From Bryobacteraceae bacterium (lineage in GTDB: Bacteria; Acidobacteriota; Terriglobia; Bryobacterales; Bryobacteraceae), in the NCBI GenBank assembly GCA_049511335.1, contig JBEKYD010000001.1, positions 28,097 to 92,096 of the forward strand: 64,000 nucleotides of DNA, in the 5' to 3' direction. The notes under the pieces were generated by a model. The model made no database searches, was not told the origin of the DNA, and was given only the letters and a program-made list of their open reading frames with translations. How positions within the stretch are numbered: the stretch's first letter is position 1; every line of letters begins with the position of its first letter. This document shows positions 1 to 64,000 of the stretch, piece after piece. The position numbers and the translations under genes were made by a program.

Positions 1-716
1 CTGACGATAGATAACGTGTAGTCGCGTAGCGTTTATCAACTCCCTGGCGCACGGATAGAGTTCCCGGCCGGATCACGCTATTCGGAGACACAAACCAGTG
101 ACAGGCTACGTGTTTCCACTTTTCCGACCGGCCAGTCGGTCGGAGATAGGAGACCTCCGCGGCCAGGTTCCGGCTCCGGGCGCCTCCTGGCGCACACAAG
201 TGTCGGCCCGCCCTCAACCAAGCGCCTTGCCATCAATCGGTTAGCCGGAATCGCCGCCTTTGCTCACTTGCCCTCAAAAACCTGGTCACGCCGCATTTAA
301 TCCCGTAACCTACTGAAAACAAACCGCCAGCCAAAAACCGCCTTTCCCCGCCGTTCTATCATGGTGGAGGGAAGGAGAACTCGTCGGTGAGAGCGAACAA
401 GGCGGCCCGGCACTCGTGCCAGTCGTTCTGGGACCTACCCCGGCACTTTGTTCCGCTGCGAACGGAAAAAGCGTAAGAATGCACAAATTGCACAAACCAA
501 TGCGGGGCGCACTAGTTGTCGAGACTGATCCTAACCAACAGAAATGACGATGTTTACCTATGCCGCAGTTTTGTTTTTTCAAACCGCGTTGCCGATGTTC
601 GGAGGTCCGGCTGAGGATGCTCTCGAACGTGGCGAGTACCTCACGCATGAGGATGTCGGCCGGCGTCTCGGTCGTTTTCTAGACCCCTGATGGACGTCCG
701 CTGGTCGCTGCCCGCA

Positions 717-1769
717 TCAAAGAGACTTCTGGGCGCCGATGCCCGCGAGGATCAGGGCGATGGCGCAGCAGAAGAGGGCTAGAAATGCCGCCACGAGGGC
801 TTTGGTGACGAGTTTCTGATCGTGGAATTCTTTCCACCGCACCAAGCCCCACATGGCGGCGACCACCAGGGACGCCTGCGCCAGAGGAAAGCCGATGGGC
901 GAGGTGGAGCGAATCCGGTCGGGCAGGGAAGCGATGGCCACGAGAATGGCGACAGTTCCCACACACCAAACCGCGCCGCCCGCAACACCCCAGAGGTGCT
1001 GCCGCAAAGCGCCGGAAAAGTATTCGAAGATATCCACCGGCTCACCCTCCACCGGAAGATTCATGAGAAACAGGTTGAATACGAAGGTAGAACCCAGAAT
1101 GCCAAAAGAGAGCAACAGGGGCATGGCATAGGGGCCCAAGCCCAGATCGCCTTCCGAGCAACCCTGGATTATGGGTAAGCTAGCGCCGGTTAACAGGCCC
1201 GCCGCCAGCGGGAGGACGATACCCTTGACGGCGCTTGGGCGCCGGGTGCTCTTGGCCTGGCCGCGGCGCGCCAGAGTTTCGTGGCGCTGGCGGATGGCCT
1301 GGGCGTAGGCAGCGCCGGCCAAACCGAGGGCCGCGATCGAGACGGCAAGTCCGGTATACACCAAAGCCGAATCGCCGCTGGGGTGAAGCACAGTCTCGAC
1401 CGCCGTACCGACGAGCAGTGCGGTTCCCACCCCCAGCGGGAACGCGACGGATAGTCCCTCTATGGAAACCGCCGCCAACAGGAGCATATTGCCGAAGTTG
1501 AACACCACGCCCGCCAGAACGCCGAAGAACCACTGGCGCTTGCCGGCGTGCATCAAATCGTCAATCACGGAAAAGCCGTCGAAACCCAGGTTGCCGAACG
1601 TGAATGCAAGCAGGATGGCGGCCGCGACCAGGCCGGCAGCGAAGTCGAAATAATACAGCTCGAATCGCCACTTACCGCTGAACTTGAACGTGGTTGCCCA
1701 GGAACCCCAGCAAAGAATGCCGAGGACCATAAGCAACATCGCGATGAAAGGCGTCGGGGCAAGAATCAT
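717..1769 (-). CDS. 10-TM DMT-superfamily membrane transporter (GRP/RhaT-like; sugar or lipid-linked-sugar transporter)
   Basis: 350-aa ORF, almost entirely hydrophobic. About 10 helices fall in two halves separated by a basic loop (RQRHETLARRGQAKSTRRP). The ATG at 1769 overlaps the TGA of the upstream GT-C gene (ATGA). Family call is from architecture only. Confidence 0.7.
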   Translation of the reverse strand: MILAPTPFIAMLLMVLGILCWGSWATTFKFSGKWRFELYYFDFAAGLVAAAILLAFTFGNLGFDGFSVIDDLMHAGKRQWFFGVLAGVVFNFGNMLLLAAVSIEGLSVAFPLGVGTALLVGTAVETVLHPSGDSALVYTGLAVSIAALGLAGAAYAQAIRQRHETLARRGQAKSTRRPSAVKGIVLPLAAGLLTGASLPIIQGCSEGDLGLGPYAMPLLLSFGILGSTFVFNLFLMNLPVEGEPVDIFEYFSGALRQHLWGVAGGAVWCVGTVAILVAIASLPDRIRSTSPIGFPLAQASLVVAAMWGLVRWKEFHDQKLVTKALVAAFLALFCCAIALILAGIGAQKSL

Positions 1770-3355
1770 GGAATTACCTGGAACTGTGAGGGTACTATGC
1801 GGTTTCCCAGCGGGTCAACCGTGGTCAATTGCGGCGGTTGGCCCGGGATCTGTTGGACATGCAGCGGCCGGTCGCGGACGGAACACTCCGGCAGCGGTGT
1901 GACGGTATAGTAATTCAGGCCGTAGCGCCAATTGCGATGGATGTTATCGACGCAGACTTGGCCGGCCACGGGGGCAATCCGCTTCCAGATGGGGCGGGCG
2001 GAAGCGATGCGGTCCACTTCCGGAAGAACGGCGATCTTCCAGTCGACGATGTTCAGGGTGACGCCGCCGGCGATCACGAATACCGCGGCCAGCCGCAGAC
2101 CGCGCGAATCCAGAAGCCAGACCAGCCCGGCGGCTAGCACCGGCAGCAACCAGGTCCAACGAAAGGCTGGCACAGGGGCTTTGGAACTTCCCCATGCGAT
2201 GGCTTCGGGCAACATGGGACCGAGGACGGGAAATGCGGCCATGAGCAGGGCGCAGCCGGCCAGCCAGAAGCTGCCAACGGTTCGGCCGGCCGCGGATTCA
2301 TTGAGCGCTACGCCAGCCAAGGCGGCCACCGGAGGCAAAAGCGGCAGGACGTAACCGGGCAGTTTGTTTACCGGGACGGAGAAAAACAGCAGCCCCCAAA
2401 TTGCCCAGGCGAACAGGAAGCGTTGGCGGATGTCCGGCGTTCGAAATCGGGTTGCCGCCAGGGCGGCCAGCGGAGTCCATGGCACCAGAGCCAAGAGCAG
2501 CACGGGGAAGTAATACCAAAAAGGCTGGCTATGCAAGAGAGCGCCGGTGAAGGCGCGCTCCACGTGGTGCTTCCAAAAGAAATCGAGCAAGAAAGCGGCG
2601 CCATTTTTCAGATAGCAGGCGGCGTACCACGGAGCCGTCACCAGGATACACGGCAACAACAGGCGCGCCAGAGCGCGTGGAAAGCGATTGCGAACGCCCA
2701 ACAGGAGGGGCAACGCCAGGGCAACGGGAACCAATCCTTTGGCCAGGATGGCCAGGCCGAACATGGCGCCGGACCAGGGCAGCCACTTTTGATCGCCACG
2801 GCTAACCCACGGAATCGCCAGTAGCATGGCGGCCGCGAAAGTGGCCGACATGGGCAGGTCGGTGACTCCGACCTGGCTGTACAGCAACCATTCGCCCGAA
2901 GTAGCCAGAATCAAGGCGGCAAAGGCCGCGGCACGCCATCCGAATTCGCGCCGCAAAATCCAATAGAAGAAAAGCAGGAAGGCGACGGAGAGGAGGGCCA
3001 CGGGCAGGCGCGGCGCCAGGTCCGGGCCGGCGCCAAAACGAAACGCCAGGGCGGCCATCCAATAGTAGAGCGCCGGTTTTTCAAACCACGGCTCGCCCCA
3101 CAAGCGAGGGGTCACGAGGTCGCCGGTATCGGCCATGGCGCGCGCCACCGAGGCGTATCGCGGTTCGTCGGGCAGAATGACGCCCATGGCCGTGAGGCGA
3201 TAGCAATACGCGAAATAGAGGAGCGGTAGAGCTAACCACACCAGCCAGCGGGCGGGCGAAAGTGGGGACCGTGCGCCGCCGGTTTGGACATCGAAGGGGT
3301 TATCGGGGCAACTTGGGACAGTGCCCGAGTTCCCCCACGGGCTCCTAGCCCGCAT
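1766..3355 (-). CDS. GT-C fold glycosyltransferase, ArnT/PMT-like (GT39/GT83 family)
   Basis: 529-aa polytopic ORF. The first periplasmic loop motif DEPRYASVARAMADTGDLVTPRLWGEPWFEKPALYYW is typical of ArnT/dolichyl-phosphate-mannose mannosyltransferase-like enzymes. The exact start is uncertain. Confidence 0.85.
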   Translation of the reverse strand: MRARSPWGNSGTVPSCPDNPFDVQTGGARSPLSPARWLVWLALPLLYFAYCYRLTAMGVILPDEPRYASVARAMADTGDLVTPRLWGEPWFEKPALYYWMAALAFRFGAGPDLAPRLPVALLSVAFLLFFYWILRREFGWRAAAFAALILATSGEWLLYSQVGVTDLPMSATFAAAMLLAIPWVSRGDQKWLPWSGAMFGLAILAKGLVPVALALPLLLGVRNRFPRALARLLLPCILVTAPWYAACYLKNGAAFLLDFFWKHHVERAFTGALLHSQPFWYYFPVLLLALVPWTPLAALAATRFRTPDIRQRFLFAWAIWGLLFFSVPVNKLPGYVLPLLPPVAALAGVALNESAAGRTVGSFWLAGCALLMAAFPVLGPMLPEAIAWGSSKAPVPAFRWTWLLPVLAAGLVWLLDSRGLRLAAVFVIAGGVTLNIVDWKIAVLPEVDRIASARPIWKRIAPVAGQVCVDNIHRNWRYGLNYYTVTPLPECSVRDRPLHVQQIPGQPPQLTTVDPLGNRIVPSQFQVIP

Positions 3356-3472
3356 CGCTCACGCGCTTTCTCCCGCGGCGCGGGATAAGGCCGCGCTGCT
3401 GGAAATGCGGATTCGACATTCACTTTATTATAGGGTCGGAGCCGCGCCGTCAACTCCAGTACAATAAAGAAC

Positions 3473-4435
3473 ATGTTGCGATGGTTGCGGTTGGGGGCAT
3501 GTGTTTGGCTGCTGGCGCTGGCTGCCAGCGGGGAGGATTCCAAGAAGTCGGCGCTGGACAAACTGACGCTGGAGGCGTACGTCCGCCATTTGTACGTGCT
3601 GGACAAGCTTGTCACGGTGACGGTCGGGGACCCGAAGCCGGCCTCGCTGCCTGGATTCGTGGAAGAGACCGTGCATGCAGCGCTGGGAAACCAGTCGCAG
3701 GACTTCACGTTTTACATCAGCCAGGACGGCAAACATGTCATTCAGGGGAACGTCTACGACATCAACGCCAATCCCTTCAAGGCCGATCTGGACAAGGTCA
3801 AAACGACAGGCGCGCCGGGCTGGGGCACTTCCGGAGCGCCGGTGGTAGTGGTGGAATTCAGCGACTTCGAGTGCCCTTATTGCAAGGAGGAAGCCCTGCA
3901 GATTCGCGACCACCTGCTGGCAACCTACCCGACGCAGGTGAAACTTTACTTTAAAGAATTTCCGCTCGAGAGCTTGCATCCCTGGGCGAAAACCGCGGCC
4001 ATGGCCGGGCGCTGCGTTTTCGCACAAAACAACGACGCGTTTTGGGCCTACCACGATTGGGTCTTCTCGCACCAGGAACAGATCACGCCGGACAATGTGC
4101 GCGCGCAGATTATGGACTGGGCAAAAGGCCGGAAGGAGCTGGACGCGCTGAAGCTGGGACAGTGCATCGATACCAAGGCGACCGAGGCGGAGGTCGACGC
4201 CATCGAGGCGCAGGGGCGGGATTTAGGGATCAACGCCACCCCGACGCTGTTCATCAACGGCCGGCGCCTGACGCAAGCCCTGGAATGGAGCGGCTTGAAA
4301 AGCATCATCGACTACGAGATCGAATATCAGAAGACGGCCAAGGACGCGGGCGACAATTGCGGTTGCGATCTCAAACTCAAGCTGCCGGGCGCGCCGGCGC
4401 AGACCAAACCGGGCCTATCCGGCATCAAGCATTAA
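3473..4435 (+). CDS. DsbA-family thioredoxin-fold thiol:disulfide oxidoreductase (secreted)
   Basis: N-terminal signal peptide (MLRWLRLGACVWLLALAASG). CxxC active site in VVVVEFSDFECPYCKEEA. Downstream TPTLFINGRR is the cis-Pro loop region typical of DsbA-like proteins. Confidence 0.85.
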   Translation: MLRWLRLGACVWLLALAASGEDSKKSALDKLTLEAYVRHLYVLDKLVTVTVGDPKPASLPGFVEETVHAALGNQSQDFTFYISQDGKHVIQGNVYDINANPFKADLDKVKTTGAPGWGTSGAPVVVVEFSDFECPYCKEEALQIRDHLLATYPTQVKLYFKEFPLESLHPWAKTAAMAGRCVFAQNNDAFWAYHDWVFSHQEQITPDNVRAQIMDWAKGRKELDALKLGQCIDTKATEAEVDAIEAQGRDLGINATPTLFINGRRLTQALEWSGLKSIIDYEIEYQKTAKDAGDNCGCDLKLKLPGAPAQTKPGLSGIKH

Positions 4436-4441
4436 TGCAGC

Positions 4442-4463
4442 AACCGCTTCCTAACGGTCGCGG
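4442..4463. repeat. REP family 1, single arm (AACCGCTTCCTAACGGTCGCGG)
   Basis: Matches the left arm of the full hairpins at 22057, 31948 and 37601. Lies 7 nt after the dsbA-like stop. No partner arm is visible. Confidence 0.7.
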
Positions 4464-4483
4464 GGGTAGTCGGCCATAATAGA

Positions 4484-4765
4484 GTGATGCCTTGCCTCCT
4501 GCTCATCGCGATTGTGGGTTTCCCGCGCCTGGTGATGGTGCTCCTGTTCCTGTTCACCACCTACCTGCAACATGCCTATCACAACATCCTGATTCCGGCA
4601 CTGGGCTTTGTGTTTCTGCCGCTCACGACGCTGGCGTATGCCTGGATGGTGAACAACCACGAGCCGATCGTCGGCGTGAATGCGCTGATTATGGTAGTTG
4701 CGGTGGTAATCGATGCCGGCGGCCTGGGCGGCGGGGCCTGGCACCGCAGCCGTCGCGACTGGTGA
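4484..4765 (+). CDS. small membrane protein (3 predicted TM helices), unknown function
   Basis: 93-aa ORF with hydrophobic segments LLLIAIVGFPRLVMVLLFLF, ILIPALGFVFLPLTTLAYAW and LIMVVAVVIDAGGLGGG. No motif recognised. Confidence 0.5.
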   Translation: MMPCLLLIAIVGFPRLVMVLLFLFTTYLQHAYHNILIPALGFVFLPLTTLAYAWMVNNHEPIVGVNALIMVVAVVIDAGGLGGGAWHRSRRDW

Positions 4766-4787
4766 CCGATCATCGCGGGGCTCAAAG

Positions 4788-5762
4788 TTAATTGGGACGG
4801 AACGAACTTACATCCACACTCATGCCGTCGGACCAGGTGAGGGGGGATTCGGCGCGGGCGGCTTTTACCTGCGCTTCGATGGAGCGCGCTTCGGCTTTGT
4901 GACCGGTGCGCCGCAAGAAGAGCGCGTAATCGGCGAGCACCGCGAGATAGGCGGGGTGCGAGGGCCCGAGGTGGCCCAAGGAATCGAGCGCCTGGCGGAA
5001 TAGAGAACCTGCGTTCTCGCGCCGGCCGGCGATGAAATCCATGCTGGCCAGGTTGTGGTACGCGCGTCCCAACATCGGATGATACGGCGCCGTATCGTGC
5101 CGCAAGAGTTCGACGGAGCGCTCCAGCATTTGGCGCGCTTCCACATCGCGCTGCTGCCGATGGCGGATGACGGCCAAGTTGTTGAGCACGACAGCGGTCA
5201 TCTCTTGGGTGGGCTGGCGCTCGAAAACCGCGAGCGCCTGGTTCAGCGCGGCCTCGGCTTCCTGGTAACGGTGCTGCCCAATCAGAATCTCGGCGAGAAA
5301 GTTGTGCGCGCCGGCCAGGCGTTCGTTATCGGCCGGGAAGAAACGCTCCTGCCGCGTGAGGGAATCGCGCACCAAGGTTTCGGCTTCGTGAAATCTGCCG
5401 CGCAGCCCCAACACGGTGGCCAGATGAGCTTCGATGACCGCATAGTCGGCGTTGTCCTTGCCGATAGCGGTTTGGACCTCGCCGAGCGCTGCCCGGAATT
5501 GAAATTCGGCGTCATCGAGGTGCGACAGTGCCTCGCTGGTGGACGCCAGCGCATCGCGCGTCACCCAGCAGCGCGGGTCGCGCGGCCCGAATGTCTCGGC
5601 CGCCGCGAGCGCCTGGCGAAGCGTCTGGGCGGCTTCGACGTAATCGGCATGGCTCAATTGTCCGCGGACGACCGCCATCTGCCGTTCCCACTGTTCGGCC
5701 CCCTGCTCCGCTCCAAATGCACTATTCATCAAACACAGACACACTACGACCCCGTATCGCAC
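4788..5762 (-). CDS. secreted tetratricopeptide-repeat (TPR) protein
   Basis: GTG start at 5762 preceded by AAGGAGAG. Signal peptide MRYGVVVCLCLMNSAFGAEQ. Repeated A-x-x-x-Y/L...A TPR-like helices run throughout (for example HNLASMDFIAGRRENAGSLFRQAL). Confidence 0.85.
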   Translation of the reverse strand: MRYGVVVCLCLMNSAFGAEQGAEQWERQMAVVRGQLSHADYVEAAQTLRQALAAAETFGPRDPRCWVTRDALASTSEALSHLDDAEFQFRAALGEVQTAIGKDNADYAVIEAHLATVLGLRGRFHEAETLVRDSLTRQERFFPADNERLAGAHNFLAEILIGQHRYQEAEAALNQALAVFERQPTQEMTAVVLNNLAVIRHRQQRDVEARQMLERSVELLRHDTAPYHPMLGRAYHNLASMDFIAGRRENAGSLFRQALDSLGHLGPSHPAYLAVLADYALFLRRTGHKAEARSIEAQVKAARAESPLTWSDGMSVDVSSFRPN

Positions 5763-6190
5763 AGTCTCTCCTTTTTTGGACGGCGCCGCTTACCCAAGAG
5801 CGGGCGTCCGATGGACAAGGCCCCCGTCCGGCCAGGCAACTCAACCGCTAGAAGACAGCATCGCGACTCACGACAGAGACGATCGTACCAGCGGCCGCAG
5901 CGCCGAAACCATCCGAATCCTGCTGCCAATGTTAGACGCGACGCTGGGGATTCGGTCCCGGCTCTAGCCTGACGTAACGGACGTAGCACATGGAGACGCG
6001 GCCCTATCGGCCGGCGAATGCTCGAATATCCGGCGGCCAGCGCCGCATAGCAGACGGCGATTGTACACGCGACCGCCGTTGCCCCCAAGTTGGCCGCCAC
6101 GATCAGGCCGGCGCCGGCCAGCAATCCTCCGAACCCGATGAATCCGAGTGTCAACCGTCGCGCCAGCGTGTGGTATGGCTGCTCCGACAT
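5744..6190 (-). CDS. hypothetical protein; only the N-terminal ~60 aa look like a 2-TM peptide
   Basis: ATG at 6190 with GGAGA 9 nt upstream. The N-terminus LTLGFIGFGGLLAGAGLIVAANLGATAVACTIAVCYAALAAG is membrane-like. The C-terminal 90 aa are Arg-rich, look non-coding and run over the RBS of the TPR gene. Confidence 0.3.
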   Translation of the reverse strand: MSEQPYHTLARRLTLGFIGFGGLLAGAGLIVAANLGATAVACTIAVCYAALAAGYSSIRRPIGPRLHVLRPLRQARAGTESPASRLTLAAGFGWFRRCGRWYDRLCRESRCCLLAVELPGRTGALSIGRPLLGKRRRPKKERLCDTGS

Positions 6191-6283
6191 TGGCGATGTT
6201 CTCCATTGCTGCCTGCGGTGACTTCTCGCGAGGCGTCAATCGATATATCGGCAAGTCAGGGAAAAACGTTAGGGGCCTTGCTC

Positions 6284-8812
6284 CTACGACTCCCAGCAGT
6301 TCGAGATAGAGTGGTTCCACCGATCGAAGACCTCTTCGTCGGTGAGCGGCGCCAGATAGTTCCACACGCGGCCGCGGGCGATCTTCCAACGCATGGCGGC
6401 GCCGAGAAAGCACGCGCCAACCGGCTCGGGCGCACGCGCAATTTCTTCCATCACGCGATCGAGCGATCCCGCCGTGGTGAAGTTGCGCAACTGGAACAGC
6501 AGGCGGTTCCGCCGGACGATGTTTTCGACGGTTTCCGCCGCATAGTGCCGTCCGATGGTGGCGCGCTGCGTATGGTAGGCGATCGATCCGGGCGAATACC
6601 ACGAGTCGTAGCCCAGCTTTCGCGCGCGCCAACCCCATTCCACGTCCTCCCAGTAGAACGGGTCGTAAGCCGCGGCATCGAGGAACTTTCTCAGCAGTTC
6701 GGTTCGAAACAGCGACGCGCCGCCGCCGGCGTAGAAGGTCGGAACCGGGTTGCCGGATTTCGGAATCCAGTCGTGAATGGTAGCCAGGCCGGACTCTATC
6801 AATAGCGTGGTCCAGTTGGTTTCGTCGCGGAAGCGCGTCGCGTCTTTGAGAATCACCTGCGAGGCCACCGAGAACGTTTCCTCCGCGCGGCCGGCTGCCA
6901 GCTCGCCGAGCGCAGCAGGTTCCAGGATGACGTCGCTGTTCAGCAGGTACACCCAGTCGTAACGCACGCGCGCGAGGCCGGCGCGAACGGCGCCTGCGAA
7001 GCCCAGGGGCCGGTCATAGAAACGCCAGCGAACGCCGGGGTGCTCCCTGCACAGATGCTCGTAGCCGGAGCGCGGCGAACCGTTCACCACCACGATCGCT
7101 TCCAGCGGCTCGCGCCACTCGAAAGCGGCCGCGCGCACGCTCGCCAGGCAGGCGGTCAGCTCTTCCACGTTGTCCCATTCCGGAATCAGAATTGAAAGGC
7201 CCGGCTTCCATCGGCCGCCGAAGGGTGGCCTGAGCCGGCGGCGGTAGCGGCGTTGCAACCGCATCCCCCAACGGTCGATCGCATGCACGAAACGGTCTAG
7301 CGGCTCAAGCGCCGCCCGCCGCGCGGCGGTGCGTTCCGGGTCGACAAACTCTTTCGACACCAGAAGCGCCAGGGCGAATCCAAGGTCGCGCCGGTCGGTG
7401 CCCACTCCGCGTTCCGAAGGCCGGTAGACATGCGCGGTACGAAACTCGAGCATCCAGGGCGCCGGCTGGTCCGCGTCCACCGCGAAATCCAGCCCGAACG
7501 GCATGATTCCCTCCCAAGGGTTCGTCACTCGTCCGATTTCGTATCCGTTCAGGCGGATCGAAAGCCGGTTCGGATGGTTCGCGGGCCCGGATGGCAGCAT
7601 CCCGGAGACGTGCAACGTGCGCGAGCCCGGACGCGGTTCTAATATTGCCGCGGCCTGCTGGCTGCTCCAAATGTGTTCTTCGTCCGACGGCTCATGCCAG
7701 CCGTAGAGCAGTTGAGCGTTGAGGCCCCTCGCCGCAACGATCTCACTGGCACGCGGGCCGGGGCGGTAGGCTCGCTTCCACGGGCACGTGCGGCATTCCG
7801 GGACTTCCCCGCGCCGGTATCGCTCGCGGAAGCGCCGGTACGCTTCGCCGTGCCAGATCTCACCGATCGGCTGCTCCGCCAGGTTGCCCAACGGATGTTT
7901 GTCCAGCACCTCGCAAGCCACCACGTCGCCATTCGACAATACGTGCGCCGTCTCCCACGGGTTCTGCTCGCAGGAATAGATAAGCGCGCCCTGGGGCAGT
8001 TCCCACGGGTACGGAACCGGAACTTCGCCCAGCAGGCGGCCGCCGGCCGTCGACAATTCGTTCGAGATCGTGATGCGGATCTCCGGGTGGGTTCGCTCCG
8101 TCTCCGTCACCATGGCTCGCAAGCGGCTTTCAAACTCCGGCCGGTGCGTGCCGCCCGGCGTCAACTCAACATGGAAGGGTGCCGGAATCTCGTCGCGCCG
8201 CATCACCGGAAAGATCATGATTTCATGCAGCGCCAGTCGATCCGCGAGCGCAGCAACCGAACGAAGCTCGGCCAGGTTCGTGTCCATGGCGACGAACGCG
8301 AAATCGACGACTGGCGATGGCGGCGCCGCCCGGCACAATTCCAGGAAACTCACGAGGCGCGAGCGCAGCGTGGCGAACGAACTGTAACGATAGACTTCCG
8401 CAAACTTTTCGGGATCGGTGGCGTGCACGGAGACGGTGAGCCGGTCGAGCCCGCTCCGGCTCAAGGGGCCCAGAAGAGGCTCCGGCGCGCTGGCCATCGC
8501 GGTGACCAGCTCCACATACGCTCCGGCAGCCCGTGCCCGCTCGATGGCCGGGATCAACTCGGGGTAGACCGTGGATTCGCCCGAGTAGTTCAGCACGAAC
8601 TTGCGCGGATCCACCAGCGCGCCCACCAGCGCATCGAACACCGCGAATGGCAGGTGGACGCCCGCGCCGCGCCGCATTTTGCGGGAACAGAAGATGCAGT
8701 CGAAGGGGCACTTCGACGTCAACTCCACCCACAGAGTGCGGGGCGTACGCGCGGCTAGAAACTCCGGAGGGCCCCCTTGTCTCTCTGTATCAGAGTCCAA
8801 ACGCGGCCGCAT
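6284..8812 (-). CDS. radical SAM / SPASM(twitch)-like domain fused to a family-2 glycosyltransferase
   Basis: 842 aa.
- CX3CX2C cluster motif CPFDCIFC at aa 35-42 (nt 8687-8710).
- Cys-rich auxiliary region SCEQNPW...VVACEVLD...GEIWHG...PECRTCPWK (nt ~7770-7980).
- A GWHEPSDEEHIWSS-type linker domain.
- A GT2-like half from LSILIPEWDNVEE...VVVNGS...NSDV (nt ~6400-7200). Confidence 0.9.
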   Translation of the reverse strand: MRPRLDSDTERQGGPPEFLAARTPRTLWVELTSKCPFDCIFCSRKMRRGAGVHLPFAVFDALVGALVDPRKFVLNYSGESTVYPELIPAIERARAAGAYVELVTAMASAPEPLLGPLSRSGLDRLTVSVHATDPEKFAEVYRYSSFATLRSRLVSFLELCRAAPPSPVVDFAFVAMDTNLAELRSVAALADRLALHEIMIFPVMRRDEIPAPFHVELTPGGTHRPEFESRLRAMVTETERTHPEIRITISNELSTAGGRLLGEVPVPYPWELPQGALIYSCEQNPWETAHVLSNGDVVACEVLDKHPLGNLAEQPIGEIWHGEAYRRFRERYRRGEVPECRTCPWKRAYRPGPRASEIVAARGLNAQLLYGWHEPSDEEHIWSSQQAAAILEPRPGSRTLHVSGMLPSGPANHPNRLSIRLNGYEIGRVTNPWEGIMPFGLDFAVDADQPAPWMLEFRTAHVYRPSERGVGTDRRDLGFALALLVSKEFVDPERTAARRAALEPLDRFVHAIDRWGMRLQRRYRRRLRPPFGGRWKPGLSILIPEWDNVEELTACLASVRAAAFEWREPLEAIVVVNGSPRSGYEHLCREHPGVRWRFYDRPLGFAGAVRAGLARVRYDWVYLLNSDVILEPAALGELAAGRAEETFSVASQVILKDATRFRDETNWTTLLIESGLATIHDWIPKSGNPVPTFYAGGGASLFRTELLRKFLDAAAYDPFYWEDVEWGWRARKLGYDSWYSPGSIAYHTQRATIGRHYAAETVENIVRRNRLLFQLRNFTTAGSLDRVMEEIARAPEPVGACFLGAAMRWKIARGRVWNYLAPLTDEEVFDRWNHSISNCWES

Positions 8813-9311
8813 ATTTCACCTTGCCGCGAATCTGATCGAGAGGCCCGGGGCGGAGCTCCATCGCCATGAATGCTTCGGGAGGAAACGGGCTTTCGAGAGA
8901 CCGTGCCTTCTCGGTGGAGAAGCCAAAGCGCGGGTAGTAATCGGGATGGCCGACAACGATGACGATGTGCTCACCCTGCCTCCGCAACCGATCCAGGCCA
9001 TAGCCAATCAGCCGTCCGCCGATCCCCTGACGCTGGTGCTCGGGCAATACGGCCATCGGAGCCAACGCCACCGCCGGGACCGATCCGCCGCTTGTTTCAA
9101 TCGACATCCGGCTGAACAGGATGTGCCCAACGATGCGGTTCTCCAGCTCGGCAACGATCGATGCAAGCACGACGCCTTCGGCGCGCAAGTTATCGACCAG
9201 GTCGGCTTCGTCCATGCGGCCAAATGCCGCTTGGTTGACCGAGTGGACCGCCGATCGCTCCTGAGTTTCGGTGCTCTCGTGACGGATAGTCAGATTGCTT
9301 TCCGGATGCAC
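8790..9311 (-). CDS. GNAT-family N-acetyltransferase
   Basis: 173 aa. Acetyl-CoA binding motif QRQGIGGRLIGYGLDRL. The stop overlaps the radical-SAM start by 23 nt. Confidence 0.85.
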   Translation of the reverse strand: MHPESNLTIRHESTETQERSAVHSVNQAAFGRMDEADLVDNLRAEGVVLASIVAELENRIVGHILFSRMSIETSGGSVPAVALAPMAVLPEHQRQGIGGRLIGYGLDRLRRQGEHIVIVVGHPDYYPRFGFSTEKARSLESPFPPEAFMAMELRPGPLDQIRGKVKYAAAFGL

Positions 9312-9349
9312 ATGCCGATTTTAGCGCTACTCCCGCGCCCGGCCTCGGG

Positions 9350-10513
9350 TCACACGCGCAAATACCAGCCCTTCCGGTGCATCGCGTACGCGACCAGATA
9401 CATGGCTCCCGTAAACACCAAGGAGTACAACAGCGACGCAATCGCAGGCGAGGCCAGCGGCGCGAAGAGCGTGCGATAGAGATAATGCTGCAGCGAGATG
9501 TGGCCGGACGCCGCGTTCCATCGGATGCTCGAGATCGCTTCGGCAGAGAACTCCGCCGCCATGTACACGGCAATCGCATTCATTCCCAGGATCACCAGCG
9601 GTCTCACGGGTTTGTGCCAGCCCAGGCCGTCCACCAGCCAGGCGAACATGGCGAAGACCACGAAATCGAGGCCCGCCATGAAGAGACAGAAGGAATCCGT
9701 CCAGAGTTTCTTATTGATAGGCAGCCAATAACTGCAGATGGCGCCGGCGGCGAGCAGAAGGTTGCCGGCCAGGAAGAGCCAGGTCATGCGCTCGGGCAGC
9801 GACCGGCGCAGCCGCAGCAGGTGGCCGGCCAGCACGCCAAACAGTGTGGTGGCAATGGCCGGAAGGGTGCTGACGATGCCTTCCGGGTCCCAGGTCTTAG
9901 TCTCTCGATAGTTATGGCTGCCCAGGACCATGCGGTCGATGTAGTGGGCGAAATTGCCGTCCTCGTCGAGGCGGCCGGGGCCGAATCCCGGCGCCGGAAC
10001 CAGCGTCATCAACATCCAATAGGCGGCCAGCAGGCCGATCAGCCAACAGATTTGAGCGCGCAGACCGGTGTACAGAAACAGGATCGATACCACCAGGTAA
10101 CAGATGGCGATCCGCTGCAGCACACCCAAGATTCGTTGCGTGCCCAGGTCGAAGAGAGGCGGCGCGTAAACGGCCAGCCCGAAGGCAAACAAGATGGCGG
10201 CGCGGCGGAAGATCTGCGGCAACAGGCGCGCGCGGGGAATGCCTTCGGCCAGGCGCTTGCCCAGAGAAAGGGTGATGGCGACGCCGACAATCCACAAAAA
10301 CGTGGGGAACACCGTATCGGTGAGCGTCCAACCGTTCCACTGCGAGTGGCGCAACTGCGTATACGCGTCCCGCTCGCTGCCGTTGTTATTGACAAGCACC
10401 ATGAGCGCCATGGTGAGGCCGCGGAAGGCATCGAGCGAAAGCAGCCGCCGCGGCGTGGAAGCGGGGGTCTCGAGGACCGGTTCGAGGGACGGTGCGACGG
10501 AGGTCGGGGTCAT
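9350..10513 (-). CDS. HGSNAT-like membrane acyltransferase (DUF1624/DUF5009, heparan-alpha-glucosaminide N-acetyltransferase family)
   Basis: Start re-set to the ATG at 10513 (MTPTSVAPS...), which overlaps the ogt stop as ATGA. Family signature LLSLDAFRGLTMALMVLVNNNGS...HSQWNGWTLTDTVFPTFLW followed by about 10 TM helices. The 129 codons upstream in the ORF track are Arg-rich and antisense-like. Confidence 0.8.
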   Translation of the reverse strand: MTPTSVAPSLEPVLETPASTPRRLLSLDAFRGLTMALMVLVNNNGSERDAYTQLRHSQWNGWTLTDTVFPTFLWIVGVAITLSLGKRLAEGIPRARLLPQIFRRAAILFAFGLAVYAPPLFDLGTQRILGVLQRIAICYLVVSILFLYTGLRAQICWLIGLLAAYWMLMTLVPAPGFGPGRLDEDGNFAHYIDRMVLGSHNYRETKTWDPEGIVSTLPAIATTLFGVLAGHLLRLRRSLPERMTWLFLAGNLLLAAGAICSYWLPINKKLWTDSFCLFMAGLDFVVFAMFAWLVDGLGWHKPVRPLVILGMNAIAVYMAAEFSAEAISSIRWNAASGHISLQHYLYRTLFAPLASPAIASLLYSLVFTGAMYLVAYAMHRKGWYLRV

Positions 10514-11046
10514 GCGCTTTCCTCTCCTGTAAAGGGTAACGCGCCGCCGCGTTCGTGATCGAGGAGCCAGCGTTTGCGGGCCAGGCCGCCGCCGTAGCCG
10601 GTAAGCGCGCCATTGGCGCCGATGACGCGATGGCAGGGAACCACGATGGCGACGGGGTTGGAACCGTTCGCCAAACCGACGGCGCGGCAGGCACTGGGCC
10701 GTCCGATGCGAGCGGCCAGTTGGCCGTAGGTGGTAGTGGAACCGGCCGGAATCCGGCGCAGCGCGGCCCAGACCTGGCGCTGGAATGGAGTGCCGCCGGC
10801 ATCGACGGGGATGCGGTCGATGGCAGTCACGTCGCCGGCAAAATAGGCTTCGAGCGGTTCGCGGATTTCGGGCGGCGCGGCGGCGGGGACCAGGCGGCAC
10901 GGGCCGTAGTGCCGTTCGAGGGCGCGCTCGAGGCCGTCGTCGCCGTGAAGGTCCAGCATGCGAAGCGCGGCCTGGCCGGCAGTGCCGCTCCAGACCAGGC
11001 GCAGCACGCCGATGGGCGAAGTCATGCGGTCGAGGAACAGGTCCAT
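10510..11046 (-). CDS. ogt: methylated-DNA--protein-cysteine methyltransferase
   Basis: Active-site PCHRVIGANGALTGYGGGL and helix-turn-helix region TYGQLAARIGRPSACRAVGLANGSNP. Start set to the ATG at 11046 (MDLFLDRMTSPIG). Confidence 0.9.
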   Translation of the reverse strand: MDLFLDRMTSPIGVLRLVWSGTAGQAALRMLDLHGDDGLERALERHYGPCRLVPAAAPPEIREPLEAYFAGDVTAIDRIPVDAGGTPFQRQVWAALRRIPAGSTTTYGQLAARIGRPSACRAVGLANGSNPVAIVVPCHRVIGANGALTGYGGGLARKRWLLDHERGGALPFTGEESA

Positions 11047-11105
11047 GGGTACACTCAGGGTACTGCTTTGGGGCCTGCTAGGGATGGCCGGCGTGCGGGA
11101 AACGA

Positions 11106-11303
11106 TCAGGCTGCGCCGGCAAGCATCTTGGGGAGGCAACAATCGGTGAATTTCCTACCGCTGCCGCAGGGGCACGCCTCACTGAAGCCGGCGAAATCGG
11201 CGGCGTTGTGCATTCTTGTGCGATTAGGCGGCATTTGTGCGCCTACCGGGGCGGGTTTAGCGGCAGTGCGACGTTGTTTCCGTTCGAACGGGATGGGTGG
11301 CAT
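11106..11303 (-). CDS. small SEC-C motif (SecA C-terminal-like zinc-binding) protein
   Basis: 65-aa ORF ending in CPCGSGRKFTDCC, the classical SEC-C metal-binding motif. Confidence 0.6.
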   Translation of the reverse strand: MPPIPFERKQRRTAAKPAPVGAQMPPNRTRMHNAADFAGFSEACPCGSGRKFTDCCLPKMLAGAA

Positions 11304-11379
11304 CGCTTGCTCAGAGCCAGAAAAAGCTCTTCAAAACCGATACATGTTATAGTGTCGCATCAGGAGGAACGCTGAACTT

Positions 11380-11790
11380 ATGCCGCGCGCGATTCCAATT
11401 CTCGCCGGCCTGCTCCTCTGCACTCTTGGCTTGAGCCCGATGGCTTGCCACCGTAGTAGCGATACAGAGCTGGAGACGTTGGATTACGCCAAGAGCACGA
11501 TCAGCCTGGATGGCCCGGCTACTGCGCGGACCACCGGCGGCCACAAGATTGAAGTGGAGGGGCCGGCGACCAACCACGACAAGTTTCAGCACGACGTCTA
11601 TTTCACGGCCACGCTTTGGGATGCTGGCGGCAACGCCGTGGGCACGGCCACCGGCAAGCTGGAGGATTGGCCGGCAGGGCATCGCGGTCTCTACAAGCTT
11701 GCGGGCACAGCGAAGTCTGCCGAGTGGGCGCGCGTAACGGTGGTGGTCTCCAACGTGAAGGAACATGTGAGGGGCCAGGCTGAGGATTAG
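11380..11790 (+). CDS. putative lipoprotein, unknown function
   Basis: 136 aa. Signal peptide with a lipobox-like LSPMAC. First gene of a tightly packed four-gene plus-strand operon. Confidence 0.6.
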   Translation: MPRAIPILAGLLLCTLGLSPMACHRSSDTELETLDYAKSTISLDGPATARTTGGHKIEVEGPATNHDKFQHDVYFTATLWDAGGNAVGTATGKLEDWPAGHRGLYKLAGTAKSAEWARVTVVVSNVKEHVRGQAED

Positions 11791-11796
11791 GCCCGG

Positions 11797-12354
11797 ATGC
11801 CTGTGCCAGGACCAAGCAGAGTCATCCGAGCCCAAGTGATGGCCGCGGCTTTGCTGTACATTGTTCTGGCGCGGTCTGCGGCGGCCACGGGCAACTACGT
11901 CCTGACGGCGGAGCTTCCGGCGACGCTCCGCAAAGGTGCGCCGGCCACTCTGCTTCTCCACGTTCACAGTGGAGCGCAGCCGGTGGACCACCTGGCCGCC
12001 TGCCTGGCCACTGCGCCACTTTTCATCAGCATGGAAGATGCCCTGGATACCACTCCCGCTAATGGCATCGATCTCGGGGCCGGCCCCGAGTCCGGCCTTC
12101 AGCCGGCCTGCAGCATGGCCATCGCGGGTGTCCCGAGCGGGCCCGGCACCTATGCCTTTACGTGGGAGCCGGACACAGCCGGCAGGGTGAACCTGAAGTT
12201 CACCGCCGGAGCCAGCGCCATCACCGTGCCCGCCGACGTTGACAGCGCACCCCCCAGTCCCGTGATCCTCGCCGTCTTCGTGGTCTTCGTCGCGCTGGTT
12301 TTCAGCATAGCCGCTTACGTGCGCCGCCGGTGGCCGGAAGCGGCGGCCCCATGA
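11797..12354 (+). CDS. secreted protein with C-terminal TM anchor, unknown function
   Basis: 185 aa. N-terminal signal/anchor (AAALLYIVLARSAAATG) and C-terminal helix PVILAVFVVFVALVFSIAAYV. The stop overlaps the next start as ATGA (12351-12354). Confidence 0.6.
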   Translation: MPVPGPSRVIRAQVMAAALLYIVLARSAAATGNYVLTAELPATLRKGAPATLLLHVHSGAQPVDHLAACLATAPLFISMEDALDTTPANGIDLGAGPESGLQPACSMAIAGVPSGPGTYAFTWEPDTAGRVNLKFTAGASAITVPADVDSAPPSPVILAVFVVFVALVFSIAAYVRRRWPEAAAP

Positions 12355-13463
12355 ATCTATTGAGCATTCCGTGGATCAGGGCCGCGCTGCGCAGCCGTTT
12401 CTACCCCACGGCTTTTCAATGGACCACGGCAGCGGCGTTCGTTCTGGTTCTCTGGGCGGCGCTCTTCGGAACGAACAACGCCGGTCAGAATTTCGGGATG
12501 GCATTGGCCTGGACCGTCTGGTGGCCGCTGCTGCCGCTCTCTTTCGTTTTCGTCGGACGCTTCTGGTGCGCTGTTTGCCCCCTGGCTTGGCTTTCCGACC
12601 AGGTCCAGCGTGCAGTGGGAGTGCGGCTCTCCGCTCCGCGCGTCCTCGTGCGGTATGGCCCGTGGATCATAGCCGCGCTGTTCATCATGATCACCTACCC
12701 CGACCAGACGTGGCAATTCGACGATGACGCGCGTAAGACTGGCTATCTGCTGCTGGCGTTGCTTTCCGTGGTGATCTTCTTCGGGGCGTTTTTTGAGCGG
12801 CGGACGTTTTGCCGGTATGCCTGTTTCGTCGGGGCATTTGCCTCCAATTACAGCCGGGCCGGCGTGGTGGAACTCCGCGCCGAGCCGGGGCGCTGCCGTC
12901 ATTGCCGTACCTCCGACTGCAGCCGCGGAACGGCCTCGATGCAGGGCTGCCCGGTCTTCCTTTTCGCTCCGGCCGTTGAGGACTCCGGTACGTGCCATCT
13001 TTGCGGGAACTGCGTAAAGAACTGCCCGCACGACGCGATCCGCATTTCGCCCCGCCTTCCCACGGCGGAGTTGTGGAACGTCCGCCAGCCACGGCTGCCC
13101 GATGTCGCCCTGGTGATGATCGTGATGGGCATGGTCCTGATCGAGCGCGCCACAGCGCTCCGTCTGTGGAATCCGCTGGTGGAGCAGACGGGTACGCTAC
13201 TGCATTTAGATTCCTATGCGTCGTATCCCCTAATCCACGGATTTCTCCTCACGATGTTTATGTTGGCGCCGCTAGCAGGCTTAGTGGTCGCCAGCCTCCT
13301 CTCGGAAGCGCTGCACGACAAGGTAAGCCTCGCGAAGGTATTCCAGAACTCCATGACCTTCGGTTACGCCATGATTCCGCTGGCCCTTGCCAGCCACGTC
13401 GCACTCGTCTCGATCGCCTGTTGGAATGGTCCCGAAGCATTCCCTTTGCCTTCCTGGCGATGA
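12351..13463 (+). CDS. polytopic 4Fe-4S ferredoxin-type membrane protein (FixG/CcoG / NapH-like)
   Basis: Cys motifs CAVCP, CRYAC, CRHCRTSDC and the canonical CHLCGNCVKNCPHDAI, embedded between TM helices. Start set to the ATG at 12351 (MNLLSIPW) because of the ATGA overlap. Confidence 0.8.
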   Translation: MNLLSIPWIRAALRSRFYPTAFQWTTAAAFVLVLWAALFGTNNAGQNFGMALAWTVWWPLLPLSFVFVGRFWCAVCPLAWLSDQVQRAVGVRLSAPRVLVRYGPWIIAALFIMITYPDQTWQFDDDARKTGYLLLALLSVVIFFGAFFERRTFCRYACFVGAFASNYSRAGVVELRAEPGRCRHCRTSDCSRGTASMQGCPVFLFAPAVEDSGTCHLCGNCVKNCPHDAIRISPRLPTAELWNVRQPRLPDVALVMIVMGMVLIERATALRLWNPLVEQTGTLLHLDSYASYPLIHGFLLTMFMLAPLAGLVVASLLSEALHDKVSLAKVFQNSMTFGYAMIPLALASHVALVSIACWNGPEAFPLPSWR

Positions 13464-13681
13464 TGGACCGGTTTCCCGCCGAGAACCATGCGGCTTGGCT
13501 GCCCAACCCGACGGTTAGCCGAATTGAGATAGTGGTGCTGGCCCTGGGAATTGCCGGCTCATGGTATTCCGCTTGGCGCGTCGCTAGGCGGCGCGCGCGC
13601 CGGAGACCGCTGGCCGCCTGCCTGCCGCACGCGTTGCTGCTGCTGGGCGTGCTGGCTGCCAACCTTACCAACCAACGATGA
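13460..13681 (+). CDS. small 2-TM membrane protein, translationally coupled to the 4Fe-4S protein
   Basis: The ATG at 13460 overlaps the TGA at 13461-13463 (ATGA). 73 aa with helices IEIVVLALGIAGSWYSAW and LPHALLLLGVLAANL. It could alternatively be a frameshifted C-terminus of the preceding gene. Confidence 0.45.
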   Translation: MMDRFPAENHAAWLPNPTVSRIEIVVLALGIAGSWYSAWRVARRRARRRPLAACLPHALLLLGVLAANLTNQR

Positions 13682-14213
13682 TCTTCATTTCTTCACGGCG
13701 CGCGGATGCGGCTTCTTCGCCTTCACGGCTTCCGCCCGTTTCAACGCCAGCGCTTCTTGGTGGCTGCGACGATAGCCTTCCTGCCAGCGGCGGAGAGCAC
13801 CCGCTTCGGCTTCGGAACCTCGGACCAAATTCCCGAACGGCAGAGATAGATGGTGGTACACTTAGTCCGGGAGGTCCCAGCGCACGGCCGACCGGAAGTC
13901 TGACGCGTGGCTAACGTCCCCGACGGGATTGCCATAGATCCTCAGACCTGCAGAATGTGTTGGCCACCGCTCCTGCGACCTCCCCGCGCACCCACGCAAA
14001 AGCAACTCGACGCTACTTCTTCCCACTCGGGTCCAGAATGCGAGCACCGCGCTCGGCTGGCCGGATAGCTAGCAATTTGCCGACGTACTGGCGCCCGCTG
14101 CGCGCTGGGACCGGAATTCCACCAAGCGTTGGAAGACGCGGGCGTTGGAAAGGCGGGCGGCCCAGGCCCGCCTAATTAGCGTTATCATGGCCAAAGCCGG
14201 AGGCAGAACTGCA

Positions 14214-15332
14214 ATGTCTACTCGCAGGAGATTCTTCGCACAGATGAGCGCCGCCGTGGCCGCGGCCCGCGTGCTTCCAGAGGCGGCCTATGCGCAACGC
14301 GCCGCCGTCAAGGGCGTCGGCCTCGCCAAAGACATGGTATGGCTCAACGCCAACGAAAACGCGGCCGGTCCGCCGCCGTGCTCGCTGGACGCCATGCGCG
14401 CCGTGATGGCATCGAGCGGCCGTTACCACTACAACGAATTCGGCGACATCTATGCCGTCATGGCCAAGGCCGAAGGACTCACACCGGAGCAGATCGTCGT
14501 CGGTTCCGGATCGAGCGAAGTGCTGCACACCGCGGTCGATCTTTTCACTTCCCCCACGCGGCCGCTGATCGGCGTGAACCCGGCTTACGAAGGGCCTCGC
14601 GATGTCGCCCGCAACCTGGGTCGTCCCGTGATTTTGACCAAGCTGCTCAATGACTACACTGCCGATGTCCACAAGATGGCCGAAGAGGCGGATCGAGCGC
14701 ACGGCGGGCTCATCTACTTCTGCAATCCCAACAACCCTACCTCCACCGTCACCAGCGCCCAGGATGTCGATTGGCTGGTCAACAACCTGCCCGCCAATAC
14801 CACCCTGCTGGTGGATGAAGCCTACATCCACTTCGTGGAACGGCCCGACGTGAAGAGCGCCCTGCTTTACGTACAACAGGGCAAGAACGTCATCGTGACG
14901 CGCACGTTTTCCAAGATTTATGGCATGGCCGGGCTGCGGGTCGGTTTCGCCGCGGCTCGGCCCGACCTCGCCGAACAGATGGCGCGCCTGGCGCTCAACG
15001 TGATCTCGATTGTGAGTGCGCGCGCCGTGGTGGCCGCTCTGGCCGACCGCGACAACATTCTGCGCGAGCGCAAGGCTGCGCTAGTCAAGACTCGCCGCGA
15101 GTTGACCGCATGGCTGCGCGAACGGGAGGTGAGGTTCATCGAGCCGAATGCCAACTTCGTTATGATTGACGTGGGCCGCAACGCGCGCGAATTCATCACC
15201 ACCATGCCCACCATGGGAGTGGCGCCCGGACGCCCCTTCCCGCCGCTCGACAACATGCTTCGCGTCAGCATCGGCACGGATGCGGATATGACGAAGTTCC
15301 GCGAAGTTTTCTGGAAGGTCTACAAGGGCTAA
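14214..15332 (+). CDS. class I/II PLP-dependent aminotransferase (HisC-like) with twin-arginine signal peptide
   Basis: Start set to the ATG at 14214. Tat motif MSTRRRFFAQMSAAVAAARVLPEAAYA. PLP-lysine region RTFSKIYGMAGLRVGF, plus NPNNPT and DEAY motifs. Confidence 0.9.
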   Translation: MSTRRRFFAQMSAAVAAARVLPEAAYAQRAAVKGVGLAKDMVWLNANENAAGPPPCSLDAMRAVMASSGRYHYNEFGDIYAVMAKAEGLTPEQIVVGSGSSEVLHTAVDLFTSPTRPLIGVNPAYEGPRDVARNLGRPVILTKLLNDYTADVHKMAEEADRAHGGLIYFCNPNNPTSTVTSAQDVDWLVNNLPANTTLLVDEAYIHFVERPDVKSALLYVQQGKNVIVTRTFSKIYGMAGLRVGFAAARPDLAEQMARLALNVISIVSARAVVAALADRDNILRERKAALVKTRRELTAWLREREVRFIEPNANFVMIDVGRNAREFITTMPTMGVAPGRPFPPLDNMLRVSIGTDADMTKFREVFWKVYKG

Positions 15333-15569
15333 ACGGGCCCGTCAGCCGACAGAACACTACCGATATCTGAACGACTTTTGTGCTCATACCGTCCTCTCGT
15401 TGCCCGGTGGGCCAGTCAGGAATCGCCGTGCTGCCGGAGGAAGAATGGCGGAAACCGGTGCCCGAGTTGCGGGGCGGCGAGGACACGATCCCAGGGATTG
15501 GAGGTAGACCGGTCCGCGTGCTGGACGCCTTCTTCTTCTCCGAGGAAGGGTAGCGGAAGCGTCTATTTC

Positions 15570-16741
15570 TCAGCTCCCATAAATGGACTCTCGTTCCGAT
15601 TGTGGTGTCTTGCCCGTGATGAGCGGGGCGCCGATCTCCCGCGCGATGCCCTCGACCTGGGCCAGATACCCGCCCATGATGAGGATGCGCCCCTCGGGGT
15701 AGCCGGCGAGGAGAGCGCGCAAGCGGACCATCTTCGCCGGATTCTCGGCGGCGATGCGGAACTGCGCCCTTCTCTCCGCAAGGGCGTACTCCATCCGCCG
15801 CTCGGCGCTCATCGGCACGCGCTCCTCCACGCAGGTGGCGGCCGCGATCCACGCTTGCCGCTCCAAGTCTTTCCATGGGACGTCGAAGCGCTTTGGCCCG
15901 ATAAGCGCGAACACGTCTCCTTCCCGGCCGTCTTCCCGCACCAGGGTTGCGGTCAGGCCCAGCCGGCGGCGGGCCTGGAGGTCCGCGGTGGCGCGAAACA
16001 CGGGAGCCGGCAGCAGGTGCACCTCATCGTAGACGATCAGTCCCCAGGAACGCGCCCGGAACAGATCGAGGTGCGGGAATTCGCCTTCGCGGTTCGCGCG
16101 CCAGGTGAGGATCTGGTACGTCGTCAGGGTCACCGGCCCGGTGTTCTTCCGCTCGCCGGTGTATTCGGCGATGTCGCCGGGTTGAAGGGTCGTCTTGTCG
16201 AGGAGTTCGCGCCGCCACTGCTGGACCGCCGTCAGGCTGGTGGTGAGCACCAGGGCGGTCTGCCCGACAAGTTTCATCGCAGCCATGCCGACGATGGTTT
16301 TGCCGGCGCCGCACGGAAGAACCACTACGCCGCTGCCGCCACGGTCGGATCCCGCCTGGTAGAAAGCCTCGGCCGCTTGCCGCTGGTAGTCGCGAACCGC
16401 GAACCCGGCGCCTTCTCGAAGCGCGATCGGAAACGGCTCCCCGGCCACGTAACCCGCCAGGTCCTCGGCGGGTTGGCGCGAAATCGTCCGGCGCTGAAGG
16501 TGGCCGACGGCGAATGGACGACCTCGGCCACGGCAGCGCGCTGTAATTCATCCAAGCCTTCCCAAACCGCGCGTAAACCCTCCCCTTCGAGGTGGCGGAC
16601 GATCACATTGGCGATGTCCAGCTTCCTGGTTGGCACTTTCTCCCCGGTCAGCGCGGCGAGCTTCCGGAGTTCATCCGATGTCATGGATTCGAATGCCAAC
16701 TCGATCCCACGCATGGTTTCATCGTCAAGGTATAGTTTCAT
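15570..16741 (-). pseudogene. XPB/Rad25-type SF2 DNA helicase, frameshifted and C-terminally truncated
   Basis: Two overlapping reading frames are involved (16741-16325, then 16448-15570).
- Motif I: VLPCGAGKT.
- Motif II: LIVYDEVHLL.
- Motif III: GLTATLVREDG.
- The ORF stops right after GKTPQSERESIYGS, so helicase motifs V-VI are absent in all three downstream frames.
- The frame switch lies around 16450-16520. Confidence 0.6.
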
Positions 16742-16845
16742 GTCTTAAGGCGAAATCGCTCCTGTTTCTTCCTGCCATTCTCCCACGCCATACCGCGAAC
16801 CTCATCGACCAGGAAGCGGACACGCCGGCGTTTACCCGCTACCTC

Positions 16846-17163
16846 ATGGACGGGATCGGAAAGCAAATCACGCTGGCGATTACACCGCAAGCGCTGGCGG
16901 GCGCATCTTCCGCGGAGGTAAACTTGAAAGTTACGGATGCCGCCGCTCCCACTCTCTACGGAATTGAATTCACCGCGGATCACGGCATTGTCTCTGTCTT
17001 GTCATCGGGCTGGGGTTTCAAATTTCGTCCATTTTCTTCCGCGGATCAACTGCGGACCTTACCCATTTCCAACTTTCATAAGAAGAAGATGATCGATTGT
17101 CTGGCTGGACCGCCGCCGGCGCGATGCGTTTTTCAGCTTAACGCTATGCCGCCGGAACACTAG
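16846..17163 (+). CDS. hypothetical small protein (105 aa) in a low-GC spacer upstream of the patatin gene
   Basis: ATG at 16846, with balanced, protein-like composition (GIEFTADHGIVSVLSSGWGFKFRPF). No SD and no recognisable motif. The longer ORF-track version overlaps the helicase antisense. Confidence 0.3.
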   Translation: MDGIGKQITLAITPQALAGASSAEVNLKVTDAAAPTLYGIEFTADHGIVSVLSSGWGFKFRPFSSADQLRTLPISNFHKKKMIDCLAGPPPARCVFQLNAMPPEH

Positions 17164-17240
17164 CCGGCAATCAGGTTTTCGTAACGGATTCAAGGGCCAT
17201 GTCGAACGCCGTCACGGTGAATTTTCCGGAGGGATAACCC

Positions 17241-20200
17241 ATGGAGCCGATTCTGGAGCTGGCAACCCGCATCACGACTCACCTCTGGTTCTTGCACGAT
17301 CTCTTTCCCGAGGAGCCATCTCTTCGAAGGTTGCTAACGGGACCCTGGCGCAAGAAGACCGAACCTAAGGACTACGCGCGATTGCGCAATCTGCTCGATC
17401 TCGCGGACGTGAAAGTGGAGGCTGGCCTGTGGACGGCCGACGCCTGGCTGTGGCCCTACAGGAAGCCTCCCAAGCCAAAGAAGCCACTGTCGTTGCGCGA
17501 ATGGTGGAGATGCCGCTCTTTACGGAAGGATCTTGAACAACTCAGGAAGGATTGGACCGGTCTTGCGAGGCACAAGAGAACGGCCCTTACCACGATAGAG
17601 GCTCGCGTCAAGGCTCTCCGCGATCACCCTCTCGATGAAGGACGCGAAGCTGAGGCATCGGCCGGACGCCAGTTCAGGACTCGCGAAGAACTCTTCGAAT
17701 GGGTTGTCGAGGGGTTGCTCAGGATCGATGTGCTCAGCCGAGTGGAACTGGCGATGGCCTTCATGCCGGATCACAAGTTTTTTGTCGAGGAGCAGATCAC
17801 GCAATCCGCCGAAAGCGCAAGGAGACACCGCGCGCCGCGCGTCTGCCCCGGATTGCCGGAGGAACTACAAGGCGGGCGCCTGCGGCAGAGCAGTCGGTAC
17901 GATATGGCGATGGAGTGGCGGACACTCCTCGATGAGGCCAACACCCTTCAGCGATTCAAACTCCTGCTTGAGCCTACGGAGTTTCGCGAACTGTGCTTGG
18001 TTCTGAGCGTCCCCGTTCCATTTTCGATGGTGCTGCGCGACGAGCTGAACGAAATTGCGCGTTCGCGTACGACGCGCCTGAGTGACACAGAGCCGAGCGG
18101 CATAGACGGAGAGAATCGACTCGCTACGGGGGTCTTCGGGCCGAAATACACCCCCGAACGCCAGGCATTCCGCTCTCGTCTATTCGGTCTTGCGTTTTCG
18201 GGCGGCGGAATTCGCAGCGCCACATTCGCGCTCGGCTTGTTGCAATCGATGGCGGACCGCAACATCTTGCCGCAGGTCGATGTCCTGTCCACGGTCTCGG
18301 GCGGCGGATACATCGGAAGCTGGCTGATTTCCTGGATCAAACGAAAAGGCGGCGTGGCTTCGGTACAACAATCGATGTCGGGCAACGCGACTCCGAAGCC
18401 CTGCGCCAGCGCATCTACCGTGGCGCCCCAGCGTCCCGCGCCCGATCCTTACGGCCAGGTCAGCCGCAATGCCGATCCGGAAAGCGATCACGTGCGGCCG
18501 GTTCGCCTGCTGCGCCATTATGCCAGCTACCTTGCGCCGCGAAACGGCCTGTTCGAGGCCGACACGTGGACCATTGGCGCCACATGGCTGCGCAATACCT
18601 TGCTCAATCTTCTGATCCTGACGGCGTTCTTGGGAGCGCTGATTCTGCTGCCGCGCATTGCCGCCTATTTGCTGGTGCGCCAACTGTTCTTGACGGACAC
18701 GGGGCACACGCCGGCTCTGTCGTGGCGTATGTTCGCGTTAGCAAGCGGCTTCGTATTGGCTGCCTGTTGGGTTATCGGAGCGCGCGATCTATCCAAATTC
18801 GGCCCCTCGCTGAAATCGCGAAAAGCGGGCGGCGCGGTGGCGCGGGGCGACAGCGACGCCGGGGTCGCGCTCACGCTGGGGCTAGCATTGATTGGGACCT
18901 TTTTTGAAATCGCGTTTTTCTGGTACGCGCAGCCCGCCGGCATCGATTGCCGGAGAGGCGGCGAAGCATGGGCGGTGACGGTTCTATTGGCGTGCGTCGT
19001 CCTCGGATTCTTCCGCAACCCGTGGGCGGTCAAAGGATGGAAGTGGTGGAAAATCGCCGTCTCGCTTCTCGCGGGCGCCACGGGCGGCGCGCTTGCCGCC
19101 GGCGTTTATTACATCGTCAAAAGCTATGCCAACGATACGGAACGCGGCGTCTGGTTCGCGGCTAGCATCGGCCTGCCGCTGGCGCTCGCTGCAAACGGCT
19201 TGACTGTGGTCCTCTTCGTCGGCCTGATGGGAAATCTCTTATCGGACGAACAGCGCGAATGGTGGGGCCGCATGGGCGCGCTGCTCTGCATCGCCATTGC
19301 GGCCTGGCTCATTGTCTGCGGCGTGTGTTTCTTCGCGCCTTTGGGTATTGCGCAGCTCGGCATCGCGGCGGCGGGCGCGGGCGGCGCGTGGGCGTTGATT
19401 ACCGGATGGGGCACGAAGCTCGCGTTCAGCCCGAAATCGGGCCGCGACGGCGCCGCCGCGCCGGATTGGAAGACCGCTCTGGGGCTGGCGGTGGCGCCGC
19501 CGGTATTTGTGCTCGGGCTTTTGTGTCTCGCCTCTTTCGGCGCCTTTCTGTTAGTGGATTGGGCGATGACACTGTATCCCCAGGCCGCCTATGCGCCCGT
19601 CTCTCCGGACCTTCTGCGCGCCAGTTCGGCGCCCTCCGCGCGATGGATCGTCAATCACTATTGGCCGCTCCTCTACGCCGGCTCTTACATTCCGCTCGTT
19701 CTGATCTTGGCTCTTGCCGCCGTGTCCCTGCTGCTCGCCTGGCGCGTGGATATTAACCAATTCTCCATGCACAACTTCTACAAGAACCGGCTGGTGCGCT
19801 GCTACTTAGGCGCCTCGCGCGCACGCCGGCATCGGGCCGCGAACGCCTTCACGGGATTCGATCTCGAGGATGACATCCGGCTCGTGCGTTTCCAGCATGC
19901 CGATCGATCGCAGCCGGGAGACATGGCCTTGGATTGCCAGCCGGGCTATGCCGGTCCGTTTCCCATCCTCAATACGGCGCTCAACGTAACTCAGGGCCAA
20001 GATCTCGGATTGCAAGAGAGGAAAGCGGAATCGTTCGTCTTCACGCCGCTGTGGTCGGGTTTCGATTTTTCGCGCAGGCAGGCAGCGGTTAGAAACACGC
20101 AGCTCGGCGAATATGGCTACCGGCAAACGAGAGAGTTCGGCGAACCCGAGAACCTCGGCGCCTCGTTGGGGACGGCGATGGCCATCTCAGGCGCGGCCTT

Positions 20201-20984
20201 CAATTCCAACATGGGCTTCCACACTACGCCCGCGCTGGCCTTTCTGCTGACGGTGTTCGGAGTCCGGCTCGGGTGGTGGGCCGGCAACCCGCGCTTTCCA
20301 ACCTGGGAGTGTCCCTCGCCGCCATTGGGTATCGGACCATTGGCCCGCGAGCTGACCGCGAACACCACCACCGATTCCGATTTCGTCTTACTGAGCGATG
20401 GCGGCCACTTCGAGAATATGGGTCTGTATGAGTTGGTGCGGAGGCGGTGCCGGTATGTCATCGTGGTGGATGCCGAGGAAGACGAGAAGTTCAAGCTCGA
20501 AGGCATAGGCGGCGCCATTCGCAAGTGCCGCATCGATTTCGGCGTGGTGATCGATTTGAACCTGGAGGTGCTGCAGCCGCTCGGAGATCCGGCCGTCAGC
20601 AAGCTGCACTATTCGCTCGCCAGCGTTCGTTATCCCGGCGAGGAGGAATGCGGTCGCTTGATCTACATCAAATCGTCGGTCACAGGCGATGAACCGGTGG
20701 ATGTGGTCGAGTTCCGCAAGCGGCATCCCGAATTCCCCCACACGTCTACCGCCGACCAGTTTTTTGACGAATCGCACTTTGAAAGCTACCGGGCTCTGGG
20801 CCAGCATGTGGGCGGGGGAATCTTCCTCCATGATGTGAAGTCGGGGCCGATCGAAGCGGACGAACCGCTGGGACAGCGAGTGGACGAGTTGTTCCGCGGC
20901 GTGGAGGGCGCCTGGAAGCTACGCCTGGCGGCGGTCGAAAAAGAGAAAAAGGGGGAAGGGAAGAGCGGTGATAAAAAAGCGTGA
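17241..20984 (+). CDS. giant patatin/cPLA2-like phospholipase with an inserted polytopic membrane domain
   Basis: GGAGGGA sits 7 nt before the ATG.
- Oxyanion motif: FSGGGIRS (nt 18201-18215 for GGGIR).
- Nucleophile: TVSGGGY (Ser353, nt 18297).
- Asp motif: LSDGGHFENMG (Asp1053, nt 20397).
- Roughly ten hydrophobic helices lie between about aa 445 and 845. Confidence 0.9.
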   Translation: MEPILELATRITTHLWFLHDLFPEEPSLRRLLTGPWRKKTEPKDYARLRNLLDLADVKVEAGLWTADAWLWPYRKPPKPKKPLSLREWWRCRSLRKDLEQLRKDWTGLARHKRTALTTIEARVKALRDHPLDEGREAEASAGRQFRTREELFEWVVEGLLRIDVLSRVELAMAFMPDHKFFVEEQITQSAESARRHRAPRVCPGLPEELQGGRLRQSSRYDMAMEWRTLLDEANTLQRFKLLLEPTEFRELCLVLSVPVPFSMVLRDELNEIARSRTTRLSDTEPSGIDGENRLATGVFGPKYTPERQAFRSRLFGLAFSGGGIRSATFALGLLQSMADRNILPQVDVLSTVSGGGYIGSWLISWIKRKGGVASVQQSMSGNATPKPCASASTVAPQRPAPDPYGQVSRNADPESDHVRPVRLLRHYASYLAPRNGLFEADTWTIGATWLRNTLLNLLILTAFLGALILLPRIAAYLLVRQLFLTDTGHTPALSWRMFALASGFVLAACWVIGARDLSKFGPSLKSRKAGGAVARGDSDAGVALTLGLALIGTFFEIAFFWYAQPAGIDCRRGGEAWAVTVLLACVVLGFFRNPWAVKGWKWWKIAVSLLAGATGGALAAGVYYIVKSYANDTERGVWFAASIGLPLALAANGLTVVLFVGLMGNLLSDEQREWWGRMGALLCIAIAAWLIVCGVCFFAPLGIAQLGIAAAGAGGAWALITGWGTKLAFSPKSGRDGAAAPDWKTALGLAVAPPVFVLGLLCLASFGAFLLVDWAMTLYPQAAYAPVSPDLLRASSAPSARWIVNHYWPLLYAGSYIPLVLILALAAVSLLLAWRVDINQFSMHNFYKNRLVRCYLGASRARRHRAANAFTGFDLEDDIRLVRFQHADRSQPGDMALDCQPGYAGPFPILNTALNVTQGQDLGLQERKAESFVFTPLWSGFDFSRRQAAVRNTQLGEYGYRQTREFGEPENLGASLGTAMAISGAAFNSNMGFHTTPALAFLLTVFGVRLGWWAGNPRFPTWECPSPPLGIGPLARELTANTTTDSDFVLLSDGGHFENMGLYELVRRRCRYVIVVDAEEDEKFKLEGIGGAIRKCRIDFGVVIDLNLEVLQPLGDPAVSKLHYSLASVRYPGEEECGRLIYIKSSVTGDEPVDVVEFRKRHPEFPHTSTADQFFDESHFESYRALGQHVGGGIFLHDVKSGPIEADEPLGQRVDELFRGVEGAWKLRLAAVEKEKKGEGKSGDKKA

Positions 20985-22026
20985 TTTGTCGATCGCCTTG
21001 GCGGTCATAGTTATGTTCGCAGCTCTGATCTATGCGGGTAGGCGCGAGCGGCGCCCAATCTTAGACAGGATCGGCGAGGTGAATCTGTGGCCGGCGGTTG
21101 CCGCTTCCGGAATTGCAGCGCGGCCGGCAGCGCAAGATTTTCCGTTTAGGGTCGATGATCAGGCCGAGGTGCTGGAGACGGGGCTGCAAGATGTTCGCGG
21201 GCTGGCGTGCCGGGACGACGACGTATATGTGGCCGAAGGGAACGGCAGAGTTTTGAAGTACCCGGGGAACGTCCGCATCGTTGCGCCTGTAACGGACGCA
21301 GGCGAACCGGTGAAAATCGACCTAAGAGGCGCGGCAGTCCATGGCGATTCCCTTCTGCTCGCCGATTTCGGCCGCGGTATCGTCGTCGACCGTCCAGCGC
21401 CGCCGGGCGATATACGGGAACAAGCCATCAGCGGCAAAGAGATTTCTGGCCCGTGCGGAATCGCCGTGGCGGCGGACGGCGCGCTCTTTGTAACCGACGA
21501 CCGTCCGTGGCCGAAGCCCGGGAGCGAAGCGGCATTTGAGACAGCCGACTGTTCGCGTTGGCTGGATAAAGGAAGTCCACGAATCTTTGGGTCCGTATTT
21601 ATGGCCCCGGCCGCGGCCGCCCCTGCGCCATACTCGTGGACGATCGTCCAAACCCGGCTGAGGCATCCTTCGGGGATCGCGGCGGTGGGAGCGAACGGCC
21701 CGGTTTACTTAGCGGAGGCGGATGACACGGAAGTACGATGGCCGGTGATTGAGTGGAGCGGCACGGAGTGGGTGCAACGGAAAGCGCTCGGCTCTGCGCC
21801 AATCGAAGGCAGAAAACTGTCCCCGTTCCTGGGCGTGGCGCTTTCCCCGCAGGGCCGATTCATCTTCGCGGCTGGTCCGAAGGGACTATACGTATTCAGC
21901 CGAACTTCAATGCTCGGACAGATGGTATTCGAAGAGCCGGTGGGCGGTGTGGCAGCTTGCGGCCGCACACTTTACCTGACCGTAGGCCAGCGCCTTTGCC
22001 GCATCTGGCTGCATAAGACAGCTTAG
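20968..22026 (+). CDS. N-terminally TM-anchored beta-propeller protein (NHL / SMP-30-like repeats)
   Basis: GTG start overlaps the patatin stop by 17 nt and is preceded by GGGGGAAGGG. TM helix LSIALAVIVMFAALIYA. Repeats of the type GPCGIAVAADGALFVTD, PSGIAAVGANGPVYLAE and LGVALSPQGRFIFAAG. Confidence 0.8.
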   Translation: MIKKRDLSIALAVIVMFAALIYAGRRERRPILDRIGEVNLWPAVAASGIAARPAAQDFPFRVDDQAEVLETGLQDVRGLACRDDDVYVAEGNGRVLKYPGNVRIVAPVTDAGEPVKIDLRGAAVHGDSLLLADFGRGIVVDRPAPPGDIREQAISGKEISGPCGIAVAADGALFVTDDRPWPKPGSEAAFETADCSRWLDKGSPRIFGSVFMAPAAAAPAPYSWTIVQTRLRHPSGIAAVGANGPVYLAEADDTEVRWPVIEWSGTEWVQRKALGSAPIEGRKLSPFLGVALSPQGRFIFAAGPKGLYVFSRTSMLGQMVFEEPVGGVAACGRTLYLTVGQRLCRIWLHKTA

Positions 22027-22056
22027 TCCACTACTTCATAAGTTCACCTACGTATT

Positions 22057-22136
22057 CCCGGGCAACCGCTTCCTAACGGTCGCGGCTCGGAGACGCGCGA
22101 AACGGAGCCGCGACCGTTAGGGAGCGGTTTGCCCGG
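22057..22136. repeat. REP family 1, complete hairpin (80 bp)
   Basis: Arms CCCGGGCAACCGCTTCCTAACGGTCGCGGCTC and GAGCCGCGACCGTTAGGGAGCGGTTTGCCCGGG are complementary with 1 indel and 1 mismatch. Lies between convergent genes, so it is a likely bidirectional terminator. Confidence 0.85.
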
Positions 22137-22194
22137 GATGTTACCGAACTTCCGAAGTGATGTAATTAGTGAAAAGCAACGGGCGACGCTCTTC

Positions 22195-23310
22195 CTACTT
22201 CTTCACAAACACGACCGAAACCGGCGATGGGACCTCCAGTGTAGAGCCTGTTGGGGCAAGCTGCCCGGTCTTTCGGTCGATCCGAAAAACCACGACGTTG
22301 TCCGAGTTCTCGTTACCCGCCAGCAGGTACGCGCCGGTGGGGTCGATCGCAAATGCGCGCGGTGTCTTGCCGCCGGTAGACACATGGCCGAGCGCGGTCA
22401 GCTTGCCGTCAGCCGCATGGATGGCGAAGATGGCGATGGAATTGTATTCGCGCAGCGAAGCGTAGAGGAACCGTCCAGCCGGATCGATGGCGATCTCCGC
22501 GCCGCTCCGGACGCCGGTGTACCCCGCGGGCAGGGCATCGATGGTCTCGATCTCTTGCAGCACGCCGGCGCTCGCATCGTAGCGGCAGGCCACCACTCTC
22601 GCTCCCATCTCCGTCAGTACGTAAACCAAACGGCCGTTCGGGTGAAATGCCAGATGCCGCGGGCCGTAGCCGGAGGCAATCTTGAAGAACGGCGGATCGT
22701 TAGCCGCCAGCGAGCCCTTCGCCCGGTCGATCCGATAAACCATCACTTTATCCAGCCCGAGGTCCGGCACCAGCAGGAAGCGATTGTCGGGTGAAACGAA
22801 CACGCCGTGCGCGTGGGGGCCTTTCTGCCGGTCTGGGTTGATGCTGCTACCGGTATGCTGCACGAATCCCGAAAGTTCTCCCAACGTGCCGTCCTTGTGT
22901 ACCGGATATGCTTCGACGCTGCCGCTGCCGTAGTCGGCGGCAAACAGCCAATCGCCAGTCTTATCCAGGGTAAGATGGCACGGGCCGGAACCGCGCGACT
23001 TGACCCGGTTGAGCAGCTTCAGCCGGCCTGACTGCCCATCGATAGCGAAGGCGCTGACTCCGCCGTCGCCCTGTTCGTGAACCGCGTAGAGGAACTGCCC
23101 GTTGGGGTGGACCGCCAGAAACGCCGGATTCGCCGTTTCCGCCGCCAGACCGATGGAAGCAAACTTTCCGTCGGCGGGATCGAAGCGGTAAGCATAAATG
23201 CCCTTACTCTTGTCCGTGTGTGTGTAAGTGCCGAAGTAAGCGACGTACTGGGCAAACATGGCCGGCGTGAACGCCGCGGCCATCGCGAAACTACGTAAGA
23301 TCGTCATCAT
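22195..23310 (-). CDS. secreted 7-bladed beta-propeller lactonase (6-phosphogluconolactonase/Pgl-like family)
   Basis: Signal peptide MMTILRSFAMAAAFTPAMFAQ. Family-typical segments GIYAYRFDPADGK, GPCHLTLDKTGDWLF, GPRHLAFHPNGRLVYV and DNVVVFRIDRKTG. Confidence 0.9.
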   Translation of the reverse strand: MMTILRSFAMAAAFTPAMFAQYVAYFGTYTHTDKSKGIYAYRFDPADGKFASIGLAAETANPAFLAVHPNGQFLYAVHEQGDGGVSAFAIDGQSGRLKLLNRVKSRGSGPCHLTLDKTGDWLFAADYGSGSVEAYPVHKDGTLGELSGFVQHTGSSINPDRQKGPHAHGVFVSPDNRFLLVPDLGLDKVMVYRIDRAKGSLAANDPPFFKIASGYGPRHLAFHPNGRLVYVLTEMGARVVACRYDASAGVLQEIETIDALPAGYTGVRSGAEIAIDPAGRFLYASLREYNSIAIFAIHAADGKLTALGHVSTGGKTPRAFAIDPTGAYLLAGNENSDNVVVFRIDRKTGQLAPTGSTLEVPSPVSVVFVKK

Positions 23311-23322
23311 TTGATCCCCACC

Positions 23323-25560
23323 CTACTTCCCGCCCGCCGTCAGATCGAAGTTTCCACGCAACCGAATATCGCGCGACGATGTCCCGACCCGCACTTCGAA
23401 CCTACCGGGCTCCGAGACCCACTCCTTTTTCGACGGGCTGTAGAACGACATCGCGCCGCGGTCGAGCGTGAATTTCACCGGCTGCACTTCGCCGGGCTTC
23501 AAGACCACTCGCCGAAATCCTTTCAACTCCTGAACCGGGCGGTCGACACTCGATTTCACGTCGTGCACATAGACCTGCACGACTTCAGCGCCTGCCCGCG
23601 ACCCGCTATTGCGGACCTGGAGGGCGACATCGACCGGCGCGCCCGCGGCAACCTGCGCCGGTGCGATTCGCAAATCGCTCAAATCGAACTTCGAATACGA
23701 CAAGCCATGGCCGAACGGGAACAAAGGCTCGACGTTGCGCGTATCGAAATACCGGTAGCCGACGTAAATGCCCTCGGCATACGCGACGTGCAGATTGGTT
23801 CCGGGGTAGTGGCCATATGCCGGTGAATTTTCCCATTTCTTGGGGAAAGTGACCGGCAGTTTTCCGGAGGGATTGGCCACACCGAACAGGATGTCGGCGA
23901 TTGCGTTGCCGCCCTCCTGGCCGCCATACCACATGTCCAGAATGGCGGGGACCCGATCCACCCAACGATCCATCGCCACCGGCGAGCCCGCATTGATCAC
24001 CACGACCGTGTTCCGATTGGCCTTCACCACGGCCTCGATGAGCTCATCCTGGCCCGCCGGGAGGTTCATGGTCTTACGGTCGAAATCTTCGGACTCGATC
24101 GAGGCCGCGTTCCCGGCCACGACGATTGCCACATCGGCCTTCGCCGCCAGAGCCGCTGCCTCTTTCCGCAGTTGTTCCCGAATCGCCGGCGCGTCTTTGG
24201 CGGCGTCTTCTCCCTCCATGGACACTCCCAAAGCATAGTCGACCTTCACGCCGCTGCCGGCGCGCTCGCGGATACCGTCGAGCGGCTTCACGGCATATTT
24301 CGGGCGGACCAGCGAACTCCCGCCGCCGCCCGTACGGGCGACCGCCGCGTTGGGCCCAATCACCGCGATCGAATGGAGCCGGGCGGCGCTGAGTGGCAAC
24401 AGGCTACCTTGGTTCTTCAGCAGCACGATGCCTTCGGTTGCCGCGGTGCGCGCCACCGCCCTCTGTTCGGGCGTGTCCACCGGGCCGCCTCCCGGATGCT
24501 GTTTTTGAAATAAACCGCTGGCGAAGAGAACTCGTAAAATGCTGCCGGCGTTCTGGTCGATTGCCGCCTGGGAGATCTTCCCCGCCTTCACTTCCGCAAG
24601 GACCTTATCGGGCGTGAGCCACCCGCAACCGTTTCCGTCCCTTTGCGTCGACGGTTTGACCAGCCAGTCGCGCATGGCCTGGCCGCCCGGCATCTCCAAA
24701 TCCATCCCCGCGTTCACCGTCCCCGCGGTGCTGTACGTGCTTCCCCAATCGGAGATCACGAAGCCGCGGAACCCCCACTGTTTTCTGAGGATGTCGTGCA
24801 GGAGGTAAGTATTCTCAGCGCAGTAGAACCCGTTCACCTTGTTATATGCGTTCATCACCGACCAGACGCCGGCCTCCTCCACGGCGGCCTTGAATGCCGG
24901 GAGGTAGATTTCGTGCAGGGCGCGTTCGTCGATGCTCTCATCGATCCGGTGCCGCTCAAACTCCTGGTTGTTGGCGGCGAAATGTTTGACGGTGGCGATC
25001 ACTCCCTCGCCTTGCACGCCTCGGATGTAGGCCACGGCGAGCCGTCCCGCCAGATACGGGTCTTCTCCGTATCCTTCGAAATCCCGGCCCCAGAGGGGCA
25101 CGCGGTTGATGTTGACGGTCGGCCCGAGAATCATATCGCGGCCCAGAGCCTTGACTTCCTGCCCAATCGCCTGACCTTCGCGTTCGACCAGTACGGGGTC
25201 CCAGGTGGCTGCCATCGCCACACCCGCCGGGAAGGCAGTGCTGGTGACGGTAGTCGCGGTGGCAGTCGTAATCGCGGAACTTCCCAGCCACGACCGGACA
25301 CCCATTGGTCCGTCGGCCATCTTGATGCTCGGAATACCCAGCCGCGCGTTCGGCGTGGTTTCCATCCAACCGGCCCCGGCCAGCATCGCTGCTTTCTCTT
25401 CCAGGGTCATCCGGCGCAACAGGTCGGAGACGCGTTGTTCGACGCCGGAACTGGCGTCCCTATCGGCTGGCGCTGCGCCGGCGCGCGGCGTCTGGGCGCT
25501 CAGCAACAGCCCGACACCCGCGGCAACGACAATGACAAGAACAAAATAAATCGGTCGCAT
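23323..25560 (-). CDS. glycoside hydrolase family 3 beta-glucosidase (BglX-like), secreted
   Basis: Start set to the ATG at 25560 (MRPIYFVLVIVVAAGVGLLLSAQ). Motifs GPMGVR, KHFAANNQE and the catalytic-Asp region GFVISDWGS. C-terminal Fn3-like domain (VVQVYVHD...LKGFRRVVLKPGE). Confidence 0.9.
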   Translation of the reverse strand: MRPIYFVLVIVVAAGVGLLLSAQTPRAGAAPADRDASSGVEQRVSDLLRRMTLEEKAAMLAGAGWMETTPNARLGIPSIKMADGPMGVRSWLGSSAITTATATTVTSTAFPAGVAMAATWDPVLVEREGQAIGQEVKALGRDMILGPTVNINRVPLWGRDFEGYGEDPYLAGRLAVAYIRGVQGEGVIATVKHFAANNQEFERHRIDESIDERALHEIYLPAFKAAVEEAGVWSVMNAYNKVNGFYCAENTYLLHDILRKQWGFRGFVISDWGSTYSTAGTVNAGMDLEMPGGQAMRDWLVKPSTQRDGNGCGWLTPDKVLAEVKAGKISQAAIDQNAGSILRVLFASGLFQKQHPGGGPVDTPEQRAVARTAATEGIVLLKNQGSLLPLSAARLHSIAVIGPNAAVARTGGGGSSLVRPKYAVKPLDGIRERAGSGVKVDYALGVSMEGEDAAKDAPAIREQLRKEAAALAAKADVAIVVAGNAASIESEDFDRKTMNLPAGQDELIEAVVKANRNTVVVINAGSPVAMDRWVDRVPAILDMWYGGQEGGNAIADILFGVANPSGKLPVTFPKKWENSPAYGHYPGTNLHVAYAEGIYVGYRYFDTRNVEPLFPFGHGLSYSKFDLSDLRIAPAQVAAGAPVDVALQVRNSGSRAGAEVVQVYVHDVKSSVDRPVQELKGFRRVVLKPGEVQPVKFTLDRGAMSFYSPSKKEWVSEPGRFEVRVGTSSRDIRLRGNFDLTAGGK

Positions 25561-25765
25561 ATGGAACATCACCTCGGATTCACACCCGCACGAAGCGCAT
25601 GCACGCTCCGAAGCGAGGATAGTATCAGGCATACCTTCATTTGTACAGTTGACAAAAACCGCTGCTTCGATCCCTGCGATCGTGAAACACAGCCGCCGCC
25701 AATGGAGAGTCGAGTCAAGCGAAAGTATTTACTTTACGAATCGATTGGTTTCGCCTATATTGCTT

Positions 25766-26812
25766 ATGGACGCGGGCGAAAAGCTTACTCCAGCGGGCAG
25801 CGGGTCTGGCGCCCGCCCGTCGGTCACAGTGGAGGAACCGGTGATTCAAAGAGCAATCCCTTTTATACGGCGCAGGACTTTCGTGGGGGCCGCGTTTGCC
25901 GGCCTGGGCATTACGGGGCTCGGCGCCAAGCCGCCTAAGCCGAAGGCCGGCGATACGCCGATGCGGGAATTCGGCAAGACCGGCGTGAAACTGACGATCG
26001 TCGGCCAGGCCGGCGCCCGCCTGGCCCTGCTGCGCACCAAGGAGGCCGCGCGGCTTCAGGTGCACCACGCTTACGATCTGGGACTGAACTATTTCGATTG
26101 CGCGCATTCGTACTGGGACGGGCACTCCGAAGAGGTTTACGGCGACGTGCTTTCCGACGTTCGCAAGAATGTCTTCATCACCACTAAGTGCACCAAGCGC
26201 ACGCGGAAGGAAGCCGACGACGAACTGACTCTCTCTCTCCGCAGCTTGAAGACGGACTACCTGGACTTGTGGCAGATGCACGCCATCCAGGACCAGACGG
26301 ATGTGGAGAAGATCTTCGCGCCCGGCGGGGCCATAGAGGCCTTCGAAGCGGCCAAAAAGGCCGGCAAGTGCCGGTTCTTTGGCTTCACCGGACACCACGA
26401 TCCCAACACTCACGTGGCCATGCTGAAGGCCTACGAGAAGTGGGATTCGATTCTGATGCCGCTGCATGCGGCCGATCCTTCGTACTTGAGTTTTGAAAAG
26501 ATCACCCTGCCGCTGGCGGTGGAGCGGGGCATTGGCATCCAAGCCATGAAGGTATTCGCCAATGCGTTCCTGTTGCGCGTGATGAATGCGGAGGAATGCC
26601 TGAAGTACGCTCTCAGCCTGCCTATTCATTGCGCCACCGTCGGCTGCAGCACCCTGGGACAACTGGACGATGACGTGCGCTTCGCGCAGAACTTCAAACC
26701 GTACACGCCGGAGGAGATGGAGGGTCTGCGCAAGATCGCCGTTACAGCCGGGCCGGGCGGCTTGAAGGGGCCGGCCTTGGAATACTGGAAGATCGGCGGC
26801 GACTGGAAGTAG
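25766..26812 (+). CDS. aldo/keto reductase with twin-arginine signal peptide
   Basis: Tat motif IPFIRRRTFVGAAFAGLGITGLGA. AKR core: FDCAHSYWDGHSEEVYG, ITTKC, DYLDLWQMHA, FGFTGH. The start could be the ATG at 25766 or the downstream in-frame GTG (VIQRAIPF). Confidence 0.85.
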   Translation: MDAGEKLTPAGSGSGARPSVTVEEPVIQRAIPFIRRRTFVGAAFAGLGITGLGAKPPKPKAGDTPMREFGKTGVKLTIVGQAGARLALLRTKEAARLQVHHAYDLGLNYFDCAHSYWDGHSEEVYGDVLSDVRKNVFITTKCTKRTRKEADDELTLSLRSLKTDYLDLWQMHAIQDQTDVEKIFAPGGAIEAFEAAKKAGKCRFFGFTGHHDPNTHVAMLKAYEKWDSILMPLHAADPSYLSFEKITLPLAVERGIGIQAMKVFANAFLLRVMNAEECLKYALSLPIHCATVGCSTLGQLDDDVRFAQNFKPYTPEEMEGLRKIAVTAGPGGLKGPALEYWKIGGDWK

Positions 26813-26874
26813 GTCATCGCCATACCGCGCCTGACATTCGCTTCGCCCCCGGCAATTTCGGTATCGCCACCGCC

Positions 26875-27600
26875 TCAGCCCGAAAGCGCCGGGGTCCTCA
26901 CATCGCGCCCCGCCGCCCCAGGCCCACCGTTTCGGATATCGAAGAGCAGGGTGAGCTTTTCCGTGTGAAAATAGTCCACCGCGCGCTCCATGCATTCGCG
27001 CACGTTCCGGCCGTCGCGAACCGCTCTGAGAAGCTCTGCGTGCTGTTGAACGCCCGCCAGCAGCGTCTCTCGATCGGGAGGACACGTCATGTTGAAGAAT
27101 GCGAACAAGGGAAGGACCATGGTTTCCAGCGCCGCGGCCAGAAACCGGTTTCCCGTGGCATGCCAGATGGTAGTGTGAAACTCAACGTCTAACCGGCAGA
27201 AGGACTCCAGATCGAGAAGAACGGCCGCCGGCCCCATCCCGTCGATACACCGCTGTAAGCGGTCGAGAATGGCTGGCGTCATGCGGCCCTGCAGCAGTTC
27301 CGCCGCCAAGCCTTCCAAATTCCGCCGCACGCAGAAGATCTGTTCCACGTCATCGACCGTCAACTGAGTGACGAACGTTCCCTTATTCGCGACCCGAGTG
27401 ACAAATCCCCTGGATTGCAGCTCGAACAAGGCTTCACGAACGGCTGTGTTACCGACTCCCAGTTGTTTGGCCATCTGGCTCTCGACGATTCGATGGCCGG
27501 GCCTCAGCTTGCCCGAGAGAATGGCCCTTCGGATCGCTTCGACGATGCGTTCCTTCCTGCTGATCGTCGTTATAGGATCGACTACGAGTGCTTTATTCAT
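26875..27600 (-). CDS. GntR-family transcriptional regulator (FadR/FCD subfamily)
   Basis: Start set to the ATG at 27600. Winged-HTH region IVEAIRRAILSGKLRPGHRIVESQMAKQLGVGNTAVREALFELQSRGFV followed by an all-helical FCD-like C-terminal domain. Confidence 0.9.
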   Translation of the reverse strand: MNKALVVDPITTISRKERIVEAIRRAILSGKLRPGHRIVESQMAKQLGVGNTAVREALFELQSRGFVTRVANKGTFVTQLTVDDVEQIFCVRRNLEGLAAELLQGRMTPAILDRLQRCIDGMGPAAVLLDLESFCRLDVEFHTTIWHATGNRFLAAALETMVLPLFAFFNMTCPPDRETLLAGVQQHAELLRAVRDGRNVRECMERAVDYFHTEKLTLLFDIRNGGPGAAGRDVRTPALSG

Positions 27601-27617
27601 TGGTAAGCTCCAGCACT

Positions 27618-28001
27618 TTAGAAGGCGCCGCTCTGGCGGTGACACCGATCGCAGGTATCGAACGCGCCTTTCCCGTTGGAGAAGGCGTTTTTGCGATCGT
27701 CGGGCACGCCGTCGTTATTGTGACACGCAAAACACTTTGCGCCCGTTGTATGGTCCGCAAACGCGATGAGCCCTTGTCTGCGCGTAGCAAAGAGTGCCTT
27801 TCCCGTGCCCGCGAAATCGCCGTGGCAATCGTTGCAGCGAAAGCCCTCGGATGCGTGCCGTTGGTGGTCGAAGACGACCTTACCGTGTCCGCCGCCGCGA
27901 TAACTCAGGGTGGGCAGAGGCCCACCCGCTTCGATCGATCCCGGCCACAGGCAGAGCAGCGCCCAAGTCAGCGCCAGCCCTATACCGATTCGGAGTCGCA
28001 T
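27618..28001 (-). CDS. periplasmic triheme cytochrome c (c7 / c3 family)
   Basis: Start set to the ATG at 28001. Sec signal MRLRIGIGLALTWALLCLWPGSIEA. Three CxxCH sites (CNDCH, CFACH, CDRCH) plus a VVFDHQRH distal-His region within 127 aa. Confidence 0.85.
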   Translation of the reverse strand: MRLRIGIGLALTWALLCLWPGSIEAGGPLPTLSYRGGGHGKVVFDHQRHASEGFRCNDCHGDFAGTGKALFATRRQGLIAFADHTTGAKCFACHNNDGVPDDRKNAFSNGKGAFDTCDRCHRQSGAF

Positions 28002-28009
28002 GGTCCCCC

Positions 28010-29257
28010 TTAGACTCTGACGATCCGGCGGTCGATCTTCGAGACGCTCGGAACGCCGGTCAGGACCATGGCGCGCTCGAACTCGTCCTTCATCGTGTTC
28101 ATGAAGAGCGCGACTCCTTCGCGGCCACCGCCAAACGCCGCCCGCAGGAGATGGCGCCCGACCATGACCGCGTCGGCGCCCAATGCCAAACACTTGATTA
28201 CATCGAGACCGCTCTGCATGCAGCCATCGATAAAGATCACCATCTTACCTTTGACCTTATCGGCAATTGCGGCCAGCACGTCCGCGCCTCCGGGCGTGCC
28301 GTCCAACACCCTCCCTCCGTGATTCGATACCACTATCCCTTTGGCGCCTGTGTCGGCCGCCAGCAGGGCTTCGTCGGGCGTCATGATTCCTTTGATCACC
28401 AGGGGCATCTTGATGGAGCGAGCCAGATCGCGCAATTGCGCGACCGACTTGGGTCCATAGGTGACCTCGGGCGGGGTATTTCGCTGGTAACGTCCGGCAG
28501 AGTCGATGTCGATGGTGACCATAAAAGGTGCAGCCGCCTCAATCATCGGGTAGATTTTCATAATGGTCGAGTTGGGAACCGGCTTGACGCCGTAAACCGC
28601 CCGGCCGTGATATCGGGCAACGATATCCAATCGCGACTGCAGATCCTGAACGGCGAAGGCAGGCGATTCACCGACACCGCCGGCGGTGCCGGCATCGTTG
28701 CACCCTCCGATAATGGCGTCGAAGAACCGTTCCACCGGCATGCCTTTGCCAAAACCGGCTCCGTTGTAGCCCATCGGCGCGGCGACGGCGGGAAAGGAGA
28801 GTTTCTGACCGAAAATCGTGGTCGAGGTGTCGGGCCTGGTGAGCTCAGTCAGCGTCCGCAGATTGAGCTCCACGCGCTGTAGCGCCGTGTAATTGTTCTG
28901 GAACGATTTGCCCGACCCGATGCCGCCGATGCCCCCGGACTCTCCCGCACAAGCCACTCCATCGCATTGCGGACAGACGCGACAGGTTGGGTATAACAAT
29001 TCCCGCGCCTTCGTATAGACAGCCTTTACCGTGAGCGCTGGCGCCGAACTGACAGCGGAACTCTGCCCAGCGCTCTGCGCCTGGGCCGCGGCGGCCGCGG
29101 AAAGGAGTGCTTGACCGGCCAAGCCGCCCGTCCCAAGAGCAGCGGAAACCCCGAAAAGATCTCGCCTGCTCAGATTGCACGGATCGTTAGCACGGTCCCG
29201 TCGCGCGTCTCGACCGCCGTTGACTGGTTCCAGATTTGCGTTCGTTTTTGCAGTCAT
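28010..29257 (-). CDS. FMN-dependent alpha-hydroxy-acid dehydrogenase/oxidase family protein with Tat signal and N-terminal 4-Cys motif
   Basis: Start set to the ATG at 29257.
- Tat motif: NLSRRDLFGVSAALGTGGLAG...AAAAAQA.
- 4-Cys motif CRVCPQCDGVAC at nt 28949-28984.
- FMN_dh signatures: PLVIKGI, GIVVSNHGGR, IFIDGCMQSG.DV.KCLALGADAVMVGR. Confidence 0.9.
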   Translation of the reverse strand: MTAKTNANLEPVNGGRDARRDRANDPCNLSRRDLFGVSAALGTGGLAGQALLSAAAAAQAQSAGQSSAVSSAPALTVKAVYTKARELLYPTCRVCPQCDGVACAGESGGIGGIGSGKSFQNNYTALQRVELNLRTLTELTRPDTSTTIFGQKLSFPAVAAPMGYNGAGFGKGMPVERFFDAIIGGCNDAGTAGGVGESPAFAVQDLQSRLDIVARYHGRAVYGVKPVPNSTIMKIYPMIEAAAPFMVTIDIDSAGRYQRNTPPEVTYGPKSVAQLRDLARSIKMPLVIKGIMTPDEALLAADTGAKGIVVSNHGGRVLDGTPGGADVLAAIADKVKGKMVIFIDGCMQSGLDVIKCLALGADAVMVGRHLLRAAFGGGREGVALFMNTMKDEFERAMVLTGVPSVSKIDRRIVRV

Positions 29258-29280
29258 GATTGAGCTCCAAACTATCCTTG

Positions 29281-31464
29281 CTATTGCAGCCGGATTACCG
29301 CCGCATTCCGTTCTCCTACCGTGATTTCGACCAGCGAGCCGGTAACCTTCACGGGTTGGTCCTGCCAAATGTCGTGTGCCTGGGTAAAGTGGCCCGCGCG
29401 CGCGGAAAGAGAGACTCCGACGGGACGCGGTTGTCTGGTGGGATTCACAACCCAGAGATAAGTTCCCGTAGGTCCTATGTGCAGCCTGGCTTTGACCAGC
29501 GATTGGTCGCAATGAAGCCAGCGCTCCTGGTTCGCCCAGGTGAGTAATTCCTCAAAAAATACCCGGGTTTCGGGAGAATGGTGCAGGTAATATCCTCCAC
29601 CCGGAAAAGTGCCGATCAACAGCGTTTTTCCCTTGCCGTAACGGTTCTCCACGGCCGCCACGGCGCCATTCTTGAACCGTCCGACCGCGGTGCCCTCCTT
29701 GGGAGCGTATTGTTGATCGTAAAACCGGCCATCGATCTCGCGGCCGCGCACCTCCAGCTTCAGATCGTCCAGGATATGCGGCACGAACTCCACGGAACTC
29801 TCGGTGGCGCCGAACAGCGCGGCCAGGCCGAGATTCGGCTGAACCGTACCTACGTGCCCGCGGTCCCCGAAATATCCCGGCGTTCCCTCGCTAATCAAAT
29901 AGCCGCCGCTTTGTACATAGTCGATCAGCTTGTGGGCGGTCTCTTCTTTGAGCATCAAAGGAAATGGCAAATACACCACGGGATAGGCCTTAATGTCGTC
30001 GATACTTACGAAATCGGCCTGAATGTTGGAGTCGAAGAACGCCTGGTAAGCTCCCCTCGCCGACTCCGCGTAGAAGCGAGTGTTACCTTCCTGGATGTAG
30101 TTGAAGATCTCCGATTCGGGCACGAACACAATGCCGATCTCGCCCTTCACGGGACGCGCTTTCCAAATGTCGGGGCTGGCGTTTGCCCAACGGGCAATCT
30201 TGGCGGTCAACTCCGACCGCGGCGTCACCGAGCCATCCATCCCGTAGGGGCCGTAAGCTCCAAATAGCGGCCCATCCAGAAGCGGACGCCATCTTGGATA
30301 GAGGATTCCGGTGGCGCCGCCGGCCATCGAAGTCAGATTCCAAAGGCGGATGTCCTCGGGTTGAGCAATCATTCCTTCTTCGCGGGTGAGATTGATCATC
30401 CGGGAGTGATACCAGTCCGGGCCAGCCTGGGCCTCGGCGTGCCAGAACGGCTTCCCCTTAGCCCCAGCGCGGGTGATGTCCACGGCCTCAAAATGCTTCC
30501 AGGGTTCGGGTCCATCGTCGGCGGCGTTGAAACTGAATCCCCACACCTCGACATTGGGAGTAGAACGAAAGTCGTTCAGGCCGTGATCGGGAAGGCCAAT
30601 CAGCGTTTTGCCGACGCCATGTGCCGTGACCAGATTTCTCTTATCGAGGCTGCGAATGAGGTCTGTGCGCCACTTCAGCAACCGGAAGTGATCGTCGAGC
30701 CTGAATTCGAGCCAATCCAGCGACTCGGCGTACCCCAGAAGGTTTCGCGGCGGATGGATCGACTGCCAATCCGTATAGCTGTAACGGTGCCATGCCTTGT
30801 TCAAGCGGTCGAGGGTGTGATATTTCGCCTTGAGCCATTCCTGAAATTTCTGCTGCGTTGCGTCGCAGTAGCAGTACATCCGGTGCGAATCGCCGCCGAA
30901 ATACCAGCCCTCGTTCAGGACGTCATACCCAAGCGTCGCGGGGTGATCGCGGTAGCGGCCGACCATCGCGACCATGAATTTCTCGGCCTCAGCCTTGACA
31001 TCGTCGTTATCAAGGCATAGCCCGGGATAGCCTCCGGTCTCCGTGCTGACGGAGATACCGCTATACACCAGCGAATCGTCGCTTCCCTTGTATTGCGCGT
31101 GGGGATATTTCTCGAACGCCCACTCCGGAGCGAAATTAAGTTGCTCGGCAATTACCACCTTGATGCCGTTCTTGGCGGCCAAGTCCATCATCTGGTCGCA
31201 ATCGAGCCAGTCGTACTTGCCAGGCTCGGTCTCGATTGCCGACCAGATGAACCAATGCCGGAAGGTGTTCATGCCGTTTTCGGCAGCGGTACGATGGTCG
31301 CGCTCCCAATCCTGTTCCGGGGGATTGGATTTGCGGAAATACACCGCGCCGTAAGGAAAGATGGGCAGAATCGGTTCGGCAGCCGAGAGGAATCCGCAAA
31401 AAACAAAGCCCAGGACAAGTCTCATCAAGATCTTTTTATCGTAAAACATACTAAAGAGCTTCAT
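29281..31464 (-). CDS. glycoside hydrolase family 42 beta-galactosidase-like enzyme with signal peptide
   Basis: GH42-type N-terminus (NTFRHWFIWSAIETEPGKYDWLDCDQMMDLAAKNGIKVVI) and acid/base region GYDVLNEG. A trimerisation-like middle domain is present. N-terminal hydrophobic signal MRLVLGFVFCGFLSAAEP. Confidence 0.9.
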   Translation of the reverse strand: MKLFSMFYDKKILMRLVLGFVFCGFLSAAEPILPIFPYGAVYFRKSNPPEQDWERDHRTAAENGMNTFRHWFIWSAIETEPGKYDWLDCDQMMDLAAKNGIKVVIAEQLNFAPEWAFEKYPHAQYKGSDDSLVYSGISVSTETGGYPGLCLDNDDVKAEAEKFMVAMVGRYRDHPATLGYDVLNEGWYFGGDSHRMYCYCDATQQKFQEWLKAKYHTLDRLNKAWHRYSYTDWQSIHPPRNLLGYAESLDWLEFRLDDHFRLLKWRTDLIRSLDKRNLVTAHGVGKTLIGLPDHGLNDFRSTPNVEVWGFSFNAADDGPEPWKHFEAVDITRAGAKGKPFWHAEAQAGPDWYHSRMINLTREEGMIAQPEDIRLWNLTSMAGGATGILYPRWRPLLDGPLFGAYGPYGMDGSVTPRSELTAKIARWANASPDIWKARPVKGEIGIVFVPESEIFNYIQEGNTRFYAESARGAYQAFFDSNIQADFVSIDDIKAYPVVYLPFPLMLKEETAHKLIDYVQSGGYLISEGTPGYFGDRGHVGTVQPNLGLAALFGATESSVEFVPHILDDLKLEVRGREIDGRFYDQQYAPKEGTAVGRFKNGAVAAVENRYGKGKTLLIGTFPGGGYYLHHSPETRVFFEELLTWANQERWLHCDQSLVKARLHIGPTGTYLWVVNPTRQPRPVGVSLSARAGHFTQAHDIWQDQPVKVTGSLVEITVGERNAAVIRLQ

Positions 31465-31826
31465 AGCGACGGTTTCCTCTCGGTCGACGACCTGCCTCTC
31501 GCGCTGACAGCAGCCGCTCGTTCCTTTTAGGGAAGCTGGGGGTTTGTCGCCGATTCGTGGCGGCGCTTACGCGGCCGGGCGGGGCAGGCATTCCGTTCCG
31601 GAACGGAATGGTCGCGTTCGCGATGGTCTGGTCGGCACTGCGTGCTGGGACAGAAACACTCTTGTATTTAAATCCGCTTTGGTTCACGTTGACCATGGCG
31701 CCGCCGCGCCGTGCCTTCGCCATCAAGGCCGTCGAACTTAATACGAAATCAATGACTTGGCCGATGCGCTCTCAGCGACCCGCCGTCCCGCGCACTTTTT
31801 CAACGCCCGGCCAATCTTACATCGCC

Positions 31827-31840
31827 CATCATGCATGATG
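31827..31840. promoter_or_regulatory. perfect 14-bp palindrome CATCATGCATGATG (candidate operator)
   Basis: Self-complementary by inspection. Lies in the 883-bp divergent region between the GH42-FMN DH-c7-GntR operon and TBDR 32348. Shares the 10-mer ATGCATGATG with 32144-32153. Confidence 0.3.
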
Positions 31841-31947
31841 TGTAAACAGATGTCAAGCTCTGTTTATCCTCATTATGAAATGAAAGAAACAGGTGCGGGC
31901 GGAAAGGCCGTGGTGGTGAACCGGTCTGGGGAAACCCCAGGTGTGTC

Positions 31948-32031
31948 AACCGCTCCCTAACGGTCGCGGATCGGTTACGACGCCGTGTGTTTGCAGCCAC
32001 TTACCGAGCCGCGACCGTTAGGGAGCGGTTG
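31948..32031. repeat. REP family 1, complete hairpin (84 bp)
   Basis: Arms CAACCGCTCCCTAACGGTCGCGGATCGGTTA and TTACCGAGCCGCGACCGTTAGGGAGCGGTTG. The loop contains TGTTTGCAG, as in the copy at 37601. Confidence 0.85.
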
Positions 32032-32143
32032 CCGGGAACGGATTCGCCCGGATTTGTGAAGCACCCGAAACACCGTGGCAGGCGATTCAGTCCACAATCA
32101 AGAGGGTGTGGGATAAAACCATATTGACATCGTAAACTCCTTG

Positions 32144-32155
32144 ATGCATGATGCA
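32144..32155. promoter_or_regulatory. second ATGCATGATG site (inverted repeat TGCAT-G-ATGCA), candidate operator
   Basis: ATGCATGATG at 32144-32153 is identical to 31831-31840. It is adjacent to a TTGACA hexamer at 32124-32129 and lies about 195 bp upstream of the TBDR start. Confidence 0.25.
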
Positions 32156-32347
32156 CTATGTTAATCCTCCGACACGCCCGCGTATGCCAGCTCGTGATTC
32201 AGAAAGGGCGTTTCGGGTGCTGGAGTAGTCAGCTCTAGGACGCGTTTTGTGTGGGAGATAAGGCGTTGCGTTCCCATGTTGGTGCGGAGGTTCGTTGGTG
32301 GGGACCGCCGTTTCCTCTATGTTGGGGACAGTGGGAGAGACTGAAAC

Positions 32348-35300
32348 ATGAAGCTCCATTTTGAGAGGTTGAGTGTGCGGTGTGTCGTTCCGATGCTCGT
32401 GTGCATCGTAGCGTTCGCATTGACGGCACGCGCTCAGACGTTTTTCGGGTCGATCGTGGGCACAGCCACGGATTCCTCCGGCGCCGTTGTGCCCGCGGCG
32501 ACGGTGACCTTGACCAACACCGGTACAGCCGAACAAAGAACCGCTCAAACGGACGCGGTCGGCAATTACTCCTTCGTTAGCCTGTTGCCTGGTAGCTACA
32601 GCGTGACGGTTTCGAAGACTGGGTTCAAACAGTCCAAAGTTGACTCGATCCCTCTACGGGTGGACCAGGTGGTTCGCGCCGACGCGATCCTGCAAGTAGG
32701 TGAGTCCTCGCAGGCAGTCGAGGTCTCGGCGTCCAGTGCCTTACTGCAAACCCAAACCTCGACAATCGGCCAGGTGGTCGAGTCGAAACAGGTTGCGGAT
32801 TTGCCATTGAACGGCCGGAATGTTTTGAATCTAACTATGATCGTGCCGGGCGTAGTGCAGGAGGGCGGTTCTTTTGGAAACCCGGTGACCAATAGTGTCA
32901 ACGCCTGGGGCAACTATCAGATTGGCGGTGGCATCGCGAACCAAAGTGGATTCTACCTCGACGGCGCCCCGGTGAACATCAGCTACTGTCAGATGGTGGC
33001 TCTAGTTCCCACGCAGGACGCCATCCAGGAATTCGACGTTCAGAGTAACAACATCAGCCCGGAATTCGGGAAGTCGGCCGGCGGAATCGTCAACATGACA
33101 ACCAAATCCGGCACCAACGATTACCACCTCGAACTCTATGAGTACCTGCGGAACAGGGACCTGAATGCCAACCTGTTCGTGAACAACACCGCGGGTATTT
33201 CCCGGCCGGAATGGACCCAGAACCAATTTGGCGGAACGCTCGGTGGGCCGATCAAGAAAGACAAGACTTTCGCATTTCTCAGTTGGGAGCATTACGACAT
33301 GCACCAGGCGTTCCCGACTTTGACCACCGTGCCGACGCCGTCGATGCTGGCGGGTAACTTTACGCAGGCCGGCGTTCCGCAGATATTCGATCCCTTGACG
33401 ACCTGCGGAACCGGTGGCAACACGGCGACATGCGGGACGTCCAACGGAAGCACGCTATATGCTCGCACGCCTTTTCCGGGCAACATCATCCCTACCAGCC
33501 GGTTAAATCCGACAGCTAGCATTCTATCGCCGATGTTGTGGCCGGCAGCGACCAATCCGAACGCCATAACTAACAATTTTCTGGCCAACTATCCCGAATC
33601 GTACAGTTACAACCAGTACACGGCGCGCATTGACCAGAAAATTGGCGAGAAGCAACAGCTCTTCGGCCGGTTTACGTATTTTCGCATGCTTCCCACTACT
33701 ACCAACCCCCTGTTGAACAACACCAGCAAGACCAAGTATTACCACACGGACCAGGCGGTCTTCGGGGACACGATTCTGATCGATCCGACGACGGTAGCGG
33801 ATCTGAGAGCTTCCTTTATTCGCTATAAGCTGTTTGTTCAACCGGGAAGCTGCTGCAACTTCAAATACGCGCAGCTCGGCGGGAATTGGGCATCCTACCA
33901 GGGAAACGCGCAGTTTTCGGAGATGCCCATGCCCAACGTGGCGGGGATGTACAACTTGAACGGAGTCGCGTTTGACTCGGAGACCGACAATGACTACGCT
34001 CTATCGGGATCGTTGACCAAGACGCTCGGCCGCCATACGTTGAAATTCGGCGCTGAAGCTAGGCGCGTGGAATGGTCGTATTTCCAGAGCAACATCGTGG
34101 GCGGCACGTTCAATGCGGATTCCGGATTTACTTCCGAGTACCCGCTGGTGGGCTCCGGCGCGGGCTCTCCCGCCACGACCGGTTTCGGCTTTGCTTCGTG
34201 GATGCTGGGCTTCCCCTCTTCCGGAAGCGCGCAAGAGCCGGCGCTGTCTTTTGCCAGCTACTACTATGGGGGTCTCTTTGCAAATGACTCCTTCCGCGTC
34301 ACCAACAAACTGACACTCAACCTCGGTTTGCGTTGGGAGCAGCCGGGGTCCTTTCACGAGCGTTACGACAGCTTGACCGCCTTCCTCCCGAACGCGCCGG
34401 CGACGGCTCTGTCGCAGCAAACCGGGCTGCAGAACCTGCAGGGCATTCTGGCTCTGACCGGCTCTTCGCAGTACCCCAGCCGCGATTGGCAAAACCTGCA
34501 CTGGAAAGATTTCTCACCCCGGGTTGGCTTTGCCTACAGCCTGACCAATAATTGGGTAATTCGCGGCGGATACGGAATCCTGTACCTGCCGATTAACGCC
34601 GCCTGGGCACTATCGCCCTACAATGCGCCTGTAAATCTGGCCACCACCACGATGACCGCTTCACTCAACGGCAATCTCACGCCCGATCTGGCGACCACGC
34701 TGAGCAATCCTTTCCCCAATGGGATGGCGTCGCCTCCCGGACACAGCCAGGCGTATGTGAACAGCCTGATCGGACAAGGTTTTCAATCGCCGGTTCCCAA
34801 TATGCCGAATGCTTATGCCCAGCAGTGGAATTTAGACGTCCAACGGCAGATTGGGACGGGGTTGATGGTGGATGCGAGCTACGCCGGCGCCAGAGGCATA
34901 CATCTTCCGGTCGCCTCCCAGAACATCGACGCGCTTCCGGACCAGTACGACTCGATGGGTAATGCGTTGCTGACCGCGGTTAACAACCCGTTCTATGGCA
35001 CTATCCCGACAAGCGCCGGAGTACTGGGACAGTCTACCGTCCTACAGGGCTATCTATTAAGGCCCTATCCCCAGTACCTTTACATGCAATCGATCGGACC
35101 CAATATCGGCGACTCCTACTACGATGCTTTTAACCTCAAAGTGACGGAGCGCATGAAACACGGCGTACTGCTCGTGGCATATACATGGTCGAAGTTCCTG
35201 GGAACCACGGACACGCAAACCCCCTTCGACGAAGGCGTTTCGAGCGCCACGGGCGGCGGGGCGGGAGCCGAGTTTATCGGCGGGCAGAATGGCCTCCAAG

Positions 35301-35917
35301 ACAACAACAACATCAAGGCAGAGAAATCTCTGGAAGCTTTTGAAACGCCAAACCGATTGGTTTTCAGCTACGTCTATGACCTTCCCTTTGGCAAGGGGCA
35401 AAAGTTTCTCAGTGGGGTGCATGGTGTTGCGGGTAAGCTGGTTTCCGGCTGGAGCATAAACGAGATCACCACGTTCCAGACTGGCTTCCCCCTGGCGCTG
35501 TACGATTCCACTTCCAACACTCTGACCGGCACCTTTGCGGCAGGAAAGGGCGTTACCCGGCCAAACTATGTCGGCGGTTGCAATCCGGTTATCTCCGGTC
35601 CGGCGACGTCGAGATTGAAGGAGTGGTTCAACACGTCCTGCTTCACGGCGCCCGGAACTTTTGCGAACGGCGACGAGCCTAGGGTCGACCCGGTACTCCG
35701 CTGGGGCGGTGTCAATAACTTCGACCTTTCGTTCAGCAAAGTCACCCAACTTACCGAACGGTTGAAACTCGACTTTCGAGCCGAAATCTTCAACATATTC
35801 AACCGGGTCCAGTTCGGTGTGCCGGGCGAAGCCTACGGTACGTCCTCGTTCGGTGTCATGACCGGGCAGTTTAACCAGCCCCGGATCGTGCAATTCGGTC
35901 TGCGGCTGTCTTACTGA
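32348..35917 (+). CDS. TonB-dependent outer-membrane receptor with CarboxypepD_reg-like N-terminal domain
   Basis: 1189 aa. Signal peptide ends ALTARAQ. Ig-like N-domain GSIVGTATDSSGAVVPAATVTLTNTGT...GNYSFVSLLPGSYSV. Plug region LPLNGRN and a long beta-barrel ending in the aromatic terminus GLRLSY. Confidence 0.9.
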   Translation: MKLHFERLSVRCVVPMLVCIVAFALTARAQTFFGSIVGTATDSSGAVVPAATVTLTNTGTAEQRTAQTDAVGNYSFVSLLPGSYSVTVSKTGFKQSKVDSIPLRVDQVVRADAILQVGESSQAVEVSASSALLQTQTSTIGQVVESKQVADLPLNGRNVLNLTMIVPGVVQEGGSFGNPVTNSVNAWGNYQIGGGIANQSGFYLDGAPVNISYCQMVALVPTQDAIQEFDVQSNNISPEFGKSAGGIVNMTTKSGTNDYHLELYEYLRNRDLNANLFVNNTAGISRPEWTQNQFGGTLGGPIKKDKTFAFLSWEHYDMHQAFPTLTTVPTPSMLAGNFTQAGVPQIFDPLTTCGTGGNTATCGTSNGSTLYARTPFPGNIIPTSRLNPTASILSPMLWPAATNPNAITNNFLANYPESYSYNQYTARIDQKIGEKQQLFGRFTYFRMLPTTTNPLLNNTSKTKYYHTDQAVFGDTILIDPTTVADLRASFIRYKLFVQPGSCCNFKYAQLGGNWASYQGNAQFSEMPMPNVAGMYNLNGVAFDSETDNDYALSGSLTKTLGRHTLKFGAEARRVEWSYFQSNIVGGTFNADSGFTSEYPLVGSGAGSPATTGFGFASWMLGFPSSGSAQEPALSFASYYYGGLFANDSFRVTNKLTLNLGLRWEQPGSFHERYDSLTAFLPNAPATALSQQTGLQNLQGILALTGSSQYPSRDWQNLHWKDFSPRVGFAYSLTNNWVIRGGYGILYLPINAAWALSPYNAPVNLATTTMTASLNGNLTPDLATTLSNPFPNGMASPPGHSQAYVNSLIGQGFQSPVPNMPNAYAQQWNLDVQRQIGTGLMVDASYAGARGIHLPVASQNIDALPDQYDSMGNALLTAVNNPFYGTIPTSAGVLGQSTVLQGYLLRPYPQYLYMQSIGPNIGDSYYDAFNLKVTERMKHGVLLVAYTWSKFLGTTDTQTPFDEGVSSATGGGAGAEFIGGQNGLQDNNNIKAEKSLEAFETPNRLVFSYVYDLPFGKGQKFLSGVHGVAGKLVSGWSINEITTFQTGFPLALYDSTSNTLTGTFAAGKGVTRPNYVGGCNPVISGPATSRLKEWFNTSCFTAPGTFANGDEPRVDPVLRWGGVNNFDLSFSKVTQLTERLKLDFRAEIFNIFNRVQFGVPGEAYGTSSFGVMTGQFNQPRIVQFGLRLSY

Positions 35918-35944
35918 GCGGCTGTAATACTGAGATGCCGCGGT

Positions 35945-35990
35945 GCGTGGCGCCTTCGAGCCGAACGTCAAGGCGCCACGCTTTACGTTT
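35945..35990 (+). terminator. rho-independent terminator after TBDR 32348-35917
   Basis: 12-bp perfect stem GCGTGGCGCCTT (35945-35956) / AAGGCGCCACGC (35970-35981), a 13-nt loop, then TTTACGTTT. Confidence 0.55.
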
Positions 35991-36052
35991 CCAGCGCGCA
36001 TGGCGGCGGTCGCGTTTCCGTACCGGCCGTGACGTGTGTTGAAAGGAGTGGC

Positions 36053-37105
36053 ATGAGTACCGGGGACTCGACAAGACGGCAATTCGTGAAGACATCGGTC
36101 GCCGCGGCTTCCCTGGCAGGTGTGGCTGTGGCTCAGGACGATCGGCGTAAGGTCATCGATGCCTGGGGACATGTCTCGCTGCCGCGATTCCTGAGCGCGG
36201 AGGAGTACATAGCGCTTCTCGACGCAAACGGCGCGGAAGCGGCCATTGTAGGAACCGCCGCTACCTGCCCCGACCTACGGGAGTTGTCCCGCGCGGCGGT
36301 TCAGTACCCGGACCGCTTCCGCATCATCGGTATGGCCATGGGCCGCTCTCCCGCGGAGAGGGCCGCCTGCATGGCCGCGCAGATGGAGTGCGGATTCACC
36401 GGCATCCGCCTGCAAGCGGAACTGATCGCCAAAGAGCCGGAGTTGTTGGATGTGGTCGGCAAGGCGGGAGGCACTCCTTATCTGGAAGGGAGCGAGGGGT
36501 ATCGCGCCGGGGCCCGTCAGCTTCTTGAATTCCTGGACCGCTACCCGAACTGTATCGTGTGTGGCACCCACTTTGCGGGACCCACCGACCCGGCAATCTT
36601 TACCAAACAGGAATTGGTGGGCCGCTTATTTCGGCATCCCCGTTTTCTGGTGATCTTCTCGCGCCAAGGTTACATGGATCCAGAGCCACTCAAGATCTGG
36701 ACTCGGGCGCTGGTGGAACTCACTGGCTGGGACCGAATCATGTACGGCAGCGAGTTTCCCGTGGCGCTGTGGCGCGACGAAACCTTCCGCTCCACGCAAG
36801 GCTGGATCGATGCCGCCGGCCTCAAGCCTACCGCCGCCCAGAGAGCGCGGTTCTTTTACGAGAACGCGCAACGGCACTTTTTCCAAAAACGCCGCCCTGC
36901 TCGCATCATCGACGCGAAATGGGAGCGAACCGACTGGAAGACGGACTCTCCGGTGTGGCTGTTTCAAAAGAAAGGTGTCGATCTGCCGGAGGCGAGCCAC
37001 CGCAAGATTCTCCTCGCGTATCTGGCCAAGGGCGGCGACACCGGTATTGGCAGTTACCGCGACTTCGTGACCCAGTTATGCATCGACATGGCAAACAAGC
37101 TGTGA
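36053..37105 (+). CDS. amidohydrolase-2 (TIM-barrel metal-dependent hydrolase/lactonase-like) protein with Tat signal
   Basis: Start set to the ATG at 36053. Tat motif MSTGDSTRRQFVKTSVAAASLAGVAVA. Amidohydrolase_2-like landmarks VIDAWGHV near the N-terminus and IMYGSEFPV near the C-terminus. Both differ from the usual HxH and GSDxP, so this is a divergent member. Confidence 0.7.
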   Translation: MSTGDSTRRQFVKTSVAAASLAGVAVAQDDRRKVIDAWGHVSLPRFLSAEEYIALLDANGAEAAIVGTAATCPDLRELSRAAVQYPDRFRIIGMAMGRSPAERAACMAAQMECGFTGIRLQAELIAKEPELLDVVGKAGGTPYLEGSEGYRAGARQLLEFLDRYPNCIVCGTHFAGPTDPAIFTKQELVGRLFRHPRFLVIFSRQGYMDPEPLKIWTRALVELTGWDRIMYGSEFPVALWRDETFRSTQGWIDAAGLKPTAAQRARFFYENAQRHFFQKRRPARIIDAKWERTDWKTDSPVWLFQKKGVDLPEASHRKILLAYLAKGGDTGIGSYRDFVTQLCIDMANKL

Positions 37106-37560
37106 TGGCTTATGTGGACAAGCTTATGAAACAATGGTTTCCGATACTTCTGATCGCAGTTTCTTCCGGGGTAGTCGTGGTCAACGGCCAGACACCCGAA
37201 AAGGACGCTCTCGCGGCAGTGGACGGCTGGAGGCAGGGGATGCTCCACAAGGACAAGGCACAGCTCGAAAAAGTCCTGAGCGATGCCCTCATTTTCGGTC
37301 ACTCCGACGGGCACACCCAGACCAAAGTCGAGCTGATCGATTCGGTGATGAGCGGCAAGACGAACATCGATGCGATGGAATTCTCCGATACCGTCGTTCG
37401 CGTTTTCGGCAATTCCGCCATCGTAAGATGCAGAATCGATCTCACATCCAGCGGGAACGGCAAGAGCTCCATGGCTCATGTGAACGTCCTTCACGTCTTG
37501 ATCAAGGGTCCTCAAGGTTGGCAGTTGGTAGCACGGCAGGCTACTAAGCTGGCGCAGTAA
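37105..37560 (+). CDS. secreted NTF2-like (SnoaL/DUF4440) protein
   Basis: The ATG at 37105 overlaps the preceding TGA by 1 nt (TGATG). Signal MKQWFPILLIAVSSGVVVVNG. DUF4440-like body LSDALIFGHSDGHTQTKVELI...VLHVLIKGPQGWQLVARQAT. Confidence 0.75.
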   Translation: MAYVDKLMKQWFPILLIAVSSGVVVVNGQTPEKDALAAVDGWRQGMLHKDKAQLEKVLSDALIFGHSDGHTQTKVELIDSVMSGKTNIDAMEFSDTVVRVFGNSAIVRCRIDLTSSGNGKSSMAHVNVLHVLIKGPQGWQLVARQATKLAQ

Positions 37561-37600
37561 TTTGGCGCATTACCGACCTGGGAAGTTCGCAACTTAGCCG

Positions 37601-37691
37601 TTTTAACCGCTCCCTAACGGTCGCGGCTCGGTTATGAGTCCCGCTTGTTTGCAGTCCTTACCGAGCCGCGACCGTTAGGGAGCGGTTAAAA
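37601..37691. repeat. REP family 1, complete hairpin (91 bp)
   Basis: Arms TTTTAACCGCTCCCTAACGGTCGCGGCTCGGTTA and TTACCGAGCCGCGACCGTTAGGGAGCGGTTAAAA are perfectly complementary. Sits 41 nt after the NTF2-like stop, so it is a likely terminator. Confidence 0.9.
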
Positions 37692-37751
37692 CGAACGTAG
37701 CGCCGATCTGCTGAACTCGCCCGGCACCTGTAGCTTGCTGGGACGCTGTAT

Positions 37752-37775
37752 TATTGAATGAATCCAGCTTCAATA
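37752..37775. promoter_or_regulatory. inverted repeat TATTGAA-N10-TTCAATA just upstream of the enolase-superfamily gene
   Basis: Arms at 37752-37758 and 37769-37775 are exact reverse complements. AT-rich within a GC-rich genome. Lies 18 nt before the ATG at 37793 and just before the GGGAAAGGGGG RBS-like stretch. Confidence 0.25.
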
Positions 37776-37792
37776 CGGGAAAGGGGGCTTAG

Positions 37793-39052
37793 ATGAAACG
37801 TCGCGACTTTCTGAAGGTCACAGCAGGGCTTACCGCCGGCTGTCTATTTCCAGCTCCATTCGACCGGCTCGCCGCCGCGCAGAGGAACAAGGTCAAGATT
37901 ACGGGCGTCAAGTGCATGATCGTGCGCGGCACCTGGGACTGGAACTTGATTAAGGTGGAAACGGATTCGGGCTTGTACGGCCTGGGCGAGGCGTATTGGG
38001 GGTGGGGCGTCAAGGATCTTGTGGTGAACAAAATGGGTTCGATCGTCACCGGCGAGGACCCCCTGAATGTTGACAAGCTCTATACCAAAATGCTCATGGA
38101 GAGCGCCGGCGCCGGTGCGCTGGCCGGAGTCACCGTGACGGCGGCAAGCGGTATCGAGATCGCGCTTTGGGATCTCTGCGGGCGAATTCTCGAAACACCG
38201 GTCTGTAATCTGCTGGGCGGCAGATTTCGCGATAAGGTGCGGTTCTACCGAACCATGCAAGTAGTGGACCGCGTCGAGGACCCGGCCTCGTGGCGCGACA
38301 AGGTGCGGCAGGCGAAGGCCGAGAAGTGGGGTTGGACTGCATTCAAGTTCCAGGGCGATGCGGTGCCGCGAAAAGCCGACCCGGAGTATCGCGAACCGGG
38401 CCACGACCGTTACGGACGCAATCTCACCCACAAAGACATTCGTATGATCGCAAGTGGCATGGACGTGGTGCGCGATGAGCTGGGGCCGGATGGCGATTTC
38501 GCCATCGACCTGCATTGGCATTACGATGCGCGCGATGTCATCGACCTCGCGCACGCACTGGAACCTTCGAAACCAATGTGGATCGAAGACCCCGTCCCGC
38601 CCGATAATCCCGAAGTAATGGCGCGCGTGACTCACGCCATCAACGTTCCGGTTTGCACCGGCGAGAACTTGTATACCCGCGAGGGTTTCCGCAGACTGAT
38701 TGAGCTACAAGCTTGCGATGGCGTGCATATCGACATCCCGAAATCGGGAGGTCTGCTGGAATCGAAGCGTATCTCCGACTACGCCTCCATGTACGGGATT
38801 TGGACCGCGGCCCATAACCCTGCGAGCCCGGTCGGCACGACAGCCTCCGCTCATGCGGCCGCATCCATGCGCGATTTTCGTATCCACGAACTGGCAAACT
38901 ATGTCGAGTGGTGGCCGGACCTGATCCTCCGCGAAGGCCCATTCTGGGAAAAAGGTTACTTCCTAATTCAAGACAAGCCCGGCTATGGACTCGAGATCAA
39001 TCCGGACGTTGCCAAGGCACACCTGGCGCCGGGGGAAACATATTGCTTTTAG
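37793..39052 (+). CDS. enolase-superfamily (mandelate racemase/muconate lactonizing enzyme family) acid-sugar dehydratase-like protein with Tat signal
   Basis: Tat motif MKRRDFLKVTAGLTAGCLFPAPFDRLAAA. MR/MLE landmarks GLYGLGEA, ASGIEIALWDLCGRILETPVCNLLGG, IDLHW, WIEDP, CTGEN, DIPKSGG. Confidence 0.9.
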   Translation: MKRRDFLKVTAGLTAGCLFPAPFDRLAAAQRNKVKITGVKCMIVRGTWDWNLIKVETDSGLYGLGEAYWGWGVKDLVVNKMGSIVTGEDPLNVDKLYTKMLMESAGAGALAGVTVTAASGIEIALWDLCGRILETPVCNLLGGRFRDKVRFYRTMQVVDRVEDPASWRDKVRQAKAEKWGWTAFKFQGDAVPRKADPEYREPGHDRYGRNLTHKDIRMIASGMDVVRDELGPDGDFAIDLHWHYDARDVIDLAHALEPSKPMWIEDPVPPDNPEVMARVTHAINVPVCTGENLYTREGFRRLIELQACDGVHIDIPKSGGLLESKRISDYASMYGIWTAAHNPASPVGTTASAHAAASMRDFRIHELANYVEWWPDLILREGPFWEKGYFLIQDKPGYGLEINPDVAKAHLAPGETYCF

Positions 39053-39067
39053 TTTCCAGCGCAGCCT

Positions 39068-39790
39068 TCAAATCCGCCCGAATTTCGCTACGGCTTCCTT
39101 AATCGACCGGAATTTCTCGATAAACGGCAGCATGCTGTGTTCGGTGTTGTCCAGTTCCTCGGCTTTCTTGAGAACCTCGGCCGCGTGCGCGCGAGGCACT
39201 ACGGCCACGCCATCTTCGTCGGCCGCGACGATGTCCCCGGCATTCACGCGCACGCCGGCGCAAGTCACGGGCACGTTCACGCCCGCGAATCGATAGTGGT
39301 TGATGGTGGTTGAGGGCACAACTCCGCGGCTGAACACCGGGAACTGCAATTTGCGGATTTGCGGCGTGTCGCGCACGCTTCCGTCAATCACCGCTCCCGC
39401 CAGGCCGCGGTATTTCATGGCGGTCGCCATCAGGCCTCCCATGCCGGCGAAATCGGCGCCGTCCTCCAGAACCATCACGTAGACGGAGCCGGGCTTGGCG
39501 TTGTCGATGGCGTCCAGCATGCCTTCGGAAGCCTTGGAGCCCTCCTTGTGTTCTTCCTTTTTCATTAGCACGGTCACCGCCGGCCCGGCAAACTTGGCCG
39601 GGGCGAGGGGCCGCATCTCATGAGACATGTAGTTCCGCTGCCCATAGAGCTGCTCCATGGCATCCGAGGTCGAAGCCACCTCCACCATGCGGAAACCCTC
39701 GATCAGCGGGTCGCCCCCCGTCGATTGCGCCAGCAACCATGCGGCAACTCCCAAGACGGCGAGCCCTGTTATGCATAGCGTTCGTTTCAT
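39068..39790 (-). CDS. RraA-family protein (HMG/CHA-type class II aldolase-like) with Sec signal
   Basis: Signal MKRTLCITGLAVLGVAAWLLAQS. RraA-family core GAVIDGSVRDTPQIRKLQFPVFSRGVVP...VNVPVTCAGVRVNAGDIVAADEDGVAVVP. Confidence 0.85.
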   Translation of the reverse strand: MKRTLCITGLAVLGVAAWLLAQSTGGDPLIEGFRMVEVASTSDAMEQLYGQRNYMSHEMRPLAPAKFAGPAVTVLMKKEEHKEGSKASEGMLDAIDNAKPGSVYVMVLEDGADFAGMGGLMATAMKYRGLAGAVIDGSVRDTPQIRKLQFPVFSRGVVPSTTINHYRFAGVNVPVTCAGVRVNAGDIVAADEDGVAVVPRAHAAEVLKKAEELDNTEHSMLPFIEKFRSIKEAVAKFGRI

Positions 39791-39802
39791 ACCGATTCCT
39801 CT

Positions 39803-41458
39803 TTACCAGAAATGATGGCCGCTGGGAATTAGGCGGGGAAACACGTAGGCGTACATCATCACAATCGCCCCCACCAGCGCCAGCAGGCCCAGGCTGTGCT
39901 TGAGAACCGCGCGGAACAACAGGCCCTCTTTGCCTTGCTGCCCCGTAACCGCGCAGCCGATCACCAGCGATTGCGCCGCAACCATTTTCCCCATCACGCC
40001 GCCGGCACTGTTGGCCGCGCCCATCAGAATCGGGCTCAGCCCCAGTTTGTTGGCGGTAATCACCTGAAAGCTGCCGAACAACGCATTCGACGCGGCGGCG
40101 GTTCCACTGAGCGCCACTCCCACCCAGCCGATGACCGTCCCAAAAAACGGAAATAGCGCTCCCGTGTGTGCCATCGCCATCCCCATGGTAGCGTCCATTC
40201 CGCAGTAGCGCGTGACGTAGCCGATGCCCAGCATGGCCATAATCGCGACCACGCTCCAGGCCAGCCGCGCCAGCGACTTCGAAAACACGCGCAGAGTGCG
40301 CCGCAAGGAAAGTCCGCCCAGCAGTGCGGCAACCAAGCCGGCGAAAAAGATCCCCGTCCCGCTCGTGGAGAGCCAGGAAACGTCGAACAGGGCTGGCTCG
40401 GCATAGGGCTTCACCACCACGGGCGGAGTCCGCATCACCATCATGTGCAAGCCGGGAACCGGGACCATCCAGGAAGTTTTGTCTAAGACACGCATCACCG
40501 AGGGCAGGCCCCACAGCACCACGAAGGCCGCCAGCAGCAGGAACGGCGACCATGCCAGCAAAATGCGCCCGGCGGTGAGCGATTCACCGGGCAACTTCTT
40601 CCTCACCGGCGCTTCGCCGCCGTATCGCCAGATCGCTTTCGGGCTCCAGACCTTTCGGAAAAACAGCGCCAGCACGAGCAGCGTCCCGATGCCTCCCACG
40701 ATCGCCACCAGCGAAACATTCATATAGTTCGACCAGAAGAACTGGATGCCGCCGAAGGTCAGGCTGCACGCCACCAGCGCCGGCCAAACCGCCAGCGTGT
40801 CCCTGCGATTGCACAGCACGCGCATGGCCCAGAACGGCAGCACCAGCATGGTGAGCGGCAGAATGCGGCCCACCATGGCGCTGAAATCCGCTTCGCCCAG
40901 CCCTGTCACCGCCGCCAGTATGCGGAGCGGGTTTCCCAGCGCGCCAAATGCGACCGGAGCGGAATTCGCGATGAGACAGATCAGCGCCGTCTGGAACGGT
41001 GGAAATCCCAGCCCGATCATCATCGCTCCGCATACCGCCACCGGTGCGCCTCCTCCTCCTGCGCCCTCCAGCAAAGAGCTAAAAGCGAAAGCGATGAGCA
41101 GAACCTGCAGGCGCCGGTCGTCCGAGATGCCGCCGATCGATTGTTTGATGGTTTCGAACTGGCCGGTTTCCACCGAGACGTCGTAGACGAATACCGCCGC
41201 GACCACGATCCAGGCGATCCGGAACCAACCGAACACCAAGCCGCCGGCCACCGCGCCCGCCACCATCGCGGCCGGCATCCGAAACACCAGCAGCGCTACC
41301 GCCACGGCGGCCGCCAGCGCATAGATCGCCGCCCGCCATGCCGGCGCGCCCCGCACCGCCAGGAAAAAAAACAGAACGCATACGGGGGCCGCCGCGGCTA
41401 ACGTCGATAGCAGCGGGTTGCCGAGCGGGTCGCAGTTCTGTAGCCAGACTTGGTTCAT
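39803..41458 (-). CDS. L-lactate/glycolate permease (LctP family)
   Basis: 551-aa polytopic protein. LctP-typical N-terminus WLQNCDPLGNPLLSTLAAAAPVCVLFFFLAV and conserved LLEGAGGGGAPVAVCGAMMIGLGF region. Confidence 0.9.
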   Translation of the reverse strand: MNQVWLQNCDPLGNPLLSTLAAAAPVCVLFFFLAVRGAPAWRAAIYALAAAVAVALLVFRMPAAMVAGAVAGGLVFGWFRIAWIVVAAVFVYDVSVETGQFETIKQSIGGISDDRRLQVLLIAFAFSSLLEGAGGGGAPVAVCGAMMIGLGFPPFQTALICLIANSAPVAFGALGNPLRILAAVTGLGEADFSAMVGRILPLTMLVLPFWAMRVLCNRRDTLAVWPALVACSLTFGGIQFFWSNYMNVSLVAIVGGIGTLLVLALFFRKVWSPKAIWRYGGEAPVRKKLPGESLTAGRILLAWSPFLLLAAFVVLWGLPSVMRVLDKTSWMVPVPGLHMMVMRTPPVVVKPYAEPALFDVSWLSTSGTGIFFAGLVAALLGGLSLRRTLRVFSKSLARLAWSVVAIMAMLGIGYVTRYCGMDATMGMAMAHTGALFPFFGTVIGWVGVALSGTAAASNALFGSFQVITANKLGLSPILMGAANSAGGVMGKMVAAQSLVIGCAVTGQQGKEGLLFRAVLKHSLGLLALVGAIVMMYAYVFPRLIPSGHHFW

Positions 41459-41580
41459 CTCACGGGCACCGGGTAGAACTCACCAAAAACGCGCCGCGTA
41501 GATGCTCGCGCCGGCGCCGCGATGGATGCTCCCGGCCATCGATTGCGGATTGCTCTTGCGGATCTCTTCGTCTCTTCGCC

Positions 41581-42981
41581 TTAACCGCGCCGCTGCTGCT
41601 TCTTCTCCTCTTCGATCATGCTCCACAGCCAGTCGCCCGAGCGCTCGTGGTCCCACTGCGGCGTGGGCTCGAAGTAACCGCTGCCGGGCGCCAGATGCTT
41701 CTTCACCACGTCCTCGTTCAGCGTGATTCCCAAGCCGGGCTTGTCCGGAACCGTGATGAAGCCTTTATCGATGATGGGCTTTTCGATCCCTTCCACCAAG
41801 TCCTGCCACCAGGGTACGTCCAGCGAGTGGTTTTCGCAGGCCAGGAAATTCTCCGTGGCCGCCGCGCAGTGAACGCTCGCCATGGCGCCTACCGGAGTGC
41901 CCGCATAGTGCATGGCCATGGGGACACCTAGTTCCATCGCGGCATCGCCTATCTTATGCGTCTCGAGGATCCCACCCGACGTGGAGATGTCCGGATGGAT
42001 TTTGCTCACCGCGTGCTTCTCGCACAGCTTGATGAAATCTTCCTTCAGGTAAATGTCCTCACCCGTCAATATCGGCGTGGGGCTTTCGGCGGTGATATGC
42101 GCCAACATGTCGGTATACTGCCAGGGAATCACGTCCTCCATCCAGGAAAGGTTGAATTTCTCGTACGCCTTCCCCAGCCGGATGATCGAGTTCACCCCCA
42201 GGTGCCCCAGGTGGTCCATGGAAAGCGGAATCTCCATGCCGACGGCCTCGCGCGCCGCCTGCACGTATTCGGAAAGCTTCTCGATGCCCTTTTGGGTCAC
42301 CTCTTGGGCTACGAATGGGTGCGGCAGAGCCCTGCGCTCCCACGTCGTCAGTTCCGACGGCCCGGTCACCGTGTCCGGAATCTTTTGCACCAGGTTGATG
42401 CCCACGTCCATCTTGAGCCAGGTGAGGCCTCTCTCCTTGCGCTCCTTCAGGCGCTGCGCGAAAACGTGGGGATCCGGCGATTCATCCGTGTCGGCGTAGA
42501 TCCTGACCCGGTCGCGGAACTTGCCGCCCAGCATTTGGTAGATCGGGATGTTGTACACCTTGCCGGCGATATCCCACAAGGCTTCTTCCACCGCCACTAC
42601 TCCACCGGCCTGCCGCCCGTGGTAGCCAAACTGCTTGATCTTCTGAAAGAGAAACGTAATATTGAGAGGGTTCTCATTCAACAGCCGGCTTTTCAGAAAC
42701 AGAGCATAGGTGGCGCTGGCGCCGTCCCGCACTTCGCCCAGTCCATAGACACCCTGGTTGGTGTCGAGGCGGACAATGGGGCAGGGGCTGGGCCCCGGCT
42801 TCACCACCGTGGCCACGCGTAGGTCCGTAATCTTCAGCGCCGAGGGCTTCGAGTTGGCGTTCACATTGCGCGGCTCCGACTGCTCCGCCGCGGCCTCCCG
42901 CGACAGAAGCGCTCCGCCCATGATCCCGGCCGATGCCTTGAACAGCTCCCGCCGCCCTAGCTTGCCATTGCGTTTCAACAT
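41581..42981 (-). CDS. enolase-superfamily (MR/MLE) dehydratase-like protein with Tat signal, paralogue of 37793-39052
   Basis: Tat motif MLKRNGKLGRRELFKASAGIMGGALLSREAAA. Landmarks GVYGLGEV, AVEEALWDIAGKVYNIPIYQMLGG, SMDHLGH, WMEDV, LTGED, DISTSGG. Confidence 0.9.
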   Translation of the reverse strand: MLKRNGKLGRRELFKASAGIMGGALLSREAAAEQSEPRNVNANSKPSALKITDLRVATVVKPGPSPCPIVRLDTNQGVYGLGEVRDGASATYALFLKSRLLNENPLNITFLFQKIKQFGYHGRQAGGVVAVEEALWDIAGKVYNIPIYQMLGGKFRDRVRIYADTDESPDPHVFAQRLKERKERGLTWLKMDVGINLVQKIPDTVTGPSELTTWERRALPHPFVAQEVTQKGIEKLSEYVQAAREAVGMEIPLSMDHLGHLGVNSIIRLGKAYEKFNLSWMEDVIPWQYTDMLAHITAESPTPILTGEDIYLKEDFIKLCEKHAVSKIHPDISTSGGILETHKIGDAAMELGVPMAMHYAGTPVGAMASVHCAAATENFLACENHSLDVPWWQDLVEGIEKPIIDKGFITVPDKPGLGITLNEDVVKKHLAPGSGYFEPTPQWDHERSGDWLWSMIEEEKKQQRRG

Positions 42982-43132
42982 TGCCGTTTTCTCCTCTCTG
43001 TCTGCTAGGTTACCCCAGCTACCTTGCGACTGCTCAGTTCTCCCTTTCGGATTCCCTGATGACAGTATTCCGCCTTTGTCTGCGCCTTGGTTTCCGGTGG
43101 GCCGGACACCGCCGGCCCACCGGGAGAATTGA

Positions 43133-46100
43133 TTACCAGTAAAACTTCAACGAGACCTGCTGACGGCGCGGGGAGTTCGCCTGCGAGTTCCAATTACCGA
43201 AGTTGGCGTTCTGCAGGGACGCGGCGCCGCTCAAGGGGCCGAACTGGGTCCGATTCAGGAGGTTGAACGTCTCCCATCGAAATTCCACGCGCTTCGACTC
43301 TTTGATGCTGAAGTTCCTCGAAAGCGACAGACTCTCATTGTAGTTCGGGAAGTAGCGGCACTCGGGATTGTACCGCGTCGCGTTGCCGAGCGCCGTAGTG
43401 GGCTGCGTGCCAAACCACGATACCGGTTGGAAAAAGTTATCCTTCGCGGGATCGAATTTTCCGGTGTAAGTGCCGCGCCAGCCTTGGTAAGTGGTTATCG
43501 TGGGCCGGTTCCCCCCGTTGAAGATGGGGAAGCTGACGGTGGTTGTCAGCCCGATGGGCGTCCCGCTGGAGTACCCATCGATTCCGGCAAAGCGCCAGCC
43601 GCCAAGGATGGCGGAAGCCGCACTCTTGCTGCTCAGATACCTCCTGCCCTTCCCGAAAGGCAGTTCATACAAATAGTTCAGCTTCACTACGTGCGTCTGG
43701 TCGTAGGCTGAAATCGATTTTTCCAGCGCGCGGTCATATTGGTTTTCCGGCTCGCCACTGGACTGGCTGTCCGCGTCGGTCAACAGCCTGGAAAACACAT
43801 AGGAGGCTTGTATGGTCAAGCCCGAGGAATACCGCTTGTTATACTTCACTTCCAGGGAGTTATAAGTCGAGTGGCCGATGCGGTCGCCCTGGCCGTTGAT
43901 GGTATCGACAGTCGAATATTGCGGGAAGGGACGCAGGGATTGTGCCACGGTCGCCCCGGTGCCCCAGAGCGAGTTGAAGCCCGGCCAAGGCGCGACAATC
44001 CCCGCGGCGTTAGCGGCGGCCGAGCCCACCTGTGAGTTCAACAAGGTGCGTCCCGACGCGGTGAACGGGTTGAGGGCTGCCGGCAGATTGTTGAAATTAA
44101 TCTGGTTATACGCCAGGATATTGGACTGGATATGGGCCGCGAACATACCAAGGTAGCCGACCTCCAACACCGAGTTGGCCGTCACCTGGCGCTGAATATT
44201 GAAGGAGTAAGTAAGATCGTCGGATGGCGTGACTGCCGCTTTGCCGTTGTAGTAAGGAACGTTGGAGCCGTTGCCAACCGAGGGGTTGATGTTGGGTACC
44301 TGGGCCCACGCCGGCGCGCCATTTTGCAAGACCCAAAGCGGGGTCAAGCCTTGGCTTTGGTCGGTAACGGTGATTCGCTGTACAATTCCCAGGTTGTGCG
44401 ATGAGCTGCCTACGTAAGTGACTGGCCCGAAACTGCGGCTGGCGGCGCCCCGTATCGTCGTCTTACTATCCACGGCGTAGGCGAAGCCGAGCCGCGGTCC
44501 CGCGCCTTTCCAGCCAGGGACCAGCGTGGCATTGCCCGTCCTGCCCGGACCGGTGCCGGCGAAAATCAGAGCGCCCGGAATCCCGCCGGCGCCGGGGTTC
44601 GGCAAGCCCGGAGCAAAATCGCTGGCATCGCCGTTCGCCACCAGCGGCGCCCCGTTGATTTCATAGCGCAGGCCGAGATTCAAAGTAAGTTTCTGCGATA
44701 CGCGCCAGTCGTCCTGAAAATACATCTGGTTGGTACGGAACTGAGTAGCCAGGAATCGTGGCGTGTCGAGCGAATAGCCGGAGACCTGTCCCAACAGGAA
44801 GGATGCAAACGCGCTCCCGCCGGCGACGCTCTGGTTGGTGTTCAGCGGGATGCCGGTATTCAGGTCCTGAAAGGTCACATTCCCCGCGATATTCTGCTCT
44901 CCGAAACCGTCGTAATGAGTGGTGTTGTAGTAGTAGCCCCACTTCAGGGTGTGCTTACCGATGCTCTTGGTCATGTCGTCATGGAACTCCACGACGATGT
45001 TATCCGAGCCGTTGGGAGCGGCCACGCCCCAAGCGGTGAACTCGCTGTTGGTGAAGGTAACTTGCGGGAAATCGTCGCCGCAGGCGGGATAATTCGGTAT
45101 GCAGATCCCCTTGCTCTGCCAATTCGTCGCTTGAGTGTTGGTAAGTCCCCCGGTTTGGCCGGCCCCGCTCCAGGTGGCGAACGAGCCGTGGTTCTGCGAC
45201 CAGTTATTGCCGCCCGCGTAGAATCGGTTCAGCAAAGTCGGCGTGATGGTGTAATCGTAACTGAGGCGATAAACGTCGGACCCGTTATAGCCTGGGTTGC
45301 CGGCCAGAGGTTCGGGCAAGCCGGGAGCGCCGGTGGGGCCGTACAGGTCATGCTCCAGGGTGTGCTCGAAAAAGAACGAGAGCCTCTGTTTGGAGGTGAC
45401 TATCTGGTCGATCTTGATGCTGTACTTGTTGTTGGGCGATATGGTAGTGCCGTTCGAAATATAGTTGTTGCGAACGTAAGTCGAGGTGCCGGGCGTCGCC
45501 GCCACGTTGGCTTTCACCAACGGCTGCACATAATTGACGATCGACTGCGTGATCGGATCGATCCGCGATTGCGGAATCTGGTTACTGGGAAAAGGCGTTC
45601 TGACGTACGAGCCGTTTACCAGCGACGTGGTAGATGGGTCGTAGATCGTATACGGCACCCCGCTGGCGTTCACAAAGTTCTGAAAGTTGCCGCTGTACAT
45701 TTCCTGCGACGGAACGCTATAGGGAGTTGGGGTGGCTCCGATGCGGTTGCGAAAACCCTCGTAGGAGAAGAACCAGAAAGTCTTGTCTCTGCCGTGGTAA
45801 ATCTTGGGAATCCACACCGGCCCCCCTGCCGTAACTCCGAAATCGTTCTGCTTGTAGACCGGCTTGGTGGCGCCGAAGTAGCCCTTGGCGTCCAAATCCT
45901 GGTTGCGCAGGAACTCATACGCGTCCCCGTGAAACTCGTTGGTTCCGGACTTGGAAACGAAGCTCATGGTACCGCCGGAGGCGTGGCCGACCTCGGCCTT
46001 GAACCCGCCGGAGGTCACGCTGAATTCGGTCAGCGCGTCAACCGAAGGGGTGTTGTACGCCGTCCACGTGACCCCGTTGGTGTCCAACTGGCCGGCAGTA

Positions 46101-46687
46101 GTAACGGTAGAGCCGTCGAGCGTCATGCCATAGGCGCCTCCGTGCCCGCCGCCTACCCGGTATTCACTGGTGCCCCCCTGTACGGTGACGTTGTTTACCT
46201 CCGCCGTGGTGGCCGACAGGTCGAACGGGCTGCGCACCGCCCCGTTCACCAGCACCGGCAGATCGTCCACCATCCGGTTCGATACCTCGGTAGCCACTCG
46301 GGCCGATTCGGACTGCAACAACTGTGCGTTGGCCACGACCTCGACGGTCTGCTGTGCGGTGCCTACCTCCAGCGTGGCGTCCACCAGCAAGGTCGAACCA
46401 GGCTGAACCTCAATGCCGTCTGCAATATATATCTTGAATCCGGTGCTCTCAACCCGCACCCGGTAGGTGCCCACCGGCAGCGACGGAACGGTGTAATCGC
46501 CCGCCGTGGTCGTGGTGGTTTTGTAGCTGGTATTGGTACTGACTTGTACCGCGGTGACTCGCGCGCCGGGCACAACGGCCCCGCTGGCATCTTTGACGGT
46601 GCCAGTAATGACGCCACGGTCGGTCTGCGCCAGAAGTGCGGCGGCGCAAAGCATAAGGACCGGAACGGCCCACAGTTTACCCTGCAT
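43133..46687 (-). CDS. TonB-dependent outer-membrane receptor with CarboxypepD_reg-like N-terminal domain
   Basis: 1184 aa. Signal MQGKLWAVPVLMLCAAALLAQ. N-domain GVITGTVKDASGAVVPGARVTAVQVSTNT...GDYTVPSLPVGTYRV. Barrel ending SLKFYW. Confidence 0.9.
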   Translation of the reverse strand: MQGKLWAVPVLMLCAAALLAQTDRGVITGTVKDASGAVVPGARVTAVQVSTNTSYKTTTTTAGDYTVPSLPVGTYRVRVESTGFKIYIADGIEVQPGSTLLVDATLEVGTAQQTVEVVANAQLLQSESARVATEVSNRMVDDLPVLVNGAVRSPFDLSATTAEVNNVTVQGGTSEYRVGGGHGGAYGMTLDGSTVTTAGQLDTNGVTWTAYNTPSVDALTEFSVTSGGFKAEVGHASGGTMSFVSKSGTNEFHGDAYEFLRNQDLDAKGYFGATKPVYKQNDFGVTAGGPVWIPKIYHGRDKTFWFFSYEGFRNRIGATPTPYSVPSQEMYSGNFQNFVNASGVPYTIYDPSTTSLVNGSYVRTPFPSNQIPQSRIDPITQSIVNYVQPLVKANVAATPGTSTYVRNNYISNGTTISPNNKYSIKIDQIVTSKQRLSFFFEHTLEHDLYGPTGAPGLPEPLAGNPGYNGSDVYRLSYDYTITPTLLNRFYAGGNNWSQNHGSFATWSGAGQTGGLTNTQATNWQSKGICIPNYPACGDDFPQVTFTNSEFTAWGVAAPNGSDNIVVEFHDDMTKSIGKHTLKWGYYYNTTHYDGFGEQNIAGNVTFQDLNTGIPLNTNQSVAGGSAFASFLLGQVSGYSLDTPRFLATQFRTNQMYFQDDWRVSQKLTLNLGLRYEINGAPLVANGDASDFAPGLPNPGAGGIPGALIFAGTGPGRTGNATLVPGWKGAGPRLGFAYAVDSKTTIRGAASRSFGPVTYVGSSSHNLGIVQRITVTDQSQGLTPLWVLQNGAPAWAQVPNINPSVGNGSNVPYYNGKAAVTPSDDLTYSFNIQRQVTANSVLEVGYLGMFAAHIQSNILAYNQINFNNLPAALNPFTASGRTLLNSQVGSAAANAAGIVAPWPGFNSLWGTGATVAQSLRPFPQYSTVDTINGQGDRIGHSTYNSLEVKYNKRYSSGLTIQASYVFSRLLTDADSQSSGEPENQYDRALEKSISAYDQTHVVKLNYLYELPFGKGRRYLSSKSAASAILGGWRFAGIDGYSSGTPIGLTTTVSFPIFNGGNRPTITTYQGWRGTYTGKFDPAKDNFFQPVSWFGTQPTTALGNATRYNPECRYFPNYNESLSLSRNFSIKESKRVEFRWETFNLLNRTQFGPLSGAASLQNANFGNWNSQANSPRRQQVSLKFYW

Positions 46688-46888
46688 GCATTACCTCCCA
46701 CTGGTAGGTCGAGATGCCCGTTTTGGCTGCGTGAGTTATAAAGTCGATTAGCCTATTTCTTAGCCGAGACCGTCCTCTTCCCTTCCCAGTCGCGGCAATT
46801 ATACACCTAATAGAATCTGTTTCGCCGATTATTTTTATACTCCTGGTTTCGAGATACTCCTACCAGTGGAGTTATACTGACATCTCAC

Positions 46889-49045
46889 GTGGGGAAGGCC
46901 AGCCATCGGCGGAGGTCGCGCCCAGCTTTACAATCGCCCGCCACACAAAGCTTCGTGGCTGGGGCAACCGGCCGGATGTGGCGGCACGGGTGGCGGTTGC
47001 TGGCGATTTGGTCCCTCGGACTGCTTGCCTATTCGAATTCTTTCCAGGCGGCCCTGGTGTTCGACAATGCCTCGGTGATTGGGCAGGATCCCCGTATTCG
47101 GGCGGCAATGCGCGAAAACATCTGGTCCATCCTGACCGAAAGGTATTGGTACGTTAACGCCAACGCCGGCCTTTATCGGCCGTTTACCACCTTCTCCTAT
47201 CTGCTGAATTACGCGGTACTTGATAACGGCCCACGCCCGGGGGGTTACCACGGTGTTAATTTTGTCGTGCACGAGGTTAACGTTGCCCTGGTGTATGCGT
47301 TGGGCATACTGGTTTTTGGAGGGACCGCGCCCGCTTTCGCTCTGGCCGCGATTTGGGGGTTGCATCCGGTCCTCACCGAGTCGGTCACCAATATCGTGGG
47401 ACGCGCCGACCTGCTCGCGGCCTTCGGCGTTTTAGCCGGCCTCTTGTGCCACGTGAGGGGCGCCTCCGCCGCCGGGCCGCGCAGGATGGCATGGCTGACT
47501 GGCCTGGTAGCCGCCCAAACCGTGGGGCTCTTTTCGAAGGAAAGCGCCGCCGTCTTGCCGGGCATGATGCTGTTGTACGACTTGACGTGGTTCGAGCGAG
47601 CCAAGTGGAGCCGCCGCGCCGTCGCCTATGCTGTTGTGGCGCTGCCCTTTGTCGCCTTTTTTTACTTGCGCGGCGGTTTGCATGCGCCCATGCGGATCGA
47701 CTTTACTGAGAATCCCCTGGTGAGCGCCGGTTTCTGGACCGCGCGGATCACGGCCATAAAAGTGATTGGCAAGTTCCTATGGCTGTTCTTCTGGCCGGCC
47801 CATTTGTCGCCGGATTATTCCTATAATGCGGTGCCGCTATTCGGCTGGCGGGCGTCGAACTGGGAGGACGTAAAGACGCTCATCGCGTTAGCCGTATGCC
47901 TGGGCGCCTTGATTCTTGCCGCGCTACTGGCCATCCGCTGGCGCCGCACGGGAAAGCCGCTGCTCTTCTTCCTGGTTTTCTTTTTCCTCGCCCTATTGCC
48001 TACCTCGAACCTGATCGTCCTCATCGGGAGCATCATGGCCGAGCGGTTTCTCTATCTTCCCTCGGTGGGCTTGGCCGGCTGCGTGGTGGCGGCCATCTAC
48101 ATGCTGGGTCAGCATCCCTCCCTGAAAGTCCCCGCGGCTCGGCGAGTTGCGTGGGCCGCGCTGGGGCTGGCGTGCTTGGCGTTAGCCGCGCGCACCTACG
48201 CCCGCAATTTTGACTGGCGGGATGGCCGCAGTCTCTGGACCAGTGCCGTGGAAGTGTGTCCGGGAAGCGCCAGGCCGCATTACAATCTGGCCAAGGAATT
48301 AGAGCGCATACCCGGCCGGCTGCCCGATGCGATTGCCGAATATCGGGCCGCGTTGAGAATCGACCCCAGCCATGCGGATGCGCACAACAATCTGGGAAAC
48401 GCGCTCTCGGGCATCCCCGGCCGGCTCCCGGAGGCGATTGCCGAATACCAGGCGGCACTACGGATTGACTCCGCTCGCGCGGAAGCGCATAACAACCTGG
48501 CGAACGCCCTCGCGCGCACGCCCGGCCGGCTGCCGCAGGCGATTGCCGAGTATGAAGCGGCCTTGCGCACTCAGCCCAATAACGCGGAAGAGCATTACAA
48601 CTTGGCAAACGCCCTGGCGCGCATCCCCAACCGGCTGCCGGAGGCTATTGCCGAATATCAAGCGGCCTTGCGGCTTCAACCCGATCACGCCGATGCGCAC
48701 AGCAATCTGGGGAACGCCCTATCGGGCATCCCTGGCCGCCAACAGGATGCGATTGCCGAATATCGGGCCGCCCTGCGGATTGACCCCAATCGCGCCGACA
48801 CGCACAACAATCTGGGAAACGCCCTATCGGGTATACCCGGCCGGCTGCCCGAAGCGATTGCCGAATACCGGGAAGCGCTTCGCATCGACCCCGATTTCGC
48901 GGACGCGCACAACAATCTGGGAAACGCGCTGGCGCGCATACCCGGCCGGCTACCGGAAGCGATTGCCGAGTTCGAAACCGCCCTGCGCCTCAGGCCCGAT
49001 CCCCAGTTGCGCCAAATGGTGGACCGCTTACGAGCCGGGCGTTAG
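46889..49045 (+). CDS. TMTC-like protein: N-terminal polytopic GT-C-type membrane domain fused to seven C-terminal TPR repeats
   Basis: About 11 TM helices over aa ~35-450 with a DUF1736-like loop (NVALVYALGILVFG...). These are followed by seven consecutive 34-aa repeats of HNNLGNALSGIPGRLPEAIAEYRAALRIDP. An alternative ATG start lies at 46976. Confidence 0.85.
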   Translation: MGKASHRRRSRPALQSPATQSFVAGATGRMWRHGWRLLAIWSLGLLAYSNSFQAALVFDNASVIGQDPRIRAAMRENIWSILTERYWYVNANAGLYRPFTTFSYLLNYAVLDNGPRPGGYHGVNFVVHEVNVALVYALGILVFGGTAPAFALAAIWGLHPVLTESVTNIVGRADLLAAFGVLAGLLCHVRGASAAGPRRMAWLTGLVAAQTVGLFSKESAAVLPGMMLLYDLTWFERAKWSRRAVAYAVVALPFVAFFYLRGGLHAPMRIDFTENPLVSAGFWTARITAIKVIGKFLWLFFWPAHLSPDYSYNAVPLFGWRASNWEDVKTLIALAVCLGALILAALLAIRWRRTGKPLLFFLVFFFLALLPTSNLIVLIGSIMAERFLYLPSVGLAGCVVAAIYMLGQHPSLKVPAARRVAWAALGLACLALAARTYARNFDWRDGRSLWTSAVEVCPGSARPHYNLAKELERIPGRLPDAIAEYRAALRIDPSHADAHNNLGNALSGIPGRLPEAIAEYQAALRIDSARAEAHNNLANALARTPGRLPQAIAEYEAALRTQPNNAEEHYNLANALARIPNRLPEAIAEYQAALRLQPDHADAHSNLGNALSGIPGRQQDAIAEYRAALRIDPNRADTHNNLGNALSGIPGRLPEAIAEYREALRIDPDFADAHNNLGNALARIPGRLPEAIAEFETALRLRPDPQLRQMVDRLRAGR
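48278..48992 (+). repeat. seven tandem 102-bp (34-codon) TPR-encoding repeats
   Basis: Period 102 bp. Units are roughly 80-90% identical by eye at the DNA level, including an invariant GCGATTGCCGAATA core. They are in-frame inside the TMTC-like CDS. Confidence 0.8.
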
Positions 49046-49154
49046 CGCCCCCGCGGCCTGGTTCACGAATCGCCCGTTCGCGTCCGTTGCTACCCTCCCG
49101 TGGAACTTCCCGATGCTATATTGCGTATCACGGGGCTGACAGCCCGAGAGGACC

Positions 49155-50087
49155 ATGCTGGAAGCGAAGGCGCTCAAAAAGGCGTTTGGCAGTGTCAAGG
49201 CCGTGGACGGTGTCAGCCTGCGCGCAGCCAGAGGCGAGACCGTCGGCCTGCTCGGCCCAAATGGCGCCGGCAAAACCACCACCGTTTCCATTGTCGCCGG
49301 CTTGCTCAGGCCGGATTCCGGCGAGGTGCTCATCGAAGGCCGGCCGCTCGGCGGCGATACCGACCCGCTCAAGCGCCAGATCGGCCTGGTGCCGCAGGAT
49401 GTCGCCCTCTACGACGAACTCTCGGCCATGCAGAATCTCGCGCTATTCGGCGCCCTCTACGGTCTCGGCGGTGCGCGGCTGAAGCGCGCCACCGCCGAAG
49501 CGCTGGACCTCGCCGGCCTCGCCGACCGCGCCAAAGACAAAGTCGCCATCTTCAGCGGCGGCATGAAACGACGGCTGAACATCGTCGCGGCCATGCTGCA
49601 CGATCCGGCGATTATCCTGCTCGACGAGCCCACCGTGGGCGTCGACCCGCAGAGCCGCAACGCCATCTTCGAAAATCTGGAGATCTTCAAGAAGCGCGGC
49701 AAAACGTTGATCTATACCACCCACTACATGGAAGAGGCCGAGCGCGTCTGCGACCGGCTCATTATTATCGATCACGGCAAGGTAGTCGCCGACGACACGC
49801 TACGCGGTTTGTATCGCCTGGTGCCGGCGACGAACCTGCTAAATGTTGAGCTGGATAGAGACATCGATGGCGCGGCGCTGGAAGATCTCCGGCATCTCCC
49901 GGAAGTGAAATCTGCCAAAATGGGCGGCGGTGTGCTCAAAGTCGGAGTACCCGATCTGTCGGCCGGCGCGCCGCGCATCCTCGCCTGGCTGGCGGAGGGC
50001 GGCCATTCCTTTCACCATATTTCTAGCGAGAGGGCGGACCTCGAAACCGTATTTCTCACGCTCACCGGCAGAAAGCTGCGAGACTGA
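49155..50087 (+). CDS. ABC transporter ATP-binding protein (ABC-2/DrrA-like exporter subunit)
   Basis: Walker A GPNGAGKTT, signature FSGGMKRRL, Walker B IILLDEPTVGVD, H-loop TTHYMEEA. Confidence 0.9.
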   Translation: MLEAKALKKAFGSVKAVDGVSLRAARGETVGLLGPNGAGKTTTVSIVAGLLRPDSGEVLIEGRPLGGDTDPLKRQIGLVPQDVALYDELSAMQNLALFGALYGLGGARLKRATAEALDLAGLADRAKDKVAIFSGGMKRRLNIVAAMLHDPAIILLDEPTVGVDPQSRNAIFENLEIFKKRGKTLIYTTHYMEEAERVCDRLIIIDHGKVVADDTLRGLYRLVPATNLLNVELDRDIDGAALEDLRHLPEVKSAKMGGGVLKVGVPDLSAGAPRILAWLAEGGHSFHHISSERADLETVFLTLTGRKLRD

Positions 50088-51373
50088 TGTTCACCACCTG
50101 GAAAGCTCTAATCCGCAAAGACCTGCGCCTGTTTTTCAGCAACCGCCGCGCATTGCTCATGAGTGTGGCTGCCCCCATCGCCATCGCGTCGTTTTTCGGT
50201 TATGCCCTCGGTGGCAGCGGCAATGCGGAGCACAGCAAGATCCCGGTGCTGGTGGCGGACCAGGACAATAGCGCCATTTCCAAGGAAATCGTGGCGATGC
50301 TGGCTGCCAGCAAGGAACTGGACGTAAAGCCATCCACCCTCGACGCCGCGCGCGCGGCGGTGCGCAAGGGCAAGGCCATTGTCGCCATCGGCATTCCCGA
50401 GGGTTTCGGCGCCGATGCGAGCAAGGCCTTTTTCGGCGGCGCCAAACCGAAAATGGAGGTGCTCTACGATCCCTCGCATTCGGCCGAGCAAGCCATGGTG
50501 GCAGGCATCCTGACCGGCGAAGTGATGCAGGCGGTGAGCAAAGAAACCTTCAGCGGACCCACCGGCAGGAAGATGGTGGACGATTCGCTGAAACGGCTCG
50601 AGGGGGACAGTTCGCTGCCGCCCGCCCAGAAACAGGCGCTGATCGGCCTGTTGCGCAGCGTGCGAAGCTGGAACGACCAGAACCCCGGCGATTCCGGGCA
50701 GAATTCCACTGGCGGGTTGACGATGCCTTATGAGATGCACGCGAAGGCCATCACTTCCGGCTCGGGCGTGCGCTACAACGGTTACGCGCACGCGTTCGGC
50801 GGCATGGGCATTCAGTTTATCCTGTTCGTGGGAATCGATATCGGCATCGGCGTCCTGCTGCTGCGGCAGCGCGGCTTGTGGAAGCGTTATCGCGCCGCGC
50901 CTCTCTCTCGCGCCACGCTGCTCGGCAGCCGAGCCACCAGCGCCGCCATCACGTCGATGTTCGTGCTGATGGTGCTCTTCGGCTTTGCCCGCCTGGTGTT
51001 CGGCGTGCGCATTGAAGGCAGTATGGCGGGGTTCTTGTGCATCTGCGCCGCATTTTCGCTCATGACCGCTGCCTTCGGTTTGCTGATCGCCGCGCTGGGT
51101 AAAACGCCGGAAGCCACCCGGGGACTGGCCATCTTCGTAACCCTGATCATGGTGATGCTGGGCGGCGCCTGGGTGCCTGCCTTCATCTTTCCGCAATGGC
51201 TGCAAAGCGCCACGCTCCTCGTGCCTACCCGCTGGGCCATGGATGGCCTGGACGCGATGACCTGGCGCGGCCTCGGATTTTCCGCCGCCATCGGGCCGAT
51301 CGCCGTCCTAACATTCTGCGCCCTGCTCTTCGGCGTGATCGCAGTGGCACGGTTTCGCTGGGAAGAATCGTAG
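50087..51373 (+). CDS. ABC-2 type transporter permease
   Basis: The ATG overlaps the ATPase stop (TGATG). One N-terminal TM, a large extracytoplasmic loop and then five C-terminal TM helices, which is typical of ABC-2 permeases. Confidence 0.85.
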   Translation: MFTTWKALIRKDLRLFFSNRRALLMSVAAPIAIASFFGYALGGSGNAEHSKIPVLVADQDNSAISKEIVAMLAASKELDVKPSTLDAARAAVRKGKAIVAIGIPEGFGADASKAFFGGAKPKMEVLYDPSHSAEQAMVAGILTGEVMQAVSKETFSGPTGRKMVDDSLKRLEGDSSLPPAQKQALIGLLRSVRSWNDQNPGDSGQNSTGGLTMPYEMHAKAITSGSGVRYNGYAHAFGGMGIQFILFVGIDIGIGVLLLRQRGLWKRYRAAPLSRATLLGSRATSAAITSMFVLMVLFGFARLVFGVRIEGSMAGFLCICAAFSLMTAAFGLLIAALGKTPEATRGLAIFVTLIMVMLGGAWVPAFIFPQWLQSATLLVPTRWAMDGLDAMTWRGLGFSAAIGPIAVLTFCALLFGVIAVARFRWEES

Positions 51374-51395
51374 TGGGGCGGACCTCCTGGTCTGC

Positions 51396-51498
51396 AATAG
51401 GCGCTAAAATATGCCGTCCCGACCGCAAGATCTTGGAAACGCGATTTCTGCCGTCCACAACATACGGTGGTGTGCGGCGGCTTATTTTAACGCCTATT
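51396..51498. mobile_element. MITE-like 103-bp element with 15-bp terminal inverted repeats and 11-bp target-site duplication
   Basis: The TIRs AATAGGCGCTAAAAT (51396-51410) and ATTTTAACGCCTATT (51484-51498) match at 14 of 15 positions. They are flanked by the perfect direct repeat TCCTGGTCTGC at 51385-51395 and 51499-51509. There is no coding capacity. Confidence 0.5.
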
Positions 51499-51509
51499 TC
51501 CTGGTCTGC

Positions 51510-51534
51510 GGCCGACCCCCCGGTCGGCCTTTTT
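51510..51534 (+). terminator. rho-independent terminator of the ABC-2 operon
   Basis: Stem GGCCGACC (51510-51517) / GGTCGGCC (51522-51529), CCCC loop, followed by TTTTT (51530-51534). Confidence 0.65.
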
Positions 51535-51580
51535 CGCGCCGTTAGAAACCCCGGTATCCTGTAACGTAGGTATCCGCGCC

Positions 51581-52819
51581 GTGAAAACTTTCTTCCATGT
51601 CGACATGGACGCCTTCTTCGTGTCGGTGGAAGAGCTGTTCGATCCCACCCTCAAAGGCAAACCCGTAGTAGTCGGCGGTCCGCGGAATGCGCGCGGGGTG
51701 GTATCGGCGGCGTCTTACGCGGCGCGGAAATTCGGCGTGCATTCGGCCATGCCGCTGCGCACCGCGGCCAAACTCTGCCCGCAGGCCATCTTCGTGGAAG
51801 GACACCCGGAGAGGTATCGCGACTATTCCGAGCGTGTGTACGACGTGCTGCATTCGTTTTCGCCGCTGGTGGAAATGGCCTCCATCGATGAAGCCTATCT
51901 GGATATGACCGGCACCGCGCGCTTGCACGGCCCGCCTCTCCAAGCCGCTCACCGGCTGCACGCCCGCATGAAGGCCGCTACGCAATTGAACTGCTCGATC
52001 GGCATCGCGGCTTCCCGGCTGGTGGCTAAAATCTCTTCCGATCAAGCCAAGCCCAACGGCATCTTATGGGTGCTTCCGGCCGCCGAAGCCGCATTTCTCG
52101 CGCCGCTCGATGTCCGCAAGATTCCCGGCGTAGGCAAAGTCACCGAGCAGCGTCTTCAATCGCTCGGCATCCGCAAGGTGGGCGATCTGGCTCGCCTGGA
52201 GGAAGACTTCCTCGAGCGACGCTTCGGCAAATGGGGCCTGGCGCTGGCGGGCAAGTCGCGTGGCCTCGATGCCGGCGGCTGGTTCGATACCGAGATCGGC
52301 GAAGACGCGGGTCCGAAATCCATCAGCCACGAGCACACCTTTTCCGAAGACACCGCCGACGTCTCGAAGATGGAAGCAACCCTCGCTCGCCTGTGCGAGA
52401 AAGTGGGCCGGCGCCTGCGCGAGCAGGGCTTACACGCGCGCACCGTGCAGCTCAAGCTGCGCTACCGGGATTTCACCACCATCACGCGCGCGCAGACGCT
52501 CGGCCGCGCCACCGATCTCGATACCGAGCTCTTCGAAGAAGCGCGCCAGCTTTTCCGGCGCAACTGGAAAGCCGGCGCCGAGGTTCGCCTGCTGGGCGTA
52601 CACGCATCCGGCTGGAGCGATGAAGCCGCGCAAATGGACCTGATGGACGACGGCCGTCACGAGCGCTGGCAGCAGGCCCTGGCCGCCGCCGATAAACTGC
52701 GCGACCGTTACGGCGAAAGCGCCGTCTCCCTAGCCGCCAGCCTCCGCGGCCAATTCCGCGAACGCACCCACGAAAACCCCGCCGGTTTGCCCGGCAAAGC
52801 CGGAAATAAGAAGACCTGA
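51581..52819 (+). CDS. dinB: DNA polymerase IV (Y-family translesion polymerase)
   Basis: GTG start. Catalytic motifs FHVDMDAFFVSVEE and SIDEAYLDMTG, HhH region IRKIPGVGKVTEQRL, and a little-finger domain. Confidence 0.9.
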   Translation: MKTFFHVDMDAFFVSVEELFDPTLKGKPVVVGGPRNARGVVSAASYAARKFGVHSAMPLRTAAKLCPQAIFVEGHPERYRDYSERVYDVLHSFSPLVEMASIDEAYLDMTGTARLHGPPLQAAHRLHARMKAATQLNCSIGIAASRLVAKISSDQAKPNGILWVLPAAEAAFLAPLDVRKIPGVGKVTEQRLQSLGIRKVGDLARLEEDFLERRFGKWGLALAGKSRGLDAGGWFDTEIGEDAGPKSISHEHTFSEDTADVSKMEATLARLCEKVGRRLREQGLHARTVQLKLRYRDFTTITRAQTLGRATDLDTELFEEARQLFRRNWKAGAEVRLLGVHASGWSDEAAQMDLMDDGRHERWQQALAAADKLRDRYGESAVSLAASLRGQFRERTHENPAGLPGKAGNKKT

Positions 52820-53022
52820 GCAATCCCGCAGGAGGCGCCTGAAATCGGCCGCAACCTCTTATGGCAATCGCTGATAGTCCAATGTGTCTCTTGCTTCGCG
52901 ATTCAGCCGGTTGGCGTTTCGGTCGATAATCTCGGAATCCGTCCGGTCGCGGGCATGTCTCTCCAATGGTATCGGAAGTCGCTCGTCCGCGGACTTCGGC
53001 CGGCGATGGCTTCTTCCCAGCC

Positions 53023-55182
53023 CTAACTTGCCGCCGATTCTCTTTTTTCGCAAAGCAGCGCCATCGATCGCGGCTGGAGCTCGTACAATTCCCCGGCCTC
53101 AACCTGTTTCCCGTTCGGCGCGGTCGCGACCGTATCGAAGACCACGTCCCAGCTCACCCCGGCCTCCGCCGGTAAACGGAATTGCACTGCTTCCACGTGG
53201 GCGTTCAGAAGCATCAAAAACGTGTCGTCTTTGATCGGTTCGCCCACGGCGTTCACGTCTTCCAGCGTGCGTCCGTTCAGCTTCAAACCGATACAGCGCA
53301 TCCAGCCGGCGTTCCACTGGTCGCCGGACATTTCGCCGCCGTCGGATCCCAGCCACATAATGTCCTGCTCGGTGTGGCCATCCACCTGCCGCTGCGCCGT
53401 GCCGGGATCGATCGGCCGGTCCTGGAAGAATTTTCGGCGGTGCAGGTTGGGATGGCTGCGGCGGATCTCCACCAGGCGGCGCGTGAACTCCAGCAACGAT
53501 TTTTGGCGCTCGTCCAGGTCCCACTGATACCAACTGATTTCGTTGTCCTGCGCGTAGGCGTTGTTATTGCCCTTCTGGGTGCGCCCGATCTCGTCGCCGC
53601 CCGAAATCATCGGAACGCCCTGCGAAAGCATCAGCGTCGCCAGCAGATTGCGCTTCTGCTGTTCGCGCACCTCCACAATGGCGGCGTCGCCGGTAGGCCC
53701 TTCCACCCCGTAGTTATAAGAATGATTCTCGTTGCTGCCGTCGCGGTTCTCCTCGCCGTTGGCCTCGTTGTGCTTGTGGTTGTAGCTCACCAGGTCGTTC
53801 AAGGTCATGCCGTCGTGCGCCACGATGAAGTTGACGCTGGCGGTGGGGTGCCGTCCGTCGTGCTGGTAGAGGTCGCTCGAACCGGTCAGGCGATAGCCCA
53901 ATTCGGCCAGGATGCCGTGGTCGCCCTTCCAGAACCGCCGCATGCTGTCGCGATACTTGCCGTTCCACTCAGCCCATAAGCTGGGAAACTTACCCACCTG
54001 GTATCCGCCTTCGCCCACGTCCCAGGGCTCGGCGATGAGTTTCACCTGGGAGATCACCGGGTCCTGATTGATGATGTCGAAGAAGGCCGAAAGGCGGTCG
54101 ACCGCATGCAGCTCGCGCGCCAGCGCGGCCGCCAGGTCGAAGCGGAACCCATCCACGCGCATTTCCTGCACCCAGTAGCGCAGGCTGTCCATGATGAGCT
54201 TGAGCACCTGGGGATGGCGCACGTTGAAGGTGTTGCCGGTGCCGGTAAAATCCATGTAGAAACGCGGCTTGTCGGGCAGCAGCCGATAGTAAGTCGCGTT
54301 ATCCACTCCCCTGAAGCTCAGCGTCGGCCCCATGTGGTTTCCCTCGGCGGTGTGATTGTATACCACGTCCAGGATGACTTCGATGCCGGCCCGGTGCAGC
54401 GCCTTCACCATGGCCTTGAATTCCCCGATCTGTTCGCCGTTGTAGCCGGCCGCGTAGCGCGCATCGGGCGCGAAAAAGTTGATCGAATTGTAGCCCCAAT
54501 AATTGCGCAGCCCTTGATCCACCAGGTGCTTGTCGTCCACGAATTCATGCACCGGCATCAGCTCCACCGCGGTAATCCCAAGCTTCTTGAGATATTCGAT
54601 GGACGCGGGATGCGCCAGGCCGGCGTAGGTGCCGCGCAGTTCCTTGGGTATCTCCGGTTGCAAAGCCGTAAAACCCTTCACGTGCAGTTCGTAGATCACC
54701 GAATCGTGCAGGGGCGTGAGAGGCGGCCGGTCGTTCTCCCAGTCGAAATGAGATGTCGTGACGACGCACTTGGGCATGCCCCAGGCATCGTCGTTCTGGT
54801 CGGGTTTCAGATCGGCGTCCGCGCCGTCCGGAGTGTAGCCGAAGACCGGCGCGTCCCAATTCAGCGGGCCGGCGATCGCCTTGGCGTACGGGTCGAGCAG
54901 CAGCTTCGCCGGATTGAAACGGTTGCCGTGCTCGGGATCGTACGGCCCGTGCACGCGGTAGCCGTACAGTTGGCCCAGCTTGATGCCGGGCAGATAGCCG
55001 TGCCAAACGTAGCCCGTGCATTCGCGGAAGGAAACGGTTTCCGCCGCGGCCGACTCGATGTCGTCGAAAAGACATAATTCCACACCGGCGGCGTGCTCCG
55101 AGTACAGGGAGAAATTGACGCCGGTTCCATCCCACGTAGCTCCTTGCGGATATGGTTTACCAGGTAGAAGTGTGTGCGGCAT
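53023..55182 (-). CDS. glgX: glycogen debranching enzyme (GH13 isoamylase-type)
   Basis: N-terminus [24 protein letters not shown]13 regions [21 protein letters not shown] and [16 protein letters not shown]. Confidence 0.9.
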
Positions 55183-55300
55183 ATCCCGCCTCTACTGTAA
55201 CAGGGGCGGGGCCGGTTTCATGGAGAAAAAAGGGAGCAGCGGCTTCGAGCCCGTGGCGGAAGCCGGGCGACTGTCGCAAGCCGCGCCAATGACGTTCGAA

Positions 55301-57904
55301 TCAGAAACGCAAATCGGGCACCGCTCGTGGAATCCGCCGCGGAGGCGCGGCCGAAACCTTTACCGCGTGCGGGGCGGTTTCGAGTTGGGCCATGGCTTGG
55401 TAACTGCGTTCCGCCTCGGCGGCGATGGCGGTCCATGAAAATCGCCGCTCCACGGTGCGGCGGCCCGCGGCGCCCATGCGTTCGCGTAGGGCAGGGGAGG
55501 CCAGCACCACGCCTAGCGCGGCGGCGAACCTGGCGTTTCCATCCCGAATCAAAGCTTCCCGTCCGTCGGTCAGCCCCAACCCGGCCGAACCCACCGGCGT
55601 GGTGACGATGGCCTTGCCGCAGGCCATGGCTTCCAGCACCTTGATGTTCGTCCCAGCCGAAACCGCCAGCGGAATCGCCACTGCCGTGGCTCGCGCATAC
55701 AGTGGACGCAAATCGGAAACGAAACCCTGAACCTCAATCCGGCCGTCGAGCTCACCCAACGTTTCCGTCCTCCCAAAGCACTTCCAAAAACTCTCGTGCT
55801 CCGGGCCGGCCACCACCCGCAAGCGCGCTTCCGGGAAGCGCTGCCAAACCAGAGGCATCACTTCACGCCGCAGGTTTTCGAAACCCAGAATGTTGGGCAG
55901 GTGGCGGAAAGAACCCACGTAGAGGATCTCCGGCGCGGCGTCCCGACCCGAAGTCGCTTGCTCTGCGCACGGCACGAAACGTTCGATATCCACGCCGTTG
56001 GGAATTGCGAACACGCCGGATGGATTGGCGCCTTCGGCGATAGCGGCCTGGCGGTCGTCGTCGGATACCGTCCAGACGCCGTCCAAGGTCCGCAGCCACC
56101 GGCTTTCGTATGCCCGCCACCGTTCGTATTCGCGGCGGGCTTCCTCGCCAGGTTGGCTTTCGAGCAATTGGCGATAAAGCTGGAAGGTGATGTCGTGCTC
56201 CACCAGCAGCGCCGGCACGCGGGGAGCCGCGCTGCGGAAGTGGGCCAAGTGGGTGTATTCGATCTGCAGCAGGTCGGGCTGAAAGGTGTCCGCCAGGTGG
56301 CCGATCAGGGCCCGCAGGCTGCTCGACTGGTGGTGCCGGACTTGGCTCGGCAGGCTGCGGTCCCCGGAAGCCCTCTCGTCCATGTCCACCACGTACACTT
56401 GCCGGAAGATTTCGTTCAGTTTCGGGTAGTCGACGAACTCGCCCTTCTCGCGGATGGCAGCCAGCGCAAAATCCACGCGTCCGGAGAGTTCGCGGCAAAG
56501 ATTGAAAATCCGTACCGCGCCGCCGTGGGCCAACGGGTAGGGCAGGAACGGCGTCACCAGCAGCACCTTGGGACGGCCATCGCGCGATCGCGCGCTGCGC
56601 GGCCAGCCGCATGCCGTGGCAATCGTGCCGCCCGTCAAGCCGGCATCGCGCGGACCCAGCCGCCGCAACTGGCGGCTGGCCAGAATGCGCGCGGCGCAGG
56701 CGGTTTCCTCCATCGGAAGATCCGGCTGCTCGCTCGAACCGCCATCGTGACCGACACTATAAGAAGACCAGCCAGCCGCGGCCGCCTTCCAGAACAACGT
56801 CAACCAGGTGGTTCCCGCAAGACCGCAGCGCGGAATGCCGAGTGCCAGCAGTTTCTGCCGATCCACCAGCATCGTGCGCGCCAGCGGCGCCAGCACGCGC
56901 GAGCTTTCGCCCGGCTGCAGTGTCCGGAACGGCGCCATCGGCAGCAGGGAAGGTTTCCAGCCGCGATGGTGGGTCTGCAAGGCAACCGCAAACGTGCGCC
57001 GGTCCGCAAACAGCGGCAGCATGCGATCGCAGTCTGGCGGTGCCTCCGCATCCTGCTCCCCATCCTGCTCCCCGTCCTGCCGCCAGAGCAGCCAGCGCGC
57101 CTTCGACGCGCGCACGAACTCCTCGAACTGGGCGCCGTTCCAATCCTCCGGGACCTCGAAAACGTCAATGCCTTCGCCCGATTCCGGATCGTTGCCTTGC
57201 CCAACTTTGACCCGCAACGCGCCGCGCCCATCCAACAGCCGCAAAAGGGCGCGCTGCGGATAGCCGCATCGTTTCAGCGCCGATGCAGCCGCCCGCAGCG
57301 CAGCCGCGCCGGCCACGTCCCTGATGCGCGTCGCCCGCGGCGAGCGCCAGGCATGTACCGTGGCCAGATCCCAATAATCCAAAACACGCTGCCAGCCCGA
57401 ATCGAGCGCCTCTCGCAGGCGATGCCACATCGAGCGCACACGCTGCCAGCCCAAATCGAGCGCCTCTCGCAAGCGATGCCGCATGTAGCGCGCGATCCCC
57501 GCCAGCGTAGCGGGAAAGAAATCTCCATTCCGGTTCAGAAGCACGCCCCGGAACGGCGGCACCACCAAAGGAGCCAGCTTCAAAGACCATTGCCCGCCCG
57601 CGCCGTTCCAAGCGCCAGCACTCAGAGCCACCCAGCGGCCCCGCAATTGGCGCTGCGCTTCCACCAACAGCGCCATCGAGCCGCGCTCCACAAACACCCG
57701 TTCGCACAGCGCGCAGGTCTCGCCGGTCGGGACTGCGGTGGTGAACAGCCAGATGGGAATCCCCCCCGTTCCCCGCCGGACGTGTTGCACCAACGAATCG
57801 CAGCTCGCCGTATCGGCCCCGAAAACGGCAACCACTCTCCGATCGCCTTTACCGGTCAACCTGACGAGCCTCTTCAGCCCGCTTTTCGCCCGAGAGATAA
57901 CCAC
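55301..57904 (-). CDS. large multidomain glycosyltransferase; C-terminal GT-B (GT1/GT4) domain, N-terminal ~440 aa unassigned
   Basis: 867 aa with a GTG start. C-terminal half: KVLLVTPFLPYPLAHGGAVRIFNL ... GTNIKVLEAMACGKAIVTTPVG (E-x7-E-like region). The N-terminal half contains an in-frame 54-bp tandem duplication. Confidence 0.85.
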   Translation of the reverse strand: MVISRAKSGLKRLVRLTGKGDRRVVAVFGADTASCDSLVQHVRRGTGGIPIWLFTTAVPTGETCALCERVFVERGSMALLVEAQRQLRGRWVALSAGAWNGAGGQWSLKLAPLVVPPFRGVLLNRNGDFFPATLAGIARYMRHRLREALDLGWQRVRSMWHRLREALDSGWQRVLDYWDLATVHAWRSPRATRIRDVAGAAALRAAASALKRCGYPQRALLRLLDGRGALRVKVGQGNDPESGEGIDVFEVPEDWNGAQFEEFVRASKARWLLWRQDGEQDGEQDAEAPPDCDRMLPLFADRRTFAVALQTHHRGWKPSLLPMAPFRTLQPGESSRVLAPLARTMLVDRQKLLALGIPRCGLAGTTWLTLFWKAAAAGWSSYSVGHDGGSSEQPDLPMEETACAARILASRQLRRLGPRDAGLTGGTIATACGWPRSARSRDGRPKVLLVTPFLPYPLAHGGAVRIFNLCRELSGRVDFALAAIREKGEFVDYPKLNEIFRQVYVVDMDERASGDRSLPSQVRHHQSSSLRALIGHLADTFQPDLLQIEYTHLAHFRSAAPRVPALLVEHDITFQLYRQLLESQPGEEARREYERWRAYESRWLRTLDGVWTVSDDDRQAAIAEGANPSGVFAIPNGVDIERFVPCAEQATSGRDAAPEILYVGSFRHLPNILGFENLRREVMPLVWQRFPEARLRVVAGPEHESFWKCFGRTETLGELDGRIEVQGFVSDLRPLYARATAVAIPLAVSAGTNIKVLEAMACGKAIVTTPVGSAGLGLTDGREALIRDGNARFAAALGVVLASPALRERMGAAGRRTVERRFSWTAIAAEAERSYQAMAQLETAPHAVKVSAAPPRRIPRAVPDLRF
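57384..57487. repeat. 54-bp tandem duplication (2 copies) inside the GT1 CDS
   Basis: ACACGCTGCCAGCCCGAATCGAGCGCCTCTCGCAGGCGATGCCACAT and ACACGCTGCCAGCCCAAATCGAGCGCCTCTCGCAAGCGATGCCGCAT, offset by 54 bp. They encode MRHRLREALDLGWQRV / MWHRLREALDSGWQRV. Confidence 0.8.
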
Positions 57905-58145
57905 AAAATTACACCCGTGTTACGTTCTTCACGCCGCGCTTTCCACTCTTTTCCACACCTGCACGGCACGCGAGGAACGATACATCATAACCTGCTTTAG
58001 GTCTATGTCAGTATGGAAACATACCTGTTTACTGTTCTGGTACGCCTAGGCCCTAGGGCGGGCGTTTTCGCCTTCAGGGCGGCCTTCACGCCCGCTTCCA
58101 TCTCGGGAATCTTGACCCTTCCGTAACCTGTTACCCTGACTTCTG

Positions 58146-60455
58146 ATGATGTCGCTACGTACGGTTGCCGTGCTGGGCGCCGGGACCATGGGGTCGCGCA
58201 TCGCGGCCCATTTCGCCAATGCTGGCTATCCGGTGGAGCTGCTGGACGTGTCGGACTCGGCCGTCCGCCAAGGGCTGGATGCGGCCCGCAAGAGCAGACC
58301 GGGCGCGTTCTTTACAGATTCCGCCGCCAGCCTGATTCGTACCGGTACTTTCGACGAGAACCTGCCGCGCATTACCGAATGCGAATGGATCGTGGAAGCC
58401 GTAGTTGAGGATCTGGCGGCGAAACGCGCCCTGCTCGATCGCGTGCAGCGGTTTCGCCGGCCCGGCGCGATTCTCTCCACCAATACCAGTGGGATTCCGC
58501 TGGCCCGCATTTCGGAAGGTTGGCCCGCCGAACCGCGCGCGCATTTCCTGGGTGCCCACTTCTTCAATCCGCCTCGCTACCTGCACCTGGTTGAGATCGT
58601 CCCCGGCGCGGACACCCTCCCCGAAGTGGCCGCTTGGGTCTCCGCCTTCTGCGACCGGCGCCTGGGCAAGGGCGTGGTGCCGTGCAAGGATACGCCCAAT
58701 TTCATCGCCAACCGCGTAGGCGGCTTCTTTGGCGCCACCGCGCACCGGCTTGCCGTCGCGGGCGATTACACCGTGGAAGAGGCCGATTCGCTCACCGGTC
58801 CTTTGATCGGCCTTCCCAAAAGCGCCACCTTTCGCCTGGTGGATATCGTCGGTCTCGACGTTTGGGCCCACGTGTTGGATAACGTTTACGTGCTGGCGCC
58901 CGGCGATCCGGCGCGCGACCGCTTCGCCATGCCCGCATTCATGGCCCGCATGATGGAGCGCGGCTGGCTGGGCGATAAGCGTGGCCAGGGCTTCTATAAA
59001 CGCGTGGGCAGCGCCAAGGAAATCCACGCCATCGATTGGAAGACGCTGGAATACCACCCGGCGCAAAAGCCGCGCTTCGAGTCGGCGGAAGCGGCCGCGC
59101 GAATTTCCGATTTGCCCGTCCGGCTGCGCGCCTTGGTGGCGGCCGAAGATCGCGCCGGCCAATTCCTCTGGCCGCTCTTCCGCGATCTTTTCGCTTACGT
59201 GGCCGGCATTGCCCCGGAAATCTCCCTCCGCATCGTCGAGATCGACCGCGCTCTGCGCTGGGGTTTCGCCTTTCAGCTCGGCCCGTTCGAGCTGTGGGAC
59301 GCGCTCGGAGTGGCCCAGACCGCCGAGCGCATGGCGCGAGACGGCACGCCGCTACCGCCCCCGGTCGAGCGAATGTTGGCTTCCGGCGCGCGTTCTTTCT
59401 ATGCGGCTGCCGACCGCGACGGCCAGCCAGGTACCCGCTACTTCGATTTTGGCGCTCACGGTGAAGCCCTTGGCGCGGACGCCTGGCGCGAGTTGGAACC
59501 GCGGCCCGGAATACTCTCGCTGGCCGCCATCAAGCGCGCCCGCGGTGTCATCGAAACCAATCGAAGCGCATCGCTCGTCGACCTTGAGGACGGCGTGTTC
59601 TGCGTGGAGTTTCACACCCGTTCCAACGCGCTCGACGACGGCGCGCTCTCGATGATCGAATCAGGGCTCGACCGAACTGCGCGCCACGGCCAGGCCTTGC
59701 TGATCGCCAACCAGGGCGAACAATTCAGCGCCGGCGCCAGCCTCGCGCCCATCCTCGGCGCCGCCGAGGAAGGCGACTGGAGCCGGATCGACGCCATGCT
59801 GCGCCGGTTGCAGCAGATCCATATGGCCATCAAGTATGCGCCCCGGCCCGTAGTGGCGGCGCCCTTCGGCTCTACCCTCGGAGCCGGATGCGAATTGGTG
59901 TTGCACGCCGTTCATGCCCAGGCATCGGCGGAAACCTACATGGGGATGGTGGAATTTGGCGTGGGCCTCATCCCGGCCGCCGGGGGCATCAAGGAGTTGG
60001 CGTTGCGCCTGGCCGATCCGAAACGCGTTCTCGATCTGATCGTTTCCGCCAAGATATCTTCCAGCGCCGAAAACGCGCGCGAGCTCGGCCTGTTACGCCC
60101 GCGCGATGGAATTACCATGAATCCCGAACGCCTGCTCGGGGACGCCAAAGCTGCGGCCCTGGCGCTGGCTGGCTCGCATACGCCCGGCACGCCCAGGCTC
60201 GCGATTCCCGTCGAAAGCACGGCCGCGGACGAGTTCGCCGCGTGGCGCGAAGCGGGGCGAATCTCAGGATACGATTGCATCGTAGCCGAAAAGCTCGCGT
60301 GGGTGTTGAGCGGAGGCGGCTCGCCGGCCGGGCAAACCGTTTCCGAACAGCAACTGCTCGATCTTGAACGCGAAGCGTTTCTCTCCCTCTGCGGACAACC
60401 GGAGACCCGCGAGCGCATGGCCCACATGCTCGCAACCGGAAAAGCCAAAGGCTAA
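58146..60455 (+). CDS. bifunctional 3-hydroxyacyl-CoA dehydrogenase / enoyl-CoA hydratase (FadN-type domain order)
   Basis: N-terminal Rossmann VAVLGAGTMGSRIAAHFANAG and the 3HCDH body. C-terminal crotonase-like domain (FCVEFHTRSNALD...ANQGEQFSAGAS). Confidence 0.9.
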   Translation: MMSLRTVAVLGAGTMGSRIAAHFANAGYPVELLDVSDSAVRQGLDAARKSRPGAFFTDSAASLIRTGTFDENLPRITECEWIVEAVVEDLAAKRALLDRVQRFRRPGAILSTNTSGIPLARISEGWPAEPRAHFLGAHFFNPPRYLHLVEIVPGADTLPEVAAWVSAFCDRRLGKGVVPCKDTPNFIANRVGGFFGATAHRLAVAGDYTVEEADSLTGPLIGLPKSATFRLVDIVGLDVWAHVLDNVYVLAPGDPARDRFAMPAFMARMMERGWLGDKRGQGFYKRVGSAKEIHAIDWKTLEYHPAQKPRFESAEAAARISDLPVRLRALVAAEDRAGQFLWPLFRDLFAYVAGIAPEISLRIVEIDRALRWGFAFQLGPFELWDALGVAQTAERMARDGTPLPPPVERMLASGARSFYAAADRDGQPGTRYFDFGAHGEALGADAWRELEPRPGILSLAAIKRARGVIETNRSASLVDLEDGVFCVEFHTRSNALDDGALSMIESGLDRTARHGQALLIANQGEQFSAGASLAPILGAAEEGDWSRIDAMLRRLQQIHMAIKYAPRPVVAAPFGSTLGAGCELVLHAVHAQASAETYMGMVEFGVGLIPAAGGIKELALRLADPKRVLDLIVSAKISSSAENARELGLLRPRDGITMNPERLLGDAKAAALALAGSHTPGTPRLAIPVESTAADEFAAWREAGRISGYDCIVAEKLAWVLSGGGSPAGQTVSEQQLLDLEREAFLSLCGQPETRERMAHMLATGKAKG

Positions 60456-60465
60456 CCGATTCCGT

Positions 60466-60590
60466 AGTAGGGCGGACCCCCTGGTCCGCGGGGGACGCCC
60501 TCGTCCCCCACTTCTTCCCACGAATCGGGTCTCCGAGATCGGCGAAGAGCCGGCCAGGGGCCGTCCGCGGACGAGGGCGTCCGCCCTACA
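60466..60590. repeat. palindromic repeat family 2 (about 125 bp, GGGCGGACC...GGTCCGCCC type)
   Basis: Outer arms GTAGGGCGGAC (60468-60478) / GTCCGCCCTAC (60579-60589). Inner arms GGACGCCCTCGTCC (60493-60506) / GGACGAGGGCGTCC (60569-60582). A partial copy lies at 51373-51395. Confidence 0.75.
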
Positions 60591-60655
60591 ACTGACCTCA
60601 GCCCCACCCTTCCAGCCCCGCTGGAAGCCCTGCGCTAAAATGAGGTTGCTCAAAA

Positions 60656-61195
60656 ATGACAACCAGGATACGGTCCACAACGGTGCTATGCGTGCGCCGC
60701 GATAATAAGGTGGTGATGGCGGGCGATGGTCAAGTGACCTTGGGCGCGGAAGTCATTAAATCTTCCGCGCGCAAGATCCGCCGTCTCTATAACGATAAGA
60801 TCCTCGCCGGGTTTGCCGGCTCCACGGCGGATGCCTTCGCGCTCTTCTCGCGCTTCGAAACCAAGCTCGAGCAATTCAACGGCAACCTGGCTCGCTCCGT
60901 CGTGGAACTGGCCAAGGAGTGGCGCACCGACCGCGCCCTCCGTCACCTGGAGGCTCTCTTGCTCGTCGCCGACGCCGGCAGCACCTACCTGGTGAGCGGC
61001 AACGGCGACGTGATCGAGCCCGACGAAGGCGTAGCCGCCATCGGCTCTGGCGGCCCGTTCGCGCTCTCCGCCGCCACCGCCCTCATGCAAAACACCAAAA
61101 TGTCGGCTCGCCATATCGCCGAACAGTCCATGAAAATAGCCGGCAAAATCTGCATTTATACCAACGAGAATTTTCTCTTCGAGGAGCTCGAATAG
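60656..61195 (+). CDS. hslV: ATP-dependent protease subunit HslV
   Basis: N-terminal Thr nucleophile context [51 protein letters not shown]. Confidence 0.95.
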
Positions 61196-61197
61196 CC

Positions 61198-62556
61198 ATG
61201 GTCATCTATCTGCCAGGCCAATCCGACGACGAAGCGCCGCAACTCGACGAGCTCACGCCCCGCGAAATCGTCCGCGAATTGGACAAACACGTGGTCGGCC
61301 AGGCCGAAGCCAAGCGCGCCGTCGCCATCGCCTTGCGCAACCGCATCCGCCGCCAGAAACTCGCGCCCGAGATGGCCGAAGAGGTGATGCCCAAAAACAT
61401 TCTCATGATCGGCCCCACCGGCGTGGGCAAAACCGAGCTCGCCCGGCGCCTGGCCAAACTGTCCAATTCGCCGTTCTTGAAGGTCGAGGCCAGCAAGTTC
61501 ACCGAGGTCGGCTACGTCGGCCGCGATGTCGAATCCATGATTCGCGATCTGGTCGATATCGCCATCGACATGGTGCGCGAGGAACGCCTGGATGAAGTGG
61601 CCGACCGCGCCGAGCTCAACGCCGAGGACCGTCTGCTGGACCTCCTCATGCCGCCTCAGCCCGAGCCCAGCGAAAGCGTGGAGCGCACCCGCGAGAAGCT
61701 GCGCGAGCGCCTGCGCGAAGGCAAGCTCGACGAGCGCCTGGTCGAGATCGAAGTCAAGGACCGCGGCCCTTCCCTCGAAATCACCACCAACGCCGGCATC
61801 GAGGACATGGGCATCAACCTCAAGGACATGCTGCCCAATTTCTTCAACCAGAAAACCCGGCGCCGCAAAATGCGCGTAGCCGAAGCGCTCGATTACCTGG
61901 TGCAGGAAGAGGAGCAGAAGCTGATCGATATGGACCAGGTCACCCGCCAGGCGCTCGAGCGCGTCGAATCGAACGGCATCATTTTCTTGGACGAGATCGA
62001 TAAGATTGCCGGCCGCGAGTCCGGCCACGGCCCGGACGTCAGCCGCGAAGGCGTGCAGCGCGACATTCTCCCCATCGTCGAAGGCACCACCGTCAATACC
62101 CGCCACGGCTTTCTGCGCACCGACCACATCCTGTTCATCGCCGCCGGCGCGTTCCATGTCTCCAAACCCAGCGACATGATCCCCGAGCTCCAGGGCCGCT
62201 TTCCCATCCGCGTCGAGCTCAAATCGCTCACCGTGGAAGACTTCATCCGCATTTTGAAAGAGCCCAAAAACGCCCTCTCGAAGCAGTACACCGCGCTGCT
62301 CGAAACCGAGGGCATCAAGCTCACCCTGACTGACGATGCGCTGGAGGAAGTGGCGCGCTTCGCCGCCCAGGTGAACCAGTCGTCGGAAAATATCGGCGCC
62401 CGCCGCCTCCACACCATCATGGAAAAGCTGCTTGAAGAAATCTCCTTCGAGGGCCCCGACCTGAAGAAGAAGAACGTCAAAGTCGACTCCATTTACGTCC
62501 GCAAACAGCTCGCCGACATCGTCAAAGACCAGGACCTGAGCCGCTACATCTTATAG
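61198..62556 (+). CDS. hslU: ATP-dependent protease ATPase subunit HslU
   Basis: Start set to the ATG at 61198, 3 nt after hsl[32 protein letters not shown], Walker [10 protein letters not shown], Walker [12 protein letters not shown]-terminal [15 protein letters not shown]. Confidence 0.95.
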
Positions 62557-62577
62557 TTCCCTCGACCTCCAGTCCCG

Positions 62578-63837
62578 TCATCCGCGAATTTCCGCGAAAT
62601 CGACCGAGCCGCGACCGTCAGGAAGCGGTGGCTGGAGTCCGTCAGTCACGTCGCGCCCCGCCGCGTCGCCGTACAGCGTGGCCGAGTAGCGCCGTTCCAC
62701 TTGGAAGCCCATGGCGATGGTGACCAGGGCAAGCCCCACCGACGTCGCCGGTAGGAATGCTCCGAAGCGAAGCACCAGCAGCCATATCCCCAGCACCGCG
62801 GCGTTCGAAATCAAAACCGCCTTGCGGCGGGGAGACTTGGATGCGAATGCCAGGATCATGAGCGAGTACGGAATCGCCACCACGGCGTCGACGATGTAAT
62901 GCTCCCCCGTGCTGAATACCGAAACCACGGTTGCAGCCAAAAATATACCGGTCAGTATCCGCAACCATTTCCAGGGACGGGCAAGATAAAAGAGCAGCAG
63001 AGCGGTGGCGACGTGCAGCGACGGCATGGCATTGGGAATACCGGATATCAGTGCCGGAGCCAGTGCCACGTGGCCGGGTAACTGGGGAAAGGACGGGAAC
63101 GCGTACTTGGGTCCGGCGGCCGGATATAGAAAATAGAGGGCGAAACCGATCACCGGATTCGAGATCGTCAGTTTCAAGATGTCTACCTTGTTGTTCTTGA
63201 TGCCGGCATGCGCGGCAAACAGTAATGCCATCCAAAAACCCAGACTGTTATACACCGTGGTCATTACGCTGCCGAGTAACTGGCTCTTCAATGCGATTTG
63301 GCTGATCGCAAAATTGAAATGTGGGCCCAAGGCGCCATCGAAAGCGTACAAGAAATTATCCAGCTTGAACCGGCACACAAGCTTGATAAGCGATACGTAG
63401 AACCCCAGCACGATACCGATGTAAGAGAACAAAAGCACGCCGCTCAGGGAGAGCCGGTAGACTGAATCCTTCGGCCCCTTGAACGCGCGGTACGCCAGCG
63501 GAGGAATGCAAAAGAACGGAAGATAGACGCCGATGCCGATAATGGAACACCCTGGATAAGGGTGCTCGGCAACCGCAAACCAGTGAATCGCGCGTACCAG
63601 AGCCGCGGCGGCAACAATGAGTAACGATTCCTTTCGGGGCGGGCGCGTCCATAGATAGACGACGAAAACGCCCCACATCCCGAATCCGTTGAGAGAATCG
63701 TCCGTCCAAGAATGGTCGGCCCCGGAATGCACAAAGAGCGCGACCGCCACGGGAGCTGCCACGACACTCAGCGCGACCGCCGTCAGGACGATTCTTAGCG
63801 CCTTGCGATTAGGGAAGCCAGGAGCTGTTACTCCCAT
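62578..63837 (-). CDS. polytopic PAP2-superfamily membrane protein (Aur1/PAP2_C-like)
   Basis: 419 aa with about 10 TM helices. PAP2 C2/C3-like motifs AMPSLHVATAL and STGEHYIVDAVVA. The last ~15 codons are encoded by a REP arm. Confidence 0.75.
   Translation of the reverse strand: MGVTAPGFPNRKALRIVLTAVALSVVAAPVAVALFVHSGADHSWTDDSLNGFGMWGVFVVYLWTRPPRKESLLIVAAAALVRAIHWFAVAEHPYPGCSIIGIGVYLPFFCIPPLAYRAFKGPKDSVYRLSLSGVLLFSYIGIVLGFYVSLIKLVCRFKLDNFLYAFDGALGPHFNFAISQIALKSQLLGSVMTTVYNSLGFWMALLFAAHAGIKNNKVDILKLTISNPVIGFALYFLYPAAGPKYAFPSFPQLPGHVALAPALISGIPNAMPSLHVATALLLFYLARPWKWLRILTGIFLAATVVSVFSTGEHYIVDAVVAIPYSLMILAFASKSPRRKAVLISNAAVLGIWLLVLRFGAFLPATSVGLALVTIAMGFQVERRYSATLYGDAAGRDVTDGLQPPLPDGRGSVDFAEIRG
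62604..62630. repeat. REP family 1, single arm (CCGAGCCGCGACCGTCAGGAAGCGGTG)
   Basis: Matches the right arm of the full hairpins with 3 mismatches. Lies between hslU and the convergent PAP2-like gene, and inside the latter's 3' end. Confidence 0.7.
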
Positions 63838-64000
63838 TCATGGCGTATTCTAGTGCACTAAGCCAACGGGTTCAATATTGACGTTCGCTATCCTCCCGCC
63901 ATTCACCGGTGGCACACGCCACGTGGGGCAGACCATCGTTTTTTTGTGGTCTGCCAGCCAGGGTTTTTTTGATATCCTCTGAATCCGCCGGCCGGCCGGG

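Follow-up and report, generated by a model that had tools for sequence, protein, structure and literature searches.

A radical SAM-twitch enzyme fused to a family-2 glycosyltransferase in Acidobacteriota, with a proposed role in glycan assembly

The founding twitch radical SAM enzyme is BtrN, the 2-deoxy-scyllo-inosamine dehydrogenase of the butirosin pathway (PDB 4M7S/4M7T), whose substrate is a sugar-like polyol (an aminocyclitol, which it oxidises) rather than a peptide. DesII, a TDP-4-amino-4,6-dideoxyglucose deaminase/dehydrogenase (PDB 8HZV), and BlsE, a cytosylglucuronate decarboxylase (PDB 7VOB), are hydrogen-abstracting enzymes whose sugar substrates are linked to a nucleotide or nucleoside. 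Among family-2 glycosyltransferases (GT2), mycobacterial galactofuranosyltransferase 2 (GlfT2; PDB 9NJ1) is a cytoplasmic, membrane-peripheral, polymerising GT-A enzyme that consists of a beta-domain, a GT-A domain and a C-terminal helical domain. In mycofactocin biosynthesis, the radical SAM/SPASM enzyme MftC, the GT2 MftF and the methyltransferase MftM co-operate (PMC9679996). The mycobacterial polymethylated polysaccharide (MMP) cluster, with ManT, MeT1, pMeT3 and MmpH, is a small gene set that lacks an obvious exporter and combines a glycosyltransferase, two or three sugar O-methyltransferases and one extra protein (PMC9883506). The literature that we searched gave no description of a radical SAM-twitch/GT2 fusion, in line with the view of an earlier note on this DNA that such an architecture is uncharacterised.

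The gene analysed here is located at 6284..8812 on the (-) strand of a 64,000-nt window, i.e. the whole stretch of Bryobacteraceae DNA under study, with its stop codon at 6284-6286. Its 842 codons are uninterrupted and code for a radical SAM-twitch/beta-sandwich/GT2 protein of 842 residues; the parts of the gene given below are all on the (-) strand. Four Pfam domains were found, all above their curated cut-offs: Radical_SAM (PF04055, aa 30-163, 46.0 bits vs 29.5), SPASM (PF13186, aa 281-344, 58.0 bits vs 21.5), Glycos_transf_2 (PF00535, aa 540-655, 46.4 bits vs 23.3) and Glyco_tranf_2_3 (PF13641, aa 537-752, 40.4 bits vs 27). Both the SPASM-like and the GT2 halves thus passed the HMM check that the earlier note had proposed. 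The full-length AlphaFold (AF2) model has a pLDDT of 86 and a pTM of 0.80 and is confident over the junction of the two halves. We found no convincing transmembrane segment and no obvious amphipathic segment in the protein.

The same one-chain architecture is found in at least 120 full-length database proteins of Acidobacteriota/Bryobacterales, with 54-82% identity, and in 42 of the 81 sequences in our comparison, which comprised the window and 80 fetched loci. An identical protein is also recorded on an independent ENA contig (P0001). With the open frame and both halves above their Pfam cut-offs, this conservation confirms that the protein is a genuine radical SAM-GT2 fusion, as first read from the sequence. 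A frameshift or assembly artefact was rejected since so many proteins share these domains in one chain. It is also extremely improbable that a sequencing or assembly error has merged two neighbouring genes or that one half is a catalytically dead remnant. Other lineages do have the family in the form of two separate genes, and the frame is broken into two ORFs in Paludibaculum fermentans (L031), the only cultured representative found. However, both halves have invariant catalytic motifs, and for the window gene the open frame, the numerous relatives and the conserved motifs refute this explanation.

The survey of architectures revealed that the pairing of radical SAM and GT2 domains recurs in several bacterial phyla and in four states. 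In the split state, a radical SAM-twitch-beta gene is found beside a GT2-GT4 gene; the other states are the fusion of the window, a triple radical SAM-GT2-GT4 fusion and a permuted order. About 16 of the 80 fetched loci have, directly behind the radical SAM-twitch-beta gene, a second gene that matches the GT2 half; where scanned (L037 and L072), this gene codes for a GT2-GT4 protein. Two other loci have a GT2-GT4 gene nearby on the opposite strand (L064 and L068). Six loci encode proteins of ~1,100-1,500 aa, the size of the triple fusions, which were confirmed with Pfam in four proteins (P0129, P0131, P0135 and P0143). In P0130 the GT2 domain precedes the radical SAM domain. Adjacent genes, triple fusions and a permuted order are classic fusion/fission evidence that the two activities share a pathway.

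The radical SAM core is a partial TIM barrel (aa 26-250; 8063..8737), as defined by PF04055, Foldseek and invariant residues. The CX3CX2C motif that binds the SAM-cleaving [4Fe-4S] cluster was read directly at exactly the position given before (CPFDCIFC, aa 35-42, with C35, C39 and C42; 8687..8710). It is invariant in 28 of 28 relatives and present in 95% of 42 diverse representatives. The N75-Y76-S77-G78-E79-S80 stretch is invariant among relatives, with G78, E79 and S80 at least 95% conserved in the diverse representatives. S77-G78-E79-S80 (8573..8584) presumably corresponds in position to the 'GGE' motif with which radical SAM enzymes bind SAM. The auxiliary cluster domain follows (aa 277-350; 7763..7984; PF13186, 58 bits). 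It has four Cys residues that are 100% conserved, C281 (7970-7972), C300 (7913-7915), C340 (7793-7795) and C343 (7784-7786), and no other conserved Cys column. The best PDB match of the family profile is BtrN (E 1.8e-8), which has one auxiliary [4Fe-4S] site with a C-X(17-18)-C pair and a C-X2-C pair. C300 and C343 align with BtrN residues 187 and 235, respectively, and CRTC falls on the BtrN CKNC. A Cys-rich region of SPASM/twitch type had been noticed earlier. The region and its Cys residues are present, but as only four of these are invariant and match the BtrN ligands, the domain is predicted to be a one-cluster, four-Cys twitch and not a full, seven-Cys SPASM domain. The similarity to BtrN is confined to this auxiliary domain of roughly 60 residues, and the cores barely align. 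In addition, BtrN is a stand-alone protein of 250 residues encoded in an aminoglycoside cluster, without a beta-sandwich or a glycosyltransferase.

Foldseek searches with the radical SAM half yielded DesII (E 6e-13) and BlsE (TM 0.67 on the target) as the best structural matches, together with SkfB and SuiB; BlsE is also a weak sequence match. DesII and BlsE have only 14-18% sequence identity with this half, and neither is fused to a glycosyltransferase. SkfB and SuiB, which modify peptides, have scores close to that of DesII, and therefore the fold match does not discriminate between these classes of substrate.

The AF2 model shows that the middle module proposed earlier at aa ~390-540 is real, with a beta-sandwich and two helices. 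Its limits are more N-terminal, however, with the beta-sandwich at aa 357-487 (7352..7744; GWH, HxW and DxRDLGF motifs) and two long linker helices at aa 492-523 (7244..7339). The beta-sandwich has pLDDT values of 87-95 in the full-length model and has neither a Pfam nor a PDB sequence match. With an isolated-domain model of lower confidence, the Foldseek matches to the BcsB CBD, EclA, CBM4, CBM6 and CBM36 were weak (E about 1e-3, TM about 0.4); they suggest that the domain may possibly bind carbohydrate. It had been likened to modules found in front of polysaccharide-modifying enzymes. That view did not hold, as the domain remains with the radical SAM gene when the family is split; hence, it belongs to the radical SAM module and not to the GT2. 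The linker helices form the junction at which the split-clade genes divide, the standalone GT2-GT4 proteins matching the family profile from about its positions 485-520 onwards.

The GT-A fold GT2 domain (aa 537-752; 6557..7204; PF00535 and PF13641) harbours the motifs IPEWD (543-547), VNGS (576-579), NSD (625-627), DETNW (663-667) and WEDVEWGWR (721-729). Further motifs named in the earlier note are present: PECRTCPWK (aa 338-346) in the twitch domain, and LSILIPEWDN (aa 539-548), VVVNGS (aa 574-579) and NSDV (aa 625-628) here. Among 95 representatives, conservation is at least 90% at N625, D627, E664, E722, D723 and H747, and the GT-A metal-binding motif is N-S-D, as opposed to the usual D-x-D. 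Given this conservation and the invariance of C35/C39/C42 and S77-G78-E79, both catalytic halves look active. A C-terminal alpha-helical domain follows (aa 753-842; 6287..6556; AF2 helices), with an invariant FQLRN at aa 773-777. GlfT2 is the top Foldseek match of the whole model (E 1.2e-14). The 498 aligned columns exceed the GT-A domain alone, which is consistent with the beta-domain, GT-A and C-terminal helical layout of GlfT2. The C-terminal helical domain is probably included in that alignment, for which Foldseek gave no residue ranges. Nevertheless, the identity is 13% and the global superposition is poor (TM 0.22-0.29, rmsd 17 A). The beta-sandwich segregates here with the radical SAM gene in split forms, the metal motif is N-S-D, and GlfT2 has no radical SAM partner.

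The GT-A domain also has strong fold matches to ppGalNAc-transferases, which are protein O-glycosyltransferases, and PDB profile matches to chondroitin synthase and to an undecaprenol-PP-glycan beta-1,3-glucosyltransferase (9jma). Weak profile matches (E about 0.02) include anSME and SunS. In the NCBIfam models, the best likeness of the radical SAM core is to maturases of proteins or cofactors, namely the tungsten-enzyme maturase TIGR04317 (77 bits), TIGR04311, also a 'maturase', and PqqE, all far below cut-offs and limited to the generic core. One might thus propose that the radical SAM enzyme acts on an amino acid residue in a target protein, like anSME or the predicted tungsten-enzyme maturases, and that the GT2 glycosylates a protein or peptide, like SunS. 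We regard this as quite improbable: all such scores are far below the family cut-offs and reflect generic folds, the family has no conserved neighbour that could be the target gene, and anSME has two auxiliary clusters, whereas only one can be bound here. The conserved partners are, moreover, sugar-nucleotide and sugar-methylating enzymes.

The upstream neighbour of the fusion gene in the window codes for a GNAT acetyltransferase (8790..9311 (-); Pfam Acetyltransf_9, _1 and _7), and its stop codon overlaps the ATG of the fusion gene by 23 nt. An ORF for a multi-pass membrane protein with about 8-10 hydrophobic segments and an HGSNAT_cat domain (transmembrane glucosaminide acetyltransferase-like; 9350..10900 (-); PF07786, 42 bits) lies further upstream, its end being 38 nt away from the GNAT start. 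As the 5' part of this ORF overlaps an MGMT gene (10510-11142; MGMT domain found), the real start is probably internal. The fusion gene is probably co-transcribed with these two acetyltransferase genes. None of the flanking genes of the window, including those for the GNAT and HGSNAT-like proteins, is conserved beside any relative, and therefore the functional context comes from the relatives.

Within 2.3 kb, the split clade has ORFs for UDP-GlcNAc 2-epimerases (11 ORFs), SAM methyltransferases (10), aldo-keto reductases (5) and GT-B-like proteins (5). In the fused clade, 36 loci have enough flank; 12 of them have at least two of TylF, Methyltransf_24 and CmcI/rhamnosyl O-methyltransferase genes directly downstream, and nine carry all three. 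Two thirds of the fused-clade loci have no recurrent neighbour. This methyltransferase trio and the split-clade operon resemble the MMP cluster in gene-set logic only: the latter has no radical SAM enzyme, and the window has no adjacent methyltransferases. Beside the family, we found no recurring precursor peptide, RRE or exporter, and no recurring polyprenyl-phosphate glycosyltransferase, flippase or ABC exporter.

These neighbours bear on a mycofactocin-like scheme, in which the radical SAM enzyme would build or modify an aglycone, either peptide-derived or another small molecule, the GT2 would add an oligosaccharide and methyltransferases would methylate its sugars. The three enzyme classes are indeed shared with mycofactocin biosynthesis. 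MftF is the nearest named family and best NCBIfam match of the GT2 half, though a weak one (35.6 bits for the window protein, 39.9 for a split-clade GT2-GT4 protein), and the L072 methyltransferase resembles a RiPP (daptide) methyltransferase, with 56.8 bits, below the cut-off of 175. However, the MftF scores are far under the cut-off of 280, and the MftC model gives 21.9 bits (cut-off 265) on a split-clade member and is outside the best 25 NCBIfam matches listed for the window protein. The twitch domain has four auxiliary Cys, in contrast with full-SPASM MftC (SPASM definition as quoted in PMC13459092). The family is devoid of MftA, B, D and E, and PqqD/MftB, peptidase and MftD-type genes are absent among the 25 most frequent neighbour families listed. 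There is no N-terminal RRE, nor room for one, the SAM-cluster motif beginning at residue 35. The absence of an adjacent precursor-peptide ORF, already remarked upon, was borne out: the GNAT gene overlaps the start of the fusion gene, and in 79 loci the DNA within 3 kb has no conserved small ORF. The fused or adjacent GT4 and the WecB gene point to glycan building rather than to aglycone decoration, and we consider the mycofactocin-like scheme rather unlikely.

Acidobacteriota are known for unusual membrane lipids, and GlfT2, the top structural match, acts at the membrane on a lipid-linked acceptor. In hopanoid biosynthesis, a glycosyltransferase (HpnI) is proposed to be followed by a radical SAM enzyme (HpnJ), and HpnJ has a cobalamin-binding domain. 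The GT2 might similarly add a hexose to a hopanoid, ether lipid or diacylglycerol, and the radical SAM enzyme might rearrange this head group, e.g. by ring contraction to a cyclitol, as has been proposed for HpnI/HpnJ and for the archaeal calditol synthase Cds. For Cds, the literature describes the same logic, with a glycosyltransferase that attaches the sugar and a radical SAM enzyme that then acts on it (PMC13459092). We nevertheless find glycolipid remodelling unlikely. There is no recurring lipid-biosynthesis gene near the family, the fusion protein has neither of the membrane-associating segments sought and, unlike HpnJ, no cobalamin-binding domain, and the GT4, WecB and several sugar O-methyltransferase partners fit a longer glycan.

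Thus, we favour, with a probability of about 0.55, a soluble, cytoplasmic bifunctional enzyme performing radical chemistry on a carbohydrate and sugar transfer in the assembly of an often methylated glycan. A sugar or glycoconjugate, rather than a peptide, as the radical target had been suggested before, and the fusion/fission pattern, the carbohydrate-enzyme neighbours without RiPP genes and the sugar-enzyme fold matches support it. The domains, the Cys pattern, the conservation, the split and fused gene states and the neighbouring genes were observed directly, and we infer the carbohydrate substrate; the order of steps, the radical reaction and the product would be as follows. The N-terminal module (aa 26-487) would be a radical SAM enzyme with one BtrN-type auxiliary [4Fe-4S] cluster, whose beta-sandwich would hold the sugar or glycan substrate. 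After reductive cleavage of SAM, the 5'-deoxyadenosyl radical would take a hydrogen atom from a sugar carbon, and the fully Cys-ligated auxiliary cluster would then accept the electron. A CH-OH group would in this way be oxidised to a keto group, or the sugar would be epimerised if hydrogen is returned from the other face; dehydration or decarboxylation would be less likely. Of the C-methylation, epimerisation and C-C/C-S bond formation envisaged earlier, C-methylation is the least likely, because the Pfam scan found no cobalamin-binding domain. The C-terminal module (aa 492-842) would be a GlfT2-like GT-A enzyme that uses a nucleotide-sugar donor to add a sugar to the same growing glycan or glycoconjugate, the radical and transfer steps being consecutive in one pathway. 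In the relatives, this pathway would also use a GT4 (fused, adjacent or unlinked), SAM-dependent O-methyltransferases and a UDP-GlcNAc 2-epimerase, and given these partners the product is probably an oligo- or polysaccharide with modifications, which often include methylation. The fusion protein would probably represent an unstudied enzyme for both the chemical editing of a sugar and the attachment of one.

Finally, the window encodes a candidate unlinked partner of 867 aa (55301..57904 (-)). Its N-terminal region (aa about 54-360) is GT2-like but degenerate, while its GT4 domain (aa 461-830; Pfam GT4 families) is intact. In the window copy, the NSD and WED motifs are replaced. With hhalign, the family of this protein matches the GT2 region of the fusion with a probability of 97.7% (E 1.6e-12). 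The window protein has 47.5% identity over 840 aa with the product of the gene that immediately precedes the fusion gene in L030, and similar neighbours are found in four other loci (L025, L005, L015 and L053). Thus, it is a probable partner of the fusion protein.

The minus-strand ORF at 6284-8812 runs through 842 uninterrupted codons in the translation of the window. The earlier note had read its product as a radical SAM (rSAM)/SPASM-like enzyme fused to a family-2 glycosyltransferase, and all three domains scored above the Pfam cut-offs: Radical_SAM (PF04055; aa 30-163, 46.0 bits versus a cut-off of 29.5), SPASM (PF13186; aa 281-344, 58.0 versus 21.5), Glycos_transf_2 (PF00535; aa 540-655, 46.4 versus 23.3) and Glyco_tranf_2_3 (PF13641; aa 537-752, 40.4 versus 27). 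The motifs quoted in that note lie where it placed them, namely CPFDCIFC (aa 35-42, nt 8687-8710), PECRTCPWK (aa 338-346), LSILIPEWDN (aa 539-548), VVVNGS (aa 574-579) and NSDV (aa 625-628). The AlphaFold2 model (pLDDT 86, pTM 0.80) is confident through the junction. It comprises a radical SAM barrel (aa 26-250), an auxiliary-cluster domain (aa 277-350), a beta-sandwich (aa 357-487), two long linker helices (aa 492-523), a GT-A domain (aa 539-747) and a helical C-terminal domain (aa 753-840). No transmembrane segment was predicted in the protein.

A search of 5.8 billion proteins yielded 478 relatives, at least 120 of which have the same domain set in a single chain, with 54-82% identity. One of the relatives, from an independent contig, is identical to the window protein, and the named close relatives are from Acidobacteriia, Candidatus Solibacter, Bryobacteraceae or Sulfopaludibacter. 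An alignment of 28 sequences shows no variation in the catalytic motifs of either half. The one-chain relatives, the invariant motifs and the confident junction all bear out a single-ORF fusion; a frameshift or assembly artefact was rejected because the same single frame is conserved among the relatives. The database names of these proteins are generic ('glycosyltransferase' or 'SPASM domain-containing protein'). As every NCBIfam match of the fusion protein fell far under its curated cut-off, no curated name can be transferred to it. Full-text literature searches gave no description of an rSAM-glycosyltransferase fusion, and their matches, on Bacteroidales RiPP mining and conflict systems, are unrelated to this protein; this agrees with the earlier view that the architecture is uncharacterised.

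The three cysteines of the CX3CX2C motif (C35, C39 and C42) are invariant in 28 relatives and present in 95% of a diverse set of 42 representatives, taken from clusters at 50% identity. They are the predicted three-ligand set for the SAM-binding [4Fe-4S] cluster. This motif, the profile score and the partial TIM-barrel fold of the model place the protein, by prediction, in the radical SAM superfamily. Four auxiliary cysteines, C281, C300, C340 and C343, are 100% conserved in the 42 representatives and are conserved in the 28 relatives as well, and neither set has any further conserved Cys column.

These cysteines bear on the nature of the auxiliary domain. SPASM domains have the seven-Cys signature CX9-15GX4C ... 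CX2CX5CX3C ... C. The auxiliary domain contains G295-X4-C300, and its CX2C is followed after C343 by PWKRAYRPGP, which is devoid of Cys; hence, the CX5CX3C part of the signature is absent. SPASM domains bind two auxiliary clusters (PMC13459092), and a full SPASM domain was rejected here, since there are just four auxiliary Cys throughout the family. When the family profile was searched against the PDB, BtrN scored best (E 1.8e-8). Pairwise alignment with BtrN pairs C300 with its residue 187, C343 with its residue 235 and CRTC with its CKNC, positions that we take to be those of the ligands of the BtrN auxiliary cluster. With four conserved Cys on these positions, the fusion protein can be predicted to bind one auxiliary cluster, all-Cys-ligated as in BtrN. 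Thus, the auxiliary Cys-rich region of the earlier note is present (it accounts for the PF13186 match at 58.0 bits), but it is a putative BtrN-type twitch domain with four Cys, i.e. a truncated SPASM-like domain, and not a full SPASM domain.

We compared the AlphaFold2 model with the PDB using Foldseek. DesII, BlsE, SkfB and SuiB align at E-values of about 1e-11 to 1e-13 (DesII, 6e-13; BlsE, 7e-11 with a TM of 0.67 on the target), and SkfB and SuiB, together with many ppGalNAc-transferases, also score well. This ranking suggests that the rSAM half resembles sugar-nucleotide/sugar-nucleoside enzymes at least as much as peptide maturases. Cobalamin-dependent C-methylation was set aside because the fusion protein has no match to a B12-binding Pfam domain.

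The isolated beta-sandwich has no sequence relative in Pfam or the PDB. Modelled alone with AlphaFold2, it reached a pLDDT of 68.6, a lower quality than in the full-length model, and gave weak Foldseek matches (E about 1e-3), mostly to carbohydrate-binding folds (BcsB, EclA, CBM4-2, CBM6 and CBM36). With such a model and such matches, its identification as a carbohydrate-binding module is suggestive only.

The C-terminal half is assigned by its sequence profile and modelled fold to glycosyltransferase family 2 (GT2), with a GT-A fold. Its Foldseek matches include GlfT2 and ppGalNAc-T, and its PDB profile matches include chondroitin synthase, an undecaprenol-PP-glycan beta-1,3-glucosyltransferase (9jma) and a beta-1,3-GlcNAc-transferase (6h1j). 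The D-x-D site for metal and nucleotide-sugar reads N625-S-D627, which is invariant but not a canonical DxD, and the invariant E722-D723 pair lies within WEDVEWGWR, a segment typical of this GT2 subgroup. GlfT2 is the top Foldseek match (E 1.2e-14 over 498 aligned columns), yet with a TM of only 0.22-0.29 and an rmsd of 17 Å. It combines a beta domain, a GT-A domain and a C-terminal helical domain, whereas in the present family the genetic link of the beta domain is to the rSAM module.

We then determined the distribution of the family. Scanning a single genome for each GTDB species, we found 76 loci, most of them in Bryobacterales, including the cultured Paludibaculum fermentans. A clade with 37-46% identity is found in MAGs that bear the labels Verrucomicrobiota, Planctomycetota, Cellvibrionaceae, Rubrivivax, Limnocylindrales, Elarobacter, Spirochaetales, Desulfuromusa and Thermodesulfobacteriota. 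Overall, the family ranges from soil Acidobacteriota (Bryobacterales) to MAGs assigned to Verrucomicrobiota, Planctomycetota, Cellvibrionaceae, Chloroflexota, Eremiobacterota and Desulfuromonadota. P. fermentans is the only cultured species found with the gene. In strain T20B24 (L031:9968-12456), the gene is in two overlapping ORFs, 9968-12067 and 11980-12456, by either a sequencing frameshift or a pseudogene; this matters because P. fermentans would be the obvious organism for genetics.

ORF calling and clustering of 81 sequences (80 fetched loci and the window), complemented with Pfam scans, revealed several arrangements of the modules. The window form, rSAM-twitch-beta-GT2, is found in 42 of the 81 sequences. 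In roughly 16 loci, the system is split: a gene for an rSAM-twitch-beta protein of ~490-525 aa is directly followed by a gene matching the GT2 half, whose product was a GT2-GT4 protein of 720-745 aa where Pfam-scanned (loci L037 and L072). Two further loci (L064 and L068) have a GT2-GT4 gene nearby on the opposite strand. In the split forms, the beta-sandwich is always kept with the rSAM gene, the two genes being divided at the linker helices. Pfam scans also confirmed triple rSAM-twitch-GT2-GT4 fusions of 1,077-1,227 aa among the database relatives (P0129, P0131, P0135 and P0143), and six fetched loci (L038, L041, L044, L046, L063 and L080) have ORFs of that size class (1,100-1,500 aa). P0143 apparently lacks the middle beta-sandwich, since its GT2 domain begins just ~70 residues past the twitch domain. 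Finally, the order is permuted in P0130 (828 aa), with GT2 ahead of rSAM. An exhaustive search with representatives returned 444 clusters at E below 1e-30, including many stand-alone proteins of either half. That fusion has recurred in different geometries strongly indicates that the rSAM and GT modules act in one pathway, and the existence of at least three fusion geometries with GT2 and GT4 argues that radical sugar chemistry is obligatorily coupled to glycosyl transfer.

The first three homologue contexts (L001, L002 and L004) showed no resemblance to one another, and recurrent partners emerged only once the ORFs of all 81 loci had been clustered. Among the 141 ORFs within 2.3 kb of the split-clade genes, 11 code for a UDP-GlcNAc 2-epimerase of equivalog-level WecB type, 10 for SAM methyltransferases, five for an aldo-keto reductase and five for GT-B-like proteins. 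The 25 most frequent neighbour families listed for this clade include no transporter, polyprenyl-phosphate transferase or RiPP gene. Four of the ORFs within 2.3 kb code for additional Radical_SAM proteins (alignment A3, best E 7e-23); hence, some split-clade loci have a second radical SAM gene.

A conserved protein of ~340-390 aa is encoded directly upstream of the split-clade rSAM gene (L072:7703-8776, L037:4599-5612, L042:227-1282, L043:338-1375, L063:8456-9526, L073:1018-2091, L075:8841-9914 and L077:8877-9962, among others). This ~360-aa protein is tightly linked to the split-clade system and is absent from the window. It has many invariant residues, e.g. D110-W111-R112, H228, Y232, E235-G236, R273 and D275, with no Pfam match and no PDB sequence match at E up to 10. 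Its identification as a UDP-GlcNAc 2-epimerase was rejected, as that match stemmed from two genuine WecB sequences in the first profile (A4); the cleaned profile (A5) matched nothing in the PDB or Pfam.

The fused clade has other partners. Of the 36 loci whose downstream flank spans at least 2.5 kb, 12 have, directly after the fusion gene, two or more genes of a set coding for a TylF-type O-methyltransferase, a Methyltransf_24 protein and a CmcI/rhamnosyl O-methyltransferase, and nine have all three. Where the set is present, the fusion gene and the TylF gene overlap at the stop codon of the former. In five fused-clade loci, a GT4-domain protein of 720-870 aa is encoded directly upstream.

In the window, these methyltransferase and GT4 genes are not adjacent to the fusion gene. 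However, an 867-aa GT4 protein is encoded at 55301-57904 (-), 46 kb away, with an intact GT4 domain at aa 461-830. Its orthologue is directly upstream of the fusion gene in two loci (L030 and L025), with 47.5% identity to the L030 partner. Its N-terminal region is homologous to the GT2 domain of the fusion protein (hhalign probability 97.7%, E 1.6e-12), and the NSD and WED motifs are replaced in the window copy; it therefore has the appearance of a degenerate-GT2/GT4 protein. Its gene is adjoined, at 53023-55182, by one for a CBM48/alpha-amylase (debranching-type) protein.

The immediate neighbours of the fusion gene in the window code for a GNAT protein, an HGSNAT-like membrane acyltransferase, a 148-aa ORF, a TPR protein, a DsbA-like protein, a PMT_2 protein and a permease. 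The ATG of the fusion gene at 8812 lies 23 nt within the 3' end of the GNAT gene, and the HGSNAT-like gene stops 38 nt ahead of the GNAT start; with this overlap and this gap, the three genes are probably co-transcribed. None of these neighbours is conserved beside any of the 80 other loci, including those of relatives at 74-77% identity. We therefore rejected a functional assignment from them and regard them as weak local context only.

The known rSAM systems with comparable components were also considered. One of them is the RiPP maturase of the sactipeptide or ranthipeptide type. The stretch ahead of the SAM-cluster motif, which opens at residue 35, is too short to house an N-terminal RRE, and the protein has no Pfam match to a PqqD-like domain. 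Intergenic ORFs of 20-90 aa within 3 kb of the gene form no family common to more than three of 79 loci, and the few that are shared are low-complexity antisense artefacts, so that conserved small ORFs were rejected as RiPP precursors. This extends to the relatives the initial remark that no precursor-peptide ORF lies next to the gene. By these sequence criteria, neither an RRE nor a conserved adjacent precursor, the features of a RiPP maturase, was found.

The combination of rSAM, GT2 and methyltransferase is also that of mycofactocin biosynthesis (PMC9679996), but the resemblance is of logic only. The fusion protein fails as a member of that system where tested: the MftF model (TIGR03965) scored 35.6 bits versus a cut-off of 280, MftC was not among the best 25 NCBIfam families listed for the window protein, and its model (TIGR03962) gave a split-clade member 21.9 bits versus 265. 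MftA, MftB, MftD and MftE are found neither among the window neighbours nor among the 25 most frequent neighbour families listed. The protein likewise fails as an anSME, with 19.7 bits versus 349 for TIGR03942 and one auxiliary site possible at most. Features of HpnJ/Cds-type enzymes were looked for, and there was no B12-binding Pfam match and no lipid gene among the recurrent neighbours; calditol synthase Cds, where a glycosyltransferase is followed by radical SAM chemistry on the sugar (PMC13459092), is similar in logic. The same holds for the mycobacterial methylmannose polysaccharide cluster, a compact methyltransferase-rich set without an obvious exporter (PMC9883506).

The best-supported reading is that the fusion protein is a cytoplasmic bifunctional enzyme. 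Its BtrN-type twitch rSAM module would abstract a hydrogen from a sugar carbon, with the private beta-sandwich of that module holding the substrate, and its GlfT2-like GT-A module would transfer a sugar in the same pathway. Together with the GT4 protein and the O-methyltransferases, it may build a modified glycan. The earlier proposal of radical chemistry on a sugar coupled to GT2 transfer is thus supported, with corrections such as the twitch domain in place of SPASM. By analogy with the known carbohydrate twitch enzymes, the rSAM chemistry would most likely be dehydrogenation to a keto sugar or epimerization; a keto intermediate would be in keeping with the aldo-keto reductase that recurs in five loci of the split clade.

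A more ambitious possibility, to which we give roughly one chance in four, is that the family is the core of an unrecognised multi-phylum glycan-synthesis system, in which the rSAM module edits sugars in the growing polymer, coupled to the polymerising GT2/GT4 enzymes. The editing could be in-chain epimerization, oxidation or cross-linking, for example, and the beta-sandwich, if carbohydrate-binding, would guide the rSAM module on the chain. Such a system would make a polysaccharide, either intracellular or of the envelope and in many cases polymethylated, containing a residue that no nucleotide-sugar pathway supplies. If so, it would be without precedent both as a radical SAM enzyme with demonstrated action on a polysaccharide chain and as a natural rSAM-glycosyltransferase 'assembly line'.

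Both enzyme classes and radical SAM chemistry on sugars are already known; the putatively obligatory rSAM-GT coupling, the accompanying beta-sandwich and the wide distribution are new here. To our knowledge, only a small number of radical SAM enzymes act on carbohydrates, nearly all of them in the making of antibiotics (BtrN, DesII, BlsE and their relatives), and we know of none built into a glycosyltransferase. Confirmation would extend polysaccharide biosynthesis by a new type of reaction and explain genes annotated merely as 'glycosyltransferase' or 'SPASM domain-containing protein'. It would also make available for product discovery a compact, heterologously expressible five-gene operon, coding for the ~360-aa protein, rSAM, GT2-GT4, a methyltransferase and WecB. 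In the Cellvibrionaceae locus L072, this operon spans 7703-14516, with the stand-alone rSAM-twitch-beta gene at 8680-10257. On a practical level, a Pfam SPASM match alone does not make a protein a peptide maturase.

Other genes of the window deserve mention. The 148-aa ORF (5744-6190, -), 93 nt downstream of the fusion gene, has a hydrophobic N-terminal segment (aa 13-58) and an Arg/Cys-rich tail; with no Pfam or NCBIfam match and no conservation beside any relative, it may not be a real gene. Close downstream of the fusion gene (717-4435) are three genes related to the envelope and to glycans: those of a permease-like protein with ureide permease and sugar transport Pfam matches (717-1769) and a PMT_2 (GT-C, ArnT/PMT-like) glycosyltransferase (1766-3355), and, on the opposite strand, that of a DsbC_N and DsbA-like thioredoxin protein (3473-4435). 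A mostly unannotated ORF of 1,247 aa (17241-20984, +) has a patatin-like phospholipase segment as its sole Pfam match (aa 317-376, 28 bits). Finally, a 718-aa protein (46889-49045, +) has a TMTC/DUF1736 (protein O-mannosyltransferase-like) segment along with numerous TPR repeats. Its gene is adjoined by an ABC-2 transporter pair (49155-51373) and by the gene of a 1,184-aa protein with CarboxypepD_reg and outer-membrane beta-barrel domains (43133-46687, -).

Follow-up and report, generated by a model that had tools for sequence, protein, structure and literature searches.

The window, a 64,000-nucleotide stretch of DNA from a Bryobacteraceae bacterium, encodes a lipase that appears, from its motifs and predicted structure, to be of the patatin/cPLA2 Ser-Asp type, its catalytic fold interrupted by a polytopic membrane domain. 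The lipase is real and unusual, and its family is widespread across bacteria yet unstudied: more than 5000 database proteins and at least 590 species had it, and no paper and no solved structure was found for the family. A split Ser/Asp layout is the norm throughout the family. The gene and its parts were as follows:

17228..17233, plus strand: Shine-Dalgarno-like GGAGGG, 7 nt 5' of the lipase ATG, read from the sequence
17241..20984, plus strand: lipase gene, 1247 aa, ATG start; predicted membrane-embedded cPLA2/patatin-type Ser-Asp acyl hydrolase
17241..18005, plus strand: N-terminal all-helical domain, aa 1-255; subfamily-specific and fast-evolving, helices in the AlphaFold2 model
18012..18083, plus strand: conserved helix before the catalytic domain, aa 258-281, motif VPFS..VL..EL.EI..SR..R; the family-wide core starts here
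18153..18530, plus strand: N-terminal catalytic half, aa 305-430; strand, GGGIR loop, strand, Ser353 elbow, helix
18558..19745, plus strand: polytopic membrane domain, aa 440-835, about 10 helices; predicted N-in, C-in
19746..20840, plus strand: C-terminal catalytic half, aa 836-1200; strand FVLLS, then Asp1053-Gly-Gly

An earlier note, made by reading the sequence, had described a 1247-residue ORF with three patatin/cPLA2 hallmarks and a Ser and Asp 700 residues apart, and the ORF and motif coordinates agreed with it. FSGGGIRS began at residue 319 (GGGIR at residues 321-325, nt 18201-18215), TVSGGGY at residue 351 (Ser353 codon at nt 18297-18299) and LSDGGHFENMG at residue 1051 (Asp1053 codon at nt 20397-20399), giving a separation of 700 residues between residues 353 and 1053. 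The GGGIR, Ser353 and Asp1053 motifs were all invariant among 97 aligned homologues, as were S320-T328 in the oxyanion loop region, V352-G356, and D1053, G1054 and G1055. The nucleophile elbow, T-V-S-G-G, deviated from the consensus G-x-S-x-G, and a Thr occupied position -2 of the elbow in 72 of 76 relatives. Distances between Ser and Asp ranged from 605 to 821 residues in the 76 relatives. Because the motifs were invariant in 97 sequences and the layout was found in 76/76 complete relatives from other genomes, neither the motifs nor the split arrangement can be due to chance. A catalytic domain made of a GGGxR oxyanion/phosphate-binding loop, the nucleophile Ser353 and its probable partner Asp1053 is strongly indicated, encoded as two pieces that are joined by folding on the cytoplasmic face.

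The reading of the protein as a patatin/cPLA2 fold with an inserted membrane block, also proposed earlier, agreed with the Pfam, AlphaFold2 and Foldseek results. Pfam Patatin (PF01734) matched residues 317-376 with 28.0 bits (cut-off 27.7), spanning only profile positions 1-58 of 191; the same profile matched 17/17 spliced homologues (best E-value 3.4e-10). No Pfam model spanned the whole lipase and no NCBIfam match was found for it. The AlphaFold2 model (pLDDT 88.5, pTM 0.89) placed strand 315-319 before the oxyanion loop and Ser353 between strand 348-351 and helix 354-369, with Asp1053 closing strand 1048-1053. The top PDB matches of the model in Foldseek were cPLA2 delta and alpha (probability 1.0 and 0.99), at E-values of only about 1e-2 and over 428-575 aligned columns. 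These matches must include the C-terminal half, since that many columns far exceed the capacity of the N-terminal half. Ordinary viral patatins could be aligned with the model over no more than about 50 residues. At the sequence level, the family profile aligned GGGxR and the Ser weakly to cPLA2 delta, VipD and ExoU (E-values 0.11-0.51), Ser353 falling on the cPLA2 delta elbow GISGS with low significance (E-value 0.11); the C-terminal half matched no solved lipase. Ser353 and Asp1053 would lie close together in the predicted fold and superpose on the cPLA2 dyad.

Membership of the cPLA2/PLB family proper (PF01735, PLA2G4) was ruled out despite the real resemblance in fold. PF01735 was matched below threshold only, by 4/17 members (best E-value 0.008), the Pfam search found no C2 domain, and the interval between Ser and Asp was filled by the membrane domain.

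A Kyte-Doolittle scan found 9 hydrophobic segments between residues 457 and 833, and the AlphaFold2 model showed about ten long helices between residues 440 and 835, which is where these analyses place the block of about ten helices put at residues 445-845 by the earlier note. Between 7 and 12 hydrophobic segments separated Ser and Asp in 76 relatives. A ten-helix membrane domain spliced in after the nucleophile helix is thus strongly indicated. The lipase lacked a signal peptide, and a soluble stretch of 440 residues came ahead of the first membrane helix; mean K+R across 97 sequences was 15.3 in predicted inside loops versus 6.3 in outside loops. The domain had no significant fold match in Foldseek, and D441, W443, R451, N452, R672, E673, W674, R677 and W717 were its invariant polar and aromatic residues.

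The lipase gene overlapped a second gene, ORF2:

20951..20960, plus strand: Shine-Dalgarno-like GGGGGAAGGG for ORF2, within the end of the lipase gene, read from the sequence
20968..22026, plus strand: ORF2, 352 aa, GTG start; 17-nt overlap with the lipase stop (TGA)
20977-21045, plus strand: ORF2 membrane helix, aa 4-26, N-terminal and single

The GTG at 20968, the 17-nt overlap and the preceding ribosome-binding sequence were all found as previously described. The description of ORF2 as a propeller of NHL/SMP-30 type on a single membrane helix likewise agreed with the fold model, Foldseek and the closest structure. A six-bladed NHL/SGL-type propeller, predicted to be periplasmic, spanned approximately residues 60-350; its model (pLDDT 83.4) contained about 24 strands and matched Pizza6 and gluconolactonase 3e5z in Foldseek (E-values between 2e-11 and 1e-10, target TM-scores of 0.70-0.75), with further fold matches to strictosidine synthase and TRIM NHL domains. 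The PDB sequence match was the Pizza6 NHL design (1.6e-6). The NHL Pfam model was below threshold in ORF2 (18.4 versus 20) and above its gathering score in three homologues (P0124, P0128 and P0139). The flanks of the ORF2 helix differed in mean net charge (N-terminal +2.4, C-terminal -0.2) and another homologue, P0136, carried an OmpA domain at its C-terminus; the charge bias and the OmpA fusion point to a propeller in the periplasm. Conserved residues were D118, R120, D177, R179, H233 and S235.

The overlap implies translational coupling and the pair was conserved in close relatives, in line with the suggestion that the two proteins are made together. Overlaps of 4-32 nt were found at loci L081, L082, L084, L086 and L087, and the partner lay directly downstream at L001. 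The pair was kept in 6/6 loci of the acidobacterial subfamily while the surroundings differed every time; elsewhere conservation failed, the propeller being missing from 79/80 loci fetched from species-representative genomes. The ORF2 family is tiny (21 matches) and apparently restricted to sites next to this lipase subfamily; at least 9 of 20 more distant ORF2 homologues lay on contigs equal in size to that of a lipase homologue.

A periplasmic partner and cytoplasmic catalysis would mean that either information or substrate must cross the membrane. The ten-helix insert might accordingly be a lipid or lysolipid translocator, or an extraction channel, that feeds the lipase for degradation or detoxification, although we consider this unlikely. 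Such a system could parallel the LplT flippase/Aas acyltransferase, the propeller capturing or presenting substrate in the periplasm, and its cargo could be lysolipids of the outer leaflet or periplasm made by stress or by competitors' phospholipases. A conserved membrane domain of about 400 residues with invariant polar and aromatic positions exceeds the needs of a simple anchor, and lysophospholipase activity is strong in cPLA2 and PLB enzymes, both of which speak for it. Matches to MFS, ferroportin and VMAT structures, however, reached probabilities of only 0.06-0.20 with target TM-scores below 0.25, the internal repeat typical of transporters was not found in the domain, and no acyltransferase or flippase genes were linked among 136 neighbours.

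Only one acidobacterial subfamily has the propeller partner and the N-terminal helical domain. No match to the N-terminal domain (residues 1-255) was found in Pfam, NCBIfam or PADLOC, so that the earlier remark that an N-terminal region of about 310 residues resembles nothing recognisable holds for about 255 residues. A phmmer search of 1.84 billion representatives returned only 11 proteins, all matched from their own residue 1; two were full-length lipase homologues and the others were shorter (73-674 aa), and by this search the domain is not a module common to other effectors. It was 40-44% identical to that of close relatives, whereas the catalytic halves were 68-74% identical. Matches of distant relatives in tblastn began near residue 256, and F261, E268, L269, E271 and R276 of the following helix were kept from Acidobacteria to Bacteroidota.

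Across the family, which ranged over Acidobacteriota, Bacteroidota, Proteobacteria, Nitrospira and Verrucomicrobia and included 43 megaplasmids, most members were about 900 aa with an N-terminus of 39-100 aa, and lacked both the partner and the N-terminal domain. Regulation by propeller or N-terminal domain cannot therefore be general. The catalytic halves were 50-56% identical across phyla, which points to strong purifying constraint. An accessory conflict gene, too, would show terminal extensions that vary, a patchy distribution and carriage on megaplasmids.

As a whole, the protein is best explained, with confidence about evenly balanced, as a cytoplasm-facing (lyso)phospholipase of the inner membrane, with a split fold and under control via the periplasmic propeller, serving membrane-lipid turnover or envelope homeostasis. 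The membrane insert would keep the active site at the inner leaflet at all times, would probably offer glycerolipid or lysolipid a lateral path to Ser353, and would do the membrane docking that is the job of the C2 domain and cap/lid in cPLA2. The reaction would most likely be a deacylation, by phospholipase A or B or lysophospholipase activity. In the acidobacterial subfamily the lipase would be produced stoichiometrically with the propeller, which would sit in the periplasm on its one-helix tether in the manner of a PknD-type NHL sensor and most likely bind the membrane domain of the lipase, linking activity to the condition of the envelope; the contact between the two is suggested by the coupling of their genes. 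The fast-evolving N-terminal helical domain may be a cytoplasmic regulatory cap. Most likely, then, membrane lipids would be turned over under control or the envelope kept in balance; a dedicated suicide switch against phage is the less likely role.

A transacylase or acyltransferase, in which the Ser-Asp dyad shifts an acyl chain between membrane lipids to give soil bacteria a specialised envelope lipid, is the least probable of the readings weighed. Several characterised members of the patatin/cPLA2 fold do transacylate: cPLA2 epsilon makes N-acyl-PE and some PNPLAs are transacylases. An active site permanently at the bilayer would favour a lipid acceptor over water, and the solitary, unregulated members are easier to square with a non-destructive reaction. 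No sequence feature distinguished a transferase from a hydrolase, however, and no biosynthetic gene cluster surrounded the gene at about 75 loci.

The earlier note's account of the immediate surroundings of the gene pair, which it took for an island, was right in part. The XPB-type helicase beside the lipase, described as decayed, was a real and broken remnant. GC content did dip to 0.52 at 16953-17252, but the dip was intergenic only and merely the ninth-lowest 300-nt window, and both genes (lipase 0.616, ORF2 0.618) stood at the window mean of 0.615. The hairpin said to close the unit was also real:

22054..22139, unstranded: REP-like imperfect palindrome with 35-nt arms and a 16-nt spacer; inverted repeat, 86% complementary

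It separated the convergent ORF2 and lactonase genes, where it probably terminates transcription, but is a dispersed repeat and not a boundary mark, with copies of its core at 31961-32017, 37618-37674 and 62606 (8 matches versus 1.6 expected). Neighbours in the window were metabolic and carbohydrate genes. With no compositional island, a dispersed hairpin and metabolic neighbours, the island context was not supported.

Patatin-type lipases are established defence effectors, such as CapV in CBASS, and the earlier note had thought an abortive-infection or stress module plausible. By that reading, the propeller and/or N-terminal domain would sense phage or envelope damage and free the lipase to destroy the cell's own inner membrane in the manner of CapV. 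The two-gene coupling that persists while the surroundings change, the variable N- and C-terminal extensions, carriage on megaplasmids, a nearest relative from another phylum in 12 of 78 cases, and the few loci near TIR_2 (L086), a CHAT protease with Prim-Pol (L087) or Fic (L088) lend it some weight. PADLOC, on the other hand, gave no match for the lipase, ORF2 or N-terminal domain at an E-value of 0.1 or better. Matches to defence models were found for only about 6 of the 136 genes flanking about 75 relatives, a raw count compatible with mild enrichment; three were with HerA/mad8, with single matches for type I restriction-modification and PDC-M03B. No gene family recurred among the 136 flanking genes. 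No phage-borne homologue was found, the N-terminal domain was absent from other effector architectures, most members were solitary with no identifiable sensor, and conservation across phyla was very high, which is unusual in arms-race genes. With these results and the metabolic context, the suicide module is an improbable reading.

Two specific defence or toxin types were rejected. A CapV-type CBASS effector or other defence patatin was set aside for want of a PADLOC match, a signal-generating partner and a consistent defence-island location, and a secreted toxin of ExoU/VipD type because of the approximately ten internal membrane helices and the absence of secretion-system genes nearby. Housekeeping lipid remodelling, the earlier note's own alternative, may be the role and fits the data better than defence. 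It has no positive genomic support, since lipid-metabolism genes were rare among the 136 neighbours (GDPD, 2; acyl-CoA dehydrogenase, 2).

Among known systems, cPLA2 (PLA2G4; PDB 1CJY for alpha, 5IZ5/5IXC for delta) shares with the lipase the GGGxR loop, the Ser nucleophile and an Asp motif of D-G-G type. In both, an insertion sets the dyad residues far apart in sequence, by 321 residues in cPLA2 alpha. The N-terminal half profile aligned weakly with cPLA2 delta residues 324-407 (E-value 0.11). The lipase differs in lacking a C2 domain and any sign of Ca2+ dependence, in carrying a polytopic membrane insert of about 400 aa where cPLA2 has a soluble cap/lid, and in its elbow (T-V-S-G-G versus G-L-S-G-S); it is bacterial and permanently membrane-integrated, whereas the eukaryotic enzyme is recruited.

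CapV, ExoU, VipD and RssA/YchK belong to the same superfamily, with PF01734 at the oxyanion loop and Ser region. All are either soluble or are secreted and then recruited to the membrane; they measure 300-700 aa and have Ser-Asp spacings of about 140-200 residues. CapV is activated by cyclic nucleotides, and ExoU and VipD by host cofactors; for the lipase, PADLOC gave no match, and no CD-NTase, secretion system or chaperone was found in the window or among the 136 flanking genes.

NTE/PNPLA6, an ER-anchored, cytosol-facing patatin-type lysophospholipase with regulatory domains, governs the turnover of bulk phospholipid and may serve as a working analogy, the lipase likewise being predicted to be membrane-tethered and cytosol-facing with extra regulatory domains. 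NTE is anchored by a single N-terminal helix that lies outside its catalytic domain, the lipase by a domain of ten helices within the catalytic fold; NTE has cyclic-nucleotide-binding domains, and no sequence relationship between the two was detected beyond the superfamily. ORF2 shares its six-bladed NHL/SGL fold with the SGL/PON lactonase propellers. Like PknD-type NHL sensors, the source of the Pizza6 designs, it is predicted to hold a propeller outside the cytoplasm on one membrane helix, but it is a separate polypeptide that carries no kinase domain.

The lipase gene, the propeller gene that follows it (ORF2) and their signals and motifs were placed as follows:

17228-17233, forward strand: GGAGGG, upstream of the lipase start
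17241-20984, forward strand: lipase ORF, ATG start, 1247 aa
18201-18215, forward strand: GGGIR of the oxyanion loop FSGGGIRS (which starts at aa 319), read from the sequence
18297-18299, forward strand: Ser353 of the nucleophile elbow TVSGGGY (starts at aa 351)
20397-20399, forward strand: Asp1053 of the Asp motif LSDGGHFENMG (starts at aa 1051)
20951-20960, forward strand: GGGGGAAGGG, upstream of the ORF2 start
20968-22026, forward strand: ORF2, GTG start, 352 aa

ORF calls and the translated sequence put both ORFs and all three motifs where the earlier note had them. The ORF2 start overlapped the lipase TGA by 17 nt. The nucleophile elbow was T-V-S-G-G and not G-x-S-x-G, as it was in 72 of 76 relatives. 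The C-terminal catalytic half also contained a second Ser-containing small-residue motif, A-I-S-G-A-A (aa 981-986; window positions 20181-20198), which was conserved family-wide (S983-A986 invariant, A981 and I982 nearly so). No second copy of the lipase or of ORF2 was found in the window. A promoter scan revealed no sigma-70-like site, and terminator-like sites occurred only at background level.

By its oxyanion loop, Ser elbow and Pfam score, the lipase is assigned to the patatin/cPLA2 superfamily. The Pfam Patatin match was limited to aa 317-376 and scored 28.0 bits against a cut-off of 27.7; NCBIfam contained no match to the lipase. A family profile of the GGGxR and Ser region aligned weakly to cPLA2 delta, VipD, and ExoU (E-values 0.11 to 0.51). 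The C-terminal half had no sequence match among solved structures, and no sequence-level link was found between the whole lipase and solved lipases.

An AlphaFold2 model of lipase aa 1-1200, built from 97 homologues, was confident (mean pLDDT 88.5, pTM 0.89). In this model a strand (315-319) was followed by the Gly loop, a second strand (348-351) led to Ser353 and helix 354-369, and Asp1053 was at the end of strand 1048-1053. The top Foldseek matches in the PDB were human cPLA2 delta (5IZ5) and alpha (1CJY), with probabilities of 1.0 and 0.99, E-values of about 1e-2 and 428-575 aligned columns. Viral patatins of the ordinary type superposed on about 50 model residues around the N-terminal half. 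As that half has only about 110 ordered residues, the cPLA2 matches must also draw on the C-terminal half. Motif invariance, secondary structure and fold matches together point to a predicted juxtaposition of Ser353 and Asp1053.

The membrane block that the earlier note described between the Ser and Asp motifs was recovered by two approaches: a hydropathy scan found nine 19-mers of strong hydrophobicity within aa 457-833, and the AlphaFold2 model contained about 10 long helices at aa 440-835. On strong indications, a conserved membrane domain of ten helices divides the Ser-Asp cPLA2-like catalytic domain of the lipase. There was no signal peptide, and 440 soluble residues preceded the first membrane helix. 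Ten helices place both catalytic halves on one side of the membrane. Across 97 sequences, predicted cytoplasmic loops contained a mean of 15.3 Lys+Arg residues versus 6.3 in the opposite loops. Taken together, these features best fit an N-in, C-in topology, with the active site predicted to be cytoplasmic and kept at the inner leaflet. The loops at aa 624-644 and 776-814 are predicted to be periplasmic.

Several polar and aromatic residues were invariant in the membrane block: D441, W443, R451, N452, R672-E673-W674, R677, and W717. A known transporter fold was rejected for this domain, as Foldseek gave no significant match to any membrane fold; internal duplication was rejected because hhalign of the two halves gave a probability of 0.9%. 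The reading of the protein as a coupled conduit-hydrolase bears on the same domain and is considered unlikely.

The lipase was no oddity of this one genome: significant matches in the protein search numbered more than 5000, and a scan of species-representative genomes found the family in at least 590 species. Carriers among the matches listed included Acidobacteriota, Bacteroidota, Beta-, Gamma-, and Alphaproteobacteria, Nitrospira, Verrucomicrobia, and Gemmatimonadota. A copy was also present on 43 megaplasmids or chromids from Rhizobium, Sinorhizobium, Methylobacterium, Cupriavidus and others. Cultured carriers include Methylobacterium radiotolerans JCM 2831 (pMRAD01, MRAD2831_RS61425), Massilia aurea, Dyadobacter bucti, and Azospirillum ramasamyi (DM194_RS20000). 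The catalytic halves shared 50-56% identity between phyla. For 66 of 78 members the nearest relative was within the same phylum, and Acidobacteriota contained several deep subfamilies.

Among 76 complete relatives, the distance from Ser to Asp ranged from 605 to 821 residues (median 676), and this interval contained 7-12 hydrophobic segments. The constant family core corresponded to aa 256-1195 of the window's lipase, flanked in these relatives by N-terminal regions of 39-460 aa and C-terminal tails of 142-520 aa. Many members were solitary proteins of about 900 aa without a regulator. Database labels were either "patatin-like phospholipase family protein" or "hypothetical." Searches of the literature turned up no account of a split-lipase architecture, and the mention of patatin in PMC13069673 was limited to the canonical CBASS patatin.

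Three further observations were made among the relatives. A C-terminal domain of 150-370 aa with the motif QLMENVYLDLNLE...HPDN.GW.NLF..W was found in 16 of 18 long-tailed relatives (loci L004, L006, L007, L009, L010, L012-L015, L021, L023, L051, L060, L066, L073, and L078); it had no Pfam or PDB match and was missing from the window's lipase. On the Hymenobacter volaticus plasmid NZ_CP095064.1 (locus L091, 7284-10915) the annotation divided the homologue into two neighboring CDSs (7284-9632 and 9737-10915), just downstream of an N-acetylmuramidase gene; this lipase gene may be disrupted or mis-assembled. Locus L066 (DATMNZ010000161.1, labelled Candidatus Saccharimonadales) contained a full-length homologue on a contig assigned to a CPR lineage, with an acidobacterial closest relative at 39% identity, and its placement may reflect bin contamination or horizontal transfer.

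In ORF2 a membrane helix at the N-terminus (aa 4-26) was followed by a propeller of six blades, modelled at a pLDDT of 83.4. Structurally, ORF2 most resembled Pizza6 NHL designs, the putative gluconolactonase 3e5z, strictosidine synthase, and TRIM NHL domains, at E-values of about 1e-11 and target TM-scores of 0.70-0.75. The model and these Foldseek matches agreed with the earlier proposal of an NHL-type propeller anchored by a single transmembrane helix. The ORF2 family was tiny (21 matches). With the 97%-identical homologue P0121 excluded, at least nine of the 20 more distant homologues were on a contig equal in size to that of a lipase homologue. The propeller gene directly followed the lipase gene at loci L081, L082, L084, L086, and L087, with overlaps of 4-32 nt, and was also directly downstream at L001; the surroundings of the pair were otherwise unrelated across these six close relatives' loci. 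In the scan of species-representative genomes, the other 79 loci all lacked a propeller partner, and no conserved partner was found across the wider lipase family. Conservation of the pair, a point raised by the earlier note, was thus seen in the close subfamily and did not extend to the wider family. The propeller is strongly indicated to be a translationally coupled, subfamily-specific partner of the lipase.

The ORF2 anchor helix had a flanking charge of +2.4 before it and -0.2 after it, and one homologue contained a Pro/Gln-rich linker and an OmpA peptidoglycan-binding domain; from these features the propeller is probably periplasmic. Conservation of D118, R120, D177, R179, H233, and S235 in the ORF2 alignment suggests a specific binding or catalytic site.

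Aa 1-255 of the lipase (the N-domain) were all-helical in the AlphaFold2 model. The earlier note had recognized nothing in an N-terminal domain of about 310 aa; for aa 1-255, Pfam, NCBIfam, and PADLOC gave no match. A phmmer search of 1.84 billion representatives returned only 11 proteins matching the N-domain, each from its own residue 1; two were full-length lipase homologues (P0023 and P0030) and the others were shorter (73-674 aa). A sensor module common to other effectors was rejected on this exhaustive search. N-domain identity was 40-44% where the catalytic halves had 68-74%, and by this comparison the N-domain is a rapidly evolving addition to this lipase lineage. Bacteroidota members contained an N-domain distantly related to it (14-20% identity), and no conserved neighbor was found among them.

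The following features surrounded the pair in the window:

6284-8812, reverse strand: radical SAM/SPASM and family-2 glycosyltransferase fusion, 842 aa, an unusual combination
15570-16741, reverse strand: XPB/Rad25-type helicase remnant, upstream of the lipase and divergent
22054-22139, inverted repeat: REP-like palindrome with 35-nt arms and core CGGTCGCGGCTC
22195-23310, reverse strand: seven-bladed lactonase (PF10282, E 1e-121), downstream and convergent to ORF2

The decayed helicase noted earlier was found in two pieces in different frames: an N-terminal piece of 138 aa (16741-16325) and a ResIII/helicase piece of 292 aa (16448-15570) matching human XPB residues 316-592. It is probably a pseudogene, because the reading frame stops before helicase motifs IV-VI. 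The lactonase propeller had no detectable sequence similarity to that of ORF2. A GH3 glycosidase was also downstream and convergent; further out were the radical-SAM/SPASM-GT2 fusion, an aminotransferase, a GntR regulator, GH42, and a TonB-dependent-type outer-membrane protein.

The genes themselves were at the window mean in GC (lipase 0.616, ORF2 0.618, mean 0.615). The dip that the earlier note took for the lowest GC exists (0.52), but it is intergenic and only the ninth-lowest 300-nt window; a compositional island was rejected on these values. The palindrome that had been taken to close the unit is likewise real but marks no boundary, as it is a dispersed intergenic repeat also present at 31961-32017, 37618-37674, and 62606-62617 (eight matches to the core versus 1.6 expected by chance).

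The 136 genes immediately next to about 75 relatives were scanned with Pfam and PADLOC. Of the 150 different Pfam families present, even the most frequent (TPR) occurred in no more than four of the genes. Lipid-related genes were few: GDPD (two), patatin (two), and acyl-CoA dehydrogenase (two). Defence models matched about six of the 136, including HerA/mad8 (three neighbors) and type I restriction-modification and PDC-M03B (one neighbor each). PADLOC gave no match to the lipase, ORF2 or the N-domain, and the phage records searched contained no copy of the lipase. The defence island proposed earlier was rejected on these scans, on the clustering of 2169 flanking ORFs, and on annotation of three megaplasmid and six metagenome loci. 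Within 2-10 kb of lipase relatives were a TIR_2 protein (L086, 16219-16797), a CHAT protease with a sigma-70-like gene and a Prim-Pol fragment (L087, 3891-7966 and 23469-23930), and a Fic protein (L088, 13458-14567). These are isolated hints of conflict genes with no general pattern. A suicide or defence effector is an unlikely reading of the lipase. A patatin motif and an odd neighbor are insufficient for calling a defence system, and this negative result is itself of value.

Regulated lipid turnover or envelope homeostasis has about an even chance of being the role of the lipase. The membrane insert would keep the active site at the inner leaflet and supply a substrate route, and the enzyme would deacylate a glycerophospholipid or lysophospholipid. 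Arg325, which is conserved, is presumably the counterpart of the phosphate-binding Arg200 of cPLA2. That the enzyme acts as a transacylase is improbable. In the lipid-turnover reading, the propeller would bind the membrane domain and couple lipase activity to envelope condition, and the N-domain may form a cytoplasmic regulatory cap. As many members are solitary, and as unchecked bulk phospholipase A activity at the inner leaflet would kill the cell, either intrinsic gating by the membrane domain or a minor-lipid substrate is implied.

A bolder and rather unlikely reading is that the pair is an undescribed trans-envelope sensor-effector, in which the periplasmic propeller gates the phospholipase, and that the family is the bacterial lineage closest to eukaryotic cPLA2. 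The propeller would sense damage to the cell wall or outer membrane, the arrival of a phage or predator, or a particular ligand, and would gate the phospholipase through helix-helix contacts, with the active site built around the ten-helix domain. The membrane domain would also be a lateral lipid gate. Envelope state would then be converted to inner-leaflet deacylation, as remodelling or controlled self-lysis. If true, the position of the cPLA2 cap can house a whole membrane domain.

The family is large and uncharacterized; its structural side is well-founded and the defence reading is unsupported. At least six phyla keep the split arrangement, which recurs in hundreds of species and in database proteins that number thousands; no solved structure and no NCBIfam match was found for it, and Pfam reached only about 60 residues. 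To our knowledge, soluble alpha/beta catalytic domains are almost never broken by a polytopic membrane domain, and we know of no description of one within a catalytic fold, though the architecture is common in environmental bacteria. If the insert is a substrate gate, it would be a new way for a lipase to reach its bilayer substrate, built-in as opposed to interfacial recruitment. With this family, the study of how cPLA2-type enzymes arose gains a point of reference in bacteria. In soil Acidobacteria, in Bacteroidota and on rhizobial megaplasmids, the family may represent an uncharacterized route for turning over membrane lipids.

The defining features of CapV-type defence effectors and of ExoU/VipD toxins were looked for in the lipase and were not found. 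The lipase also falls outside cPLA2 proper, having no PF01735 match, C2 domain or soluble cap. It belongs to the patatin/cPLA2 superfamily and would work like the membrane-surface lipases cPLA2 and NTE.

Follow-up and report, generated by a model that had tools for sequence, protein, structure and literature searches.

The region between about 22 and 47 kb of a 64,000-nucleotide window (the whole stretch of DNA that was analyzed) from a Bryobacteraceae-type acidobacterium of peat soil appears to be a loosely knit group of six or more transcription units that, at roughly even odds, encodes an extracytoplasmic toolkit for the catabolism of sugars and sugar acids. Our best explanation, to which the same probability of about one half applies, is a core formed by the receptor TBDR2, the enolase-superfamily protein Eno2, an RraA-like protein, and the LctP permease, together with a front end of an aldo/keto reductase and an amidohydrolase. 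Sugar-acid enzymes bearing export signals, with dehydratase- and aldolase-like genes beside a small-acid importer, suggest an undescribed periplasmic breakdown route; to our knowledge, sugar-acid enzymes of these kinds are otherwise known from the cytoplasm only, and we found no description of this gene arrangement in the literature. The eight genes at 32348 to 46687, which a sequence-only reading had cast as one linear lactone-to-C3 pathway, are not one fixed pathway: in none of 19 contexts did an Eno1 orthologue have a locus gene as neighbor (a paralogue of the 7-bladed lactonase was all that one had), and no RraA1 orthologue lay next to LctP in 29 genomes.

Gene layout and flanking genes

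All eight genes were confirmed (Table 1). A single operon is ruled out, as they form three transcription units on two strands: TBDR1-amidohydrolase-NTF2 (plus), Eno1 alone (plus), and TBDR2-Eno2-LctP-RraA1 (minus). The REP-like hairpin that separates the first two has copies near 31948 to 32031 and 22057 to 22136, with which it has long exact words in common, and a GC-rich hairpin at about 43100 to 43130 lies just past the TBDR2 stop codon. Translation of the amidohydrolase probably starts at the ATG at 36053, where the called protein P0124 also begins; the stop codon of this gene overlaps the ATG of the NTF2-like gene (TGATG), and the two genes are translationally coupled. The locus contains no SusD-like gene, and because the genome encodes more than 60 receptors of the TBDR1/TBDR2 type, two of them within 15 kb are weak evidence on their own.

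Table 1. Features of the 22- to 47-kb region (cleavage sites are marked by a slash)
Feature	Position	Strand	Evidence
Exported 7-bladed beta-propeller lactonase	22195-23310	-	PF10282 E 1e-121; Sec-type signal, end MFA/QY
GH3 glycoside hydrolase, N-terminal signal or anchor	23323-25632	-	Pfam GH3 N and C domains, Fn3-like
Tat-signal aldo/keto reductase	25766-26812 (start codon approximate)	+	Pfam Aldo_ket_red; RRRTFVGAAFAGL motif
GntR/FCD regulator	26875-27645	-	Pfam GntR and FCD
Triheme cytochrome c (c7)	27618-28003	-	Three CxxCH motifs
Tat-signal FMN alpha-hydroxy-acid dehydrogenase	28010-29257	-	Pfam FMN_dh; SRRDLFG motif
GH42 glycoside hydrolase, signal peptide	29281-31464	-	Pfam GH42 and GH42M
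Two copies of palindromic motif (C)ATGCATGATG	31827-32153	.	Promoter-like sites
TBDR1, CarboxypepD_reg-type TonB-dependent receptor	32348-35917	+	OMP_b-brl_4 E 8e-201 and CarboxypepD_reg
Amidohydro_2 protein, Tat signal	36029-37105	+	Pfam E 1.4e-14
DUF4440/NTF2-like protein, Sec signal	37105-37560	+	Pfam DUF4440 E 3e-15
REP-like hairpin between NTF2-like gene and Eno1	37601-37691	.	Repeated exact words
Eno1, enolase superfamily, Tat signal	37793-39052	+	Pfam MR_MLE_N, MR_MLE_C
RraA1, RraA-like, Sec signal	39068-39790	-	Pfam RraA-like E 1e-40
LctP-family permease	39803-41458	-	TIGR00795 454 bits, cut-off 341
Eno2, enolase superfamily, Tat signal	41581-42981	-	Pfam
TBDR2, CarboxypepD_reg-type TonB-dependent receptor	43133-46687	-	OMP_b-brl_4 E 3e-177 and CarboxypepD_reg

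Among the flanking genes, the 7-bladed lactonase is a second candidate for the lactonase step, and relatives have its homologues (41 to 63% identity) close to orthologues of LctP, Eno2, Eno1, or RraA. In NCBIfam, the GH3 enzyme matches exo-alpha-(1->6)-L-arabinopyranosidase best, with 620 bits where the cut-off is 1300, and the GntR/FCD regulator matches LldR, GlcC, and PdhR weakly, always under cut-off. The palindromic motif occurs within the window only at 31827 and 32140, where two divergent promoter-like sites each have a copy overlapping their -10-like hexamer, and it is absent upstream of TBDR2, Eno2, Eno1, and the aldo/keto reductase. The only common operator-like motif thus connects TBDR1 with the GH42 operon and leaves out the Eno2 unit.

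Export signals and enzyme chemistry

Nearly every soluble product of the region bears a conserved export signal, judged by motif and conservation as read from the sequence, from which we infer export itself. Twin-arginine motifs open the amidohydrolase (TRRQFVK, then a hydrophobic region and AVA/Q), Eno1 (KRRDFLK, ending AAA/Q), and Eno2 (GRRELFK, ending AAA/E), while RraA1 (ending LLA/Q) and the NTF2-like protein carry Sec-type signals. A strict Tat test was passed by 107 of 116 full-length Eno1 relatives, the remainder visibly having RR; every Eno2 relative inspected has the RR motif, both RraA types have Sec signals, and RraA1 orthologues (68 to 88% identity) retain theirs. RR motifs are present on at least 10 of the 15 enolase-superfamily genes of the genome. 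The proposal that the soluble steps are extracytoplasmic is therefore borne out as far as predicted signals go, as these are kept in orthologues, including the closer amidohydrolase clade, and are missing only in the distant amidohydrolase clade.

An alternative is that these N-terminal extensions are not working export signals and that the enzymes are cytoplasmic, with substrates entering through further transporters. The signals were judged by motif and conservation, which leaves room for this, but we regard it as very improbable: the motif, hydrophobic region, and AxA site are kept in hundreds of relatives, the Eno1 and Eno2 extensions stop exactly at the aligned start of their cytoplasmic crystal homologue (PDB 2QQ6), the distant amidohydrolase clade wholly lacks the extension, and the genome encodes TatC.

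With respect to chemistry, the nearest NCBIfam model of both enolases is galactonate dehydratase (175 and 181 bits, below the cut-off of 311). Galactonate, gluconate, and mannonate dehydratases rank far above muconate cycloisomerase and the dipeptide epimerases, and talarate/galactarate and glucarate dehydratases rank low. Both Eno1 (K185, D239, H241, E265, E291, D314, and H341) and Eno2 (K190, D256, E282, E308, D331, and H358) retain the catalytic residues Lys, Asp, Glu, Glu, Asp, and His. Their closest solved relative, 2QQ6 (mandelate racemase/muconate lactonizing enzyme-like, E ~1e-61), shares their domain layout and metal ligands, its aligned chain beginning only where their signal peptides end, and gives no substrate because the entry names no function. 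In relatives, exported (Tat) UxuA-like dehydratases adjoin Eno2 or RraA genes, and 7-bladed lactonases and glycoside hydrolases recur nearby; together with the NCBIfam ranking, these neighbors uphold the sugar-acid theme originally proposed. No enzyme of the locus reaches an equivalog cut-off, and LctP, which exceeds its TIGR00795 cut-off, does not reach those of LldP and GlcA.

A recurring core and a second conserved pair

The recurring core consists of a Tat-type Eno2 and an exported RraA-like protein. Of the 80 closest Eno2 loci, 33 have an RraA-like gene and 19 a TonB-dependent receptor no more than 1 kb from the Eno2 orthologue, and LctP was found in none when 7 kb around Eno2 was searched. 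In the closest relatives, the gene directly upstream of Eno2 is a TBDR2 orthologue (75 to 85% identity), Eno2-RraA2b is followed by a GH3 gene, and four also keep a TMTC-like gene. Since these nearest relatives pair Eno2 with RraA2b, a paralogue different from RraA1, the LctP-RraA1 pair of our window, in which RraA1 follows after 12 bp, represents a local replacement. In 10 of 23 loci, LctP orthologues (57 to 68% identity) adjoin RraA2a and Eno2-like genes; the arrangement LctP-RraA2a-Eno2-like, or one that varies from it, is seen in five other genera (g2, g17, g20, g22, and g28), and the window permease is nearer to these module permeases than to its own paralogues (41 to 45%). Such recurrent adjacency supports the earlier claim that Eno2, the RraA-like protein, and LctP may be linked in function. 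Neither Eno1, the NTF2-like protein, nor TBDR1 has a conserved partner, and RraA1 orthologues lack these locus neighbors in most genomes.

The best PDB match of RraA1 is 3NOJ, an HMG/CHA aldolase (E 5e-21). RraA1 falls short of the LigK models (123 bits against a cut-off of 179, and 108 against 304), and the top NCBIfam match of both RraA1 and RraA2a, above these models, is NF006093; RraA1 could be an aldolase or a dehydratase/decarboxylase of the FlDet type.

The amidohydrolase and the Tat aldo/keto reductase constitute a second conserved pair. In 3 of 3 metagenomic contigs, reductase orthologues (74 to 83% identity) directly follow amidohydrolase homologues; the best named PDB match of the reductase is L-galactose dehydrogenase (7EZI, E 8e-12), and it is likely to be the missing sugar 1-dehydrogenase. 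The amidohydrolase family is small and divergent, the 98 relatives found falling into a clade of at least 59% identity with Tat signals and one of 42 to 54% identity without them; an aldo/keto reductase, a GntR/FCD regulator, and a sugar ABC transporter are encoded in the vicinity of the latter, cytoplasmic clade. A place for the amidohydrolase in one linear pathway with the neighboring genes is not supported: no orthologue of it was found in 150 genomes of the order, its partner elsewhere is the reductase, encoded outside 32348 to 46687, and it lacks the canonical HxH of LigI and fuconolactonase (with IDAWGH in place of the IDxHxH motif and Glu242 in place of the strand-8 Asp). Neither the NTF2-like gene nor TBDR1 is linked to its relatives elsewhere. 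Foldseek matches of its model (pLDDT 85) mix lactonases and decarboxylases, and the predicted fold cannot separate the two.

Proposed route, rival explanations, and known systems

From the observed gene identities, conserved signals, and recurrent neighborhoods, we infer substrates, an aldolase reaction, and a direction of transport as follows. TBDR2 would admit an acidic sugar or small glycan, which Eno2 would dehydrate in the periplasm to a 2-keto-3-deoxy acid. The RraA-like protein would convert this product, most likely by a class II retro-aldol reaction, to pyruvate and a small aldehyde, and LctP would bring in the resulting monocarboxylate (pyruvate, lactate, or glycolate). At the front end, the aldo/keto reductase would probably act as a sugar 1-dehydrogenase and the amidohydrolase would probably process a lactone, feeding an aldonate to the core, while Eno1, the NTF2-like protein, and TBDR1 may be lineage-specific additions. 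What speaks against this route is that a periplasmic aldo/keto reductase has no free NAD(P) pool; in addition, we identified no enzyme that would act on the released aldehyde.

A periplasmic oxidative uronate/aldarate route, which we think rather unlikely, would instead have the enolases act on aldarates or aldarolactones, with a galactarolactone-isomerase-like amidohydrolase and an RraA-like protein of the FlDet type forming alpha-ketoglutarate semialdehyde and no aldolase. In an Agrobacterium pathway, an isomerase of the amidohydrolase superfamily indeed precedes a cycloisomerase of the enolase superfamily, and the NF006093 ranking fits. FlDet of Flavobacterium sp. UMI-01 likewise is described as an RraA-family enzyme that acts on a 2-keto-3-deoxy sugar acid in a polysaccharide-utilization setting, as a 2-keto-3-deoxy-D-glucarate-type dehydratase/decarboxylase with alpha-ketoglutarate semialdehyde as product (PMC8563752). 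LctP, however, would not be expected to carry that C5 dicarboxylic semialdehyde, the cycloisomerase 4GGB (103 and 88 bits) falls far under 2QQ6 and the GalD/ManD-like matches (210), the aldarate dehydratase models rank low, and neither uronate dehydrogenase nor semialdehyde dehydrogenase was seen in the locus. Still less probable, and in our view very improbable, is a periplasmic lower protocatechuate/gallate 4,5-cleavage pathway for lignin-derived acids, with a LigI/LigJ-like amidohydrolase, an RraA-like LigK, and enolases as cycloisomerases. LigI and LigJ do fall in Amidohydro_2, 3NOJ is the best RraA match, and the relatives are peat and bog MAGs, a setting expected to be rich in aromatics; yet the LigK cut-offs and the HxH are missed, muconate cycloisomerase scores well under the acid-sugar dehydratases, no ring-cleavage dioxygenase is nearby, and the genes have glycoside hydrolases, UxuA-like dehydratases, and lactonases as neighbors, both here and in relatives.

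It is also conceivable, if doubtful, that there is no common pathway and that independent exported enzymes simply lie close together, LctP serving ordinary lactate/glycolate uptake with the FMN dehydrogenase, c7, and GntR in the manner of lldPRD. The lack of these neighbors beside Eno1 orthologues and most RraA1 orthologues, the lack of LctP at the 80 Eno2 loci, the sheer number of receptors and Tat enolases in the genome, and a paralogous FMNdh-c7-DUF1080-GntR-LctP cluster on contig C43 of the same genome all agree with this. It sits poorly with the 10 LctP loci, which span several genera and varied gene orders and lack FMN dehydrogenase, c7, and GntR within 1.5 kb, with the narrow LctP-RraA gap, and with an Eno2-RraA adjacency far above chance.

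Cytoplasmic nonphosphorylative routes (De Ley-Doudoroff-type galactonate, L-fucose in Xanthomonas XCC4065-4069, L-rhamnose LRA, and Weimberg/Dahms pentose) use a sugar 1-dehydrogenase, which in the Xanthomonas cluster is an aldo/keto reductase, an Amidohydro_2 lactonase, an enolase-superfamily aldonate dehydratase, and then cleavage to pyruvate and a C2/C3 fragment. The toolkit proposed here has the same order of enzyme types but differs in its conserved export signals, its cleavage enzyme of RraA fold (HpcH, DHDPS, or Eda type in those routes), its amidohydrolase without HxH, its scatter over several units, and its lack of an evident kinase or NAD(P)-recycling partner. The purified FlDet came from cell extract, and its description, on which this comparison is made, mentions no export signal, unlike the exported RraA1 (PMC8563752). 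LigK/PcmE of Pseudomonas putida F1, an HMG/CHA aldolase with catalytic Arg123 and metal-binding Asp124 (PDB 3NOJ; PMC5065237), has both residues kept in RraA1 as R140 and D141. Its Glu199 equivalent was not placed in the RraA1 alignment, and RraA1 differs in being exported, below equivalog cut-offs, and outside any aromatic ring-cleavage context.

E. coli lldPRD and glcC/glcA bring together an LctP-family permease, a GntR/FCD regulator, and an FMN-dependent 2-hydroxy-acid dehydrogenase. Contig C43 has all of this set; in the window its members lie apart, the permease instead accompanying a dehydratase and an RraA-like protein, and the FMN dehydrogenase is Tat exported, with a triheme cytochrome as its partner. 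Tat export of a sugar oxidoreductase has a precedent in the glucose-fructose oxidoreductase of Zymomonas mobilis, which reaches the periplasm with tightly bound NADP; that enzyme has a Gfo/Idh/MocA fold, unlike the aldo/keto reductase here, which by analogy might conceivably carry a bound cofactor as well.

Organisation and regulation of the locus

The eight genes named in the sequence-only reading were all recovered in place by ORF listing and family scans (table below), with six genes enclosed by the TonB-dependent receptors TBDR1 and TBDR2; the source genome is an 8.1-Mb assembly of 523 contigs. These genes form three units, TBDR1-Amhy-NTF2, Eno1, and TBDR2-Eno2-LctP-RraA, the last on the opposite strand, and a REP-like hairpin precedes Eno1 and splits it off from the first unit. 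No SusD-like gene was found in 32348-46687, where all called genes fall in other families, and there is no SusC/SusD pair of a Bacteroidota-type PUL.

Features of the receptor-bracketed locus (positions in the window)
Feature	Position	Strand	Assignment
TBDR1	32348-35917	+	CarboxypepD_reg/OMP_b-brl_4 receptor
Amidohydro_2 protein (Amhy)	36029 or 36053 to 37105	+	family scan
DUF4440/NTF2-like protein	37105-37560	+	coupled to Amhy via TGATG overlap
Eno1	37793-39052	+	enolase superfamily
RraA-like protein (RraA1)	39068-39790	-	RraA-like family
LctP permease	39803-41458	-	LctP family
Eno2	41581-42981	-	enolase superfamily
TBDR2	43133-46687	-	CarboxypepD_reg/OMP_b-brl_4 receptor

The only operator-like repeat found, (C)ATGCATGATG, occurs twice, at 31827 and 32140. 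Two divergent promoter-like sites lie in the interval between the GH42 operon and TBDR1, and the -10-like hexamer of either site is overlapped by one copy of the repeat. Its position therefore ties TBDR1-Amhy-NTF2 to the GH42-FMNdh-c7-GntR operon (FMN dehydrogenase, triheme cytochrome c7) and not to the Eno2 unit. A link between the FMN dehydrogenase, c7, and LctP-type substrates, raised in passing from the sequence, gains support from a paralogous row on contig C43 (about 13384-20042) of Tat FMN dehydrogenase, triheme cytochrome, DUF1080-like, GntR, and LctP genes. An operator common to all units was not found: only REP-like hairpins and the 31827/32140 palindromes are shared, and none lies upstream of TBDR2, Eno2, Eno1, or the aldo/keto reductase gene. 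The promoter and terminator scan gave no excess over shuffled expectation, and Rfam matched no RNA family on 21-48 kb. The Eno1 and RraA-like genes are convergent, with stops 15 bp apart (39053-39067) and no terminator-like structure between them. Directly after the TBDR2 stop and ahead of Eno2, at 43100-43130, lies a GC-rich inverted repeat, CCGGTGGGCCGG...CCGGCCCACCGG, without a T-run, which may be an attenuator or an RNA-processing site between receptor and enzyme genes.

Predicted export of the enzymes

Twin-arginine motifs occur in the amidohydrolase (TRRQFVK), Eno1 (KRRDFLK), and Eno2 (GRRELFK); after each motif come an uncharged stretch and then an AxA site, and the genome encodes TatC (contig C147, 216 bits). 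By twin-arginine motif, hydrophobic region, AxA site, and the presence of TatC, these RR proteins are predicted Tat substrates, and Sec-type signals can be read in the RraA-like and NTF2-like proteins. The N-terminal extensions stop where the cytoplasmic crystal homologue 2QQ6 starts. Relatives carry the signals as well: 107 of 116 full-length members of the Eno1 family passed a strict Tat test, the remaining nine being visibly RR or having a miscalled start; RR is present in all Eno2 relatives inspected; and Sec signals are kept in both RraA types. Among the representatives of 50%-identity clusters, those nearest to Eno2 have RR, and those at 35-40% identity begin directly at the catalytic domain. 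The amidohydrolase family likewise falls into two clades, one with Tat signals (identity 59% or more) and one signal-less (42-54%).

RR motifs were found in at least 10 of the 15 enolase-superfamily genes of the genome (contigs C29, C149, C12, C135, C80, C15, C91, and others), so that predicted enolase-superfamily export is a genome-wide trait of this bacterium and not peculiar to this locus. Signals are also present on the window's aldo/keto reductase, FMN dehydrogenase, GH42, GH3, and 7-bladed lactonase. Taken together, it is very probable that the locus enzymes are exported. Elsewhere in the window (14145-15332, + strand), the reading frame of a class I/II aminotransferase (Pfam E 1e-46) has a Tat-like signal, STRRRFFAQMSAAVAAA, which is unusual for a PLP aminotransferase.

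Family membership of the enzymes and permease

Both enolase-superfamily proteins have MR_MLE_N capping and MR_MLE_C barrel domains (Pfam E 9e-54 and 8e-13 for Eno1, 5e-45 and 9e-10 for Eno2) and keep the full catalytic set. Carboxylate metal ligands on strands 3-5 (D239, E265, and E291 in Eno1; D256, E282, and E308 in Eno2), together with the strand-6 Asp (D314; D331) and strand-7 His (H341; H358), are all conserved in an alignment with 2QQ6 and relatives, the first metal ligand being Glu in some Eno1 orthologues. For both, the galactonate dehydratase model NF010624 gives the highest NCBIfam score, 175 and 181 bits versus a cut-off of 311; other models score below it, and no curated equivalog cut-off for any named dehydratase in NCBIfam was reached. 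Galactonate, gluconate/galactonate, and mannonate dehydratases rank far above muconate cycloisomerase and dipeptide epimerases, the two groups that the sequence-only reading had named as speaking against a sugar-acid role, and its assignment to acid-sugar dehydratases is thus favoured. The ranking names no substrate for either protein and points to the acid-sugar dehydratase branch (GalD/ManD-like) as the nearest.

The amidohydrolase is an Amidohydro_2 TIM-barrel protein (Pfam 55 bits versus 26.4), and Foldseek matches of its structure model (pLDDT 85) fall in the same family. Its motif is IDAWGH instead of IDxHxH, with W46 replacing the first His, and its strand-8 motif GSEFP has Glu242 instead of Asp; nearly all aligned relatives also have Glu, Asp being kept in one of them (P0213). 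Judged by these motifs, it is a divergent family member without the HxH and strand-8 Asp of the cog3618 lactonases (LigI, L-fucono-1,5-lactonase). A phmmer search against the PDB gave no match, and the best profile match, a marginal one (E 0.0086), is 4DLF, a cog3618 amidohydrolase from Burkholderia multivorans that we take to be L-fucono-1,5-lactonase. In the top Foldseek matches, 2,6-dihydroxybenzoate decarboxylase, putative PDC hydrolases, and 4DLF are mixed, and the predicted fold does not separate lactonase from decarboxylase.

RraA1, the RraA-like protein of the window, belongs to the RraA-like fold family PF03737 (139.9 bits versus a cut-off of 24.5). Its R140 and D141 align with the RD pair of the HMG/CHA aldolase 3NOJ, in which Arg123 is catalytic and Asp124 is a metal ligand (PMC5065237); the HMMER alignment stops at chain residue 195, short of the second metal ligand, Glu199. 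RraA1 scores below the LigK/PcmE equivalog cut-offs (NF006731, 123 bits versus 179; TIGR02798, 108 bits versus 304.5), and the NCBIfam model that it matches best, NF006093, is uncharacterised. With FlDet (PMC8563752), the RraA family also includes a keto-deoxy-aldarate dehydratase/decarboxylase, and because of this we infer, rather than assign, an aldolase step for the RraA-like protein.

The permease scores 454 bits with TIGR00795 (cut-off 341) and matches Pfam Lactate_perm at E 5e-137; by these profiles it is a true LctP-family (TC 2.A.14) member. It is not an equivalog of the L-lactate permease LldP (450 bits versus 918) or the glycolate permease GlcA (392 versus 1121).

Conserved gene neighbourhoods and pathway readings

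Eno2 is the anchor of a real gene module. Among 80 loci with Eno2 orthologues (73-89% identity; some 76 genomes at species level), 33 have an RraA-like gene and 19 a TonB-dependent receptor no more than 1 kb away, and none has LctP. Four of the nearest relatives (L113, L117, L118, and L127) have in common the layout TMTC-like, TBDR2, Eno2, RraA2b, GH3, and in the stretch compared (39068-49045) the window carries LctP-RraA1 where they carry RraA2b, a paralogous type. Of 23 loci with LctP orthologues (57-68% identity), 10 have the permease gene next to Eno2-like genes and genes for a further paralogous type, RraA2a; 8 of these 10 come from one genus, so the cases are not independent. Two further loci have an enolase gene alongside and two a 7-bladed lactonase. 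The LctP-module cases span genera g2, g17, g20, g22, and g28, and LctP paralogues below 52% identity are without such neighbours. Relatives repeatedly have Tat-signal UxuA-like dehydratases next to their Eno2 or RraA genes. An RraA2a-type gene is also retained elsewhere in the genome of the window (contig C287, 45% identity).

RraA1 orthologues (68-88% identity) are mostly without any locus genes nearby, with neither LctP nor Eno1 beside them in any of 29 loci. Synteny centred on RraA suggested an accidental cluster, an interpretation that was dropped when the Eno2- and LctP-centred searches revealed the module with a paralogous RraA. In two genomes of genus g2 (L075 and L076, 10035-14253), the gene immediately upstream of the RraA1 orthologue encodes about 1155 aa and lies on the same strand, a small gap away. 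In another relative (L082 of G117, 7492-12388), the order is Tat enolase-superfamily protein, MFS transporter, RraA1, and Tat protein with a 3-keto-disaccharide-hydrolase domain, the transporter adjoining RraA1 being MFS instead of LctP. For Eno1, 19 orthologue contexts lack other locus genes, the sole exception being a 7-bladed lactonase paralogue. Eno1, the NTF2-like protein, and TBDR1 are most likely local additions.

The amidohydrolase has no orthologue among 150 genomes of the order, and its 98 relatives are nearly all metagenomic. On all three contigs examined, the next gene after such a relative encodes an orthologue of the window's Tat aldo/keto reductase (74-83% identity), whose own gene lies about 9 kb from the amidohydrolase, at roughly 25.8-26.8 kb. 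Signal-less relatives have genes for an aldo/keto reductase, a GntR/FCD regulator, and a sugar ABC transporter in their vicinity. The best named solved relative of the reductase is L-galactose dehydrogenase, and the best model for the GH3 is L-arabinopyranosidase, below cut-off.

Our results lead us to propose that the periplasm most likely holds two conserved enzyme pairs. In one, the dehydratase Eno2 would act with an RraA-fold enzyme, the small-acid product entering via LctP; in the other, the reductase and amidohydrolase would form a front end. We put the probability that Eno2, RraA, and LctP are functionally coupled at about 0.75, and the specific chemistry, dehydration followed by aldol cleavage to pyruvate, is a tentative suggestion at somewhat worse than even odds. 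The sequence-only reading had drawn one periplasmic route, from lactone through aldonate and keto-deoxy acid to pyruvate, over all eight genes and ending at LctP; given the three units, the mostly solitary Eno1 and RraA1 orthologues, and an amidohydrolase without orthologues in the 150 genomes, we consider that route unlikely. A lignin-acid (LigIJK-like) reading was also considered and, in view of the NCBIfam ranks and the gene context, not adopted.

A more far-reaching version, which we regard as improbable, is a complete non-phosphorylative sugar oxidation in the Bryobacterales periplasm. The Tat aldo/keto reductase with bound NADP would oxidise the sugar and, by analogy with glucose-fructose oxidoreductase, would be recycled in a loop by reducing the aldehyde from an RraA-fold aldolase; the exported FMN dehydrogenase and cytochrome c7 would send hydroxy-acid electrons directly to the respiratory chain, and C2-C3 acids alone would cross the inner membrane, through LctP. 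If true, one small-acid importer would replace many sugar-specific transporters. A link between the FMN dehydrogenase, c7, and LctP-type substrates, raised in passing from the sequence, gains support from a paralogous row on contig C43 (about 13384-20042) of Tat FMN dehydrogenase, triheme cytochrome, DUF1080-like, GntR, and LctP genes.

The proposed enzyme pairs of the periplasm would share their enzyme logic with cytoplasmic non-phosphorylative routes and differ from them in compartment, in having an RraA-fold enzyme for cleavage, and in their loose organisation. To our knowledge, enolase-superfamily sugar-acid dehydratases and RraA-fold aldolases are regarded as cytoplasmic, and our literature searches turned up no account of a pathway in the periplasm that uses enolase-superfamily or RraA enzymes. 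If the enzymes are periplasmic, plant-derived sugars and sugar acids would be broken down outside the cytoplasm by peat and soil Acidobacteria, which are abundant, and small acids alone would be imported; genome- and metagenome-based transporter inventories and predictions of carbon use would need a different reading, and the enolase superfamily and RraA family would join the list of Tat and Sec cargo.

Three further neighbourhoods deserve mention. The FMN dehydrogenase row on contig C43 directly follows a gene whose N terminus resembles, by eye, a [NiFe]-hydrogenase large subunit. At L186 (5747-8960), genes for a DUF1537-type acid-sugar kinase and a PdxA homologue precede a signal-less amidohydrolase relative, with sulfatases and a GHL6/GH42M protein alongside, a gene context that suggests an acid-sugar role for the amidohydrolase family as a whole. 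On contig C74 of the window's genome (12961-16432), a run of exported proteins begins with a paralogue of the Tat aldo/keto reductase (58%) and continues with three more, one of which has a lipoprotein-like N terminus.
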